Part shown: positions 1 to 48,836 of the stretch, in pieces
Position numbering within the stretch: the stretch's first letter is position 1
How the letters are laid out: each line of letters starts with the position of its first letter
Assembly (NCBI GenBank): GCA_002245135.1
Contig: NGBS01000914.1
Span: 1-48,836 of the forward strand
Length of the DNA stretch: 48,836 nucleotides
Source: Proteromonas lacertae
Taxonomy: Eukaryota
Direction of reading: 5' to 3'
Translations under genes and position numbers: made by a program
Notes under the pieces: model-generated
The model's input: the letters and a program-made list of their open reading frames with translations, nothing else
Databases searched by the model: none
What the model was told of the DNA's origin: nothing

Positions 1-62
1 TTTTACTAATACACCATAAAATACCAGTCATTGAGACAAGTTAAGAATTTGAATGATTTACT

Positions 63-230
63 TCAGGTTTTGGAATCATGCTTTGATAATTTGCTTTCTA
101 AAGCATTTCTTACATCTATAGTGAAGTTACCTCCATAACCTTCTACTAATCTTTTCATATATTGTACAGCTACTTCTTTAACATTGGTCTTATGACATTC
201 CGCTACAATAGGAATAATTTCTTTATTTAA
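63..230 (-). pseudogene. Fragment of an unknown locally repeated protein family (KEVAxxYMKRLVE...RNALESKLSK)
   Basis: Minus strand reads KEIIPIVAECHKTNVKEVAVQYMKRLVEGYGGNFTIDVRNALESKLSKHDSKT*. It is homologous to ORFs 1552-1743(-)/4585-4776(+) and a shorter copy at ~4230-4290. Confidence 0.5.
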
Positions 231-374
231 TATTTTTAGTCATTTTCTTTAATACTACAACAATAGCCTTATCTGAGCTATCAGCGTTATATTTTATAAA
301 TATTTTGGCTTCTTGCAATTTTATTTCATTTTTATCTAAACCACCATCTCTTAATCTTGATTTGCTACACTAAA

Positions 375-420
375 TATTCTCATCAAATAAGTATTGATAG
401 ATTGCCTTCTAAAAAACTAT
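375..420 (-). repeat. Short copy of the WW-domain exon start (with acceptor) of the coiled-coil/WW gene
   Basis: 375-405 (tattctcatcaaataagtattgatagattgc) is identical to 14686-14716, and similarity continues through the splice acceptor. Confidence 0.7.
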
Positions 421-692
421 AATATTAGCTTATAATTGTTGTTCCCGTAAGGCGGAACTCTATATTGCAGAATGATTGAATCAAAACTAATATGATATTC
501 ATGATGTTCGGAGTTAGTTATTTACAAATATATAGTTATTTTGTCATATGACCTACATCTGTGATATACTTTTTTATGAACTTCATTATTATAAATATTA
601 AACTAAATTTTGTATATTTTCTATTTTAATGTATTAGTCACTACTACAATCTAAAATACTTTATCTATTATGAATAGAATTCACTATTTTTA

Positions 693-936
693 ATGTTAAG
701 GCGGTTAAAAAATCAATAACCAAAATTTGAGTGGAAGCTTTTAGATTTGTAATAACTGTGACTTATATCCAATAACTGAATCTATATTACTAATTAAATG
801 CAATAAATTAAGCACTAAAAAGAAAGATTCTTAAAAAATAATAACTTAAAAACTATCACTATGCATGGTAAAGGTGGTTCTGCTCCTAGTTATAATTTAT
901 TAGACTTACATAATATCATACAAAATTATAATCTTG
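693..936 (+). mobile_element. pogo/Tigger (CENP-B-like) transposase relic, N-terminal HTH part
   Basis: Frameshifted translation RRLKNQ*PKFEWKLLD..YPITESILLIKC..RFLKNNNLKTITMHGKGGSA..LHNIIQNYNL matches the CENP-B HTH plus RFKxR..HGExxSA pattern. Confidence 0.65.
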
Positions 937-1790
937 TGGGAAGTTTGGGTTTAGACGCGTGTTCAAAATTTGAACTCGCCTAATCTAGTTAGAGTTTGAC
1001 TCTAATATTTATATTACCTGACTATAATGCTTAATTAAGAGATTCTGAGAAGATGGTAGGGATAGCACAACTTTTTTGGTCTAATTTCACGATCTTTTAA
1101 TGATTGAGCATTTTTGATTCCAACCTATTGTACATAATAACTGTACACAGGATCTCCAGTTTTTTATTAAATATTTACTATTAGATGAGAATGCTCAAAA
1201 TATAATGTGTGATAACACAAGCTCGGCTTGAATATTTTTTATATTTTATAAAATTTGAGCACCTGCCTCCTATAGGAAGCTAGGGCTTATTTTTGTTAAT
1301 TAATTAATAAATACTATTATTTTTAAACTGTTTGACTTATTTACTATCTGAATAAACTATCTTAAGCTCTATTTCAATCGTTTATCCCATAAAAACAATT
1401 TAACTAAGTCATTAAGACATATTATTTATAACTAACTGATAATTGAACCTTTTCTTAAAAAACAAATCATTCAACTAAATTTTGGCAATCTTGTATCTAT
1501 TCGAGGAAGTCAACATATTTTACATTTCATAGCTCTATTATTGTTAAATTATCACCTTCTTGAACATAATTTACTTACATTTATTAAACTACTAGCCATT
1601 GGATAAGTTAAGAATTTAGAATCATCTACTTCTCGTTTTATAATCATGAATTTTGATAATTTGCTTTCTAAAGCATTTCTTATACCTACAACGAAGTTAT
1701 CTCTATTGAATTGTAATTGATATACTTCTACTAATCTTTTCATATATTATAAAGCTACTTCTTTTATATTCAATTTACCTCTCATGATTT

Positions 1791-2014
1791 AGCTTTGAAT
1801 ATCTAGCTTTTACAACCATTCTTTAAAATTTCTCAGGTGTAAGAAGACCTTTATCATTGTAATTGTGATCTTATTAGCTTTACCAATACTCTCTTTTACA
1901 ACACTTACATTCAAAGTATTATTAGTTATTATATATTGTCATAGATTCTTCACCTTCAAACACTTGAATTAACACATCGAGTTGTTAATCACTGTATGTA
2001 CTAAATACTTGAGT
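1791..2014 (-). pseudogene. HSP70: HSP70 substrate-binding-domain fragment (left-arm copy)
   Basis: Reverse-complement copy of 4313-4537. Confidence 0.85.
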
Positions 2015-2769
2015 ATTATTAACTGAAATTTTGATATTAATTGTAATTAATTAACTTCTATTAATTCCTTTCATATATTCAAAAGCTAATTCTTTAACTT
2101 TGTATAACTTTTACTTTATTAAATCATCTCTTCTAAAAAACCTTTTTAAATCACTATAATTTCTTTTCTGTTCAATAAACAAGTCTCAATTATTACTTTA
2201 ACAAGCACACATTCCTATATTATAGTGAAATTCCCATTGCCCAAATATCACTCAATGGACTTATACTACCTGTTTTAATTGATTTGTTTAATATTTTTAT
2301 TGCATATTGATTCTTTGATGGATCTTCACATAATTCAACTAATTTCTTTATTATTTTATATTGATTGATATGTCCATTACCACTTTGATCTACTTGTAGC
2401 TTTCAATTTATTATTATATTCATTGATTTTTTATTTGTTTTTAAGGATTTAAATCATAATTCTATTTAAAAGATTAGATATTTCGTTTTCTTTCATTATC
2501 TCTTTATTAAATTAATTCAAACTCAATCGTTTTAAGCTCATTCCAATAATAATCGTCACTAGTAAATTTATCTAAACGTTGGTTCTACCAATTGTTAATC
2601 TTGAACTAGTTATTGTAGATAAATTGTAACTGAACCAGGAACATCAATAGGTCAATAGAAAAAACTAGCATCATCTATCAATAACTGAGCATATAAATAA
2701 GCGAATTTAAATATTCACGATTATTCTTCTTTTGATGAATGCTTTGTTGGGAATGTTTAAACTAACCAA

Positions 2770-3410
2770 CATAATTTATAGGTAATTGAACATTTCCAAA
2801 TGCAGAAGGAACTGGGATATACTTTAAATACTTACAATTTGAACAACGAATTGCGACTTTGATGGCTTTTGGTCTTTAAAGAGATGCACTGATTATAAGT
2901 CCTGATATACTGACTAGCTTGTTCACATGATTTGCCTATTATATATATGTACATTAAAAATCATTTCATTTATACATTAAATGATCGGATTGATATTGAG
3001 TTTTGTGAAAATTTTAATAAGACATTGATTGAGGGAGGATTTTCTGCATTTAACTCATTTTCTACTACTCTTTGAGCTGCAATTTCAAACTATTGATAAG
3101 TAATAATAATTGTTTAATGTACTTGTGGTAAATAACAATTTGTCTCTCTTTGTAATACATCAAGTAAAACATTGTTGAATACTCCTAGATGAGCTAAATT
3201 TATTTCTACAAAATATTCACCTCTGTTGAAATTTTCCAATAATGATTTTCTAGTGATAAGAATAATCAATATATTTATATATACCTGTAGATATAAATAT
3301 TGTTTTCACTATAATCTCTTAAAAACTCTTGAAACTTTGTTTTGAGCTTGTAAAGGTTCTAAAGCAGACGATTCACCATTAAAAATCTTTCATAAAGATA
3401 ACAAGCCTTC
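2770..3410 (-). pseudogene. MCM5: MCM5-like helicase subunit 5' fragment retaining three short introns
   Basis: Spliced translation FKSFLRDY..IYIYR|KSLLENFNRGEYFVEINLAHL..LPQ|FEIAAQ..SIRSFN|ANHVNKLVSISGLIISASL*RPKAIKVAIRCSNC..GNVQLP. It contains stops and ends before the AAA+ domain. Confidence 0.8.
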
Positions 3411-3539
3411 AAACTTTTTACCACTTTGTTTATTAATATTTCTTGAATTTAAAATTCTGGAAAGAAAATAACGGGATGTACGGGTTCTAGCCCTGTAGTA
3501 GTTCCAAATATTTTTGAATCTGAGGTAGAAATAAAAACA

Positions 3540-4110
3540 GTGAAGTTAAATATACATGAAAAAGCTTTTAAAAACCAAAATGGTGGAAGTCAACAGAATT
3601 CATCTCGAAACGAACCATTGTCATCTAATAATATAATAAAACCTTCAGTTAGACCACTTGGTCAATCTGTTGTAGGTGGTAGGCATACACATCAATCAAT
3701 AGGATCAGTTGGTATATCTTATTGTTCTGAAGAGTGTGATAATCCTGAAGTTTATGATTGGCTTACAAACGAATCACCTCGAAATTCCACAACCTCTCAT
3801 GAAAAAGAAGCTCGAAAAAATGTCAAAAAGTATAGTACAATACTTGTGATATAAGTGAAAATATTCATGGCAAAATTAAAACGTCATGTAACAATCGATA
3901 AGCCTATGGAGCAAACTAATTTATTAAAGTTACAAGTAGATCAAAGTGGTAATGGACATATCAATCAATATAAAATAATAAAGAAATTAGTTGAATTATG
4001 TGAAGATCCATCAAAGAATCAATATGCAATAAAATATTAAACAAATCAATTAAAACAGGTAGTATAAGTCCATTGAGTGATATTTGGGCAATGGGAATTT
4101 CACTATAATA
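3540..4110 (+). pseudogene. Internally deleted CaMKK/SAK1-like protein kinase fragment
   Basis: QTNLLKLQVDQSGNGHINQYKIIKKL-VELC..YAIK (Gly-rich loop missing) is joined almost directly to SDIWAMGISL* (subdomain IX). The part from 3926 is mirrored in the left arm. Confidence 0.65.
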
Positions 4111-4312
4111 TAGGAATGTGTGCTTGTTAAAGTAATAATTGAGACTTGTTTATTGAACAGAAAAGAAATTATAGTGATTTAAAAAGGTTTTTTAGAAGAG
4201 ATGATTTAACAAAGTAAAAGTTATACAAAGTTGAAGAATTAGCTTTTGAATATATGAAAGGATTAATAGAAGTTAATTAATTACAATTAATATCAAAATT
4301 TCAGTTAATAAT

Positions 4313-4537
4313 ACTCAAGTATTTAGTACATACAGTGATTAACAACTCGATGTGTTAATTCAAGTGTTTGAAGGTGAAGAATCTATGACAATATATAATA
4401 ACTAATAATGTTTTGAATGTAAGTGTTGTAAAAGAGAGTATTGGTAAAGCTAATAAAATCACAATTACAAATGATAAAGGTCTTCTTACACCTGAGAAAT
4501 TTTAAAGAATGGTTGTAAAAGCTAGATATTCAAAGCT
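4313..4537 (+). pseudogene. HSP70: HSP70 substrate-binding-domain fragment
   Basis: [25 protein letters not shown] ... [34 protein letters not shown]. It has two in-frame stops and the GIPPAPRG segment is deleted. Confidence 0.85.
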
Positions 4538-5402
4538 AAATCATGAGAGGTAAATTGAATATAAAAGAAGTAGCTTTATAATATATGAAAAGATTAGTAG
4601 AAGTATATCAATTACAATTCAATAGAGATAACTTCGTTGTAGGTATAAGAAATGCTTTAGAAAGCAAATTATCAAAATTCATGATTATAAAACGAGAAGT
4701 AGATGATTCTAAATTCTTAACTTATCCAATGGCTAGTAGTTTAATAAATGTAAGTAAATTATGTTCAAGAAGGTGATAATTTAACAATAATAGAAGCTAT
4801 GGAAATGTAAAATATGTTGACTTCCTCGAATAGATACAAGATTGCCAAAATTTAGTTGAATGATTTGTTTTTTAAGAAAAAGGTTCAATTATCAGTTAGT
4901 TATAAATAAATATGTCTTAATGACTTAGTTAAATTGTTTTTATGGGATAAACGATTGAAATAGAGCTTAAGATAGTTATTCAGATATTAAATAAGTCAAA
5001 CAGTTTAAAAAATAATAGTATTTATTAATTAATTAACAAAAATAAGCCCTAGCTTCCTATAGGAGGCAGGTGCTCAAATTTTATAAAATATAAAAAAATA
5101 TTCAAGCCGAGCTTGTGTTATCACACATTATATTTTGAGCATTCTCATCTAATAGTAAGATATTTAATAAAAAAACTGGAGATCCTGTGTACAGTTATTA
5201 TGTACAATAGGTTGGAATCAAAAATGCTCAAATCATTAAAAGATCGTGAAATTAGACCAAAAAAAGTTGTGCTATCCCTACCATCTTCTCAGAATCTCTT
5301 AATTAAGCAATTATAGTCAGGTAATATAAAATATTAGAGTCAAACTCTAACTAGATTAGGCGAGTTCAAATTTTGAACACGCGTCTAAACCCAAACTTCC
5401 CA

Positions 5403-5620
5403 ATTATCATTGCAGTTACAGCGAATATGACTAATTCGGTGAAGATATTATTACTTTTTATTGGAAAGTGTAAAAAGCCTACAACTATTTTAAACAGAAA
5501 AATGCATGAATGGATTCTTCTTGTCTTCAGGATTATATTGACAAAATATTCTTCCCATCTATAGGAAGAATAGATTATAAAAGAATACTGTTAATACTTG
5601 ATAATTTTAGCGATTATGCT
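5403..5620 (+). mobile_element. pogo/Tigger DDE_1 transposase relic, catalytic-domain part
   Basis: IIIAVTANMTNSVKILLLFIGKCKKP ... QKNA*MDSSCLQDYIDKIFFP..KRILLILDNFS matches the T..NATG.KL.L.IGK..P / KAWM / LLxLDN DDE_1 motifs. Confidence 0.8.
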
Positions 5621-6099
5621 AGGTGCTTGCTGTTGCGCTCCGTTTGTCATAGTTGGCAATTTGTCTACCAGATACTTTTAAAACAAACTAAATGTATATT
5701 CTTATTTGTCTTGATGAAAAATTGTTACTTTTATACTTACTTTGTTGAGGAGAACGGCTGTTCAAATTTTTAACACCCTATTTCTAGTGGTGTTACAGCC
5801 TTTATATTAAATTTCTTCTAGATATAGATAAGTAATTAAGAGTTTCTGAAGCTATCTGTGAATTTCGTTTACTTATGATTAATTCATTTTGACATTAGTT
5901 TTAAAATTGAGGTCCTAACAAAAGTGCATAATATCTGCATTTAGGACCTCCAATTATTTTCATAATAATATGTTTATTTAATGAAAAAATAAACAAAACA
6001 TTTTCACAAAGCAAACCTCAAGTTTGAATGATTATAAATTTTTTATTTTTTAAGCTCCTTATACAATACATGAATAAGAAATATTATTATGTGGTTTTA

Positions 6100-6265
6100 T
6101 GATTAATATACAAAGACAGAGTGGTGCTAGAATTAAAATATAGTGAATATGTTACATGTTATTTAATAGTTACTAGTCATTTTGGATAATTTAATTAAAA
6201 TGTCAAAGAGATAATTGTTTTTGGTTGCTACAATTAAATTGAATATGTAGTTGATGTAATTAACT
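6100..6265 (+). pseudogene. KH-domain fragment inside the inverted-repeat arm (mirror ~7655-7820, -)
   Basis: INIQRQSGARIKI* followed by KEIIVFGCYN*IEYVVDVIN resembles the second half of a KH domain. Confidence 0.45.
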
Positions 6266-6471
6266 AACAATGTTGATGATAAACATTGAGAATAGTAGCA
6301 GAATTAGGAATGATGTTTGAGAAGAAGATTTATTGAAATTTAAATGGTGAATCTGACACACCCACTTGCTTTTAGTTATTTAGCAAAGGAAAGAAAAATA
6401 ACAGTAACAACAGCTCTAGTAATAAACTTAATATCTGGATCTAATAGCCATTAGATTATTATGAAAATATT

Positions 6472-7188
6472 TTATTGTTTATTGCTACTATTGAAAGTTC
6501 CATCACAAACCAAAGTAGCATATTTTTGCAACCTTTCTTGGTCCATAATAACTAAAACTGTATCTTTATTTTTGTATACAGTATATTTTTGTTCAACATT
6601 AAAGAAAAATCTTCGCATCCCTTCTTCTTCATTTCTTAATTCTTTTTTGAAATTAATAACTTTTGTTTTTATCTGCTTTTCTAAATTATTAGTTATTCTA
6701 TATCTATCCTTAACTGTTTTAATAATATTTGGCAATAATGATTTTGTGTTCTCAGCCATTGAAATTACTTCATTTTCAATATCATTAGTCAATTTATAAA
6801 TTGTTCTTTTATCTATAATTCTATTCAACTTATGATTGTGAGATTTAAATTCAACTATTATTTCCTTAGTATAATCAACCTTAACGCAAAAATTACATCC
6901 TCCTTCATAATCACAGGAAAATGTTAATTCCTTCTTTGCATGACTTGAATAATGCACAATTGGTTTAAAACCTACTTGATACCCATAAAGATGAACGATA
7001 AAATAAACATCACCTTTCGTTTTGAACTTGGATTTAAATATATCTTCGTGTATATCTGCAAACTTCTTAAAAGGTGGGTATATTTTGCACACCTTTGCCA
7101 GCTCTTTACATCTGCCATCGACTATTGAGTGACTGTCCTTACTAACAGGAATCACTACACATTCATTTATAATTTCAATTTTATTCAT
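6472..7188 (-). mobile_element. Truncated Mutator (MULE) transposase ORF, 238 aa, intronless
   Basis: FAR1/WRKY-GCM1-type zinc module (YGYQVGF..FSC..GGCNFCVKV..HNH) followed by LVCDGTFN (first catalytic Asp), then a stop. Confidence 0.8.
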
Positions 7189-8674
7189 ACTGGTACAATT
7201 AGTTTATATAATTAGATATATGTAAATAAAAAATTACAGCTTTATTACAAAAACAAACAACAAAACTAGTAGAAATGCAATTCTTAATCAACCAAAATTT
7301 CCCCCAAATACCCCTTAATTTTATTATTAAAAAAGAATTATTAAGGATAACCAAGCAACACTATGTAGTATTCCATACAAGAAGAAAAATAAATATGTGT
7401 ATAAATAGCATATCTAAGATCTGTCTAAAAGAACATCTATAATCAAATCATATTCGATCCATATTACTTTATAATTAGATCCAGATATTAAGTTTATTAC
7501 TAGAGCTGTTGTTACTGTTATTTTTCTTTCCTTTGCTAAATAACTAAAAGCAAGTGGGTGTGTCAGATTCACCATTTAAATTTCAATAAATCTTCTTCTC
7601 AAACATCATTCCTAATTCTGCTACTATTCTCAATGTTTATCATCAACATTGTTAGTTAATTACATCAACTACATATTCAATTTAATTGTAGCAACCAAAA
7701 ACAATTATCTCTTTGACATTTTAATTAAATTATCCAAAATGACTAGTAACTATTAAATAACATGTAACATATTCACTATATTTTAATTCTAGCACCACTC
7801 TGTCTTTGTATATTAATCATAAAACCACATAATAATATTTCTTATTCATGTATTGTATAAGGAGCTTAAAAAATAAAAAAATTAAAATCATTCAAACTTG
7901 AGGTTTGCTTTGTGAAAATGTTTTGTTTATTTTTTCATTAATTAAACATATTATTACGAAAATAATTGGAGGTCCTAAATGCAGATATTATGCACTTTTG
8001 TTTGGACCTCAATTTTAAAACTAATGTCAAAATGAATTAATCATAAGTAAACGAAATTCACAGATAGCTTCAGAAACTCTTAATTACTTATCTATATCTA
8101 GAAGAAATTTAATATAAAGGCTGTAACACCACTAGAAATAGGGTGTTAAAAATTTGAACAGCCGTTCTCCTCAACAAAGTAAGTATAAAAGTAACAATTT
8201 TTCATCAAGACAAATAAGAATATACATTTAGTTTGTTTTAAAAGTATCTGGTAGACAAATTGCCAACTATGTCAAATAGCGCACAACACTTTCCAGAGGA
8301 TATTATTTTAACTACATTGGAAAACTACAATACAATAATTAGTATGCCTATCGAAAAATCAAGAGGAAAGCTAGAAATAGTTGTTGGTTGTAATCCTAAT
8401 GATCATGAAATACATAATGATCATTTGAATAATAAAACATAAGATATAAAGCTAAAAAAAGGTATAAACAATTTAATTAAATTATTATATAATTCAAAAG
8501 TAAGGGCATATATAAGCTCAGCATAAATAACCATATAGGGATATCACATTACCCCCTATCACATCAATAGAGTTGTGCATTTATTCAATTGCTGTATGTA
8601 AGAGAAGTAACATTTTAACTACTTCAAAATGTTTTGGAAAACGTGATTAAAATAAAATATTCAGATTATTACAT

Positions 8675-8887
8675 ATGGTAAAAGCCAAAGTCAATTCAGA
8701 TTCTGTCAACAAAGATCTATGTAAATTAATAACCTTCAATGCAGTCAGTACCACAATATTAGACTCACCAGAATTTAGAAGGTTTTGCTTCAAACTAGGA
8801 TATATTATACCTCTAAGAGAGTTTTATAATGCTTATTTATTTTCAGAAACTGAGAAAGTAAGAGACTTATTGAAGACAAATCATTAA
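8675..8887 (+). mobile_element. hAT transposase fragment (region after BED finger)
   Basis: LCKLITFNAVSTTILDSPEFRRFCFKLGYIIPLR..YL..ETEKVRDLL fits the hAT 'v...F..l....Y.lPsR' pattern. A CAGGG-type terminus lies nearby. Confidence 0.6.
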
Positions 8888-9189
8888 TATCCATAAATAG
8901 AGATTTATTATTATAATTACATTAATATTTGTTTTTTAGAGATAGTAATCAATATAAATTAATCATCAAAATAACTTGTTGTTTATAAATATGTTAAATA
9001 TCACTATTGAGTAGTTTGTAGATGAATTTTAATATATTAGTATAGATATTTATACAATTTCAACCAATCTTAGTCATAACTATAGTAACTAAAGTAAAAC
9101 AAGAAGCAGGAATAATATTTTATATAGTATGATAGTTTGTATAAAACAAATGTTACTCAGCATGTAATTAAAATAGATTTTAACAAAAT

Positions 9190-9275
9190 AATGCTCGAGG
9201 TTTGACCGACCAACGGTCAAAGCTAGATAATAGGTTTTACCTATAACCTATAGGTTACCTATTTATACAACCCTG
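9190..9275 (-). mobile_element. Probable hAT terminus with subterminal repeats
   Basis: Ends ...acaaccctg (CAGGGTTGT on -), with repeated acctata/taggtt motifs and a tttgaccg-N4-cggtcaaa hairpin. Homology to the paralogous LRR 3' flank (13446 onward) starts exactly at 9276. Confidence 0.55.
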
Positions 9276-9369
9276 ATAGAAAGTATTTAATATTAACAGA
9301 AAATATGAAAATATGTATAGTATAGTATGATAAACATTTTCATTATAGAGTAAAACAACTAAAAATCAA

Positions 9370-12300
9370 TTACACTACATTGCTAAACTCATTTAAAAAC
9401 TCATTTTTCTTTTCTTCTTCTATCCCATCCAGCTCTATTATACCAATTGATGTAAATGTTTCTAAAAATGATTTTAATTCTGATTTATCTATATCTTCTT
9501 TTAATGTTATTGATAATTCTTCTAAATCTTCAAATACTTCTTTGTTTTCTTTCATTAATCTCAATTCTTTTTCATCTAATTCATTTCCTGATAAATTTAT
9601 ATTTGTCAATGGTATATTATCTTTTAATCTTTCTATTAACATCATCAATCCTTTTTCACTCATCACAATTTCTATATACAATACAATACAATACAGAATT
9701 TTAAATACTTGAGATGTTTAATGATGATATAGAATAAATAAATTTATCTAAATATTTATATATTATCTCTATTCCTTCATCTCCAATTTCATTATTATGA
9801 ATTGAGATATATTCAACATTTTCTGTAAAAGAATCTGTTAATTCTTTTAATCCATTACAACTAATCTTGTTATTGGATATATCAAGATATTTATAATCAA
9901 TCTGTTTTATTAATGAAATATGAGAATCATTCACATTTAAATCTATTTCATTATAAACACACATAATATACTCGAAAAATCATAACATTTTTCATAACTT
10001 CTTCTTTTCTTTTTAATACAATAATTCAAATAATATTCACATTCTTCTTTTCTCCATGATTTATTATTCATTTGAATAAATGGATATTCTTCTTTTTCTA
10101 ATGTTTTGGAACAAATTGATTTTAATCCATTCATTCTGATATTATTTCCATTTAAGTTTATTGTGTTGCAATTAGAAATTGAATCTATCTTATCAGCTAA
10201 TAATATCACACTTTCATCATCTATTGAGATATTACTCAAATCATAATCATATATTAACATGATTACATTGTTTATTAATAGCTTAAATCCAGCATTACCA
10301 ATTGGATTATCTATTAAACAAATTAAAAACTACCATAAATATACTTTGAATATTCAATTCATTAATAATATCACTTTCTTTCATATAATTCATCAAATAT
10401 TCTATTCCTTCTGAATCTATATTATTATCACTTATATCCAATCTGATCTTTTGATGAATACTCTTTAAACCATCTAATAAATACTTCAATCCAATTGAAG
10501 ATAATCCCATTTCTATTGAATATTAAAAGATAGTATTGATACTTGAACAATTAATCTCATCAATATAACTTAATAAATGTAAATGTGGAGATAATATTTT
10601 CATTCCTTCATCTCCTATTTCATTTTCATTTAATTCAAGATATTCAAGATTTGGAAATGAAGATAAATTGTTTATCAATATCTCTATACTTTCATATGTT
10701 AGTTTATTATCTATATAATAATAAAAATATCAAATTATACAACGCAAATATAACACTTCTATTTCTTTCAATTCATTTGATCTTAATGAAATGAATCTTT
10801 TGAAAATATCATCATCTATTTCTAAATTAAACAGATATAATTCATTGTATTGGTTTATATATTTGAATAATTCAGGAATGTCTTTATCAATCAGTAATTC
10901 TTTACTAACATCACAATATATATTTCGAAATTTGGAGAATAAGGCTTTTAATCCTATTGAATGAATGTTTTGGTTTTCTCTAATATCTATTTTATTAAGA
11001 TTTGGATATTTATATAATTCTGATGATAATAACATCATACATTCATCATTTAATTTCATTCCTCTAAGATCTAATTCATTGTCTTTGTTGATTAATAAAT
11101 TCAAATATGGAAGTAACAATTTAAATCCTTTCGCACCAATTTCATTAGCTATTTCAAAAAATAACAATATGATTATAAATACATCGAAGATCTATATATT
11201 TCAATTTCATTAATGGAATTGATTTAACAAATGATTCAATGAAATAGGAAGTAAGATTATAACATGATAAATATAATGTTTGTAGATTTGATAATCCAGT
11301 CAAATATGATCCAAATAATGATTGATGAATAATTGGTATTTGAATATGATCTATACAAATAATAATATATAGAAAAATACTAAATAACAGCTTAGTTGGA
11401 TTGATTTTTCTCAATATTCTAAATAAATAATTCAGTCCTTCTTCACAAAAACATATACAATCTGGTTCTATTTTCATCTTTTCTTTATCGAAATAATTGC
11501 TTTCTATCTTAAATATTATCTCATCTAAATTACATTCTCCATATTTACATTTATGATGTATTTGAAATTTCAATCTATCCTCAATTGAATTATCTTCTTT
11601 GTACATTTTCATCATCAATAATATTGACAATATTCTTTCATTTGGTTGAATATTGTAGGATTCTATCAATTTATCTCTAATCACTTCTCTTTTTTCACTT
11701 TCAATATAATATTTTGATGGATATGTTATTGGAAGTCTAACAATTGTATTATCATTATTTAATAATATTTCTTTTCTTTCTTCACATATCATCATATTAT
11801 CACCTTCATCTATCAATATTTCACTCATTTTTATCATTTCTTTCTTCAACTCTTTCAAACTCATTCTATCTTCATTCTTCACTTTCAACATTCTATATAT
11901 CATCTCTTTCATTCTATCATCACATTCTACATCTATATTGTATTTACATCTCACAATATTCTCTCTTGTTTTAAACATATTATTATCTTCTGAAAATGGT
12001 AATTTATTAAACATCATTTCATATAATATACACCCAATTGACCAAATCACACTTCCTTTATCATATTCTAATCCATTCAACTCTTCTGGACTTGTGAAGC
12101 ATATATCATACAATCTCATATCTTCTTCTTTTCTTATTTCATTCAAACATAAATCACATAACTTTAAAATACCATTCTCTTCATATATCACATTACTACT
12201 CTTCAAATTACCTACTACAATCTCATTTTCATTCATTACCATTACATCATCACATATTGAACTTATTATATCACATATTTCATTCACACATAAACAATTT

Positions 12301-12644
12301 TTAGAAACTATCTCTTTCAAGTCTCTACTGTAATATTCTCTACAATATATCATATATTCACCATAATCATTCATATCATATACTCTATATCGATAAATGA
12401 AGGAGGAACAACAAACTAACAACAAACACTTATTCTCTAACAATTTTAATATTTGTTTCTCTTTTATTTCACATACATTAAACACTTTCAACTTTTGAAT
12501 ATCAGTTTCATATTCTACAACTAAATCTAACTCATTAACACTTCTTTCTATTCTCTCTTTCTCCTAATAAAAATAAATTAATTATAATACTTTCATATCA
12601 CATGCTAATTTAGCATATAACACTTTATCTATCAAATGCAACAT
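9370..12644 (-). CDS. Pseudokinase + RNI-like LRR protein (copy L1), multi-exon
   Basis: Kinase fold with degenerate motifs (VGNLKSSN, LKLCDLC, FTSPEE, VIWSIGCILYEM, KLPF), then many LxxLxLxxNxIxxxG repeats joined by ~30-nt GT-AG introns. Start codon approximate. Confidence 0.8.
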
Positions 12645-12784
12645 TTCAAAATATTGAGTCGTTTCATTTATGGAATTTTTTATTTACATACACAGAAATC
12701 ATTCTAACACAATATTTGTTTATTATATTCATATTTATTAACACTTGAAAAACAACTTCAACAAGTAAATTAAAGGAAAATATT

Positions 12785-13380
12785 AGATATTTAATGGATG
12801 TTTCTTTTTTAAAGCAAATTTGTTTGTTTTCTTCATCGTATTATTAGATACTTCAGCTTCATTTGTATTTTCATCTATTTCTAATTCAACTCCTTCTACA
12901 TTACCTACTGCCCAAGCACTTTCTGTTGATACTTTACTTACTTCAGTTGCTGTTGGAGATGATTCTGGAAATTATGATTTAGGATTTAAATAATATACAA
13001 TCTATAAAATCTATATCACTCATTTCATTATTCTATTGACTTTTTCTGTTAATCTTTCTGGAAGATTTAAATCTCTTAGACTATATATTCAATTCATTTA
13101 CTATTTCACTCATATAATTCAATTACTACTATAATATAAAATAGTCAACATTTTTCATAATTATTTGTCTATTTTCTTCTTCTATTATATTAATCCACAT
13201 ATTTCTATTAACTAAACAATCAACAATTTCTACAATGAGTTATTTCTTTTCTTTACACTCTTTCAACGAATTGTTTTACTAAACACACTTTATATATATC
13301 TTCTTCATCTGGATACTTAATTACTTTATCACATTCATAAATTCAGTCACCAATCTCTTTCATTCACATTTTAAACTCAA
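12785..13380 (-). pseudogene. Degenerate coding-like fragments of unknown origin
   Basis: Purine-rich coding-like composition and a ~60-codon open stretch (PESSPTATEVSKVSTESAWAVGNVEG..), with many stops upstream. Confidence 0.3.
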
Positions 13381-13559
13381 ATGAAATTTATATAGGCTTG
13401 ATCATGGTTTGATAATGTATTTTGAATAATTTGATCAAAACAAATATAGAAAGTATTTAATATTAACAGAAAATATGAAAATATGTACAGTATAGTATGA
13501 TAAACATTTTCATTATTAACAAATAAAAGAATAATAGAGTAAAACAACTAATAATTGAA

Positions 13560-14288
13560 TTATTTAACATTCAAATATTCTTTTGATAGTTCTTTCTTTT
13601 CTTCTTCTTCTATCCCATCCAGCTCTATTATATCAATTGATGTAAATGTTTCTAAAAATGATTTTAATTCTGATTTATCTATATCTTCTTTTAATGTTAT
13701 TGATAAACTATCTAAATCTTCAAATACTTCTTTGTTTTCTTTCATTAATCTCAATTCTCTTTCATCTAATTCATTTCCTGATAAATTTATATTTGTCAAT
13801 GGTATATTATCTTTTAATCTTTCTATTAACATCATCAATCCTTTTTCACTCATTCCAATTTCTATATACAATACAATACAATACAGAATTTTAAATACTT
13901 GAGATGTTTAATGATGATATAGAATAAATAAATTTATCTAAATATTTACATATTATCTCTATTCCTTCATCTCCAATTTCATTATTATGAATTGAGATAT
14001 ATTCAACATTTTCTGTAAAAGAATCTGTTAATTCTTTTAATCCATTACAACTAATCTTGTTATTGGATATATCAAGATATTTATAATCAATCTGTTTTAT
14101 TAATGAAATATGAGAATCATTCACATTTAAATCTATTTCATTATAAACACACATAATATACTCGAAAAATAATAGTATTTATTGTCTTTTCTTTTCTTTT
14201 TAATACAATAATTCAAATAATATTCACATTCTTCTTTTCTCCATGATTTATTATTCATTTCTATAAATGGATATTCTTCTTTTTCTAA
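13560..14288 (-). pseudogene. 5'-truncated LRR copy (L2), last three exons only
   Basis: 13446-14288 is a direct repeat of 9276-10101. It begins abruptly at LEKEEYPF with no start codon. Confidence 0.8.
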
Positions 14289-14497
14289 ATATGGAATAAT
14301 CTTTTTTAAATATGGAAATGATTTTATACATTTTGAGAATGTATTTATTCATCAAATATTGGTTATAGAGACATTTTCATTAGATTATCAATAAACACAT
14401 AAAAAACACATAGTATATGAAAATTAAAATATAAAGTAAGAAGTGAATATAATACTAATTTATTTATAATATATATATATATTACAATATATATGAT

Positions 14498-17400
14498 TTA
14501 ACTATACAAAGCTTCAACACTTCCAGTTCTATCATTTCTCTTATACAAACGACCTTCTGTTGTTCTACAAACAGTATAACCACCATCTAATTTTTGACCT
14601 TCTCTATATATTATTATATCCAGATCTTCAGGAGGATCCCAACTCGTACTTCCTGTTTCAGTGTTAAAGAAGTAATAACAACCTGTATTCTCATCAAATA
14701 AGTATTGATAGATTGCTTCCTAAACAAATATTAAAATCATTAATAATAATATATATATACATGATTAGTTGAATCAGCAGTTGGAGGTCTTAAAGCATCA
14801 TTCCCAGTTACTATTGTCATTTTAGATGGTTTAGGGTTACTACTATTTCTTTCGATTAATAAATCTCGCTCATATATTTGTTTTGTCATATCCATCTTTA
14901 TAGCGATCAAACGATTATCTAATTCACTTTCTAATTTATTGAATCTATTCACAAATGATTTGATCGATGTATCTAAGTAAGATTGTAATGAATGATAATT
15001 CGTTCGAATCTCACTCATATTCGCATGATCTACGAAGTTGTATAAATTATCAAATTCTATTTGCCATTTCAAATTATCCATTGTTGTAGTTAAACTCAAG
15101 CTATCCATTGATTTGTTTATATAATTCATATCTTTCTTATTATTATCTAATTGTTGATTTACCTCCTTCTTTGTATTTGTTACTGTTACTTTCAACTCAT
15201 TAATATCATTTTCACAGTCACTAAGTCTTCGGTTATTATTATCTTCTATACGCTTCATTTCTATTTTCAATTATATAAAATTAATATATATATATATATA
15301 ATACTTTCATCTGTTACTGTCTTATATTGTTCCAACTTCAATTTTACATCATTCTTTGTATCTTCCAATTTATTGTGATAGTCACTATAATAGTGGAATG
15401 TTTCATCCTTCAATTTGTTATAGTTTTCTTCTACTAAAGCTCTTTCCATCGCTTCATTGGCTATTTGTTTACTTTCAATTAATTCATAAATATCATTTAT
15501 CTTCTTTTCTACATAATCTTTCAATTCATTATTTTCACGAATATCATTCAATACTTTCTCTAATCTTTCATTTTGATTATCAATCTTGTTATTAATTATT
15601 TGTCTCTGTTTTGCATTTTCTTCACTAAATTGACTCATTTCATTGTGTATTTTCTCCATCTTTTCTTCATTTCTTTCAATACTGTTCTTGTTGATTTCAG
15701 CTTCGTTATTAATCTCATTTTCAATATTTCGATGTCTTTCATCACATTCATATCTTAATGAATCAATGCTTTGTTGACAATTCTTTATCTTCTTATCTAA
15801 ATCACTCACTCTTCTCAAATTCTTATTTATTACATCTGTCACATGTTTTTCATATAATTCAAAGTTAGTTTGATTGTACAAATCATTAATAACAGCTTGT
15901 GCTACAACTTCATTTCTTAAATTATCTATTGCTTCTAATTTCAAACTTCCATCATTAGCTAAACCACCATTATTATTAGTTGAGCTATAACCACTTAATT
16001 CTAATTGCGGTCTAGTTATATAATCACTTTCTATTGCTTTTATTCTACAATTATGATTGTCTAAATCATTTTGAATTCTTCTTATTAATTTATTAGACAT
16101 TCCATCATTGATATTATTATTATTACTTCTAGCTGAAGCTAAATCACTATTTTTCATCTCTTCAATTTCATCTTTTACATCATTCAATTCTTTATTCAAA
16201 TCACTCAACTCTTTATAGATTGCACTATTTTTACTATTTCCACTATCAATTCCTTCCATTTTCATATTACTAATCTCTTGTAACCTACTAGAAAGACTCA
16301 CTAATTGATTGGTTATTTCATTATCTTTATTATTTATATTCTTCATTTCTGTGACTATATAATTCTCTAATTTTGTTTCAATCTCTAATATTTCTTGCTT
16401 AAAGTCTTCTATATCTTGACTGTGTTTATTTAATCGTATTTCCAAGTTCTTTGCTAAGTTATTTAGCTTTATATCATATCCACCAAATCCTTTATCTATT
16501 GTATCTTGAACATGATTTTCGTATGTTTGAAGTATGTCATTTTGACCTTTAATTGTAGTTAATACATCGGAATATTTATTATCAATCTATTAACAAACAT
16601 TAAAAATAATAATATAATATAATATATATATATATATACTCTTCGAATGGAATCATCTAATAATTTTCTACTTTTCTTTTCATCACTCAATCCACTTTCT
16701 AACAATTTTAATTTCTGTATAACACCACTCCATTTATTAAAATCCATAGCACCACCATTACTACCATCAATTAATGGATTTATATTATTCAAAGGAATTC
16801 CTCCAACACTTTGATTCTGTATTGTAGCATCAATAACTACTTTCTGTTCCATTTGATCATTTACTATACCATTTACTGCTTCTCTTACTTTACTTTCTAA
16901 ATCAATTATATTATTCTTTACACCATTTAAATCTATATTCAATCTATCAATATTATTATTAACCAACGAGAGTTTGTTATTTAAATCATTTGTATTAATG
17001 GAAATATCTTTGACTTTATTTTCAATTTCATTCATTCGTGTTATATAATTTTGATTCATATTCTCAAAACTCATTTTTACATCATACACTGATTTTTCCA
17101 CTAAATTGATTCGACTAATTAATCGTTCTACATCATTGGATCGAGCCATTTCAAAGTGTTCAGTTTTATTTTGAATTCCACTTATTACATCTTTTATATC
17201 ACCATTATATTTCGAATAATTCTTTCGCCACTCTTTTTCATGTTTTAATTCACTCTCTAATTGGTATAATCTGCCTTTTAGCTCATTTATTAAGTTACTA
17301 TTCTCTCTTTGATTTTGATTATATTGATCCAGCTGATTCTTTAACAAAATGAATGATTTGTCATTTTGTTGAGATTGAGGCGGGTAATATTGCGGCGCAG

Positions 17401-17900
17401 GTGGTTGAGCTTGAATTATTTCAAGCTTTGCTGCTGGTAATGGACTGTTTGACTGTGGAATATCGAATTTTCTATAATAAATATAATTTTATATATATAC
17501 TGTGGATTGTAATATTGATTTGGAGGTTTTGGTGGAGGAGGATCATCATAATAAGGTTCTGGTGGTTTTACTATTGGTTTTTCATAATAAGGACTTCTTG
17601 AAGGGTTATTATTTTGAATTGGGGCTATTGGAGGTAGAACACCCACTTTCTGCTGTGGAGAATCTCCATGTAATCTATCATAACGATTCTTTTGCATCAT
17701 CCTTTCTTTCTCTTCAATTTGCCTTTTTAAAGCTAAAGGCTAAAAAATAAAAATCATACATCTACTATATGCTTCTTGTAATTCTCTTCTACGACGTTCA
17801 TTCTCTAAACCCTCTTTACCAAACATCAAAGGTGTTTCTGGAGTATTGCCTATTCATAATATATTATTATATGTTTGGATATACCTCTATATTCTGCCAT
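14498..17900 (-). CDS. Large coiled-coil protein with Pro-rich N-terminus and C-terminal WW/WW-like domains
   Basis: Exons join through short GT-AG introns from MAEYR. Long heptad-rich ORFs. Last exon YLFDENTGCYYFFNTETGSTSWDPP..GYTVCRTTEGRLYKRNDRTG. Confidence 0.75.
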
Positions 17901-18033
17901 ATAAATGTGTAACTAAAAAACGAATAACTGCCAATAAGAAACGAGTATATTTTTTATAAATTTTGAATTATTTTTTTCACACACCAATTTCAATTTCAAA
18001 TTATTTCTGGAAGGTTATTCTATAGAATAAATA

Positions 18034-18771
18034 ATGCCACATATTTATACCCCAGATGATATACTTCAATTGAATGCTCCAACTAAAGGTATTCATCTAT
18101 ATTTATCATTGATTTATAGATTATTTATGTTCTCCTGAAGATAATGTCTATGGAATAGAATTTTTAGAGTTTGAGATATACAACGATGAGACAAAAGAAA
18201 AATATTTCCAAATTGGTTGTCCAGACCAAAGATACGATTTGCCAAGTAGATTTTCACGTTGCGCTGATGATCTTAGAAAAATCTATTATGAGTTTCCATT
18301 AGGTGTATTAGAAGCACCAATAATTGCTACTAGGTATATATTATGTGATTATACTCTTTATAGATTAAAGTTCAAAGTTGGACCACAAGAAGTTCGTGAT
18401 TTTAGAATGATAGAAAGACATTATTTTAGAGATACTCTTTTAAAAAGTTATGATTTCCAATTTGTGTTTTGCATTCCAAATTCAGAGAATGAATGGGCTT
18501 CTTATTACAAAGTACCTCCTCTTAACAAAGATTTGCGTATTTTTATTTCTGTTTTATGAATATAGTTGATCAAATCTGTTTACATCCTAATGAGACACAG
18601 AGTGATAGTTTTTATTTTGTTGGTGATGAATTGATAATGCATACAAAAGCAATTTACACTTATTTTAGACCAAATGAAACAATCAGTCGATCTTTACCTG
18701 CTGAAGTTAAAGAATCAGAAAGAATTACAGCAAATGAAAGTAAGTTAGATGCTAGGCATCCTAGAAAGTAA
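18034..18771 (+). CDS. UNC119: UNC119 (PDE-delta family) lipidated-cargo carrier, 4 exons
   Basis: YLCSPEDNVYGIEFLEF, FRMIERHYFRDTLLKSYDF.F.FCIPNS.N, SDSFYFVGDELIMH.KA.Y.Y. Confidence 0.92.
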
Positions 18772-18838
18772 CTAACAACCGTAATTTATTCTTGTTTTTT
18801 TTAACATATAAATTCTTAAAATTACATAACGTATATAT

Positions 18839-19338
18839 TCATTTTTTATAATACTTTATTATAAACACCGAAGAATTCTGATCTAAACACACAAAAGTAT
18901 CTACTGGTGATTTAATGTCGTTAAATATTAATATTCCTTATTTCTACCTTGTCTTATCATAATAGTATGTTTGCCCATATTATATATAATCTCATATTTT
19001 TCTTCTTTCTTTGATTTTATTTCATTTATTACTTTTTCTCTAGCAAATTCACCGCCAGATCCATATAACACAAATTTATCTTTATTTATAGCAATACTAC
19101 AGGAAGAATCATGATTATAAATGAAATGACCAAAATAGTCTTTAATAGTAGAACAGCCAATGTATAATCCATTTTCATTGTGAGATATAAATATAAAATG
19201 ATGAATTCCATTTTCTAATACTATGCCCAAGTAGCAATGAGGTAAAGCAGCAACAGAACTGGATTTATTTAAATTTGTATTTCCATTATCAGTTAATACA
19301 ATATATATGTGCTTATTATATGAAAATTTTATATCCAT
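18839..19338 (-). CDS. SPRY/B30.2-like small protein; C-terminal strands out of frame
   Basis: LENGIHHF..GLYIGCS..IIYNM..HTIMI, then in another frame IFNDIKSPVDTFVCLDQNSSV. Confidence 0.45.
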
Positions 19339-19421
19339 TTTCTAAAATACTATTACAATTTTGATATATATCAAAAAACGCATATACAATATATTATTAT
19401 AATATTACAACTAAAAATCAA

Positions 19422-21949
19422 TTACACTACATTGCTAAACTCATTTAAAAACTCATTTTTCTTTTCTTCTTCTTCTATCCCATCCAACTTTACTATACCA
19501 ATTGATGTAAATGTTTCTAAAAATGATTTTAATTCTGATTTATCTATATCTTCTTTTAATGTTATTGATAATTTTTCTAAATCTTCAAATACTTCTTTGT
19601 TTTCTTTCATTAATCTCAATTCTCTTTCATCTAATTCATTTCCTGATAAATTTATATTTGTCAATGGTATATTATCTTTTAATCTTTCTATTAACATCAT
19701 CAATCCTTTTTCACTCATCACAATTTCTATATACAATACAATACAGAATTTTAAATACTTGAGATGTTTAATGATGAAAACATGAAGAATTTATCTAAAT
19801 ATTTACATATTATCTCTATTCCTTCATCTCCAATTTCATTATTATGAATTGAGATATATACAACATCTTCTGGAAAAGAATCTGTTAATTCTTTTAATCC
19901 ATTACAACTAATCTTGTTATTGGATAAAACAAGATATTTATAATCAATCTGTTTTATTAATGAAATATGAGAATCATTCACATTTAAATCTATTTCATTA
20001 TAAACACACATAATATACTCGAAAAATCATAACATTTTTCATAACTTCTTCTTTTCTTTTTAATACAATAATTCAAATAATATTCACATTCTTCTTTTCT
20101 CCATGTTTTATTATTCATTTTAATAAATGGATATTCTTCTTTTTCTAATGTTTTGGAACAAATTGATTTTAATCCATTCATTCTGATATTATTTCCACTT
20201 AAGTCTATTGAACAACAATAAGAAATTGAATCTATCTTATCAGCTAATAATATCACACTTTCATCATCTATTGAGATATTGGTTAAATCAATTTTATTTA
20301 AATAATTTTCTAATAACATGTCTAAATTGTTTATTAATAGCTTAAATCCAGCATTACCAATTGGATTATCTATTAAACAAATTAAAAACTACCATAAATA
20401 TACTTTGAATATTCAATTCATTAATAATATCACTTTCTTTCATATAATTCATCAAATATTCTATTCCTTCTGAATCTATATTATTATTACTTATATCAAC
20501 TGAATAGAAATTATCTATATCATCATCTTCTTCTTCATTATTTACTTTTAATTCGTTCATAAAGAATCTAGTCAACTCATCACCTTCATTATCATGAAGA
20601 ATTTTCTTTAAACCATCTAACAAATACTTTAATCCAATTGAAGATAATCCCATTTCTATTACAAATAATATCATAATAATAATAATACTTGAACAATTGA
20701 TTTTATTAATAATACCATCTTTTAATAAATGTAAATATGGAGATAATATTTTCATTCCTTCATCTCCTATCTCATTTCCATTCAATTGAAGTTCTTCAAG
20801 ACTTGTAAATGAAGATAAATTGTTAATCAGTATTTCTATACTTTTGTATGTTAGTTTATTATCTAAATAATATAAAAATATCAAATTATACTGTTCAAAT
20901 CTAATCTCCAGATTATTTCGAATTCATCTGATCTTAATGAAATGAATGATTTGAAAAAATCATCATCAATTTCACAATTACTCACATTTAATACATCATC
21001 ATTCATCAATCCAATTAATTCTTTATCAACTAACATTTCCATACTCTCTTTATTAAAATCAAATTTAATCTTTGAAATTGGAAATTTGGAGGATAAGGCT
21101 TTTAATCCTTTTGAATGAATATTCTTGTTTTCTGCAATACATATACTCTCAAGATTTGGATATTTGTATAACGCTTCAGATAATAATATCATTGATTCAT
21201 CATTTAAATTCATGTTAAAAAGATTTAATTCATTTTTGTCGTTGATCAGTAAATGTAAATATGGAAGTAATGATTTGAATCCTTTCACACCAATTCGATT
21301 AGCTATTTCAAAAGAATAAAAAGAAAATATATATACACTGAAGATCAACATATTTCAATTTCATCAATGGAGTTGATTTAACAAATGATTCAATGAAATG
21401 AGAAGTAAAATTACACCATGACAAATCCAATTTTTCTAAATTTGTTAACTGTGAAAAAAATGATCCAAATAAAGAATAATATTGAATTGGAATATCAATA
21501 TGATTATAGTGCTCTTCGAAAACATCATTATTCTTGGGATCCTTTCCAAATTTTAAGTTTGCTGGATTGATAAGTTTCAATATTCTCATGAAGTAATTCA
21601 ATCCTTCTTCACAATAACAAATACAACTTGAATGAATAATTATAACACCACCATAATATGAGTAAATATCAAATATCATTTTATCTAAGTAACACTCAGC
21701 ATCTTCTTTACAGTGGTGATTTATCTGAAATTTCAGCTTAGTTTGAATGGAATCATCATTTTTGTTTAACTTCATCAGCAGCAACTTTGATAATACTTCT
21801 TCATCAGGTTTAGAGTTGTAGCTTTCTACAAGTTGTTCAATTGCTTCTTCATTCTCTTTCGAATCTACTTCTATTCTTCTTCTTTTCTACATCGAATGAA
21901 TAAAAATATATACTACATAAATACTTGAAGGTTTATTAGAATTACTCAT
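19422..21949 (-). CDS. Kinase-less RNI-like LRR protein (copy L3), 8 exons
   Basis: Starts MSNSNKPSSIYV|KRRRIEV. It is homologous to L1 from the post-kinase domain (LVESYN.KP.E.VLS.LL.MK..LKFQI.H.CK) to the end. Confidence 0.8.
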
Positions 21950-22529
21950 AAAATTGTGTTTTGTTTCAAAAATATAGTCGTTATGATTGAGATATTTTTG
22001 TGTTATTCTGAATAAATACAACTAAATTACTAAAATGCTATTCCTGTGAATTGAAAATAATACAGAAATACTTCCATCAATTAAAATTGTAAAGTATTTT
22101 AAACATTTTGAAAATGTATTTGTTTCAGTTGAAGTTAAATCATTCACTAAAACTATAATCATTATATTTCATGCAATCTAAATTAATTTTTTTACATTAT
22201 TCATTCCTCCATCTTTCATTTAAACTAAGAATTCATAATTAAATATCACATTATATATACAATCACAAAAATGCATTCCAATCCCATTTTCATTTTTATC
22301 ATCAATTCTTTCTTCTATTTTCATATTATTTTATACTCAATAAACCAAATACTAATATCATTATTTTATCAAATTCTAAACAACAGAACAACAACAAGAA
22401 GCAGATAAAACAAAAAATGAAATATCAAGTTTTTTGTATTATTTTTTGATTTTTATACATTTACAGATTCTATTTAAGTAGATTAAAATCACTCTAATAA
22501 ACAAAAGCATATGAATATTTTCATTATTT

Positions 22530-24487
22530 TTATGTATCTATACTTCTTGGTAATAAACTGAATATTTCACATCCACTCATTTTCATAAACAACATATTCT
22601 CTTTATTTATTATTTCTATTCCACTTAAATCATTTAAATCACTTAATAAACATAAATAGTTATTATATAAACTTCGCTCTTTTGGACTTGCTATTCCTTT
22701 TCGAACTTTCTCATGCATTAATTTTAAACATTCATAAAATTTAGTATAGATTTCTTCGAATATATTCAACAAATATTCATTCTCATTTATACACTTTTTC
22801 ATTCTTTCATAATCTTTACTATTCAAATATTCTTTTACAAATCGATTATTTTCTACTATTTCTAACAGATTCTCACTTTTTAAATCGAAATTCAATGACT
22901 AATATATAATATATATATATAATAATATACACTTATAAAACTACACACTTCATTCTTCTCACTTAACCATTTCAACACATTATTCAACAAACTATCATTC
23001 ATTTTGTCTTTCAACATGATTCGTAATATGTTGTTTATTAAACCAATATTCATTTGGATATTTAAATCTAACCATACTTGACAATCATTGTTTATTGTAT
23101 TTTCTCTAGTTAAATCAAATAAATCTATAACAAAATAATAATAATATATAAATATATAAATACTTGAAAAAGAAAATGAACTTTTTATCTTCAATTCAAA
23201 TTCTTTCATTATTTCATTCAATTTTGGAAACTCTTTATATTCCATATATTTATTCATATTGTGATTCATTATTATATAAACTCTCAACATATCATTCTTA
23301 TCACCACTTTCTCCATTATTCTCATTTATTATTATATATTTCACAAATTCATCTATATTCTTCAAACTGTATAATAAATAATTATCACATATGTTTTGTA
23401 AAGCAGCTACACACTTCTGTTGTCTTGTTTTATTTGTTCCTTCTCTATATCCAAAGGATAATTTCATTATCATTATATCTTCTTTTATTTCTTTGGTTAT
23501 ATTTAAATGCTTTACAATATTATTATAATTCTTTTCATTGTTATTTTTTAGTTTCAAATTCATCTCAAATCCACTCTTCAATAATACTCCTATTTCATCT
23601 TTTATATGGATTTTACACATGCTATTATTATTTAAACTTATTCCTTTTAATTTATTATATTTTATTACATTTGGAATTATTTCATGTAAGTAGTTTAATC
23701 CATTTATATATTTATTCCAATATTTGGTTATTTCATTTCCTACTTTAGATATTGCACTTATTAAATACCATTCACTTTCTTTCTTTTTATTTCCTCCTTT
23801 TATATTCATTAACTCAGATTTGGTTGAATTAATTCCTGGAATATTCATTGTAACTATGTTATTAAATAATAATATATACATCTTCTTTTATTATTTGGAT
23901 TATTGTTATTGTTACTGTCTTTTAGAGACTTTATTCTGGATAATTCAGCATTTGAATGAATTGTTTCATTATCTATTTTTATATCTAAATACAATGTTAA
24001 CTTCATTAAATCTCGATTATTGTTATTATAAACACTTGTTATATATTCTGTAAATTCTTTTATATTTATTGGAATTTTCAATTCTATTCATTAGTATTAG
24101 ATTATATAATATACCTTCATTTTCACTACGGCTTATCACTTCATTTTCATTTTCACTCACACTATCTTCTTTTTCTTCCTCTTCATCTAATTTTATTAGT
24201 GTCACACTCTTCTTTATTGCTATTAGAATATCTTCATATGATTCTTCATTTAAAACTCCTTTATTAAACAAATCAAAGTATTTGAATATCTCATTCACTG
24301 TTTTATTTCCTAATTCACTCAATTTATTGTTCTTAAAGTATTCTAACACTTCTAACTCTTCTCTTTCTTCAGTATTTTCATTTATTGCATTCTTTAGTTT
24401 TTCTGCATCAATTCCTATTTCTTTCAATGAGCCTTCAATTCTCTGAAGTTTTTTTAAGGTAGAATTCTTTTGATCAATCAAACTCAT
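22530..24487 (-). CDS. Hypothetical helical protein, multi-exon
   Basis: Overlapping ORFs join through short GT-AG introns. An intact mirror copy lies at 38567-40520. No recognisable motif. Confidence 0.65.
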
Positions 24488-24623
24488 AAAAAAACGAAAA
24501 ACGAAACGAATATATTATTTGAATTATCAAACATTCTCTTCAAACTTATTGAAATATTTCAACCATTATTGCTATTAAAAGCAAAAGAAACAACAATATA
24601 AAAGTAATTACTGATAAAATATC

Positions 24624-25930
24624 TTAAGAATTCATACTACTTAAACAATCTTGAATGAAATCCAATACTAACGTGTATCTTCTATCCTCTTCACTTTCTG
24701 GTTTACAACATTCAACATGATTATACTCCTTTAAATAAACATAATCTCCAACTCCAGGATTTGAATATTCTTTAGGAACAACTACAGCATTCCAATATTT
24801 ATTTATATACATCGATTTTCCTTCACCAATACTTAAACACTTTATTCCAAAATCAATAAAATTATTATTCAAATTAATCAAATACTTACTATTCGGTTTC
24901 AAACCATAAACTAAAGCAGAAGCACTAGCAAAATATAACAAAGTGTTTTTATCTGCTAATAATGGAGAGCCAAAATGAGGTGTGCAATAAAACACTACTC
25001 CTTTTGTTTGTTTTCTAATTATTGAATCTCTATTCATAAATAATTGAATTATATTATATATATATATATACTCATCTTGACATAACAATTCTTTTGCTAA
25101 TATTCCACCTAATGAATGAGTAATAAATATAATCGGATTACTTCCAATTCCACATAAACTCAATTTATATTTCACAGTATTTGCTATTGAAATAACATCT
25201 TCATCTCTTCTTGCTGTTCCCCAAGTAACTAAATGTGTAGGATAACCAATGGATATTATTCGAATGTTGTAATTCTCTAAGGATTTTGGAAGCCACATAC
25301 TTGGCCAGTTTGTTTCATTATTTTCTCCAATTCTCCAAGTGGAGAAAAAAGAACCTCTTAATCCATGAATTAAAATGATATCTACATTCTGTTTATTATT
25401 TTCATTATCTATATCTTTTTCATTACTATTATTTTTTTGTTTTATTGTCTTTTCTTCTTCTATATTATTATTACCATTATTATCATCTTCTTTTAAACTG
25501 TTTTTGATTGATTCAAATTCTACTGTTTTATCTGTTTTATTGATAATACTTTTAATATCATCTTTCATTTCAATTACTTTTATTTTTATTTTTTCACTAG
25601 ATTCTTCTAAATTGATCTTCTTATTGAGTATTGCATCTTTTCTACCATTATTCACATCATTTTCATTATCTTCTTCTTCTTCTTCTTCTTCTTTTTCTCT
25701 ATTTCCTTCTTTCATCAACTGATTAATCTTTGATTTATCTTCTTTTAATTCACTGAGTGGTGAAGGATACAATAAATAAACTCCATCTCCATAATATTCA
25801 TTTTTATTACTGATATTTTGGACAATTCGAATAGTTTGGTAGGAAAGCTTGATATCATCATATTCAAGCCATATCTTGAACTTTTTAACCCATTCTTCTT
25901 CATTTAATATTTTACCAACTTCAAACTATA

Positions 25931-25978
<48 letters not shown>

Positions 25979-27853
25979 CAGATTCTTGTGAAGAATCACT
26001 TGTTAAATTCGCAATAACTCTAGCACATTGTCTCAATACAACTTTATTATCACTTTTACTATATTCTTTCAATATAAACAATATTCCTTTCTCTAATAAT
26101 ACTTTCTTAAATAAAGGATCCTCTGATACTACAGATAAAGCCCTCAGTGAATGTCTTTGTTCTTTTTCAGTAGGAATGGTCTTCTTTTCATTCAAATACA
26201 AATTAAAATTTCCACCTCTGTATATTTCTTTATATAATTCATCTCTTATAGCTGTTGGACTATTTTTAATGATTGATTCAATAATTGTAAAAGTCCATTT
26301 CTGTAGTATTTCTTCACTTCTTTCTGAATATTTTATTAAGTTGATCATTGTCTCAATTGCATTCTTTTCTGTCTCTCCTTCACTGTTCATTAGCCAGTTT
26401 AAGATTCTTTGACTCCACATACCAATATAAGTTGCTTCACTACTTGAATCTTCTGGAAGTACAGTATATAACTCTATTGGATTGTTGATTAAGTCATATT
26501 CTTTATCAAATATATATTTCTAATAAAATAAATTAAAAAAAGAGAGAGATATTATATTTATACTCCATCTTTTGTATGACAAGTTGAGCATTTATTAATC
26601 ATTTTCATTGTAGAAATTTGTAATTTATTATTCCATAATATTCGTGGATCATTCAATAACTCATATAGAATATCAATTAAATGTTGATCTAATAAATAAT
26701 ATAAGTAATTTGAATTTTCAGTCAGTGTATAAAATGCAGATAAAGTATTTGCCTAATAAAAAATATATAATAATACTTATTATAATCATTATAAATAATA
26801 CTTTTATTTCTAAATCATTACTTTGTAAGCAATCAACTAAAAAATCCAAATTATCTTGAACTATTTTCAAATCATCTTCATTCTTCTCCAATATTGTTTT
26901 ATCTATCTTACTAATAACTTGTAAATACAAATTAACCAAAGATTTATTATACTATTTTATTTAATATATATATATATATATTATTATTATTATTATTATA
27001 CTCTTGTTTTAGGAAGTGTTAGATCACTCAACTGCATTTTACTATTTCCCTTTGAGAGAAATCCAATCATCAACCACAAGCTAAGTCTTTTATAAAGTGT
27101 TACTTTTACTGTATTGTAATATATTGTCAATAAACGACATGATAATATTAATGTCGATGGATCAATTAAAAAAAAACCATCAAATTAAAGAAAACAAAGA
27201 AGAAAATATAGTAAAATTAGAAATGATATTTTTATATAGAAATACACATTCATGATTCTCAATAAATCTATTGAGATTCAATTCAAATTCTTCATTTCCA
27301 TTTAATTTACTCAAGTTTATTAATAACTATATATATATAAATTATTATTTATACATATATTCCTCCTCTTTGTAATAAAGACATAAATGCATCTTCGTTT
27401 TTAGACATTAGAATTAATAACCTTTTCATATTTTTAGATGGTTTTACATATCTTTTATAGTGTTGTACAATCATTTTTACTAATGGGAAAGATATATAAG
27501 GAAGGTAATTTGGATTTTTTTCTAAGAAATCGATGATTTTTGTCATTGCTGAAGTATTACTCCAATGATATTTCATGTTTATACCTACTATTGGGTCTTT
27601 ATACTTAAGTCCTATTTATAGTAAACTATTTTTTTATACTTTTTGAATATGCATTTGAAATACCAATCTTTCTTTGATAGTAATAGTACAAACCAATTCC
27701 TCCAACTGCAAATGTCCAAAATCCATAATGCATCCATACTATACGACTTTTTGGCTCTTCTTCTCGTAAATAAAGATGATAATATGATTTTTTTGGATTA
27801 AATGCATTAAATTTTCGAAATCGAGTGATTCTAGTAATTTTATTCAAAAACAT
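24624..27853 (-). CDS. SERAC1: SERAC1-like alpha/beta-hydrolase (targeting peptide + TM + ARM-like region + PGAP1-like lipase)
   Basis: VDIILIHGLRG..TWR..NWPSMWLP..IIFITHSLGGILAK..GVVFYCTPHFGS..NHVECCKP. Basic N-terminus followed by a TM helix. Confidence 0.8.
25936..25974. repeat. (TA)n microsatellite inside an intron
   Basis: Uninterrupted TA run. Shorter runs occur in several other introns (e.g. ~15285, ~16622, ~26964). Confidence 0.9.
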
Positions 27854-27969
27854 ATATTATATATATCGAGAAAAATGAAAAGAAAAATTTTGAAAAACGG
27901 GTTATTGAAAAATATTTGTATTTTCATACACCTTGATTTTCAGTTTTAATCTAATTTCTATTTTTAGAG

Positions 27970-28970
27970 ATGTATGATTAGTTTATTTATCATTTAGGCC
28001 TGATAAAACTGAAAAAGAGAAGAAAATCAAGCTGACTTTAGATGAAAAGTTTATGCCAGAATTTTTTGAAGGTGTTGATATAATTCAACAACAGATTTAT
28101 GAAATAGAGTATATTAAATTCAATATAATCAATTAGTGGAACTTGTAATTTCATTAATGATATAAAGAATGCATCTTTACAAGAAGTTCAACCAGATAAA
28201 GTTAGGCGTATGATATCATCCTTATTTGTGTATAGAAAACAGTGAAAGACTAGAATCTTTACTAAACTCCACAAACTTTCAATTAAAGACAATTAAAGTA
28301 AGATTTTGATTCTATCCTTAAATAGAAATCATTAGATATATTAGAAACAAAAACAAAAGAATATGAAGAAAATCCAAACCATTCCAATGCTAGATTAAAG
28401 ATAAGAAAGAATGTAAGACAAACATTAATCAGACAATATATAAATGCAGCTAATAAATACAAAGCAACTCAAGAAGAATATAAAACAGCAATTAATAACA
28501 AAGTAAGTAGAGAAATAAAGATGATAAAACCTGAGTTAAAAGAAAATGAAATCGATGAGATTATTCAAAATGGTGATCCTAATCAGTATATACAACAAGC
28601 ACTATCTGGACCAATCAATAATCAGATTCAGGATATGTATAATCAAGTACAGGATAAATATAAAGATGTCCAAAAATTAGTTAGATCTGTGAAGCAAATA
28701 CAGAGGTTATTTGAAGATATGGCTGTTTTAGTATATAATATATATTATTTATTTATTTATTTATAATAGATTGCAGAACAAGGTGAAATATTAAATCGAA
28801 TTGAGAAAAATGTGAAAGAAGCACATCAAAATATAAAAGAAGGGAATGAGAAATTACGAGGAGCTATTGAAGAGCAGAAGAAGGCAAGAAAACTAAAATG
28901 TATAATAATGATAATCGTGTTGGTTCTTTTAATTATATTCCTATTCTATACAGGAATGGTTTCATTATAA
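27970..28970 (+). CDS. Plasma-membrane-type syntaxin (Qa-SNARE)
   Basis: FMPEFFE..Habc region; LFEDMAVL|IAEQGEILNRIEKNV SNARE motif; C-terminal TM. Five short introns, the first apparently splitting the ATG. Confidence 0.9.
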
Positions 28971-29137
28971 AAATGTCTGGAAAAGAAAAACAGTTAATAA
29001 TAATTTATATTTTTATTCATTTACATTTTTTTAAATAGGAAAAACACAAAATTTATATATAAAAAAACAAATTTTCAATATTTTAAAATTAAAGTAAAGT
29101 CTTTTTTTTAATAATATATATATTCTTTTAATTAATT

Positions 29138-30024
29138 TTATCGATTAGTCAAATATCCATTGGAAGAACTATCTAATGAATTAATACTTGTATCAGCTAC
29201 TTGATTTGGATCGCCTGACCAAGTTTGTTGAATATTTGTAGTATTCATCATCATTCTTTGAGTCATTAATTGTTGTTGTTGTTGCTGTTGCTGTTGCTGT
29301 TGCTGCTGCATAAAATATGCTTCATGGGTATGATAGAACGGTTGACTGGGGTTTAAACGATCATTATAATAATATAAGCTACTGTCTGATGTAGTTGCTG
29401 TAGTTGGGTTAGATGGAGGAGGAGGAGCTTGTGGCTGTGGTTGTTGAGGTGGCTGCGATGTATGATAGGCATAATCATCTTTCTTTGGTGCTTTTGTTTC
29501 TTCTCGCGGGATTATATCTATTAGAAAATCATATACATCTGATTTTGTAACTGCTAAGGCTATATCATTTTTCTATAAATAATAATAAACCAATATTTAG
29601 AATACTTGTAAGGTTCTTCTTTTATTTTCTTCTGTATTACACCATGATCGCATAGTCAGTTCCATAATAAATAGTTCGCATGCTTTAGCAAATAGAATTG
29701 GAACTTCTGCACTAATCATCTATCAAAAATAGATTTGAAAATATACTTTCACTTCACTGTCACTTTTCATTATCTTTTTTATTCTTGCTAGTGGTAAAGG
29801 ATTGCTTTTAAAGTCATAACTGTAAGGATCTATCATTTCCATATCTGTCTGTTGTTCATGCCAAAATTGGTTTAATTGATTGAATTGTTCTGAATAGCTA
29901 GATGATATTTGGTACTAAAAAAGTAAAATGAAGGCGGTCATACCTGTGGATTGATAGGCATTGATATATCATGTATTGCATTGGCTGCACTCATGTCTGA
30001 GTTAATATCCGACATTGGATTCAT
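29138..30024 (-). CDS. NFYC: NF-Y subunit C / HAP5 histone-fold transcription factor with poly-Q tail
   Basis: [72 protein letters not shown]. Confidence 0.93.
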
Positions 30025-30280
30025 GTAGAGGGTTAAAAAAAATAGAAAATTAATTTGATTACTCAAGCGAACAGTGTTCGAAGTTCAGTTATTTTTTTGC
30101 TTAATATTCAAGGGTTTTTATTATACTCCAAATATCTGATGAATTAGATAGTGAAATAGAATGTTTATACTATTATGTTATTGTTATGCTGTTATATTTT
30201 CATATGGATCGTGAATGAAATAAAATAAAAAATATGACTTCAATATACATATACAATGAATATAAACACTAAATTACAAA

Positions 30281-32179
30281 TTACTTTACGTTTTTAGGTG
30301 AACTACAAAAAGTTTTCATGGTTCTAGCAGATATTGGATTATAAATCTTCGGTTTTGCGATACCAGGAGGTGTAGGATTAGCATAAACCAAATCTTCTCT
30401 TTCCTTCTCCCTCTCTTTATTTGCAGCAGCAGTATATCTTGGCGAAAGTATAGATTTAGCTATAAATGAACTATAGGGAGTTCTAAGGTCTTTAGTAGTT
30501 TCTAACTTACTTCTATCATAAAGTGGTGGTTGTGGTATATAACGAGGCGATGTAGGAGACTTGGGAGATTTTGATTCATTTATTGAAGCCTTACAACCTT
30601 TACTAATCTGTGGATTAATACTGATTGGAGAAGATATTGGATTTTTATCATAATTATTTTCTAAATCATTGATTAAACTGTTGGTTAGAATATCATTATA
30701 TTCATCATTATTTACTATGGAGGAATTTGTTGTATTGACTTCTAATGTTGATTTATATAATAATATCTCTTCATTATTTTTAGTGTTATCTGTGTTAATA
30801 TTATTATTATTAGTGCTTTCCATTTCTCTCCTTTTCTTCACTTTCCATTGATAATAAATATCATTTAATTCTTTCCATTTACTTATAGGAATCATTGTTA
30901 AATAACATTTCGGTTTATCTTTCCATAACAACACTTGATTTGGATATTTTGTATCATATGTACAATAAATATGTTTAAATTTTACATTGTATTTATTAAT
31001 ATGCCTAGCACCAATATAAACAGATATAACTAAACATCCATTGTTATTTAAAGCGATTGTTTGATAGTCATGTGTTGTACTTTTGATAAAACACATTCCA
31101 TTATCTCTAATCAAAATATAAATATAAATATATATAATAAATAATACTTTGGTTCAGGTGTGTCATTACTATAATATCCAATTCCAGGCAGTTTTTCATC
31201 TAATGTTTTAGTTATTTTCTCTAATTCATTTCCATCTCCATCAAATCTACAATCATTTCGATTCTCTGTAAGAAATTGTGTATTTATTGGTAAATCATAT
31301 TCACATGGTGAGGTTGTACCAGATCGTGGACTTTCTAATTTCTCTAAATCGATATGTTTTGAACCTTTTTGCTTTGTATAATCAAAAGCATCTTTACCAT
31401 ATAAATTCATTATTGCATTTCCATTTAGATTTGGATTTAATCCTGTAACTCTTCTTATTGGATAGATATTCTTACGAACTGTTACCTTTGGAGTTGTTCC
31501 TGATGAAGACGCGTTATTTTGTGTATTTCTATTCTGTTGGTTGATTTTAATTGGAGATTTCATTATATCACAAACACCTCCATTTTCTTTATCATTTTCT
31601 TTATCATTTTCATTTTCATTGGGTTTATGAACTCGTATTGATAATTTATCAGAGTCACTGTTATATAGTGAATGTATATTCAACTCATTTTCAGTTTGTG
31701 TAGATGTTCGACTATTATATGTGGATGAAAATGGTGAATCTACTTCATTCAAGTCTTCTCTACTTATACCACTCAATAATTGACTTTTTCTGACACATTC
31801 ACCATTTCCAAGTAAAGATGGACCTGGTCCTGTTATGCTTGTTCTAGATATTGAAAATGATATTCTTGACATTCTTCTAGGTGTGTTAGAAACTTTAAAA
31901 TCTTCATCTTCTTTTATTTTGGAATTTCTCTTTTCTACTAATGCTTTCAAACTTTTCCAATCTTTAGCACATTGATCAAGCTATTAACATAACAATATTT
32001 AAGAATACTTTTTGATAGTTACTCTCAAATCCATGAAATTCATCGAGTGACAAAGGATCAGCACTACTATTTTTTTGTTGCCTTGTCAGTGCAGCTTCTT
32101 TCTATCCTTATTATGATACAAAAAATACAAATTCACGAGAAAGTATAGAGGATCTTCTCTTATCCACTTCAGGTAACAT
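30281..32179 (-). CDS. Hypothetical Ser/Pro-rich protein with a central possibly PH-like domain, 4 exons
   Basis: MLPEVDKRRSS.. splices in frame into the 279-aa and 277-aa ORFs. The domain call is tentative. Confidence 0.7.
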
Positions 32180-32319
32180 GAAAAAATGGATTAAAAAAAA
32201 TAAAATCGTTTCTCACAAACTACATTATCAAACCTATACAATTTTTATCTTATATACAAACAGTTCAAAAACCTTTTAAACATAACATAAACGAAATTGA
32301 TGATTATTAAAGAAATAAA

Positions 32320-34067
<1,748 letters not shown>

Positions 34068-34123
34068 TCATTTACAACAAGATAAATAATAATAGAAAAA
34101 AAAACAATAGAAATAAAATATAT

Positions 34124-35618
34124 TTAATCCATTGAAGCTTCTACACCTCTTAATATTAATCCCCAACCAATTAAACGGAAATGATTACCAATTTTTCTAC
34201 TTAAAGCAACTTTTTCACCTACTTCAGCACAAGACTATTAAAATAATAATAAAAAAAATGTAAATATACTGGAATAGCTAATGATAATTTAGCTACATCA
34301 CCTTCCTGACTTTTCTTGCCTTTCTTAGCAGTAGTAATGGATATAACACTCACAGAAGTACTAACAGAACCGATATTTACATTCAAAATTTCCTTAGATT
34401 TCAATCCTTCCACTTTCGCCTGTTTACCGTGTGCTTTTACTCCTAGTAATCTTTTCAATAGATAATAACTAATTTCTATTTCATTATATAGTGGAGGTAA
34501 ACTTCCTTTATGACCTAAGTTTCTTCCTACTAAGTAATCTGATCTAGCCAAGTATGGATCAATATTTGTACCAACACCTATTAAACCACCAGGTATAGCA
34601 ATATCTAATGAATTCTGTTCAGCAAATAAAGATACGATAGTTGTGTATATAGGAGATATTTTATTTTTTCCACTTGAATCTGTCCTTACAATTCCAGGTC
34701 GAATTTCTATTTCATCTCCTACTCGTAATACACCTTTCATTAAACTACCACCAGCTACTCCACCTTTCAAATCATCTATAGAGATACCTGGACGATTTAC
34801 ATCAAAACTACGGATTATTATTAATCGACCAGCACTTGTAAAATCACGAGGAGGAATTGGAATTGATTCAACAATATATTGACATACTACATCAATATTA
34901 TACTTTAGCACGGCGCTTATTGGAATTATTGGAGCACTGGCTGCTTCAGTACCATCTACAAATCGACGAATTGCATTATATTGTTCCATTGCAGCATCTT
35001 TTCGAACTAAATCGATTTTGTTTTGTAAAATTAATATGTGTTTTAATTTCATTATTTCTACAGCAGCTAAATGCTCGGATGTTTGTGGTTGTGGACAAGT
35101 TTCATTTGCTGCTATTAACAGTAAAGCAGCATCCATTACAGCTGCTCCATTCAACATTGTTGCCATATATACATCATGTCCAGGACAATCAACAAAGGAA
35201 ACATGTCTCTGCAAACGCATTGTACCTCCACATCCTTCTCTTGTGCATTTTGGATCTGTATTCATTGAACTGCCAAAAGATTTGTAACAAGAGGGTCTAT
35301 TTATCATATTTATTCATTTATACGGTGGACATTCTGGATTATCACATTTGAATATTTTAGCATTAGCATATCCTAACTTTATAGTGATATTTCTTTCTAA
35401 TTCTTTTCTGAAACGAATAGTCTATTTAAATATTATCGAATTTAATTTGTACTTGAACTCCAGTAATAGCTTTTACTACAGTTGACTTACCGTGAGCAAC
35501 ATGACCAATTGTTCCTGTTACACTAAAAATAAATTCATATACCAATGTTTATTGTTGCCTGCTTTGCCATTATCTCAGGAGTTAATGGACTGAGTTCTTT
35601 AATAGGTATATCTGCCAT
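34124..35618 (-). CDS. EIF2S3: Translation initiation factor eIF2 gamma, paralog A (4 introns)
   Basis: [69 protein letters not shown]. Confidence 0.96.
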
Positions 35619-35747
35619 GAAATGTTATGTTTGGCTTGATATAAAAATGAAGTGTAATTTAATGTAATTTACATAACATAAAAAACGATATAAATTTTAA
35701 AACATTCTAGAATATTGTAGTTTTTTTAACTTATATCTTCTGCCGAG

Positions 35748-36035
35748 ATGTCTCATATCCTTTGATATTAAACTCTTAAAAAGTTTACCTTAATTTATTT
35801 AAGTGGCAATAGAAGAGAAGTAGACAGAGCTAGAGCTGCAGCAAGAGCTGAAAGAACACATCCAAAAGAAGGAAGAGGTGGTTCAGTATATGAAAGAAAT
35901 GAATCGTATTATTTATTGATATATATTTTTAGAGACGCAGCAGCTTTAAGAGCCAAGATTGAAAAGAAGAAGGCTATGGAAGCTGCTGGTGGTGCTTCTG
36001 ATGATGGTAAAGGAAAGGGAAAGGGCAAAAAGTAG
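35748..36035 (+). CDS. SERF: SERF/4F5-family small protein (3 exons; absent from ORF track)
   Basis: Spliced MSRGNRREVDRARAAARAE..ERNESDAAALRAKIEKKKA.. matches the MxRGNQRE..R / DA..MR.K signature. Introns at 35755-35802 and 35906-35932. Confidence 0.85.
35755..35802 (+). other. U12-type (minor spliceosome) intron, 48 nt, AT-AA termini
   Basis: 5' end ATATCCTTT and branch-site-like TTACCTTAAT at 35785-35794. Removal yields ATG TCT C|GT GGC AAT (MSRGN). Confidence 0.85.
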
Positions 36036-36096
36036 ATAATACTTTTAAATTAATATATAGCTTTTCTTATTTTTTAAATTTCATTCGATTTTATTG

Positions 36097-36884
36097 TTAT
36101 TTTAATTTTCTGGTGTTGCTAAATCCACATAATTCCATCTGTCGAGTCACTACGTTTAATGATATATTTACTAAACCTGAACACTTCACTCTTGTCGATT
36201 CTCTTCCTCTGCTATCAGCTACAAAATTAGCATTATAAAACTATTTCAATTACAAAACTTATATATATTATATACCTCTGTTCTTTCTCCTGTTAACCAT
36301 GCAATAAACTCTCTTAATTTAGAAGACGAGATTGGAGTATATAAATAAACATCCTGATGATATAATCCTGGTTGAGTAGGAATTAACATTGATCCATAAC
36401 CTAATACTATATCATTTCCTCTTGAATCCAGTGCATAAACCTAACACTTAGTAAAAATCATTATTTTAAATATACGGAGAGAATGATTCTAGGCCAACCG
36501 AATGGATTTGTTGATCGAAATGTTATATCTATAGGGAAATTCCATACAAATCTACTATCTTCACTACTTGTTGTTCTTCTTGAATATTGGCTTATTCCAT
36601 CTTCTAAACCCTATTTATAGTGCAATATAATGCTAATCATATGTCATACTGTCAAAACTTGCCAATCTTGACCATATACATAACTGTATTTACAATTAAT
36701 ACAATTTGAATCGTATAGCTAATTTTACATTTTAATAAATTCAAATATATACTTTCTTACCATAATTGACTTGTCCATTCACAATTACTTGAAAATGTGA
36801 ACGAATTCCATCTCTATATATTCGTTAATTGTTAAAAATATACTGCTCCACACCAAGCTGTGGTTTAGCTGCTAATGTTGCCAT
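36097..36884 (-). CDS. B9D1: B9 domain protein 1 (MKS/transition-zone module), 6 exons; absent from ORF track
   Basis: [71 protein letters not shown]. Confidence 0.92.
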
Positions 36885-36971
36885 TATAAGTTATTAAAAA
36901 ACAATTTAAAATTCAAAATAATTTGATTCTCTTTAAAAGGCTTGAGTTTTTTTAGATTTTATAATTGATTT

Positions 36972-38410
36972 ATGTCATCGATGCATGATTTAAGTGAACT
37001 AAATCCACTTTCACCAGATATTATGGCTAAACAAGCAACTATTAATATTGGTATAATAGAAATAGATTTCATTTATAGGAACAATCGGCCATGTATCTCA
37101 CGGTAAGTCAACTGTAGTAAAAGCTATTACTGGAGTTCAAGTACAAATTAAATTCGATAATATTTAAATAGACTATTCGTTTCAGAAAAGAATTAGAAAG
37201 AAATATCACTATAAAGTTAGGATATGCTAATGCTAAAATATTCAAATGTGATAATCCAGAATGTCCACCGTATAAATGAATAAATATGATAAATAGACCC
37301 TCTTGTTACAAATCTTTTGGCAGTTCAATGAATACAGATCCAAAATGCACAAGAGAAGGATGTGGAGGTACAATGCGTTTGCAGAGACATGTTTCCTTTG
37401 TTGATTGTCCCGGACACGAGATATATATGGCAACAATGTTGAATGGAGCAGCTGTAATGGATGCTGCTTTACTGTTAATAGCAGCAAATGAAACTTGTCC
37501 ACAACCACAAACATCCGAGCATTTAGCTGCTGTAGAAATAATGAAATTAAAACACATATTAATTTTACAAAACAAAATCGATTTAGTTCGAAAAGATGCT
37601 GCAATGGAACAATATAATGCAATTCGTCGATTTGTAGATGGTACTGAAGCAGCCAGTGCTCCAATAATTCCAATAAGCGCCGTGCTAAAGTATAATATTG
37701 ATGTAGTATGTCAATATATTGTTGAATCAATTCCAATTCCTCCTCGTGATTTTACAAGTGCTGGTCGATTAATAATAATCCGTAGTTTTGATGTAAATCG
37801 TCCAGGTATCTCTATAGATGATTTGAAAGGTGGAGTAGCTGGTGGTAGTTTAATGAAAGGTGTATTACGAGTAGGAGATGAAATAGAAATTCGACCTGGA
37901 AGAGTTGAAATTAATAACAAAGGAGGATTTACCATTATTCCAATTTATACAAAAATAATATCATTATTTGCTGAACAGAATTCATTAGATATTGCTATAC
38001 CTGGTGGTTTAATAGGTGTTGGTACAAATATTGATCCAAGTCTGTCAATTAATGATAGATTGGTTGGGAAAAACTTAGGAATAGTTGGAACATTGCCAAA
38101 AATATATACTGAAATAGAAATCAGTTATTATTTGCTGAGGAGAGTGTTAGGTGTGAAAGATAGTGAAAATAATTCAAAAAAGAACAAAGTTCAAGGTTTC
38201 AAAAATAGAGAATTTCTAACATTGAATATTGGTTGTGTAACTAGTACTGCTACAATTATAACCTTTGATAAATCAAAAGTTAGAATAAAACTACAAAAAC
38301 CTGTGTGCGCTGAAATTGGTGAAAAAGTAGCTATTAATCGTTATTTAAACAAGCATTGGAGATTAATTGGTTGGGGTTTGTTATTACGAGGTAATGAAGT
38401 GGTTATTTAG
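36972..38410 (+). CDS. EIF2S3: Translation initiation factor eIF2 gamma, paralog B (3 introns)
   Basis: Same family motifs as paralog A but with GHVSHGKS and DCPGHEI. It ends [13 protein letters not shown]. Confidence 0.96.
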
Positions 38411-38566
38411 TTAATTAAGGATAATAATTTAATTGTATTAATTGTAACAATGTTATATTGTTGTTTCTTTTGCTTTTAATAGCAATAATGGTTGAAATAT
38501 TTCAATAAGTTTGAAGAGAATGTTTGATAATTCAAATAATATATTCGTTTCGTTTTTCGTTTTTTT

Positions 38567-40520
38567 ATGAGTTTGACTGATCAAAAGAATTCTACCTTAA
38601 AAAAACTTCAGAGAATTGAAGGCTCATTGAAAGAAATAGGAATTGATGCAGAAAAACTAAAGAATGCAATAAATGAAAATACTGAAGAAAGAGAAGAGTT
38701 AGAAGTGTTAGAATACTTTAAGAACAATAAATTGAGTGAATTAGGAAATAAAACAGTGAATGAGATATTCAAATACTTTGATTTGTTTAATAAAGGAGTT
38801 TTAAATGAAGAATCATATGAAGATATTCTAATAGCAATAAAGAAGAGTGTGACACTAATAAAATTAGATGAAGAGGAAGAAAAAGAAGATAGTGTGAGTG
38901 AAAATGAAAATGAAGTGATAAGCCGTAGTGAAAATGAAGGTATATTATATAATCTAATACTAATGAATAGAATTGAAATTTCCAATAAATATAAAAGAAT
39001 TTACAGAATATATAACAAGTGTTTATAATAACAATAATCGAGATTTAATGAAGTTAACATTGTATTTAGATATAAAAATAGATAATGAAACAATTCATTC
39101 AAATGCTGAATCATCCAGAATAAAGTCTCTAAAAGACAGTAACAATAACAATAATCCAAATAATAAAAGAAGATGTATATATTATTATTTAATAACATAG
39201 TTACAATGAATATTCCAGGAATTAATTCAACCAAATCTGAGTTAATGAATATAAAAGGAGGAAATAAAAAGAAAGAAAGTGAATGGTATTTAATAAGTGC
39301 AATATCTAAAGTAGGAAATGAAATAACCAAATATTGGAATAAATATATAAATGGATTAAACTACTTACATGAAATAATTCCAAATGTAATAAAATATAAT
39401 AAATTAAAAGGAATAAGTTTAAATAATAATAACATGTGTAAAATCCATATAAAAGATGAAATAGGAGTATTATTGAAGAGTGGATTTGAGATGAATTTGA
39501 AACTAAAAAATAACAATGAAAAGAATTATAACAATATTGTAAAGCATTTAAATATAACCAAAGAAATAAAAGAAGATATAATGATAATGAAATTATCCTT
39601 TGGATATAGAGAAGGAACAAATAAAACAAGACAACAGAAGTGTGTAGCTGCTTTACAAAACATATGTGATAATTATTTATTATACAGTTTGAAGAATATA
39701 GATGAATTTGTGAAATATATAATAATAAATGAGAATAATGGAGAAAGTGGTGATAAGAATGATATGTTGAGAGTTTATATAATAATGAATCATAATATGA
39801 ATGAATATATGGAATATAAAGAGTTTCCAAAATTGAATGAAATAATGAAAGAATTTGAATTGAAGATAAAAAGTTCATTTTCTTTTTCAAGTATTTATAT
39901 ATTTATATATTATTATTATTTTGTTATAGATTTATTTGATTTAACTAGAGAAAATACAATAAACAATGATTGTCAAGTATGGTTAGATTTAAATATCCAA
40001 ATGAATATTGGTTTAATAAACAACATATTACGAATCATGTTGAAAGACAAAATGAATGATAGTTTGTTGAATAATGTGTTGAAATGGTTAAGTGAGAAGA
40101 ATGAAGTGTGTAGTTTTATAAGTGTATATTATTATATATATTATATATTAGTCATTGAATTTCGATTTAAAAAGTGAGAATCTGTTAGAAATAGTAGAAA
40201 ATAATCGATTTGTAAAAGAATATTTGAATAGTAAAGATTATGAAAGAATGAAAAAGTGTATAAATGAGAATGAATATTTGTTGAATATATTCGAAGAAAT
40301 CTATACTAAATTTTATGAATGTTTAAAATTAATGCATGAGAAAGTTCGAAAAGGAATAGCAAGTCCAAAAGAGCGAAGTTTATATAATAACTATTTATGT
40401 TTATTAAGTGATTTAAATGATTTAAGTGGAATAGAAATAATAAATAAAGAGAATATGTTGTTTATGAAAATGAGTGGATGTGAAATATTCAGTTTATTAC
40501 CAAGAAGTATAGATACATAA
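38567..40520 (+). CDS. Hypothetical helical protein, duplicate of 22530-24487
   Basis: Near-identical mirror copy with only a few substitutions. Confidence 0.65.
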
Positions 40521-41036
40521 AAATAATGAAAATATTCATATGCTTTTGTTTATTAGAGTGATTTTAATCTACTTAAATAGAATCTGTAAATGTATAAAAA
40601 TCAAAAAATAATACAAAAAACTTGATATTTCATTTTTTGTTTTATCTGCTTCTTGTTGTTGTTCTGTTGTTTAGAATTTGATAAAAAAATGACATTAGTA
40701 TTTGGTTTATTGAGTATAAAATAATATGAAAATAGAAGAAAGAATTGATTATAAAAATGAAATAGAGAAAATGGGATTGGAATGAATAATGTAAAAAAAA
40801 TAATTTAGATTGCATGAAATATAATGATTATAGTTTTAGTGAATGATTTAACTTCAACTGAAACAAATACATTTTCAAAATGTTTAAAATACTTTCCAAT
40901 TTTAATTGATGGAACTATTTCTGTATTATTTTCAATTCACAGGAATAGCATTTTAGTAATTTAGTTGTATTTATTCAGAATAACACAAAAATATCTCAAT
41001 CATAACGACTATATTTTTGAAACAAAACACAATTTT

Positions 41037-43552
41037 ATGAGTAATTCTAATAAACCTTCAAGTATTTATGCAGTATATATTTTTATTAATTCGATGTAGA
41101 AAAGAAGAAGAATAGAAGTAGATTCGAAAGAGAATGAAGAAGCAATTGAACAACTTGTAGAAAGCTACAACTCTAAACCTGATGAAGAAGTATTATCAAA
41201 GTTGCTGATGATGAAGTTAAACAAAAATGATGATTCCATTCAAACTAAGCTGAAATTTCAGATAAATCACCACTGTAAAGAAGATGCTGAGTGTTACTTA
41301 GATAAAATGATATTTGATATTTACTCATATTATGGTGGTGTTATAATTATTCATTCAAGTTGTATTTGTTATTGTGAAGAAGGATTGAATTACTTCATGA
41401 GAATATTGAAACTTATTAATCCAGCAAACTTAAAATTTGGAAATGATCCCAAGAATAATGATGTTTTCGAAGAGCACTATAATCATATTGATATTCCAAT
41501 TCAATATTATTCTTTATTTGGATCATTTTTTTCACAGTTAACAAATTTAGAAAAATTGGATTTGTCATGGTGTAATTTTACTTCTCATTTCATTGAATCA
41601 TTTGTTAAATCAATTCCATTGATGAAATTGAAATATGTTGATCTTCAGTGTATATATTTACTTTTTATTCTTTTGAAATAGCTAATCGAATTGGTGTGAA
41701 AGGATTCAAATCATTACTTCCCTATTTACATTTACTGATCAACGACAAAAATGAATTAAATCTTTTTAACATGAATTTAAATGATGAATCAATGATATTA
41801 TTATCTGAAGAGTTATACAAATATCCAAATCCTGAGAGTATATGTATTGCAGAAAACAAGAATATTCATTCAAAAGGATTAAAAGCCTTATCCTCCAAAT
41901 TTCCAATTTCAAAGATTAAATTTGATTTTAATAAAGAGAGTATGGAAATGTTAGTTGATAAAGAATTAATTGGATTGATGAATGATGATGTATTAAATGT
42001 GAGTAATTGTGAAATTGATGATGATTTTTTCAAATCATTCATTTCATTAAGATCAGATGAATTCGAAATAATCTGGAGGTTAGATTTGAACAGTATAATT
42101 TGATATTTTTATATTATTTAGATAATAAACTAACATACAAAAGTATAGAAATACTGATTAACAATTTATCTTCATTTACAAGTCTTGAAGAACTTCAATT
42201 GAATGGAAATGAGATAGGAGATGAAGGAATGAAAATATTATCTCCACATTTACATTTATTAAAAGATGGTATTATTAATAAAATCAATTGTTCAAGTATT
42301 ATTATTATTATGATATTATTTGTAATAGAAATGGGATTATCTTCAATTGGATTAAAGTATTTGTTAGATGGTTTAAAGAAAATTCCTCATGATAATGAAG
42401 GTGATGAGTTGACTAGATTCTTTATGAACGAATTAAAAGTAAATAATGAAGAAGAAGATGATGAGATAGATAATTTCTATTCAGTTGATATAAGTAATAA
42501 CAATATAGATTCAGAAGGAATAGAATATTTGATGAATTATGTGAAAGAAAATGATAATATTAATAGATTGAATATTCAAAGTATATTTATGGTAATTTTT
42601 AATTTGTTTAATAGATAATCCAATTGGTAATGCTGGATTTAAGCTATTAATAAACAATTTGAATGTTGTCAATAAGTGGGATAGAATGAATTTGAGTAAT
42701 ATCTCAATAGATGATGAAAGTGTGATATTATTAGCTGATAAGATAGATTCAATTTCTAATTGCAACACAATAAACTTAAATGGAAATAATATCAGAATGA
42801 ATGGATTAAAATCAATTTGTTCCAAAACATTAGAAAAAGAAGAATATCCATTTATAGAAATGAAATGTTCATCATGGAGAAAAGAAGAATGTGAATATTA
42901 TTTGAATTATTGTATTAAAAAGAAAAGAGAAGACAATAAATACTATTATTTTTCGAGTATATTATGTGTGTTTATAATGAAATAGATTTAAATGTGAATG
43001 ATTCTCATATTTCATTAATAAAACAGATTGATTATGAAGAACTTGTTTTATCCAATAACAAGATTAGTTGTAATGGATTGAAAGAATTAACAGATTCTTT
43101 TCCAGAAAATGTTAAATATATTTCAATTCATAATAATGAAATTGGAGATGAAGGAATAGAGATAATATGTAAATATTTAGATAAATTCTTCATGTTTTCA
43201 TCATTAAACATCTCAAGTATTTAAAATTCTGTATTGTATTGTATATAGAAATTGTGATGAGTGAAAAAGGATTGATGATGTTAATAGAAAGATTAAAAGA
43301 TAATATACCATTGACAAATATAAATTTATCAGGAAATGAATTAGATGAAAGAGAATTGAGATTAATGAAAGAAAACAAAGAAGTATTTGAAGATTTAGAT
43401 AGTTTATCAATAACATTAAAAGAAGATATAGATAAATCAGAATTAAAATCATTTTTAGAAACATTTACATCAATTGGTATAGTAAAGTTGGATGGAGTAT
43501 CAGAAGAAGAAAAAAAAAAGAGTTTTTAAATGAGTTTAGCAATGTAGTGTAA
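41037..43552 (+). CDS. Kinase-less RNI-like LRR protein (copy L4)
   Basis: Mirror of L3 with variant patches in the 3' half. A poly-A frameshift at ~43510-43520 may be a sequence error. Confidence 0.8.
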
Positions 43553-43636
43553 TTGATTTTTAGTTGTAATATTATAATAATATATTGTATATGCGTTTTT
43601 TTGATATATATCAAAATTGTAACAGCATTTTAGAAA

Positions 43637-44136
43637 ATGGATATAAAATTTTCATATAATAAGCACATATATATTGTATTAACTGATAATGGAAATACAA
43701 TTTTAAATAAATCCAGTTCTGTTGCTACTTTACCTCATTGCCACTTGGGCATAGTATTAGAAAATGGAATTCATCATTTTATATTTATATCTCACAATGA
43801 AAATGGATTATACATTGGCTGTTCTACTATTAAAGACTATTTTGGTCATTTCATTTATAATCATGATTCTTCCTGTAGTATTGCTATAAATAAAGATAAA
43901 TTTGTGTTATATGGATCTGGCGGTGAATTTGCTAGAGAAAAAGTAATAAATGAAATAAAATCAAAGAAAGAAGAGAAATATGAGATTATATATAATATGG
44001 GCAAACATACTATTATGATAAGACAAGGTAGAAATAAGGAATATTAATATTTAACGACATTAAATCACCAGTAGATCCTTTTGTGTGTTTAGATCAGAAT
44101 TCTTCAGTGTCTATAATAAAGTATTATAAAGAATGA
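43637..44136 (+). CDS. SPRY/B30.2-like small protein, duplicate
   Basis: Mirror of 18839-19338 with the same frame break. Downstream frame IFNDIKSPVDPFVCL. Confidence 0.45.
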
Positions 44137-44203
44137 ATATATACGTTATGTAATTTTAAGAATTTATATGTTAAAAAAAACAAGAATAAATTACGGTTGT
44201 TAG

Positions 44204-44941
44204 TTACTTTCTAGGATGTCTAGCATCTAACTTACTTTCATTTGCTGTAATTCTTTCTGATTCTTTAACTTCAGCAGGTAAAGATCGACTGATTGTTTCA
44301 TTTGGTCTAAAATAAGTGTAAATTGCTTTTGTATGCATTATCAATTCATCACCAACAAAATAAAAACTATCACTCTGTGTCTCATTAGGATGTAAACAGA
44401 TTTGATCAACTATATTCATAAAACAGAAATAAAAATACGCAAATCTTTGTTAAGAGGAGGTACTTTGTAATAAGAAGCCCATTCATTCTCTGAATTTGGA
44501 ATGCAAAACACAAATTGGAAATCATAACTTTTTAAAAGAGTATCTCTAAAATAATGTCTTTCTATCATTCTAAAATCACGAACTTCTTGTGGTCCAACTT
44601 TGAACTTTAATCTATAAAGAGTATAATCACATAATATATACCTAGTAGCAATTATTGGTGCTTCTAATACACCTAATGGAAACTCATAATAGATTTTTCT
44701 AAGATCATCAGCGCAACGTGAAAATCTACTTGGCAAATCGTATCTTTGGTCTGGACAACCAATTTGGAAATATTTTTCTTTTGTCTCATCGTTGTATATC
44801 TCAAACTCTAAAAATTCTATTCCATAGACATTATCTTCAGGAGAACATAAATAATCTATAAATCAATGATAAATATAGATGAATACCTTTAGTTGGAGCA
44901 TTCAATTGAAGTATATCATCTGGGGTATAAATATGTGGCAT
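44204..44941 (-). CDS. UNC119: UNC119 duplicate
   Basis: ORF-track peptides are identical to the left copy. Confidence 0.92.
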
Positions 44942-45074
44942 TATTTATTCTATAGAATAACCTTCCAGAAATAATTTGAAATTGAAATTGGTGTGTGAAA
45001 AAAATAATTCAAAATTTATAAAAAATATACTCGTTTCTTATTGGCAGTTTTTCGTTTTTTAGTTACACATTTAT

Positions 45075-48000
45075 ATGGCAGAATATAGAGGTATATCCAA
45101 ACATATAATAATATATTATGAATAGGCAATACTCCAGAAACACCTTTGATGTTTGGTAAAGAGGGTTTAGAGAATGAACGTCGTAGAAGAGAATTACAAG
45201 AAGCATATAGTAGATGTATGATTTTTATTTTTTAGCCTTTAGCTTTAAAAAGGCAAATTGAAGAGAAAGAAAGGATGATGCAAAAGAATCGTTATGATAG
45301 ATTACATGGAGATTCTCCACAGCAGAAAGTAGGTGTTCTACCTCCAATAGCCCCAATTCAAAATAATAACCCTTCAAGAAGTCCTTATTATGAAAAACCA
45401 GAAATCCAACCACCAGAACCTTATTATGATGATCCTCCTCCACCAAAACCTCCAAATCAATATTATAATCCACAGTATATATATAAAATTATATTTATTA
45501 TAGAAAATTCGATATTCCACAGTCAAACAGTCCATTACCAGCAGCAAAGCTTGAAATAGTTCAAGCTCGACCACCTGTGCCGCAATATTACCCGCCTGCA
45601 TCTCAACAAAATGACAAATCATTCATTTTGTTAAAGAGTCAGCTGGATCAATATAATCAAAATCAAAGAGAGAATAGTAACTTAATAAATGAGCTAAAAG
45701 GCAGATTATACCAATTAGAGAGTGAATTGAAACATGAAAAAGAGTGGCGAAAGAATTATTCGAAATATAATGGTGATATAAAAGATGTAATAAGTGGAAT
45801 TCAAAATAAAACTGAACACTTTGAAATGGCTCGATCCAATGATGTAGAACGATTAATTAGTCGAATCAATTTAGTGGAAAAATCAGTGTATGATGTAAAA
45901 ATGAGTTTTGAGAATATGAATCAAAATTATATAACACGAATGAATGAAATTGAAATAAAGTTAAAGATATTTCCATTAATACAAATGATTTAAATAACAA
46001 ACTCTTATTGGTTAATAATAATATTGATAGATTGAATATAGATTTAAATGGTGTAAAGAATAATATAATTGATTTAGAAAGTAAAGTAAGAGAAGCAGTA
46101 AATGGTATAGTAAATGATCAAATGGAACAGAAAGTAGTTATTGATGCTACAATACAGAATCAAAGTGTTGGAGGAATTCCTTTGAATAATATAAATCCAT
46201 TAATTGATGGTAGTAATGGTGGTGCTATGGATTTTAATAAATGGAGTGGTGTTATACAGAAATTAAAATTGTTAGAAAGTGGATTGAGTGATCAAAAGAA
46301 AAGTAGAAAATTATTAGATGATTCTATTCGAAGAGTATATATATATATATAATATTATATTATTATTTTTAATGTTTGTTAATAGATTGATAATAAATAT
46401 TCTGATGTATTATCCACAATTAAAGGTCAAAATGACATACTTCAAACATACGAAAATCATGTTCAAGATACAATAGATAAAGGATTTGGTGGATATGATA
46501 TAAAGCTAAATAACTTAGCAAAGAACTTGGAAATACGATTAAATAAACACAGTCAAGATATAGAAGACTTTAAGCAAGAAATATTAGAGATTGAAACAAA
46601 ATTAGAGAATTATATAGTCACAGAAATGAAGAATATAAATAATAAAGATAATGAAATAACCAATCAATTAGTGAGTCTTTCTAGTAGGTTACAAGAGATT
46701 AGTAATATGAAAATGGAAGGAATTGATAGTGGAAATAGTAAAAATAGTGCAATCTATAAAGAGTTGAGTGATTTGAATAAAGAATTGAATGATGTAAAAG
46801 ATGAAATTGAAGAGATGAAAAATAGTGATTTAGCTTCAGCTAGAAGTAATAATAATAATATCAATGATGAAGTGTCTAATAAATTAATAAGAAGAATTCA
46901 AAATGATTTAGACAATCATAATTGTAGAATAAAAGCAATAGAAAGTGATTATATAACTAGACCACAATTAGAATTAAGTGGTTATAGCTCAACTAATAAT
47001 AATGGTGGTTTAGCTAATGATGAAGTTTGAAATTAGAAGCAATAGATAATTTAAGAAATGAAGTTGTAGCACAAGCTGTTATTAATGATTTGTACAATCA
47101 AACTAAACTTTGAATTATATGAAAAAACATGTGACAGATGTAATAAATAAGAATTTGAGAAGAGTGAGTGATTTAGATAAGAAGATAAAGAATTGTCAAC
47201 AAAGCATTGATTCATTAAGATATGAATGTGATGAAAGACATCGAAATATTGAAAATGAGATAATAAACGAAGCTGAAATCAACAAGAACAGTATTGAAAG
47301 AAATGAAGAAAAGATGGAGAAAATGCACAATGAAATGAGTCAATTTAGTGAAGAAAATGCCAAAACACGAGACAAATAATTAATAACAAGATCGATAATC
47401 AAAATGAAAGATTAGAGAAAGTATTGAATGATATTCGTGAAAAATAATGAATTGAAAGATTATGTAGAAAAGAAGATAAATGATATTTATGAATTAATTG
47501 AAAGTAAACAAATAGCCAATGAAGCGATGGAAAGAGCTTTAGTAGAAGAAAACTATAACAAATTGAAAGATGAAACATTCCACTATTATAGTGACTATCA
47601 CAATAAATTGGAAATACAAAGAATGATGTAAAATTGAAGTTGGAACAATATAAGACAGTAACAGATGAAAGTATATATATATATATATAATTTTATATAA
47701 TTGAAAATAGAAATGAAGCGTATAGAAGATAATAATAACCGAAGACTTAGTGACTGGAAAATGATATTAATGAGTTGAAAGTAACAGTAACAAATACAAA
47801 GAAGGAGGTAAATCAACAATTAGATAATAATAAGAAAGATATGAATTATATAAACAAATCAATGGATAGCTTGAGTTTAACTACAACAATGGATAATTTG
47901 AAATGGCAAATAGAATTTGATAATTTATACAACTTCGTAGATCATGCGAATATGAGTGAGATTCGAACGAATTATCATTCATTACAATCTTACTTAGATA

Positions 48001-48459
48001 CATCGATCAAATCATTTGTGAATAGATTCAATAAATTAGAAAGTGAATTAGATAATCGTTTGATCGCTATAAAAGATTATGACAAAACAAATATATGAGC
48101 GAGATTTATTAATCGAAAGAAATAGTAGTAACCCTAAACCATCTAAAATGACAATAGTAACTGGAATGATGCTTTAAGACCTCCAACTGCTGATTCAACT
48201 AATATATATATTATTATTAATGATTTTAATATTTGTTTAGGAAGCAATCTATCAATACTTATTTGATGAGAATACAGGTTGTTATTACTTCTTTAACACT
48301 GAAACAGGAAGTACGAGTTGGGATCCTCCTGAAGATCTGGATATAATATATAGAGAAGGTCAAAAATTAGATGGTGGTTATACTGTTTGTAGAACAACAG
48401 AAGGTCGTTTGTATAAGAGAAATGATAGAACTGGAAGTGTTGAAGCTTTGTATAGTTAA
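45075..48459 (+). pseudogene. Coiled-coil/WW gene duplicate with many frameshifts (pseudogene or unpolished sequence)
   Basis: Small indels relative to the intact left copy near 45955, 47022, 47105, 47125, 47360, 47612, 47756, 48077 and 48163, and loss of a splice donor near 48203. Confidence 0.6.
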
Positions 48460-48650
48460 ATCATATATATTGTAATATATATATATATATTATAAATAAA
48501 TTAGTATTATATTCACTTCTTACTTTTATTTTAATTTTCATATACTATGTGTTTTTTATGTGTTTATTGATAATCTAATGAAAATGTCTCTATAACCAAT
48601 ATTGATGAATAAATACATTCTCAAAATGTATAAAATCATTTCCATATTTA

Positions 48651-48836
48651 AAAAAAAGAAGAATATCCATTTATTAAATGAATAATCATCATGGAGAAAA
48701 GAAGAATGTGAATATTATTTGAATTATTGTATTAAAAAGAAAAGAAGAAGAAAAAATTATATTTTTCGAGTATATTATGTGTGTTTATAATGAAATAGAT
48801 TTAAATGTGAATGATTCTCATATTTCATTAATAAAA
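48651..48836 (+). pseudogene. 5'-truncated LRR fragment (L5), mirror of L2, cut by window end
   Basis: KEEYPF..WRKEECEYYLNYCIKKKR, followed by an intron and LNVNDSHISLIK. Confidence 0.75.

What the first reader, a model, noticed from the sequence alone, without database searches (positions are those of the whole stretch)
937..5402. Pack-type foldback element that has captured MCM5, kinase and HSP70 fragments, some copied into both arms
Seen: 1.46-kb near-identical arms contain decayed kinase and HSP70 pieces. The spacer holds an intron-retaining MCM5 5' fragment head-to-head with the kinase 5' fragment. Retained introns show DNA-level capture. The pieces were already stop-riddled and deleted before being mirrored, so arm expansion or homogenisation is recent. 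Established: Pack-MULEs capture gene fragments between TIRs. Inference: a Pack/foldback family in this protist whose read-through transcript would form a ~1.4-kb hairpin with HSP70/kinase homology, a possible small-RNA source.
Basis: partly seen in the sequence, partly recalled or inferred. Interest (0 to 1): 0.7.

Follow-up and report, generated by a model that had tools for sequence, protein, structure and literature searches.

The report
Mirrored gene scraps between transposon-like ends
A 4.5-kb stretch of DNA from an AT-rich eukaryote has two near-identical mirror-image arms filled with broken scraps of ordinary genes; it is likely the remains of a gene-capturing DNA transposon whose arms were later copied inward, and nothing yet shows that it moves or silences genes.

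Summary
The inverted arms are real in the assembly: 937-2413 and 3917-5402, 98.3% identical (7 substitutions, 16 one-base gaps). The spacer holds an intron-bearing MCM 5' piece. New: only the outer ~330 bp look like an element end. They are 61% like both arms of the neighbouring inverted repeat (5631-8288), which encloses a truncated Mutator-like ORF, and the likeness starts 18 bp from the terminus at a shared 23-bp palindrome. The inner ~1.1 kb was mirrored after the cargo decayed: parents are 81-87% identical, the arms 99.5%. Against a Pack family: no target-site duplication, similar scraps outside the ends, copy number untestable, and 57% of the window lies in inverted-repeat arms, some of ordinary genes. 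No evidence for hairpin RNA or small RNAs. Verdict: probably a dead Pack-like element with inward-grown arms (0.5); a plain inverted duplication is the main rival (0.3).

The parts
937..2413 (-). left arm (cargo reads on the minus strand)
   Evidence: self-BLAST 98.3% to 5402-3917; differences listed
3917..5402 (+). right arm (cargo reads on the plus strand)
   Evidence: parts held at 99.6-100% by contigs of X1 and X3
937..1270 (+). left end repeat, putative TIR proper; homologous to the neighbour's arms
   Evidence: 955-1264 vs 5754-6059 and 8165-7860, 61%, E 3e-11
5053..5402 (-). right end repeat, putative TIR proper
   Evidence: alignment score 133 vs shuffles 60 +- 9, max 94 of 200; significant in the three outermost 150-nt windows
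957..979 (.). 23-bp palindrome 20 bp inside the left end
   Evidence: 2 of only 3 such palindromes in the window are these two
5360..5382 (.). 23-bp palindrome 20 bp inside the right end; counterparts at 5756-5778 and 8141-8163
4539..4860 (+). decayed 3' piece of a biotin-dependent carboxylase, likely propionyl-CoA carboxylase alpha (mirror about 1470-1790)
   Evidence: Pfam Biotin_lipoyl E 0.003; two best of 8 weak PDB hits are PCC alpha, E 0.24 and 0.35; parent-like contigs 81-87% identical
4297..4540 (+). decayed, internally deleted HSP70 piece (mirror about 1790-2030)
   Evidence: parent contig with 90 letters where the arm has 7
4234..4292 (+). short second copy of the carboxylase piece (mirror 2035-2095)
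   Evidence: 85% to 4565-4624
3476..4110 (+). kinase-like 5' piece, running from the spacer into the right arm, with internal deletions (arm part mirrored at about 2220-2400)
   Evidence: open frames 3453-3854 and 3855-4037; identity from recalled motifs only; 3414-3821 held by an X1 contig at 98%
2775..3393 (-). MCM (likely MCM5) 5' piece with three short introns at 3284-3250, 3122-3090, 2975-2936
2414..2774 (.). unidentified spacer DNA
   Evidence: no Pfam hit in 3 minus-strand frames; 2414-2597 held by an X1 contig at 96%
5403..5620 (+). right flank: decayed pogo-type DDE_1 transposase piece, beginning at the right end
   Evidence: Pfam DDE_1 E 4e-4, E 0.06 for 5403-5540
5631..8288 (-). neighbouring inverted repeat: 815-bp arms (5631-6445, 7474-8288) around a 243-codon Mutator-like ORF (7203-6472) that stops just after a DGTF motif
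   Evidence: 98.8% arms; ORF; ESM Atlas leads to FAR1/MULE, FLYWCH, ZSWIM and ALS2CR8 clusters at 0.86-0.89, no Pfam hit
17..420 (-). left flank: further scraps outside the element (carboxylase-like 17-185; WW-gene piece 375-420)
   Evidence: 77% to 1585-1770; 91% to 14686-14731, which is a WW domain

Best explanation
The structure is likely a dead, non-autonomous Pack-like DNA transposon whose true ends are likely the outer ~0.33 kb of each arm, and whose arms were likely lengthened inward by about 1.1 kb through inverted copying after the cargo had decayed. Steps: (1, inferred) an element related to the neighbouring Mutator-like repeat lost its transposase and was filled, by gap repair with template switching, with genomic DNA from several loci: an MCM 5' end with the shared promoter and the kinase-like 5' end as one piece, then carboxylase and HSP70 pieces, all in one orientation on the arm; (2, shown) these pieces drifted 13-19% from their parents, toward A+T, and lost internal blocks; (3, shown as order, inferred as mechanism) the right-hand cargo, from the kinase-like piece outward, was copied in reverse onto the other side, by arm-to-arm conversion or repair primed from the inverted ends; (4, shown) the arms then picked up a few private changes. 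It most likely has no function; a read-through transcript would fold back on itself, but none is shown.
For: Outer ~330 bp homologous to both arms of the adjacent inverted repeat (E 3e-11; score 133 vs 60 +- 9), collinear, starting 18 bp from the terminus and not continuing into either flank (12 of 12 flank tests no better than shuffles). Shared 23-bp palindrome near the ends. The neighbour has the layout arm - 290 bp - ORF - arm, with Mutator-type leads for the ORF. Several genes' pieces in one orientation, introns kept. The kinase-like frame runs on from the spacer into the right arm (3855-4037), so the left inner arm is the copy. Parents 81-87% identical against 7 substitutions in 1477 arm columns; in run X2 the window has A or T for the parent's G or C at 21 places against 6 the other way. 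Each arm has private changes against the HSP70 parent: left keeps the parent base at 4410 and 4457, right at 4411. Two eIF2-gamma paralogues in the window share an ~800-bp core at 96-100% between flanks of 50-71%, which points to conversion between inverted copies in this genome.
Against: No target-site duplication: at the arm ends 8-11-bp flanks differ at 3 or more places. The neighbour's arms reach 123 bp further out than the shared repeat, and a DDE_1 frame stays open across that boundary (5510-5770), so arm ends here need not be element ends. Scraps of the same kind lie outside the ends. The end repeat might be a decayed transposase coding piece (recalled hAT- and pogo-like motifs can be read into it; 0 of 96 pieces hit a transposase family; the codon test had little power). 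The neighbour's ORF has no Pfam hit and its fold failed. 57% of the window lies in inverted arms, so an inverted repeat alone says little here. No second copy of the ends could be sought in the genome.
Confidence: 0.5

Rival explanations
1. A transposon-independent inverted duplication inside a junk region. The first 9 kb of the window are a patchwork of gene and transposon scraps; replication or repair template switching copied 1.46 kb of it in reverse, as it did for ordinary genes elsewhere in the window. The end repeat is only an old transposon fragment that happens to lie at the boundary.
For: Three more inverted repeats, including 10.5-kb arms of ordinary genes and an eIF2-gamma pair; scraps outside the ends; pogo, BED-finger hAT and Mutator-like pieces all within 1-9300; no target-site duplication.
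Against: Two separate inverted repeats 4.7 kb apart both have the same repeat, in the same polarity, at or near their outer ends, and here the likeness stops at the terminus; chance would rarely give that twice.
Confidence: 0.3
2. An assembly artefact: fold-back or amplification chimeras, or two haplotypes joined head to head, created the mirror image.
For: 15 of 16 gaps lie in one-base runs and 13 are missing from the left arm, as in unevenly polished long-read consensus; an unusually large share of the window is in inverted arms; no independent record was shown to span either left-arm junction.
Against: 7 substitutions with changes private to each arm; the eIF2-gamma pair has two diverged, in-frame C-termini, which a chimera does not make; arm and spacer sequence is held at 96-100% by 5 contigs of two public runs of one study, which shows the sequence but not the arrangement.
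Confidence: 0.1
3. A maintained hairpin locus: read-through transcription gives a 1.4-kb double-stranded RNA whose small RNAs silence the related transposons or tune HSP70 and carboxylase genes, and selection keeps the arms alike.
For: 1458 of 1464 left-arm bases pair with the right arm in the predicted fold; inverted duplications of transposon DNA do silence in maize (10.1101/2020.01.07.897926, abstract; PMC3440606, listing); low-depth contigs of runs guessed to be RNA cover parts of the spacer and arm.
Against: The likeness to parents is 81-87%; among the listed differences in the middle of the carboxylase piece the longest perfect run is 19 nt. Likeness to the neighbour's arms is 61%. Conversion explains the arm identity without selection. 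Whether the organism has Dicer or Argonaute is unknown.
Confidence: 0.07
4. The end repeat is the 3' end of a Helitron-like rolling-circle element (hairpin near the end, no target-site duplication, multi-gene capture in one orientation), later duplicated in reverse.
For: 23-bp palindrome about 20 bp from the end, no target-site duplication, cargo oriented toward that end; Helitron features are recalled.
Against: No CTRR end at the recalled spacing behind the hairpin; the neighbour has the same repeat as an inverted pair around a Mutator-like ORF.
Confidence: 0.03

Closest known systems
Pack-MULEs of plants and Pack-TIRs of animals (PMC8277862, passages; PMC6446971, passages)
   Same: Host-gene pieces copied at the DNA level between long inverted ends; most animal Pack-TIRs are single-copy and attributed to gap filling without transposition.
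   Different: No 8-11-bp target-site duplication; cargo of about 2.5 kb from at least four genes against a median of 224-305 bp; about 1.1 kb of cargo is itself mirrored into both arms; copy number unknown.
Foldback / Mutator elements with long arms: Drosophila FB4 and Ssk-FB4 (PMC8277862, passages); Tm1 of root-knot nematodes (PMC3169594, abstract)
   Same: Long arms, non-autonomous, can carry host sequence.
   Different: Those have 9-10-bp target-site duplications and several copies; Tm1 has composite TIRs. No tandem array is found in these arms, and most of the arm is host-gene debris.
Inverted-duplication silencing loci of maize: Mu killer (PMC3440606, listing) and Ac/Ds composite insertions (10.1101/2020.01.07.897926, abstract)
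   Same: An inverted duplication tied to transposon ends that would give a long hairpin on read-through.
   Different: There the hairpin matches an active element closely and small RNAs are shown; here the match to any target seen is 61-87% and no RNA is shown.
Palindromes kept alike by arm-to-arm gene conversion (recalled from mammalian Y chromosomes; search listing only)
   Same: Arms far more alike than their age suggests; the eIF2-gamma pair of this window shows the pattern.
   Different: Kilobase scale, dead cargo, no sign that conversion protects working genes in this repeat.

Membership tests
Pack-MULE | Long terminal inverted repeats at both ends | tested here: met
   arms 98.3%; outer ~330 bp form a separate repeat
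Pack-MULE | TIRs belong to a family that also flanks a Mutator transposase | tested here: inconclusive
   61% to the neighbour's arms; the neighbour's ORF is Mutator-like by Atlas leads under 0.9 and a recalled DGTF motif, no Pfam hit; its arms extend 123 bp beyond the shared part
Pack-MULE | 8-11-bp target-site duplication | tested here: not met
   6 end placements tried; 8-11-bp flanks differ at 3 or more places; longest exact repeat over 76 x 76 placements is 6 bp
Pack-MULE | Host-gene fragments inside, with a parent elsewhere | tested here: met
   HSP70 and carboxylase parents seen as contigs at 81-87%; no parent seen for the MCM or kinase-like pieces
Pack-MULE | Capture at the DNA level (introns kept) | tested here: met
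   three GT..AG introns in the MCM piece
Pack-MULE | Other paired copies of the ends with different flanks or cargo | not testable with these tools
   no genome held; 0 exact matches of the 24-nt end in metagenome contigs
Foldback (FB-type) | Modular arms built from tandem subrepeats | tested here: not met
   no tandem array before position 14258
Foldback (FB-type) | 9-10-bp target-site duplication | tested here: not met
Helitron | 3' hairpin followed by a CTRR end; 5' TC (recalled) | tested here: inconclusive
   hairpin present, CTAA only 2 nt behind it, 20 nt to the arm end; a 5' end cannot be placed
Hairpin small-RNA locus | Transcript through both arms and 20-25-nt RNAs from them | not testable with these tools
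   only contigs of runs guessed to be RNA; no raw or small-RNA reads

The most novel reading that the evidence does not exclude
In this eukaryote Mutator-type ends seed palindromes that grow inward by arm-to-arm copying and so turn captured gene debris into kilobase hairpin templates; the same homogenising process acts across the genome (57% of this window is in inverted arms), giving a Pack-foldback family outside plants and animals that feeds RNA silencing of transposons and housekeeping genes.
Probability: 0.12. Interest if true: 0.65.

Novelty: new variant of a known kind. Interest (0 to 1): 0.33.

Why it matters
Gene capture between TIRs is well known in plants and animals and reported in a myxozoan (10.64898/2026.02.11.705288, passages). 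The listings of my searches (at most 15 papers shown each) showed no protist case, which is no proof of absence. If the end repeat proves to be a family, this is a Pack-type element in a little-studied lineage, with cargo mirrored into the arms. The wider point is the window itself: four inverted repeats cover 57% of it, and one pair of paralogues shows a converted core. That would make this genome a test case for how inverted repeats arise and are homogenised. If the ends are single-copy, it is ordinary junk duplication.

Tried and rejected
Own genome: not held. Sequencing runs: no RNA holder listed; three coded runs of one study, shares 0.10, 0.04, 0.00. Parts without contig cover (2752-3258, 4949-7470) are no evidence either way. 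The X1 contig at 4515-4751 has under 31 letters on one side of the HSP70/carboxylase joint and is not counted as bridging it. One X1 contig runs past 2414 toward the left arm, but its further 111 letters were not shown; the left arm and its junctions remain unchecked in independent data. End repeat as hAT, pogo or Mutator coding DNA: motifs read by eye fitted all three, so none is trusted; 6 of 96 short pieces gave weak unrelated Pfam hits, none a transposase; third-position test p 0.13 and 0.66, but 2 of 3 coding controls also failed. Homology running on into the left flank: looked collinear but was no better than shuffles. An apparent extension into the right flank came from comparing a stretch with its own reverse complement and vanished when corrected. 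CpG- or RIP-type decay: 0 of 18 listed G/C-to-A/T sites in CpG and 7 of 18 in CpA, about as expected. Relatives: none for the kinase-like N-terminus or the Mutator-like ORF; none for the DDE_1 piece in viral contigs; fold of the ORF unusable, pLDDT 33.5. No tRNA, no Rfam family in 1-9400. Organism not identified: best eIF2-gamma relatives 78% and 71%, unnamed; 25% G+C and introns of about 27-54 nt recall some gut stramenopiles, but passages of PMC12129017 gave no firm match. No usable paper on RNA silencing in Blastocystis among 3 listed. Earlier findings of the scan: none.
Full report
Observation. Self-comparison of the window finds 937-2413 matching 5402-3917 in reverse at 98.3% over 1490 columns. 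Over the core there are 7 substitutions and 16 one-base gaps; 15 gaps lie in runs of one base and 13 are missing from the left arm, so many gaps may be consensus errors. The DNA is 25% G+C, uses the standard code and has short introns. The organism was not identified. No whole genome is held.

Content of the arms. Read outward on the right arm: kinase-like pieces (3917 to about 4110), a short carboxylase-like piece (4234-4292), HSP70 (4297 to about 4540), a biotin-carboxylase 3' piece (4539-4860), about 190 bp of unassigned DNA, and an end repeat (about 5053-5402). HSP70 is shown by Pfam and by a parent-like contig that has 90 letters where the arm has 7. The carboxylase piece is shown by Pfam Biotin_lipoyl at E 0.003; the two best of 8 weak PDB hits are propionyl-CoA carboxylase alpha. 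The kinase label rests on recalled motifs; Pfam and PDB do not confirm it. The spacer holds an MCM 5' piece (MCM5 is the only PDB hit, E 1.5) with introns of 35, 33 and 40 nt. Its start lies 82 bp from the kinase-like start, head to head, which suggests one donor segment with a shared promoter (inference).

Order of events. Of the contigs laid from three coded runs of one study (7, 8 and 7 contigs), deep ones match the HSP70 and carboxylase pieces at 81-87% and go on into intact-looking gene sequence: these are the likely parents. Five shallow ones match spacer or arm at 96-100%. In run X2 the window has A or T for the parent's G or C 21 times against 6 the other way. The arms have since changed separately: the left keeps the parent base at 4410 and 4457, the right at 4411. 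The kinase-like frame runs from the spacer into the right arm (3855-4037), so the inner left arm is the copy, unless the spacer has flipped.

The ends. Positions 955-1264 match 5754-6059 and 8165-7860 at 61% (E 3e-11); the score is 133 against 60 +- 9 for 200 shuffles. The match is significant for the outer three 150-nt windows and fades inward. It does not go on into either flank (12 of 12 corrected tests; an apparent extension was a self-overlap error). A 23-bp palindrome sits 20 bp inside each end; these are 2 of only 3 such palindromes in the window, and the neighbour has a counterpart with one more mismatch. The neighbour (5631-8288) has 815-bp arms at 98.8% around a 243-codon ORF that ends just after a DGTF motif (the motif's meaning is recalled). 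The ESM Atlas puts it next to unnamed eukaryotic clusters at 0.93-0.95 and gives FAR1/MULE, FLYWCH, ZSWIM and ALS2CR8 clusters at 0.86-0.89, which are leads only; Pfam gives nothing relevant. This is the best evidence that the outer third of a kilobase is a TIR of a Mutator-related family.

Evidence against a Pack family. No target-site duplication is found, while MULEs have 8-11 bp (PMC6446971, passages). The right end abuts a pogo-type DDE_1 piece, so the right flank may have been rearranged. The neighbour's arms extend 123 bp beyond the shared repeat, and the DDE_1 frame stays open across that boundary. A carboxylase-like piece (17-185) and a WW-gene piece (375-420) lie outside the left end, and a BED-finger hAT piece lies at 8675-8884: the first 9 kb are a graveyard. 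The window also holds 10.5-kb inverted arms of ordinary genes (129 substitutions and 45 gap events) and two head-to-head eIF2-gamma genes with an ~800-bp core at 96-100% between flanks at 50-71%. In all 57% of the window is in inverted arms. Inverted copying and conversion are therefore common here and need no transposon. What the end repeat once was could not be settled.

Hairpin RNA. A transcript of 937-5402 would pair 1458 of 1464 left-arm bases. That follows from the sequence and shows no function. The runs are contigs, guessed to be RNA, and cannot show strand or level. Among the listed differences in the middle of the carboxylase piece the longest perfect match to the parent is 19 nt (17 of 28 differences were listed), so small RNAs would seldom match the parents fully.

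Mechanism and odds. Most likely (0.5) a Mutator-related element lost its transposase, was filled with DNA from several loci by gap repair, as proposed for single-copy animal Pack-TIRs (PMC8277862, passages), decayed, and then had about 1.1 kb of cargo copied onto the other arm. Capture at the DNA level, decay, and the order decay-then-mirroring are shown; the identity of the ends as TIRs, gap filling and conversion are inferred. Rivals: plain inverted duplication of junk (0.3), assembly artefact (0.1), maintained silencing hairpin (0.07), Helitron-like end (0.03).

Relation to what is known. It works like a Pack-MULE or Pack-TIR, and its mirrored form resembles the inverted-duplication loci of maize. 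It is not filed as a member: the target-site duplication test failed, the modular-arm test for Foldback failed, and copy number could not be tested. Papers seen: PMC6446971, PMC8277862, PMC12129017 and 10.64898/2026.02.11.705288 as passages; PMC3169594 and 10.1101/2020.01.07.897926 as abstracts; PMC3310237 as abstract and one methods section; PMC3440606 as a listing. No supplements were read.

Verdict. A real, partly misread feature: a probably dead Pack-like repeat with inward-grown arms in a genome region rich in inverted repeats. Interest 0.33; it would rise if the end repeat proves to be a family or the arms yield small RNAs.

Noticed in passing
window 14095-24601 and 38453-48836 (runs off the end): Inverted duplication of at least 10.5 kb of ordinary genes (WW, UNC119-like, LRR, coiled-coil), 97% identical, around a 13.9-kb spacer; the right copy has more frameshifts.
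   Followed up: partly
window 34219-35597 and 36996-38410: Two head-to-head eIF2-gamma paralogues with an ~800-bp core at 96-100% and diverged, in-frame C-termini: a likely gene-conversion tract.
   Followed up: partly
window 5631-8288: 815-bp inverted arms without gaps around a stop-free 243-codon Mutator-like ORF cut just after the first catalytic-type motif; possibly an internally deleted long-TIR MULE.
   Followed up: partly
window 8675-8884 and 9167-9270: A 70-residue piece related to unnamed BED-finger (hAT-type) proteins, followed by a palindromic stretch at 9198-9224 that may be an element end.
   Followed up: partly
window 9276-14288, 19407-21828, 41158-43567, 48653-48836: Several direct and inverted copies of an LRR / kinase-LRR gene family at 74-95% identity.
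   Followed up: no
window 8242-8439: A 66-codon open frame crossing the right end of the neighbouring repeat; no family found.
   Followed up: partly

Follow-up and report, generated by a model that had tools for sequence, protein, structure and literature searches.

Patchwork divergence on the predicted strand face of clustered RNI-type LRR genes in Proteromonas lacertae, and its likely origin in gene conversion

Introduction

How can neighbouring copies of a leucine-rich repeat (LRR) gene be almost invariant in their introns and helical segments and yet differ in short clusters at successive β-strands? The question is raised by a family of RNI-type LRR genes, four to five copies of which lie close together in AT-rich eukaryotic DNA, within the window analysed here, namely the whole of the 48,836-nucleotide contig NGBS01000914.1 of Proteromonas lacertae. 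An initial annotation had read these clusters as the signature of a diversifying recognition system. Below, we describe the genes, the distribution of their differences and the evidence for exchange and selection, and we weigh the explanations that these data allow.

Gene models and domain architecture

Three of the copies, L1, L3 and L4, are intact and intron-bearing, and two, L2 and L5, are 5'-truncated. The L1 gene model (9370..12596, minus strand) comprises 991 codons and eight introns of 27-37 nt, and combines a kinase-like domain, a linker and RNI-type LRRs, while L3 (19422..21949, minus strand; 769 codons, seven introns) is without the kinase domain. L4 (41037..43529, plus strand; 758 codons) is the mirror copy of L3 with a shortened tail; the interval first proposed for the family, 9370..43552, stands except at this end, the frame closing at 43529 because the A10 run at 43510-43519 has one base fewer than that of L3. 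L2 (13560..14288, minus strand) consists of the last three exons only, with its frame and both introns intact, and shares the 3' flank of L1 down to 13446. Its mirror L5 (48653..48836, plus strand) leaves the window, and the visible part contains an in-frame stop and non-triplet gaps. Introns across the family measure 27-38 nt, exons encode two to four repeats each, and the code is standard. L1, L3 and L4 appear to be real genes, because their frames of 758-991 codons stay open in DNA of 25% GC, their GT..AG introns are conserved and their core and helix codons are constrained.

On sequence criteria, the L genes are assignable to the RNI-like LRR proteins (Pfam LRR_6 class). The L3 ORF at 20366-20923 scores 37 bits against LRR_6 (cut-off 23.4); ribonuclease inhibitor is the best solved match (E 1.7e-13 and 3.1e-12, repeats in register) and NLRP3 is matched at E about 1e-6 to 4e-7, also in repeat register, a likeness to ribonuclease inhibitor and NLRP-type repeats that concerns repeat class only and implies no orthology. 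L1 additionally matches the Pkinase profile (77.5 bits, cut-off 31.7; positions 30-259 of 263), which together with alignment to solved kinases delimits a kinase-like domain at 11841..12488 on the minus strand. The start of its N-lobe, with the glycine-rich loop, is missing, and it has VGN at the HRD and DLC at the DFG position; we predict it to be an inactive pseudokinase. It lies N-terminal to the LRRs, unlike the order seen in LRR receptor kinases, and L1 falls outside that class. No Pfam match at E 0.01 to a NACHT or NB-ARC NTPase was obtained for L1, L3 and the upstream ORFs; Roc and COR domains had no match in the LRR genes, which fall outside the ROCO/LRRK class, and no death-fold or other signalling domain was matched in them besides the predicted dead kinase of L1. 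Their N-termini are hydrophilic, and neither signal-like nor membrane segments were apparent, the highest 19-residue hydropathy being 1.57 in L1 and 1.19 in L3 and L4.

An inverted duplication with a hot zone in its LRR genes

An inverted duplication of 10.5 kb, with 0.8% substitutions, contains L3 and L4, and its arms flank a unique centre. Arm A (14095..24601) contains the end of L2, a coiled-coil gene, an UNC119-like gene, L3 and genes upstream of it; the arms may be longer than is visible, since arm B (38453..48836) ends at the end of the window. They differ by 145 substitutions in 10368 aligned columns, with many small gaps among the differences. In all, four inverted duplications are present within the window.

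Between L3 and L4, 64 substitutions fall in a hot zone at 19422..20497 (minus strand), where the flank rate predicts 8.6 (Poisson P 1e-33). The UNC119/PDE-delta-like gene of arm A (18113..18771, plus strand; GMP_PDE_delta 99.7 bits) and its mirror at 44204-44862 have ORFs with the same translation, and 18088-18687 is free of substitutions between the arms; L3 and L4 have indeed diverged, as had been noticed at the outset, despite identical UNC119 neighbours. Their substitutions are also clustered, 35 neighbouring pairs being at most 3 nt apart versus 10.6 ± 2.7 at random (0 of 10000 trials). Small multi-nucleotide clusters occur in the nearby coiled-coil gene too (17568-17574).

Patches and the backbone between them

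The differences within the shared 1.1-kb 3' half are gathered in about ten short patches, whose limits we set after the fact. In L3 coordinates, all on the minus strand, the patch at 20415..20445 reads MKESDIINE or VKENDNINR, L3 agreeing with L1 and L4 standing alone. That at 20279..20327 carries indels, lies before and in the strand of repeat 3, and is distinct in each of the three full copies. At 20196..20222 (YCCSIDLS or NCNTINLN), L1 equals L4 and L3 stands alone, with eight substitutions in 23 nt, one of them synonymous; no donor for this L3 variant was found within the window, and it would be at least one variant that came from a family member outside it. There follow 20104..20124 (IKMNNKT, IQMNNKS or IEMKCSS); 20026..20051 (RRSYEKCYD or RK-NKYYY), at which L1 and L3 are opposed to L2 and the similar L4, and L5 is unlike all; 19925..19941 (YKYLDI, YKYLVL or YEELVL); 19851..19875 (TENVEY, PEDVVY or PENVKY), with its register set against ribonuclease inhibitor; 19776..19789 (FIYSI or FFMF), with L1 equal to L2 and L3 to L4; 19568..19579 (LEEL, LDSL or LEKL), where L2 equals L4; and 19472..19500 (GIIELDGIE, DIIELDGIE, GIVKLDGIE or GIVKLDGVS). 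L2 and L4 have three patches in common. All six sets of peptide variants quoted in the initial annotation recur as stated in the protein alignments, namely CNTINLNGN (L1, L4) and CCSIDLSGN (L3); YKYLDIS (L1, L2), YKYLVLS (L3) and YEELVLS (L4); LDSLSI (L2, L4) beside LEELSI and LEKLSI; TENVEYI, PEDVVYI and PENVKYI; IGIIEL, IDIIEL and IGIVKL; and INELNI and INRLNI.

The near-invariance reported for introns and helical segments is equally apparent: substitutions affect 86 of 914 ungapped exon columns versus 1 of 95 intron columns (Fisher P 0.003; DNA-alignment columns 34-1071), and 6 of 145 helix amino-acid columns vary versus 49 of 162 outside helices. The variation is concentrated on the predicted β-strand and adjacent-loop side, where the initial annotation had placed it. 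A patch touches 10 of the 11 strand starts, and variable columns make up 23 of 55 exposed-strand positions, 17 of 55 among the five pre-strand residues, 5 of 55 in the core and 10 of 142 elsewhere (Fisher P 8e-10), in a register that was assigned from the motif, was checked against solved LRR chains for some repeats, and is ambiguous by 2-5 residues in repeats 3 and 5. AlphaFold2 on the exon ORF 19990-20388 alone (3 rows) gave a mean pLDDT of 40, too low to be informative. The avoidance of helices is modest once clustering is kept, 6 of 306 circular shifts equalling the observed value, and strand and pre-strand positions hold 40 of 55 amino-acid differences in the 3' half versus 47 of 79 in the unconverted 5' half, a concentration that is not significantly greater (P 0.14).

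Evidence for gene conversion

Over a 3' block at 9355..10438 (minus strand) L1 shares 93-95% identity with L3 and L4, and upstream of this block identity drops to 74%, with third-codon-position identity 1.0 inside versus 0.33-0.85 upstream. L1 and L3 are old paralogs, because their dS is 1.0 in the linker and 0.355 in the 5' LRR half. The backbone of the 3' half has a synonymous divergence of 0-0.016: L1 and L3 show no synonymous difference in 232 backbone codons, and the recent duplicates L3 and L4 have a dS of 0.016. Since the L1-L3 backbone has fewer synonymous differences than that of L3-L4, the exchange between L1 and L3 postdates the duplication. The patches, as defined after the fact, have a dS of about 0.47 versus 0.016 in the backbone; this is the level of old paralogs, which suggests that they are old or imported blocks rather than selected point mutations. 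Six of the eight purely synonymous changes are found within two codons of a replacement, a placement that applies to 47 of 265 codons (P 6e-4); synonymous changes thus ride with the patches, pointing to transferred or retained blocks.

Among 688 four-way columns, 55 are substituted, and 13 sites support the partition L1L2|L3L4, 12 L1L3|L2L4 and 1 L1L4|L2L3. The sharing among copies is therefore incongruent, as had been claimed, and one tree misfits L1-L4. Support for the first two partitions alternates in blocks, with at least four switches over 670 nt; 181 of 325 informative-site pairs among the four copies are incompatible by the four-gamete criterion, and P is 0.01 in a PHI-type permutation. 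Stretches over which polymorphic sites match are longer than in permuted data for L1-L3 (global P 0.004-0.017), L1-L4 (0.011), L3-L4 and L1-L2 (0.038). Both states occur in other copies at 14 of 66 L3-L4 differences. Incompatible blocks, shared tracts beyond permutation expectation, and a backbone younger than its flanks, identical at synonymous sites between L1 and L3, all support the segmental exchange first proposed, and the alignments give gene conversion among the LRR copies good support. Mosaicism extends to a pair of eIF2-gamma genes within the window, in which identical blocks lie beside blocks diverged by about 40%; conversion is thus general here, and, this being a housekeeping pair, mosaicism needs no special function.

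Selection and the origin of the patchwork

By pairwise counting over three to four copies, the shared region has a dN/dS of 0.64-0.84 and the patches one of about 0.76 (0.36/0.47), and a value above 1 was not found at solvent-exposed strand positions. A neutral share of nonsynonymous changes is rejected neither for the patches (P 0.40) nor for the exposed strand codons in the older 5' LRR half (P 0.84), and the diversifying (positive) selection proposed initially is not borne out. In the old 5' half, dN at exposed codons is 0.50 versus a dS of 0.355-0.39, dN at core and helix codons is about 0.10-0.12 versus 0.355, and nucleotide divergence in strand windows is about double that in helices. 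There being no excess of replacements, the location of the patches is accounted for equally well by selection and by a relaxation of constraint on exposed residues.

We lean towards an explanation in which the patchwork reflects short-tract conversion between the copies, the patches probably having been kept different as a binding face. Ectopic conversion would erase isolated differences between LRR copies, in tracts of roughly 20-200 nt that would be 3'-biased and commoner between the three copies that share an arm, and selection for distinct binding surfaces would resist conversion across the patches (the "peak of divergence" model). The proteins would then be cytosolic scaffolds or sensors, whose concave faces bind different partners. 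The force that keeps these faces different is probably selection. The sample of only four to five copies counts against this combination, as does the chance that the phase of the patches is a product of assembly or polishing.

Neutral concerted evolution is a serious contender, if a distinctly less probable one. Conversion would again homogenise, with no selection for diversity; heteroduplex formation or mismatch repair would stall at dense mismatch clusters, and the position of these clusters on the strand face would reflect nothing more than the weak constraint on exposed strand residues, the weakest anywhere in an LRR. In keeping with this, omega is close to 1 where codons of the old half are exposed and about 0.8 within patches, the strand windows of that half already show a twofold excess of divergence, the eIF2-gamma pair is a block mosaic of the same kind, and the coiled-coil gene has small clusters. 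However, the patches move from copy to copy as units (L1=L4 at 20196-20222; L2=L4 at two patches), and conversion can therefore cross them. Moreover, conversion has erased an expected backbone divergence of about 14%, so that 2 differences remain across 232 codons and the introns, while each of the 10 patches persists in one or more pairs.

We consider it improbable that the locus is an intracellular LRR recognition repertoire, actively diversified by short-tract conversion with L2 and L5 kept as donor cassettes, as the initial annotation had it. The patches are cassette-like and lie on the predicted binding face, truncated L2 retains an open frame, intact introns and patches common to L4, and a section of PMC3924837 gives theory for non-functional copies preserved as conversion templates; private variants that lack an in-window donor imply further family members, and relatives of the linker domain in public data divide into 8 clusters at less than 50% identity. 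Against this, no signalling domain (NTPase, death-fold or other) was matched in the L genes apart from the predicted dead kinase, nothing ties them to defence and their dN/dS does not exceed 1; there are only two to three variants per patch among four to five copies, and the direction of transfer is unreadable from four copies. L5, with its stop and frame-breaking gaps, is also unlike every other copy at the sole patch it fully covers. Still more doubtful is a wider system of cytosolic LRR sensor genes, some of which would have a pseudokinase scaffold and others none: short cassettes for the binding face would reach them from a pool that spans the genome and takes in truncated, otherwise useless copies, each strain or clone having its own set of concave faces, as a repertoire independent of plant NLRs and lamprey VLRs.

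An error of assembly, polishing by reads that map to several places, or a pair of haplotypes joined as a palindrome is very unlikely to have produced the mosaic phases or the inverted duplication, for although the window holds four inverted duplications, many small gaps between arms and an A-run difference that shifts the frame of L4, the presence of at least three variants at several patches requires at least three real templates, polishing towards a majority cannot create private multi-base variants, and the 0.8% arm differences are spread over 10 kb around a unique centre.

Comparison with known systems

Strand-face patches together with conversion have been described before in other clusters of LRR genes, and this locus adds a new example. 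Plant LRR resistance-gene clusters are treated in PMC6771003 and in PMC3924837, which cites the Cf-4/9 work. The L genes resemble Cf-4/9, RPP8 and other NLR clusters in clustering, exchange and variation at the x of xxLxLxx. Unlike these, they are without NB-ARC/NACHT, TIR, CC, signal peptide or membrane span, have RNI-type 28-residue rather than plant-specific 24-residue repeats, and number only four to five. A dN/dS above 1 is the usual hallmark of the plant clusters, and the L genes differ in that none was found; LRR mosaics need not mean positive selection. Where duplicates under conversion show peaks of divergence (the red/green opsins; the Teshima and Innan model), as given in part of PMC3924837, conversion keeps backbone and introns alike and leaves short divergence peaks at functionally different residues, whereas the L genes have about ten peaks at the period of the structural repeat, with variants reshuffled among copies. 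The rules drawn from resistance genes and opsins, namely conversion with resistant peaks of divergence, hold here too. The locus is a clean small-scale case of concerted evolution, in which four copies have had backbone and introns wiped while a short patch at nearly all of the repeat strands was kept and reshuffled.

Templated diversification of immunoglobulins and VLRs is somatic and uses dedicated enzymes, unlike which the L genes are known here as germline-type static sequence, with no sign of somatic change. In lamprey VLR cassettes, partial copies lie beside full genes, and binding-site segments come from donor tracts. Partial copies likewise donate short tracts to binding segments in the chicken immunoglobulin pseudogenes, according to a section of PMC3924837.

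The Tetrahymena LRR families, in the sections of PMC6564038 that describe them, are large, young and clustered, with ectopic recombination among in-paralogs, LRR-kinase combinations, 90-bp exons and phase-2 introns, and have spread with a retrotransposon. The L genes share the clustering, the ectopic exchange and an LRR-kinase combination, and differ in exons of two to four repeats, introns of 27-38 nt and the standard code; no homology between the two sets was found. If these genes turn out to belong to a large, polymorphic family, that family could be considered a candidate repertoire for recognition in a little-studied eukaryotic lineage, and the coupling of pseudokinase to LRRs, which is conserved in relatives, would offer a new scaffold for study. 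One such relative, P0129, has the same Asn as L1 at the HRD position, and DLY at DFG.

Organization of the LRR gene family

The region is eukaryotic DNA of the standard code, with standard stops, a G+C content of about 25% (21-32% within the window), and long frames broken only by short introns (27-38 nt) that begin with GTAT and end in TAG. A giant-virus origin is ruled out by the dependence of these frames on spliceosomal-type GT..AG introns. The LRR family has five copies here. Of the three intact ones, L1 (minus strand, 12596 to 9370), with 991 codons and 8 introns, encodes a kinase domain followed by a linker and RNI-type LRRs, while L3 (21949 to 19422, minus strand; 769 codons) and L4 (41037 to 43529, plus strand; 758 codons) are without the kinase. 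L2 (14288 to 13560), truncated at its 5' end, retains the last three exons, in which the frame and the introns are preserved, and L5 (48653-48836) is its mirror image, continuing past the window end. In-frame, stop-free introns of 33 and 30 nt (20656-20688, minus; 42296-42328, plus; 11351-11380, minus), which were positioned by splice consensus and copy comparison, are hidden from a simple ORF reading. An A10 run in L4 (43510-43519) is one base shorter than its counterpart in L3, shifting the frame so that the stop falls at 43529 rather than 43552; this could be either a real difference or a homopolymer error.

The hydrophilic N-termini of the L1, L3 and L4 proteins and the lack of any membrane-like segment in their hydropathy profiles suggest a likely cytosolic or nuclear location. 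The domains that define NLRs, receptor kinases and ROCO proteins were sought in the LRR genes and are absent. The adjoining genes are ordinary, namely UNC119/PDE-delta-like, syntaxin, RIO2, eIF2-gamma and zinc knuckle genes. Two long ORFs at the duplication boundary (24624-25925 and 25926-26519, both minus), separate from the LRR genes, show a weak PGAP1-like/alpha-beta-hydrolase match (E 6.5e-4, under the cut-off) and a GHSLGG-type motif. Rfam gave no match anywhere in the window, and the tandem repeats in 9000-44000 are just one TA run and one 33-nt repeat, both unrelated.

Divergence between the duplicated arms

Four inverted duplications, with 91-99% identity, lie within 49 kb (937-2413/3917-5402, 5631-6445/7474-8288, 14095-24601/38453-48836 and 34434-35597/36996-38159); such repeated palindromes reflect either a habit of the genome or one of its assembly. 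The arms of the largest (14095-24601 and 48836-38453), which carry L3 and L4, differ by 145 substitutions per 10368 aligned columns, and outside the LRR copies by 73 in 9098 (0.8%). The 3' half of L3 (19422-20497) shows 64 substitutions against 8.6 expected (Poisson P 1e-33), and the 194-nt overlap of L2 and L5 shows 8 against 1.6 (P 2e-4). The 5' half of L3, with 14 substitutions per 1452 nt, is comparable to the flanks, and the UNC119-like ORFs have an identical translation in both arms. L1 is 93-95% identical to L3 and L4 across 9355-10438 and just 74% identical upstream.

The arms also differ in a coiled-coil gene, with 12 substitutions in 300 nt (17289-17588) within a proline-rich part, including a cluster of 5 in 7 nt at 17568-17574, and a further small cluster at 16557-16569. 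The segment 22087-22286, directly upstream of L3/L4 and a likely promoter region, contains 72 gap columns between the arms.

Variable patches on the predicted concave face

Every peptide variant quoted in the initial annotation was found in the L1-L4 proteins, and the clustering of differences that it described is borne out by 35 neighboring L3-L4 substitutions lying no more than 3 nt apart, against 10.6 expected. Likewise, the introns, described as near-invariant, are substituted at 1 of 95 columns, against 86 of 914 ungapped exon columns (P 0.003; columns 34-1071). Between L1 and L3 the three introns of the 5' half match at just 28/34, 28/30 and 22/33 positions, so that the identity of the 3'-half introns is of recent date and not due to constraint.

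The repeats belong to the ribonuclease-inhibitor/NLRP class, and their register, LxxLxLxxN, was verified at repeats 3, 4 and 8 by comparison with solved chains. In known LRR structures, strand residues 2, 3, 5 and 7 point to the concave, ligand-binding side. The proposed confinement of variation to the strand face emerges as a strong concentration: variable amino acid columns comprise 23/55 of the exposed strand positions, 17/55 of the five residues preceding the strand, 5/55 of the core and 10/142 elsewhere (Fisher P 8e-10), with a multi-residue patch on 10 of 11 strands. The helices, said to be almost invariant, have 6 variable columns in 145 versus 49 in 162 for all others; when the clumping of the changes is kept, this avoidance is equalled by 6 of 306 circular shifts. 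The AlphaFold2 model of one exon ORF (pLDDT 40) was unusable for placing the patches.

Mosaic sharing among the copies

Among 688 four-way columns 55 are substituted, of which 13 support the partition L1L2|L3L4, 12 support L1L3|L2L4, one supports L1L4|L2L3 and 16 single out L4 alone. The two main partitions take turns along the gene (399-493, 592-742, 954-957 and 1036-1042), and therefore at least 4 switches are needed. The incongruent sharing initially reported thus holds, since the conflicting partitions do not fit a single tree; 181 of 325 pairs of informative sites are incompatible under the four-gamete test, and a PHI-type permutation yields P 0.01. The exchange proposed with it is supported by GENECONV-like runs between L1 and L3 (columns 472-587, global P 0.004-0.017), L1 and L4 (237-323, P 0.011), and L3 and L4 (715-905) and L1 and L2 (582-668; P 0.038 each). 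A run between L2 and L4 (473-493) is significant pairwise only (P 0.0098; global 0.35).

L3 switches between stretches that resemble L1, resemble L4 or are private to it; these form 34 runs across 87 sites, and the principal runs span 95-180 nt. Of its 66 differences from L4, 14 have both states elsewhere, 30 are L4-private, 16 L3-private and 6 private to both, far above the 4.2 private changes per lineage expected from the flank rate. No donor for the private patches, either exact or with up to 15% mismatch, was found in the window, which predicts additional family members elsewhere. Adenine-directed (retroelement-like) mutagenesis was rejected by eye, the L4-private changes being without A bias; in one patch 6 of 8 changes fall at A, the patch itself being 50% A by the same inspection.

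Two eIF2-gamma genes in inverted orientation (34219-35313, minus strand; 37280-38410, plus strand) serve as a control. They are near-identical across 37127-37906, have 28 substitutions in 37907-37966 and none in 37967-38026, and are about 35-40% divergent beyond. Block mosaics between duplicates are thus general in this DNA. The two smaller palindromes have 10 substitutions each, scattered or at the ends, and periodic patches of the LRR type were seen in neither of these, nor in the eIF2-gamma pair or the coiled-coil gene. In the long minus-strand eIF2-gamma ORF the eIF2_C profile matched in the first half only. Among the matches listed, the best named ones are from opisthokonts (60-64% identity) and the best anonymous one reaches 79%; in a tree of 31 rows (30 of the 120 listed matches, named or closest) the eIF2-gamma groups with two anonymous rows, on a very long branch.

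Age and selection

Pairwise Nei-Gojobori counts separate the L3-L4 comparison into a 5' part (dS 0.013, dN 0.008), a 3' backbone of 232 codons (dS 0.016, dN 0) and the patches (71 codons; dS 0.47, dN 0.36, values inflated by limits drawn post hoc). Between L1 and L3, dS is 1.0 in the linker, and dS and dN are 0.355 and 0.208 in the 5' LRR half; the 3' backbone has 0 synonymous and 2 replacement differences, and third-position identity rises along the gene from 0.33-0.60 through 0.65-0.85 to 1.0. By these values the backbone was homogenized recently, with the L1-L3 homogenization postdating the L3/L4 duplication. Of the 8 L3-L4 codon changes that are purely synonymous, 6 fall within 2 codons of a replacement, as do 47 of 265 codons overall (P 6e-4), a count that is independent of the patch limits and agrees with the patch dS. 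The patches, either retained or imported, are thus as old as the older paralogs, and they are not accumulations of selected point mutations.

The reading that we favor, if by a modest degree, is that ectopic, short-tract, 3'-biased gene conversion would homogenize the copies, while about ten strand-face patches would withstand it, being now and then exchanged whole, with their difference preserved by selection. Conversion and the placement of the patches are read directly from the alignments; the role of selection we infer by published logic, for peaks of divergence in duplicates under conversion mark residues whose difference selection keeps, according to PMC3924837. The main rival, to which we accord perhaps a minority chance, is neutral, with drift fastest at the exposed strand residues and dense mismatches then stopping conversion. 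The replacement share fits the neutral expectation both in the patches (P 0.40) and in the exposed codons of the older, unconverted 5' half (P 0.84), even though the exposed codons are clearly under a different level of constraint from the rest (Nd:Sd 42:6 vs 40:29, P 9e-4). The diversifying recognition repertoire with truncated donors, as originally envisaged, is a bolder version of the favored reading and appears improbable, its key support (omega above 1, many variants) being missing; dN/dS by pairwise counting is 0.64-0.84 in all six pairs across the shared half, which lends the diversifying selection proposed no support. An artefact of assembly or polishing is more doubtful still; it could scramble phases but is unable to generate 3 or more variants per patch.

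The genes resemble clustered plant resistance-gene LRRs in mode of operation, as well as opsin-type duplicates under conversion, and are reminiscent of the Tetrahymena LRR expansions (PMC6564038). The locus represents a tidy, statistically solid case of an already-known pattern, mosaic concerted evolution, on a predicted LRR binding face.

The predicted L1 pseudokinase and its relatives

A word-indexed protein search restricted to 'longer' lengths found no homologues of ORFs 19990-20388 and 21308-21886, the relatives found later being exon-sized. Metagenome contigs, searched with a protein query and a 27-nt exact pattern, gave no match, and neither did viral contigs. In the protein atlas, ORF 21308-21886 resembles LRR_6 clusters at 0.91-0.94 on few shared counts, which is a lead only. 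A full HMMER scan with this ORF recovered 18 proteins at E <=0.001, of which 10 cover the LRR end only, a NACHT-LRR protein among them, and 8 cover the linker domain at 31-54% identity, all of the latter being exon-sized fragments in clusters of 1-15 members.

The protein-kinase domain of L1 (11841-12488, minus strand; Pfam 77.5 bits, cut-off 31.7) has VGN for HRD and DLC for DFG, and its N-lobe lacks its start. It is accordingly predicted to be dead, with Asn replacing the catalytic Asp, DLC in place of DFG and a truncated N-lobe, and presumably acts as a scaffold. One relative, P0129, shares the L1 architecture (kinase domain, linker and first LRR) at 31% identity over 430 residues, and a second one, P0122, matches L1 along 220 residues at 52% identity; the pseudokinase-LRR design is therefore conserved across a wider group. 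P0129 also has Asn where the catalytic Asp belongs, so that the predicted L1 pseudokinase is old.

Follow-up and report, generated by a model that had tools for sequence, protein, structure and literature searches.

How can two genes for the same translation-initiation GTPase be base-identical over most of their core, introns included, and still differ at a few bases of the catalytic centre? This question is raised by the eIF2-gamma locus in the 48.8-kb window, by which we mean the whole stretch of DNA that was analysed. The locus holds two intact, complete paralogous genes, copies A and B, inverted head to head (Table 1). Both have the three-domain architecture of eIF2-gamma, with an EF-Tu-type G domain, a domain II and the eIF2-gamma C-terminal domain. 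Exon 4 of copy B matched the Pfam families GTP_EFTU, GTP_EFTU_D2 and eIF2_C; exon 4 of copy A matched the same three, its eIF2_C match being partial with exon 5 left out of the query. Comparison of exon 4 of copy B with solved chains gave E-values of 1.9e-148 for human eIF2-gamma and 6.7e-145 for the yeast protein, compared with about 1e-98 and weaker for archaeal chains and about 1e-15 for EF-Tu, placing copy B closer to the solved eIF2-gamma chains than to aIF2-gamma or EF-Tu. At the site of intron 4, the sequence is read through at the same place in the proteins of two relatives, P0005 and P0006.

Table 1. Features of the eIF2-gamma locus and its spacer. Positions refer to the window; partner positions are the corresponding bases of copy A.
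Feature	Position	Strand	Description
eIF2-gamma copy A	34124..35618	-	457 codons; gene model and translation
Copy A exons	35618-35543, 35514-35453, 35421-35324, 35296-34270, 34234-34124	-	gene model
Copy A introns		-	28, 31, 27 and 35 nt; gene model
Intron 4	34235..34269	-	35 nt; in A, absent from B
Small Lys/Arg-rich protein gene in spacer	35775..36035	+	Pfam SERF-like_N, E 0.008, under curated cut-off; start codon provisional
B9-domain ciliary protein gene in spacer	36097..36884	-	Pfam B9-C2 on two exons, E 5e-13 and 3e-11; several short introns
eIF2-gamma copy B	36972..38410	+	450 codons; gene model
Copy B exons	36972-37050, 37079-37140, 37172-37269, 37297-38410	+	gene model
Copy B introns		+	28, 31 and 27 nt; gene model
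P-loop codon TCT (Ser) in B	37096..37098	+	partner GCT (Ala) at 35497-35495
Identical tract 1	37097..37410	+	partner 35496-35183; 314/314; switch I, zinc-knuckle region, introns 2 and 3
Divergence island	37411..37421	+	partner 35182-35172; 7/11 identical
Identical tract 2	37422..37901	+	partner 35171-34692; 480/480; remaining G domain and start of domain II
Unconverted domain-II hairpin	37902..37963	+	partner 34691-34630; 31/62; pS 0.77, pN 0.40
Identical tract 3	37964..38038	+	partner 34629-34555; 75/75; no difference over about 18 silent sites
Diverged domain II end and domain III of B	38039..38410	+	partner 34554-34124; 222/363 identical

The window is 25.5% GC, uses the standard code and has introns of 27-35 nt. 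Introns this short are described in ciliates, microsporidia, dicyemids and myxobolid myxozoans in the relevant passages of PMC13644364. No RNA family was found in the window with Rfam. The window also holds further inverted duplications, comprising one 10.5-kb pair and two smaller pairs.

A repeat search of the window identified inverted arms at 34692-35516 and 37077-37901 (825 nt, 99%, 1560 nt apart) and a second inverted pair at 34555-34654 and 37939-38038. Global alignment of 37097-37901 with 35496-34692, a stretch that contains introns 2 and 3, matched 801 of 805 bases, and the four mismatches (37411, 37417, 37420 and 37421) lie within 11 bp. The first-pass annotation had described these near-identical stretches, the four clustered changes and a second identical tract at 37964-38038, and the alignment and region counts agreed with its coordinates at every position. 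It had also described diverged 5' ends, diverged domains II and III and an intron difference, all of which were recovered. Exon 1 is identical at 51 of 76 positions (pS 0.74), and the 18 nt before tract 1 at 14 of 18. In the 3' coding part, dN is 0.41, dS at least 1.5 and pS 0.65, and protein alignment showed that the corresponding part of copy A contains a 10-residue Lys-rich insert in addition to intron 4. The six codons at 37079-37096 carry three silent differences and one replacement; with the protein conserved and silent sites differing, these codons show how an unconverted G domain would appear.

The three tracts comprise 869 identical bases, of which 58 are intron bases: the introns of copy B at 37141-37171 (31 nt) and 37270-37296 (27 nt) lie within identical sequence, and intron 1 is diverged. 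No silent difference was found over approximately 183 synonymous sites, compared with a pS of 0.65-0.77 in the flanks. Per-region counts revealed abrupt tract edges and no gradient of intermediate divergence. The core thus shows the pattern that identifies interlocus conversion, namely identity at neutral sites bounded by old divergence. Because the introns and the approximately 183 silent sites are identical beside saturated flanks, gene conversion from one inverted copy to the other is the most likely cause of the homogeneity of the central 0.94 kb, as had been proposed at the outset. All three tracts stand at zero differences, compared with the 10.5-kb inverted pair, which is 97.3% identical overall with mismatches in most 500-column windows; this suggests that conversion was recent and probably repeated. 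Tracts and flanks do not differ in GC3 (about 0.15), and this comparison revealed no GC-biased footprint of long-term conversion. No difference in homopolymer length between A and B was seen in the alignment over the 869 identical bases. The exact identity of the tracts and the assignment of the island to copy B come from the assembly alone.

The four island bases, in order of position, read C, C, G and A in copy B and T, T, T and G in copy A, giving the codons CCC GGA CAC GAG ATA in B and CCT GGA CAT GAT GTA in A. The CCT/CCC (Pro) and CAT/CAC (His) changes are silent, GAT/GAG exchanges Asp and Glu, and GTA/ATA exchanges Val and Ile. Switch II therefore reads DCPGHDV in A and DCPGHEI in B, with two of the four changes synonymous as originally reported, and the amino-acid differences are the two residues right after the catalytic His. 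Three of the changes fall at third codon positions and one, a conservative change, at a first position. When four sites were placed at random in 805 bp by simulation, the probability that all of them lay within 11 bp was 1e-5. The silent divergence of the island (pS = 2/3.5) is similar to that of the old flanks. This clustering, the codon-position pattern and the flank-like pS argue against an origin of the island by fresh point mutations. No other copy of a similar 20-mer was found in the window at up to three mismatches, and as single-stranded DNA the island showed no unusual folding in either copy (z -0.47 and -0.38). The other difference in the catalytic centre lies in the P-loop, which reads GHVAHGKS in A and GHVSHGKS in B; the first base of this codon is the last differing base ahead of tract 1. 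The first-pass annotation had noted that the tract begins immediately after this difference. The position is exact, but the juxtaposition carries little weight, as 4 of the 18 preceding bases differ anyway.

We also examined how widely these residues are conserved. All 111 other eIF2-gamma sequences that show the P-loop motif have its Ala (GHVAHGK[ST]), and all 184 others that show switch II have an Asp right behind the catalytic His (PGHD), which upholds the earlier statement of the eukaryotic motifs. The residue after PGHD among these 184 was I in 173, V in 5, T in 3, L in 2 and A in 1. Within the island only the Asp-to-Glu change is therefore unique to B; the Val/Ile position varies naturally, and on sequence comparison its derived state is the Val of copy A. 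Copy B departs from the other sequences examined at two sites that are invariant among them: Ser replaces Ala in the P-loop, and Glu replaces the Asp that follows the catalytic His.

The Glu after the catalytic His in B recalls archaeal aIF2-gamma, which works without a GAP. The passages of PMC4357699 on the archaeal protein state that the Asp of its GKT loop binds a second Mg2+, with Ala 'systematically' in its place in eukaryotes, and give His97-Glu98-Val99 as the Sulfolobus sequence; this matches, for aIF2-gamma, what the first-pass annotation had stated about both positions. According to the same passages, the catalytic His is kept inactive by the backbone NH of the next two residues, and the second-Mg2+ site in archaea is where the arginine finger of a GAP would sit (PMC4357699). 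Like the Sulfolobus protein, copy B has Glu right behind the catalytic His, and it is altered at the P-loop position that is Asp19 in archaea; both A and B differ from the archaeal protein in having Asn where archaea have the switch-I Gly44 (PMC4357699). Copy A has both eukaryotic signature residues, Ala and the switch-I Asn; copy B keeps the Asn (ERNITIK), and Ser replaces Ala. An archaeal-type, GAP-independent a/eIF2-gamma is marked by a GKT-loop Asp and a switch-I Gly that jointly bind the second Mg2+, so this assignment was rejected for B, which has Ser and Asn; A, with Ala and Asn, does not have the archaeal residues either. With Ser and Asn, B does not regain the two second-Mg2+ ligands. 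The archaeal analogy consequently fails, and B is best described as a eukaryotic-type eIF2-gamma.

Both copies are under purifying selection, as judged from the unconverted 3' part, where pairwise dN/dS is at most 0.27, too low for B to be drifting freely. All introns of copy B are GT-AG, the unconverted intron 1 included, and its frame is open over all 450 codons. At 45 conserved sites differing between A and B, the eukaryotic consensus is kept by B at 12, by A at 18 and by neither at 15. In the C-terminal HWRLIGWG, B keeps the consensus where A has changed.

Silent sites are saturated outside the tracts (pS 0.65-0.77), and a tree of 87 unconverted C-terminal columns placed B outside the group of A, P0005 and P0006 (support 92/79). 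These two results indicate that the paralogs are old, which sustains the age first suggested for them; an AU test did not reject a younger duplication with A, B and P0005 as one clade (p = 0.34). Branch lengths in the unconverted region were 2.13 for B and 1.71 for P0006, and in the eIF2-gamma tree the lineage sits on a very long branch without secure placement; a mesozoan origin would be conjecture. The protein trees agree weakly with concerted evolution, in which sequences group by species in the tract and by paralogue in the flanks.

Comparison with the relatives' proteins revealed 311 of 332 identical residues between copy A and P0005, and 14 of the 21 non-identical positions fall in 20 residues of the domain-II hairpin. 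The hairpin appears hypervariable between these orthologues and may simply be unconstrained; its escape from conversion could then be due to a heterology barrier and not to selection. Switch II is DCPGHDVY in P0005, the close A-type relative, and DCPGHDIY in P0006, which is more distant; the Asp-Val of A thus recurs in P0005, and the Glu-Ile of B has no second observation. No B orthologue was found in protein searches with the whole of exon 4 among proteins of near length, or with residues 196-370 or residues 1-200 among shorter proteins, in which the only relatives of the lineage were P0005 and P0006, both A-type. PGHE was absent from the other protein matches, the best of which reached 55% identity for residues 196-370 and 76% for residues 1-200. 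A degenerate switch-II DNA pattern searched over metagenome contigs identified one locus, L001, which was rejected as a close relative: it encodes an intronless eIF2-gamma with DCPGHDVY that is only 55% identical to B. P0005 runs unbroken from the tract region into A-specific sequence, and its source may lack an identical second copy, depending on the assembly of its contig.

Our preferred reading, to which we assign a probability of about 0.5, is that A and B are old paralogs with a core homogenised by conversion, and that the island, the P-loop codon and the hairpin were kept different by selection against mixed genes. Protection of the island by selection is no more than plausible, and the suggestions of the first-pass annotation that conversion is ongoing and that B has altered GAP/GEF dependence or stage-specific use are conjecture. 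Conversion would recur between the 825-nt inverted arms 1.56 kb apart, and conversion products that erase the island, or that pair the P-loop Ser of B with the switch II of A, would be less fit and be removed; silent differences tightly linked to the selected site would hitch-hike. Copy B would then be a second eIF2-gamma isoform built on the G-domain scaffold of A with a retuned catalytic centre, in which both the gating of the catalytic His and the pocket for the eIF5 arginine finger may be altered, and with its own domain II hairpin and domain III. The selected difference could reflect either a separate function or mere co-adaptation within B.

The same mosaic could also have arisen recently, in a single conversion event or a small number of them whose repair was discontinuous, through a long heteroduplex or template switching in break repair, from A into B or from B into A. 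The island and the hairpin would then have stayed unrepaired by chance, as a neutral relic. A single discontinuous event could suffice, and a relic would have the flank-like silent divergence of the island. The abrupt edges without a divergence gradient and the lack of a GC3 excess in the tract fit such an event, as do the ordinary natural variation at the second island residue and the failure of the protein searches to return a B orthologue that would show persistence. Against it, most silent sites of the G domains would have been different beforehand, as in the codons upstream, leaving recombination a poor substrate, and three converted pieces with two retained patches need several switches in one event. 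Moreover, the retained patch holds the sole Asp-to-Glu change among 185 sequences, B counted, and adjoins the catalytic His and not any other of the approximately 260 tract codons. We consider this explanation unlikely but not remote. Copy B might instead be decaying under relaxed constraint, with conversion from A repeatedly patching its G domain and with the Ser and Glu as slightly harmful changes that are not yet erased. Its changes at two positions invariant elsewhere, its long end branch (2.13) and the missing orthologue point that way, but the low dN/dS of the unconverted 3' part, the open frame, the intact splice sites and the 12 conserved sites, including those in HWRLIGWG, where B keeps a consensus that A has changed all speak for constraint, and the branch of P0006 is similarly long; decay is therefore quite improbable.

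An artefact of assembly or polishing, in which further differences were collapsed or an allelic or strain polymorphism was assigned to one copy, would take a different form. Near-identical inverted repeats like this one of 805 bp are prone to being homogenised by short-read assemblers and polishers, the window is rich in other near-identical inverted repeats, and three rare GC-ending codons in a row in the island of B are odd for this genome. The saturated flanks and the two intact frames nevertheless argue that the duplication is real, the homopolymer lengths agree over all identical bases, and the island changes respect codon structure, with three at third positions and one conservative. Collapse would in any case require near-identical copies, and the case for conversion would survive it. 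We regard an artefact as improbable. The least probable explanation is a single-step origin of the island, either through micro-conversion with a third, diverged eIF2-gamma copy located elsewhere in the genome as donor or through a templated multi-nucleotide mutation. A single event would fit the four changes in 11 bp, and all three third-position changes run from A/T in copy A to G/C in copy B, as from a GC-richer template. No such source was found: searches of the 48.8-kb window with blastn and tblastn revealed no third eIF2-gamma copy, the window contains nothing else resembling the island 20-mer at up to three mismatches, and no local hairpin or quasi-palindrome could serve as template (z -0.4 to -0.5). 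A random cluster would also rarely consist of three silent or conservative third-position changes and one further conservative change.

A further proposal can be made, which we put forward tentatively and with considerable doubt. Copy B may be a naturally evolved second eIF2-gamma, with Ser at the arginine-finger/second-metal position and Glu beside the catalytic His, in which intrinsic or eIF5-stimulated GTP hydrolysis or phosphate release, and hence start-codon stringency, is altered in some initiation events; conversion and selection would have left few determinants. The mechanism by which eIF5 induces eIF2 to hydrolyse GTP and release phosphate is still debated on the evidence of mutants. 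With the island under selection, A and B would be a natural minimal-difference pair on a base-identical G-domain scaffold, with catalytic centres distinguished by no more than the P-loop residue and the pair that follows the catalytic His. The exact residue swaps for experiments in yeast or in vitro would thereby be defined, and the locus would be a clean case of conversion and selection at base-pair resolution in an essential gene. Should the island prove to be a relic left by chance, or a product of the assembly, the locus would be an ordinary converted duplicate.

The A/B pair is a new example of a known process, interlocus gene conversion; in the literature searched, no paper combined eIF2-gamma, paralogs and gene conversion. 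Two eIF2 gamma-subunit genes also occur in one genome in animals with X- and Y-linked EIF2S3 genes, a situation that the present pair resembles. The other eIF2-gamma sequences showing the motifs all retain GHVAHGK[ST] and PGHD and differ in this from B. The large palindromes of the human Y chromosome undergo gene conversion from arm to arm, and the locus is like them in that conversion within the chromosome keeps closely spaced inverted copies near-identical. It differs in that only 0.94 kb is homogenised within older, saturated paralogues, so that the arms are mosaic and not uniform. The theory of conversion-resistant divergence islands between paralogues reportedly comes from Teshima and Innan. 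In PMC3728101, on the GOT1 paralogues of the copepod Tigriopus, interlocus conversion is likewise described with divergence islands that resist it. Classic island cases show persistence across species or populations, whereas the A/B island is known from one assembly. Shared with such cases are a homogenised core that includes non-coding and silent sites, old diverged flanks, and a short retained patch at functional residues with linked silent differences; the difference here is that the gene encodes a core translation-initiation GTPase and that the island abuts its catalytic His.

The window is AT-rich (25.5% GC) with densely packed genes, and carries two complete eIF2-gamma copies, A and B, arranged head to head within 34124-38410. 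Their start codons lie 1.35 kb apart with two small genes inside, of which the B9-domain gene indicates a ciliated or flagellated organism. Introns of A and B are 27-35 nt long with GT-AG ends, and A has an additional 35-nt intron close to its 3' end. Pfam analysis of exon 4 of both copies identified the EF-Tu-type G domain, domain II and the eIF2-gamma C-terminal domain. Searched against solved structures, exon 4 of B gave E values of 1e-148 to 1e-145 for the eIF2-gamma chains of human and yeast; matches to archaeal aIF2-gamma and EF-Tu were much weaker.

Features of the window and identity between copies A and B (paired regions in B coordinates)
Feature	Position	Strand	Description
eIF2-gamma copy A	34124-35618	minus	five exons, 457 codons, complete
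eIF2-gamma copy B	36972-38410	plus	four exons, 450 codons, complete
Weakly SERF-like protein gene	35775-36035	plus	between A and B
B9-domain ciliary protein gene	36097-36884	minus	transition-zone type; Pfam; several tiny introns; between A and B
RIO2 kinase gene			next after A
Inverted segmental duplication, 10.5 kb	14095-24601 / 38453-48836		97.3% identity, 143 mismatches, 46 gap openings
Inverted pair	937-2413 / 3917-5402		98.3% and 98.8% identity, with the following pair
Inverted pair	5631-6445 / 7474-8288		98.3% and 98.8% identity, with the preceding pair
Repeat family, ~1.1 kb	9355-10438, 13593-14288, 19407-20497, 42487-43567	both	93-95% identity
A vs B, exon 1			51/76 identical
A vs B, intron 1			diverged
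A vs B	37079-37096		14/18 identical
A vs B	37097-37410		314/314 identical
A vs B, island	37411-37421		7/11 identical
A vs B	37422-37901		480/480 identical
A vs B, hairpin	37902-37963		31/62 identical
A vs B	37964-38038		75/75 identical
A vs B	38039-38410		222/363 identical

The region is a duplication hot spot, rich in inverted duplications. The eIF2-gamma pair sits in the 13.85-kb spacer of the 10.5-kb duplication, which carries duplicated GMP-PDE-delta, LRR and ATG17-like genes, and whose right arm runs from 43 bp past the stop codon of B to the window end. A T/C-rich low-complexity repeat (32435-32810, plus strand, periods of 9-12 nt) falls within a minus-strand ORF carrying a CCHC zinc knuckle.

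A repeat search detected inverted arms within A and B; they are 825 nt long, 99% identical and separated by 1560 nt. Alignment reproduced exactly the identical tracts, the switch-II island and the P-loop difference described by the first-pass annotation. The island, beside the catalytic His, differs in four codons (A/B: CCT/CCC, CAT/CAC, GAT/GAG, GTA/ATA) and gives DCPGHDV in A versus DCPGHEI in B; four random sites in 805 bp would land within 11 bp with a chance of ~1e-5. The final differing codon ahead of the tract is in the P-loop, GCT (Ala) in A and TCT (Ser) in B. The B island codons CCC, CAC and GAG (37409-37420) all end in G or C and are rare in this genome, where third-position GC is near 0.15; at each of the three third-position differences, A has A/T and B has G/C.

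Silent-difference proportions (pS, Nei-Gojobori counts) between A and B were 0.74 in exon 1, 0.77 in the hairpin, an unconverted domain-II stretch, and 0.65 in the 3' part (dS at least 1.5, dN 0.41). Since ~0.63 is expected between unrelated third positions, calculated from third-position GC near 0.15, these flanks are fully saturated at silent sites. In contrast, the three identical tracts together revealed 0 differences at ~183 silent sites, and introns 2 and 3, which fall within the identical tract, are unchanged, in line with the earlier proposal of old paralogues with a converted core. Protein-level constraint as the source of this identity was excluded by the two whole identical introns. 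The appearance of an unconverted G domain is given by exon 1 and by the six codons at 37079-37096 (3 silent and 1 replacement difference), where the protein is conserved and silent sites differ. A tree of 87 unconverted C-terminal columns grouped A with the proteins of two relatives and left B outside (support 92/79); a younger duplication, with A, B and the relative P0005 as one clade, was not rejected by the AU test (p = 0.34). The island respects codon structure, with silent divergence like that of old sequence and no burst of new mutations, and its surroundings were most likely homogenised very recently.

We also compared B with other homologues fetched with a readable motif, which are best-scoring matches rather than an even eukaryote sample. 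The residue after PGH was Asp in 184/184 and the P-loop was GHVAHGK[ST] in 111/111, so that the Glu and Ser of B are unique among the sequences examined. The next residue was Ile in 173, Val in 5, Thr in 3, Leu in 2 and Ala in 1, and the Val/Ile difference between A and B is mild. At the PGHD-x-Leu position (37424-37426 in B, 35169-35167 in A), A, B and the relatives' A-type proteins P0005 and P0006 have Tyr; 181 of the 184 homologues have Leu, the remaining three being P0005 and P0006 (Tyr) and P0315 (Phe).

From this lineage, which sits on a long branch, the protein searches recovered two members only. P0005 is identical to A at 311/332 residues, reads DCPGHDVY and runs into the same 3' intron; P0006 (~71-76% identical) reads DCPGHDIY and has that intron. 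It follows that the Val of A is a derived state that arose no later than the divergence from the source of P0005, and that the Ile of B is ancestral and its Glu derived. An unrelated metagenome eIF2-gamma (L001, 55% identical) likewise reads DCPGHDVY. A 10-residue Lys-rich domain III insert (34270-34330), just ahead of the extra intron (34235-34269), occurs in A and P0005; P0006 has the intron and lacks the insert, and B has neither.

The simplest account, to which we assign a probability of about 0.5, would be recurrent gene conversion between the inverted arms of A and B, with selection eliminating products that lack the island. Such selection could reflect a distinct function, or co-adaptation, within B, of Glu with the P-loop Ser that escaped conversion and with the domains II and III specific to this copy. 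Three separate tracts each stand at 0 differences, and the neighbouring 10.5-kb duplication is mismatched in most 500-column windows (longest identical run 830 bp). Several results count against this account. The island state of B was seen at this locus only, with no second occurrence in protein searches or a metagenome pattern scan; no GC3 excess was found in the tract; and P0005 continues unbroken from the tract into A-specific sequence, its source perhaps having no identical second copy. The hairpin, 20 residues that are hypervariable in this lineage, may have escaped conversion by heterology, not selection: between A (34630-34691) and its orthologue P0005 (94% identical) 14/20 residues differ there versus 7/312 elsewhere. 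A-B identity is at random level in this stretch, which most eukaryotes conserve well.

A single discontinuous conversion event, which we consider less likely, would leave the same mosaic without selection; it requires recombination between G domains then differing at most silent sites, and several switches at once. It is improbable that the pattern stems from assembly or polishing, and the conversion inference would survive this. Relaxed constraint on B is slightly more improbable still; a pairwise dN/dS of at most 0.27 in the unconverted 3' part, too low had either lineage been free of constraint, counts against it. B appears not to be decaying: its reading frame and splice sites are intact, its end branch resembles that of P0006 (2.13 and 1.71), and at 45 well-conserved sites differing between the copies the consensus is kept by A at 18, by B at 12 and by neither at 15. 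Least probable is micro-conversion of the island from a third copy; no such donor exists within the 48.8-kb window, and the local sequence offers no structure able to serve as a template for the changes.

A search of the available literature returned no paper linking eIF2 gamma, paralog and gene conversion, and, judged by title, none on this subject among the listed papers that combine eIF2gamma, paralogs and duplication. In the available text on Sulfolobus aIF2-gamma (PMC4357699), a second Mg2+, at the RasGAP arginine-finger position, is bound by GKT-loop Asp19 and switch-I Gly44, for which eukaryotes 'systematically' have Ala and Asn; D19A and H97A each slow hydrolysis ~tenfold, and Glu98 and Val99 keep His97 in the inactive position through their backbone NH groups. 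On these data, the Ser and Glu of B lie at the two places framing the catalytic His and the gamma-phosphate. Reversion of B to the archaeal type was rejected, as B has Ser instead of Asp and keeps the switch-I Asn, unlike the archaeal Asp19 and Gly44. What the locus offers is a natural variant of the eIF2 catalytic centre whose limits are precisely defined. Conversion leaving divergence islands is itself an established pattern, and, as far as the accessible part of PMC3728101 indicates, such islands within converted paralogues can mark regions selected for new functions.

What the first reader, a model, noticed from the sequence alone, without database searches (positions are those of the whole stretch)
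35755..35802. 48-nt U12-type intron with rare AT-AA ends in SERF
Seen: perfect minor donor ATATCCTTT and branch-like TACCTTAAT ending only 8 nt before the 3' end. The conserved MSRGN frame is restored by ending at AA; the overlapping AG one base later gives a frameshift. Established: U12 introns are normally AT-AC or GT-AG and AT-AA is a rare variant. Short minor introns are known from Blastocystis. Inference: an active minor spliceosome with distance-defined 3' site choice, which gene predictors will miss.
Basis: partly seen in the sequence, partly recalled or inferred. Interest (0 to 1): 0.7.

Follow-up and report, generated by a model that had tools for sequence, protein, structure and literature searches.

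The report
Short AT-AA minor intron in SERF
A small conserved gene of an AT-rich protist, probably a flagellated relative of Blastocystis, is interrupted by 48 bases that carry the signals of the rare "minor" intron class and end in AA instead of the usual AC; the piece is likely removed by the minor splicing machinery, and such ends are a known variant.

Summary
Confirmed. 35755-35802 is a 48-nt interruption of SERF with a U12 donor (ATATCCTTT), a branch motif matching 11 of 12 consensus positions, and an AA end; only that end gives M-S-R-G-N. A Blastocystis-type contig has a GT-AG intron at the same junction. An unnamed close relative has an in-register 48-nt insert that cannot start GT or end in G, so an indel error is unlikely; a C-to-A base error is not excluded. 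No RNA run was listed and no genome is held, so splicing and snRNAs are untested. AT-AA is the commonest non-canonical minor end in animals and plants and frequent in Physarum. The 8-nt gap lies within the human AT-AA range (7-17 nt), and 2 of 10 listed human cases also have AA|G. Distance alone does not pick AA over AG. Gene content fits a Proteromonas-like flagellate better than Blastocystis. Of residual interest: this site is U12 here but U2 in Blastocystis, direction unknown. The scan noted AT-AA minor introns in Rozella before (unchecked), not this one.

The parts
35748..35754 (+). SERF coding exon 1 (Met-Ser and first base of Arg)
   Evidence: same 7-nt coding exon in L003; P0001 also begins M-S-H-I-L when read through
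35755..35802 (+). Intron 1: 48 nt, phase 1, U12-type, AT-AA ends, 17% GC
   Evidence: in-register 48-nt insert in P0001
35755..35763 (+). U12-type 5' splice site ATATCCTTT
   Evidence: only RTATCCTTT in the window; 0 of 30 modelled GT-AG introns have TATCC at +2
35784..35795 (+). U12-type branch sequence; branch adenosine predicted at 35792 or 35793
   Evidence: 11 of 12 positions fit the consensus described in PMC1557818 (my count); distances
35801..35803 (+). 3' end AA (35801-35802, in frame) and overlapping AG (35802-35803, frameshift)
35803..35905 (+). SERF exon 2, 42% GC
   Evidence: Pfam SERF-like_N E=0.008, below the curated cutoff; ten best Atlas family hits share the SERF family at 0.88 or less; P0001 87% identical
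35906..35932 (+). Intron 2: 27 nt, phase 2, ordinary GT-AG
   Evidence: 31-nt GT-AG intron at the same site in L003
35933..36035 (+). SERF exon 3, ending in a genomic TAG

Best explanation
The 48 bases at 35755-35802 are a U12-type intron with AT-AA ends in a SERF gene, likely excised by a minor spliceosome to give a 70-residue protein. Shown: the signals, the frame and the orthologous junction. Inferred from the established mechanism: U11 and then U6atac read ATATCCTTT; U12 pairs with the CCTTAA branch motif and bulges A35792 or A35793; in the second step the intron's first A pairs with the last nucleotide, and an A-starting intron accepts C best, A tolerably and G poorly, so AA at 35802 would win over the overlapping AG inside a narrow window 9-11 nt from the branch. 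Some mis-splicing to the AG, giving an 8-residue dead product, is expected. The AA end most likely arose from AC by one substitution. The organism is probably a flagellated relative of Blastocystis (Proteromonas-like).
For: Donor and branch at the site fixed by orthology, joint chance about 2.6e-7. L003 has a 33-nt GT-AG intron at the same junction and shares intron 2. P0001 reads through a 16-codon insert, 9 of 16 residues identical to the window's read-through; its codons allow only AT or AC at the start and AA, AC, GA or GC at the end. Exon 2 has no other sensible in-frame start: the next in-frame ATG is 35976 in exon 3. The four flanking genes model without frameshifts (RIO2, two eIF2gamma, B9) and nearby duplicated arms differ by 10 substitutions and 1 indel in 2,314 nt. 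AT-AA is 823 against 16,044 AT-AC in animals and 690 against 5,903 in plants, far above a base-error rate of at most about 0.2% (my arithmetic: roughly 70:1 for a real A). AT-AG is reported as disfavoured (PMC3584512). Human AT-AA introns have 7-17 nt gaps and 2 of 10 have AA|G. Minor-spliceosome SNRNP25 domains are tabulated for Proteromonas and tortoise Blastocystis.
Against: No transcript or raw read was seen. P0001's DNA could not be fetched, so its end may be AC and the AA is known from one assembly only. Both window ends carry many indels between repeat copies (28 in the last 1.8 kb), so the sequence is not error-free, and repeat arms may have been polished together. The AG at 35803 is closer to the 11-13 nt optimum. 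No snRNA gene lies in the window and no second U12 candidate with a branch motif in a gene was found there. The lineage is not established: eIF2gamma sits on a long branch with four unnamed relatives only.
Confidence: 0.85

Rival explanations
1. The intron is an ordinary AT-AC minor intron and the last A is a base error of the assembly (or a lost G hides a 49-nt AT-AG intron).
For: AT-AC is about 9 to 20 times commoner than AT-AA; 196 of 253 Blastocystis ST1 minor introns are AT-AC; indels crowd the window ends; P0001 allows AC.
Against: P0001 keeps the 48-nt register and cannot end in G, which argues against the lost-G version. Central genes are intact; substitution differences near the locus are 10 in 2,314 nt at most.
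Confidence: 0.06
2. The minor spliceosome mostly uses the AG at 35802-35803, so this allele gives mainly a frameshifted message and the gene is crippled or down-regulated.
For: AG lies 10-11 nt from the branch A; AT-AG minor introns exist (658 in animals; 29% of non-canonical ones in Physarum); U12 3' site choice is reported as error-prone.
Against: Exons 2 and 3 are intact and 87% identical to P0001, which implies productive splicing; human ABHD18 (a curated NM record) uses AA before G.
Confidence: 0.04
3. The intron is a relic: the minor spliceosome is gone or bypassed and the major spliceosome removes it.
For: U2-dependent AT-AC introns exist; no minor snRNA was seen.
Against: The donor is a full U12 match and unlike the local GTA donors (26 of 30 modelled introns start GTA, none with TATCC); motif-compatible residues persist in P0001.
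Confidence: 0.03
4. SERF starts further upstream and a 140- or 152-nt GT-AG intron ending at 35803 is used.
For: Four such in-frame routes exist from ATGs at 35617 and 35647.
Against: They destroy M-S-R; the ATGs overlap or lie within 30 nt of the opposite-strand eIF2gamma start at 35618; local introns are 27-50 nt; P0001 and L003 keep the 7-nt exon.
Confidence: 0.02

Closest known systems
A-type U12 introns with AT-AA ends in animals and plants (human MSH3, PIGB, RASGRP4, ABHD18, PROX2; PMC8280824 supplement rows, PMC1557818 Tables 2-3, PMC10639083 section 30 and Table S1)
   Same: ATATCCT donor, CCTTRA branch, AA end; gap after the branch 9-mer 7-17 nt (PIGB 8, as here); AA followed by exonic G in 2 of 10 listed rows; AC/AA switching between relatives is documented (MSH3 human/mouse).
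   Different: Only 48 nt long; host gene SERF is not in the human minor-intron tables searched (one file not searched); no transcript support here.
Short U12 introns of Blastocystis ST1 (PMC5608401 passages; PMC10639083 passages)
   Same: Compact genome with ~30-nt major introns and slightly longer minor introns (median 39 nt), mostly A-type.
   Different: Described as AT-AC (77%); phase 0 enriched, this one is phase 1. The SERF intron at this site is U2 GT-AG in Blastocystis-type L003. The window has B9, PDE-delta and PGAP1-like genes, scored 0 in all eight Blastocystis of PMC12129017 Table S5.
Non-canonical U12 introns of Physarum polycephalum (bioRxiv 10.1101/2020.10.12.336362, section 15)
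   Same: A protist in which AT-AA minor introns are supported by RNA data (27% of 1,014 non-canonical ones).
   Different: Physarum has an expanded system with an altered branch motif; here the branch is canonical and only one U12 intron was found in 49 kb.

Membership tests
U12-type (minor) intron | 5' splice site RTATCCTY | tested here: met
   ATATCCTTT at 35755
U12-type (minor) intron | Conserved branch sequence close to the 3' end | tested here: met
   11 of 12 positions of the consensus in PMC1557818; 8-nt gap, within the 7-17 nt of ten human AT-AA rows
U12-type (minor) intron | Removal restores a conserved reading frame at an orthologous junction | tested here: met
U12-type (minor) intron | Excised in transcripts at the predicted ends | not testable with these tools
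U12-type (minor) intron | U11, U12, U4atac, U6atac and minor-specific proteins in the same genome | not testable with these tools
   no genome held; none in the window; SNRNP25 and RBM41/RNPC3 domains tabulated for the likely relatives
AT-AA subtype | Terminal A is real in the DNA | tested here: inconclusive
   indel error disfavoured by P0001; substitution error unlikely but not excluded
U2-type (major) intron | GT or GC start, AG end, local GTA...AG pattern | tested here: not met
SERF / small EDRK-rich factor | N-terminal M[ST]RGN[QR]R motif and SERF-like_N domain | tested here: met
   Pfam E=0.008, below cutoff, on the unspliced frame; Atlas hits; alignment search returns SERF proteins
Genus Blastocystis | Loss of B9, PDE-delta and PGAP1-like domains (0 in eight isolates, PMC12129017 Table S5) | tested here: not met
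   window has B9-C2 (E=5e-13), GMP_PDE_delta (E=2e-28) and a weak PGAP1 hit (E=7e-4, below cutoff); table rows

The most novel reading that the evidence does not exclude
This SERF intron is a major-to-minor switch (or a new minor intron) in a flagellated relative of Blastocystis: the same junction holds a U2 GT-AG intron in Blastocystis-type sequences, human SERF genes are absent from the minor-intron tables searched, and the lineage may be one in which short AT-AA minor introns are common. That would be a rare case of minor-intron gain and would bear on the open suggestion that Blastocystis minor introns are recent.
Probability: 0.12. Interest if true: 0.65.

Novelty: new member of a known kind. 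Interest (0 to 1): 0.3.

Why it matters
As it stands it is one more AT-AA minor intron, useful for annotation (a read-through prediction, P0001, shows what a caller blind to it produces) and as a marker that the minor spliceosome likely survives in this lineage. Its value is comparative: one junction that is U12 here and U2 in Blastocystis-type DNA. PMC10639083 leaves open whether Blastocystis minor introns are ancient or recently gained and asks for more genomes from the clade; a genome-wide intron comparison with this organism would test that directly.

Tried and rejected
No whole genome is held. No RNA holder was listed, so no reads were laid. Rfam: 0 hits at gathering, 2 chance-level miRNA hits at E up to 1. 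No special RNA structure over the intron (z = 0.0). A donor-branch-exon pattern gave 45 viral loci, none SERF on reading the translations. The eIF2gamma tree did not place the organism (one search used a wrong frame and was discarded; 4 long or fused hits were left out; no named Blastocystis or other named stramenopile was among the 120 hits listed). Atlas search of ORF 30281-31153 gave no usable hit. Of 30 introns modelled by my script in 7 genes I regard 4 (those starting GTT) as mis-calls; the other 26 are 27-50 nt, three of them being the matching copies in the second eIF2gamma gene. Literature: no paper held SERF2 + minor intron + U12; none of the 20 listed of 781 mentions Proteromonas or Opalina; one search gave one irrelevant paper. 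Dietrich 2001, Dietrich 2005 and Levine and Durbin 2001 are not held and are cited only through PMC3584512. Rejected: tortoise-type Blastocystis as the source (gene content), a ciliate (PMC13685798 passages report no minor snRNAs in ciliates; not tested further), upstream GT-AG routes.

Full report
Observation. The window is 25.5% GC. At 35748 an ATG is followed by four bases and then by 35755-35802, a 48-nt, 17%-GC stretch that starts ATATCCTTT, carries a branch motif at 35784-35795 and ends in AA. Of 45 possible ends scanned, only 35802 yields M-S-R-G-N; the AG one base later gives 8 residues, and the unspliced frame stops after 5. A second, 27-nt GT-AG intron (35906-35932) completes a 70-residue SERF (Pfam SERF-like_N E=0.008, below cutoff; Atlas). 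The donor alone is no more than chance (1 seen, 2.58 expected). Donor plus branch occurs once against 0.06 expected, and at a site fixed in advance the joint probability is about 2.6e-7.

The junction is fixed by relatives. A metagenome scan confirmed 3 SERF loci among 594 stretches. L001 and L002 are intronless. L003, whose protein is close to the named Blastocystis ST4 and ST7 proteins P0129 and P0134 and which has the TGTTTGTT element downstream, carries a 33-nt GT-AG intron after the same seven coding bases and a 31-nt intron at the position of intron 2. Its donor has no U12 character. Five Blastocystis-type read-through proteins (P0124, P0126, P0128, P0129, P0131) show G-G-N-Q, which means their intron 1 ends in G. 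P0001, an unnamed Logan protein 87% identical to the window, reads straight through both introns. Its first insert is 16 codons, the same as here, with 9 of 16 residues identical; its codons permit only AT or AC at the start and AA, AC, GA or GC at the end. So a second organism has a non-GT, non-AG 48-nt intron in register. Its DNA could not be obtained, so AC and AA remain open there. P0136, also similar in exon 2, lacks intron 1.

Is the A real? The window holds long inverted repeats. Indels between copies are few near the locus (1 indel, 10 substitutions in 2,314 nt) and many at both window ends (28 in the last 1.8 kb; 17 in 937-5402), which looks like a long-read contig with weaker ends (inference). 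The genes on either side model without frameshifts. A lost G is disfavoured by P0001. [quoted passage not shown]

Mechanism. The recognition steps follow established knowledge of the minor spliceosome (PMC3584512, passages): U11/U12 bind donor and branch together, either of two adenosines can branch, the optimum branch-to-end distance is 11-13 nt, and AT-AG is disfavoured. Here the branch A is 9-10 nt from the AA and 10-11 nt from the AG, so distance narrows the window but does not by itself choose AA; the preference of an A-starting intron against a terminal G has to do the rest (inferred; the pairing of first and last intron bases is recalled, not read). PMC1557818 (passages and Tables 2-3) reports AT-AN as competent and lists AC/AA switches between human and mouse. 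In the human table of PMC8280824 (supplement rows), the ten U12 AT-AA rows have 7, 8, 9, 10, 10, 11, 11, 12, 14 and 17 nt after the branch 9-mer by my hand count (four rows rest on XM or XR models only); two are followed by G. The window's 8 nt and AA|G are therefore within known range. [quoted passage not shown]

Organism. Major introns are short and AT-rich: 26 of 30 modelled introns start GTA and are 27-50 nt; none has TATCC. This recalls Blastocystis, whose ST1 has 346 or 253 minor introns, median 39 nt, 77% AT-AC (PMC5608401 passages; PMC10639083 passages). But the window encodes a B9 protein, a PDE-delta/UNC119 protein in two copies, a weak PGAP1-like protein and two eIF2gamma genes. In PMC12129017 Table S5 (supplement rows) these domains count 0, 0, 0 and 0-2 in eight Blastocystis isolates and 6, 3, 4 and 4 in Proteromonas lacertae, whose GC is 27% (section 5). 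The same table lists SNRNP25 domains for Proteromonas and the tortoise isolates. A flagellated relative of Blastocystis is my best reading, at about 65-70%; most of these genes are widespread, and the eIF2gamma tree did not place the organism.

Comparison and novelty. AT-AA is the commonest non-canonical minor end in animals and plants (PMC10639083 section 30) and is frequent in Physarum (section 15). This is a new member of a known kind. I found no paper on a minor intron in SERF or in Proteromonas (searches; the library lacks most subscription papers, and supplements of preprints were closed). SERF is absent from the human minor-intron tables searched, while three control genes are present (one of 13 files not searched), and from the supplement of PMC11347168 (which may not list gene names). 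The type switch against Blastocystis is thus unpolarised. Minor-to-major conversion is the usual direction and de novo gain has little support, so I favour conversion in Blastocystis, and give the reverse 0.12. An unchecked note of this scan reports mostly AA-ending short minor introns in Rozella; it prompted the idea that AA might be common here and was not tested.

Verdict. Observation confirmed; U12-type AT-AA intron at 0.85; interest 0.3.

Noticed in passing
window 34124-35618 (-) and 36972-38410 (+): Two divergently oriented eIF2gamma paralogs flank SERF and the B9 gene. Their middles, introns included, are almost identical (4 differences in 799 nt) while both ends are diverged, which suggests gene conversion; unnamed relative P0004 is 94% identical to the left copy and 76% to the right.
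   Followed up: partly
window 14095-24601 and 38453-48836: About 10.5 kb inverted duplication (UNC119/PDE-delta, LRR and coiled-coil genes); the right copy gathers indels toward the window end, probably assembly errors.
   Followed up: partly
window 5631-8288: A 243-aa ORF (6472-7203, -) between 815-nt inverted repeats at 99% identity; no Pfam hit, but its Cys/His and D-G-T-F motifs recall Mutator-type transposases (recalled, untested).
   Followed up: no
window 937-5402: Another inverted repeat of about 1.5 kb holding broken kinase-like fragments, with 17 indels between the copies.
   Followed up: no
window 36097-36884 (-): Five-intron B9-domain gene (ciliary transition zone), used as evidence against Blastocystis.
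   Followed up: yes
window 32320-34010 (-): RIO2 kinase with a long acidic tail and a CCHC zinc knuckle near its C terminus.
   Followed up: no
window 9300-12563 (-): Protein kinase domain followed by leucine-rich repeats that recur at 13446-14288, 19384-21508 and 41478-43567.
   Followed up: no
window 30281-31980 (-): Two long ORFs of about 290 aa with no Pfam hit; the one tested in the Atlas gave no usable hit.
   Followed up: partly
L003 1762-1792: Blastocystis-type SERF intron 2 ends in AAG with a purine-rich 3' end, and several predicted proteins of this group mis-read it.
   Followed up: no
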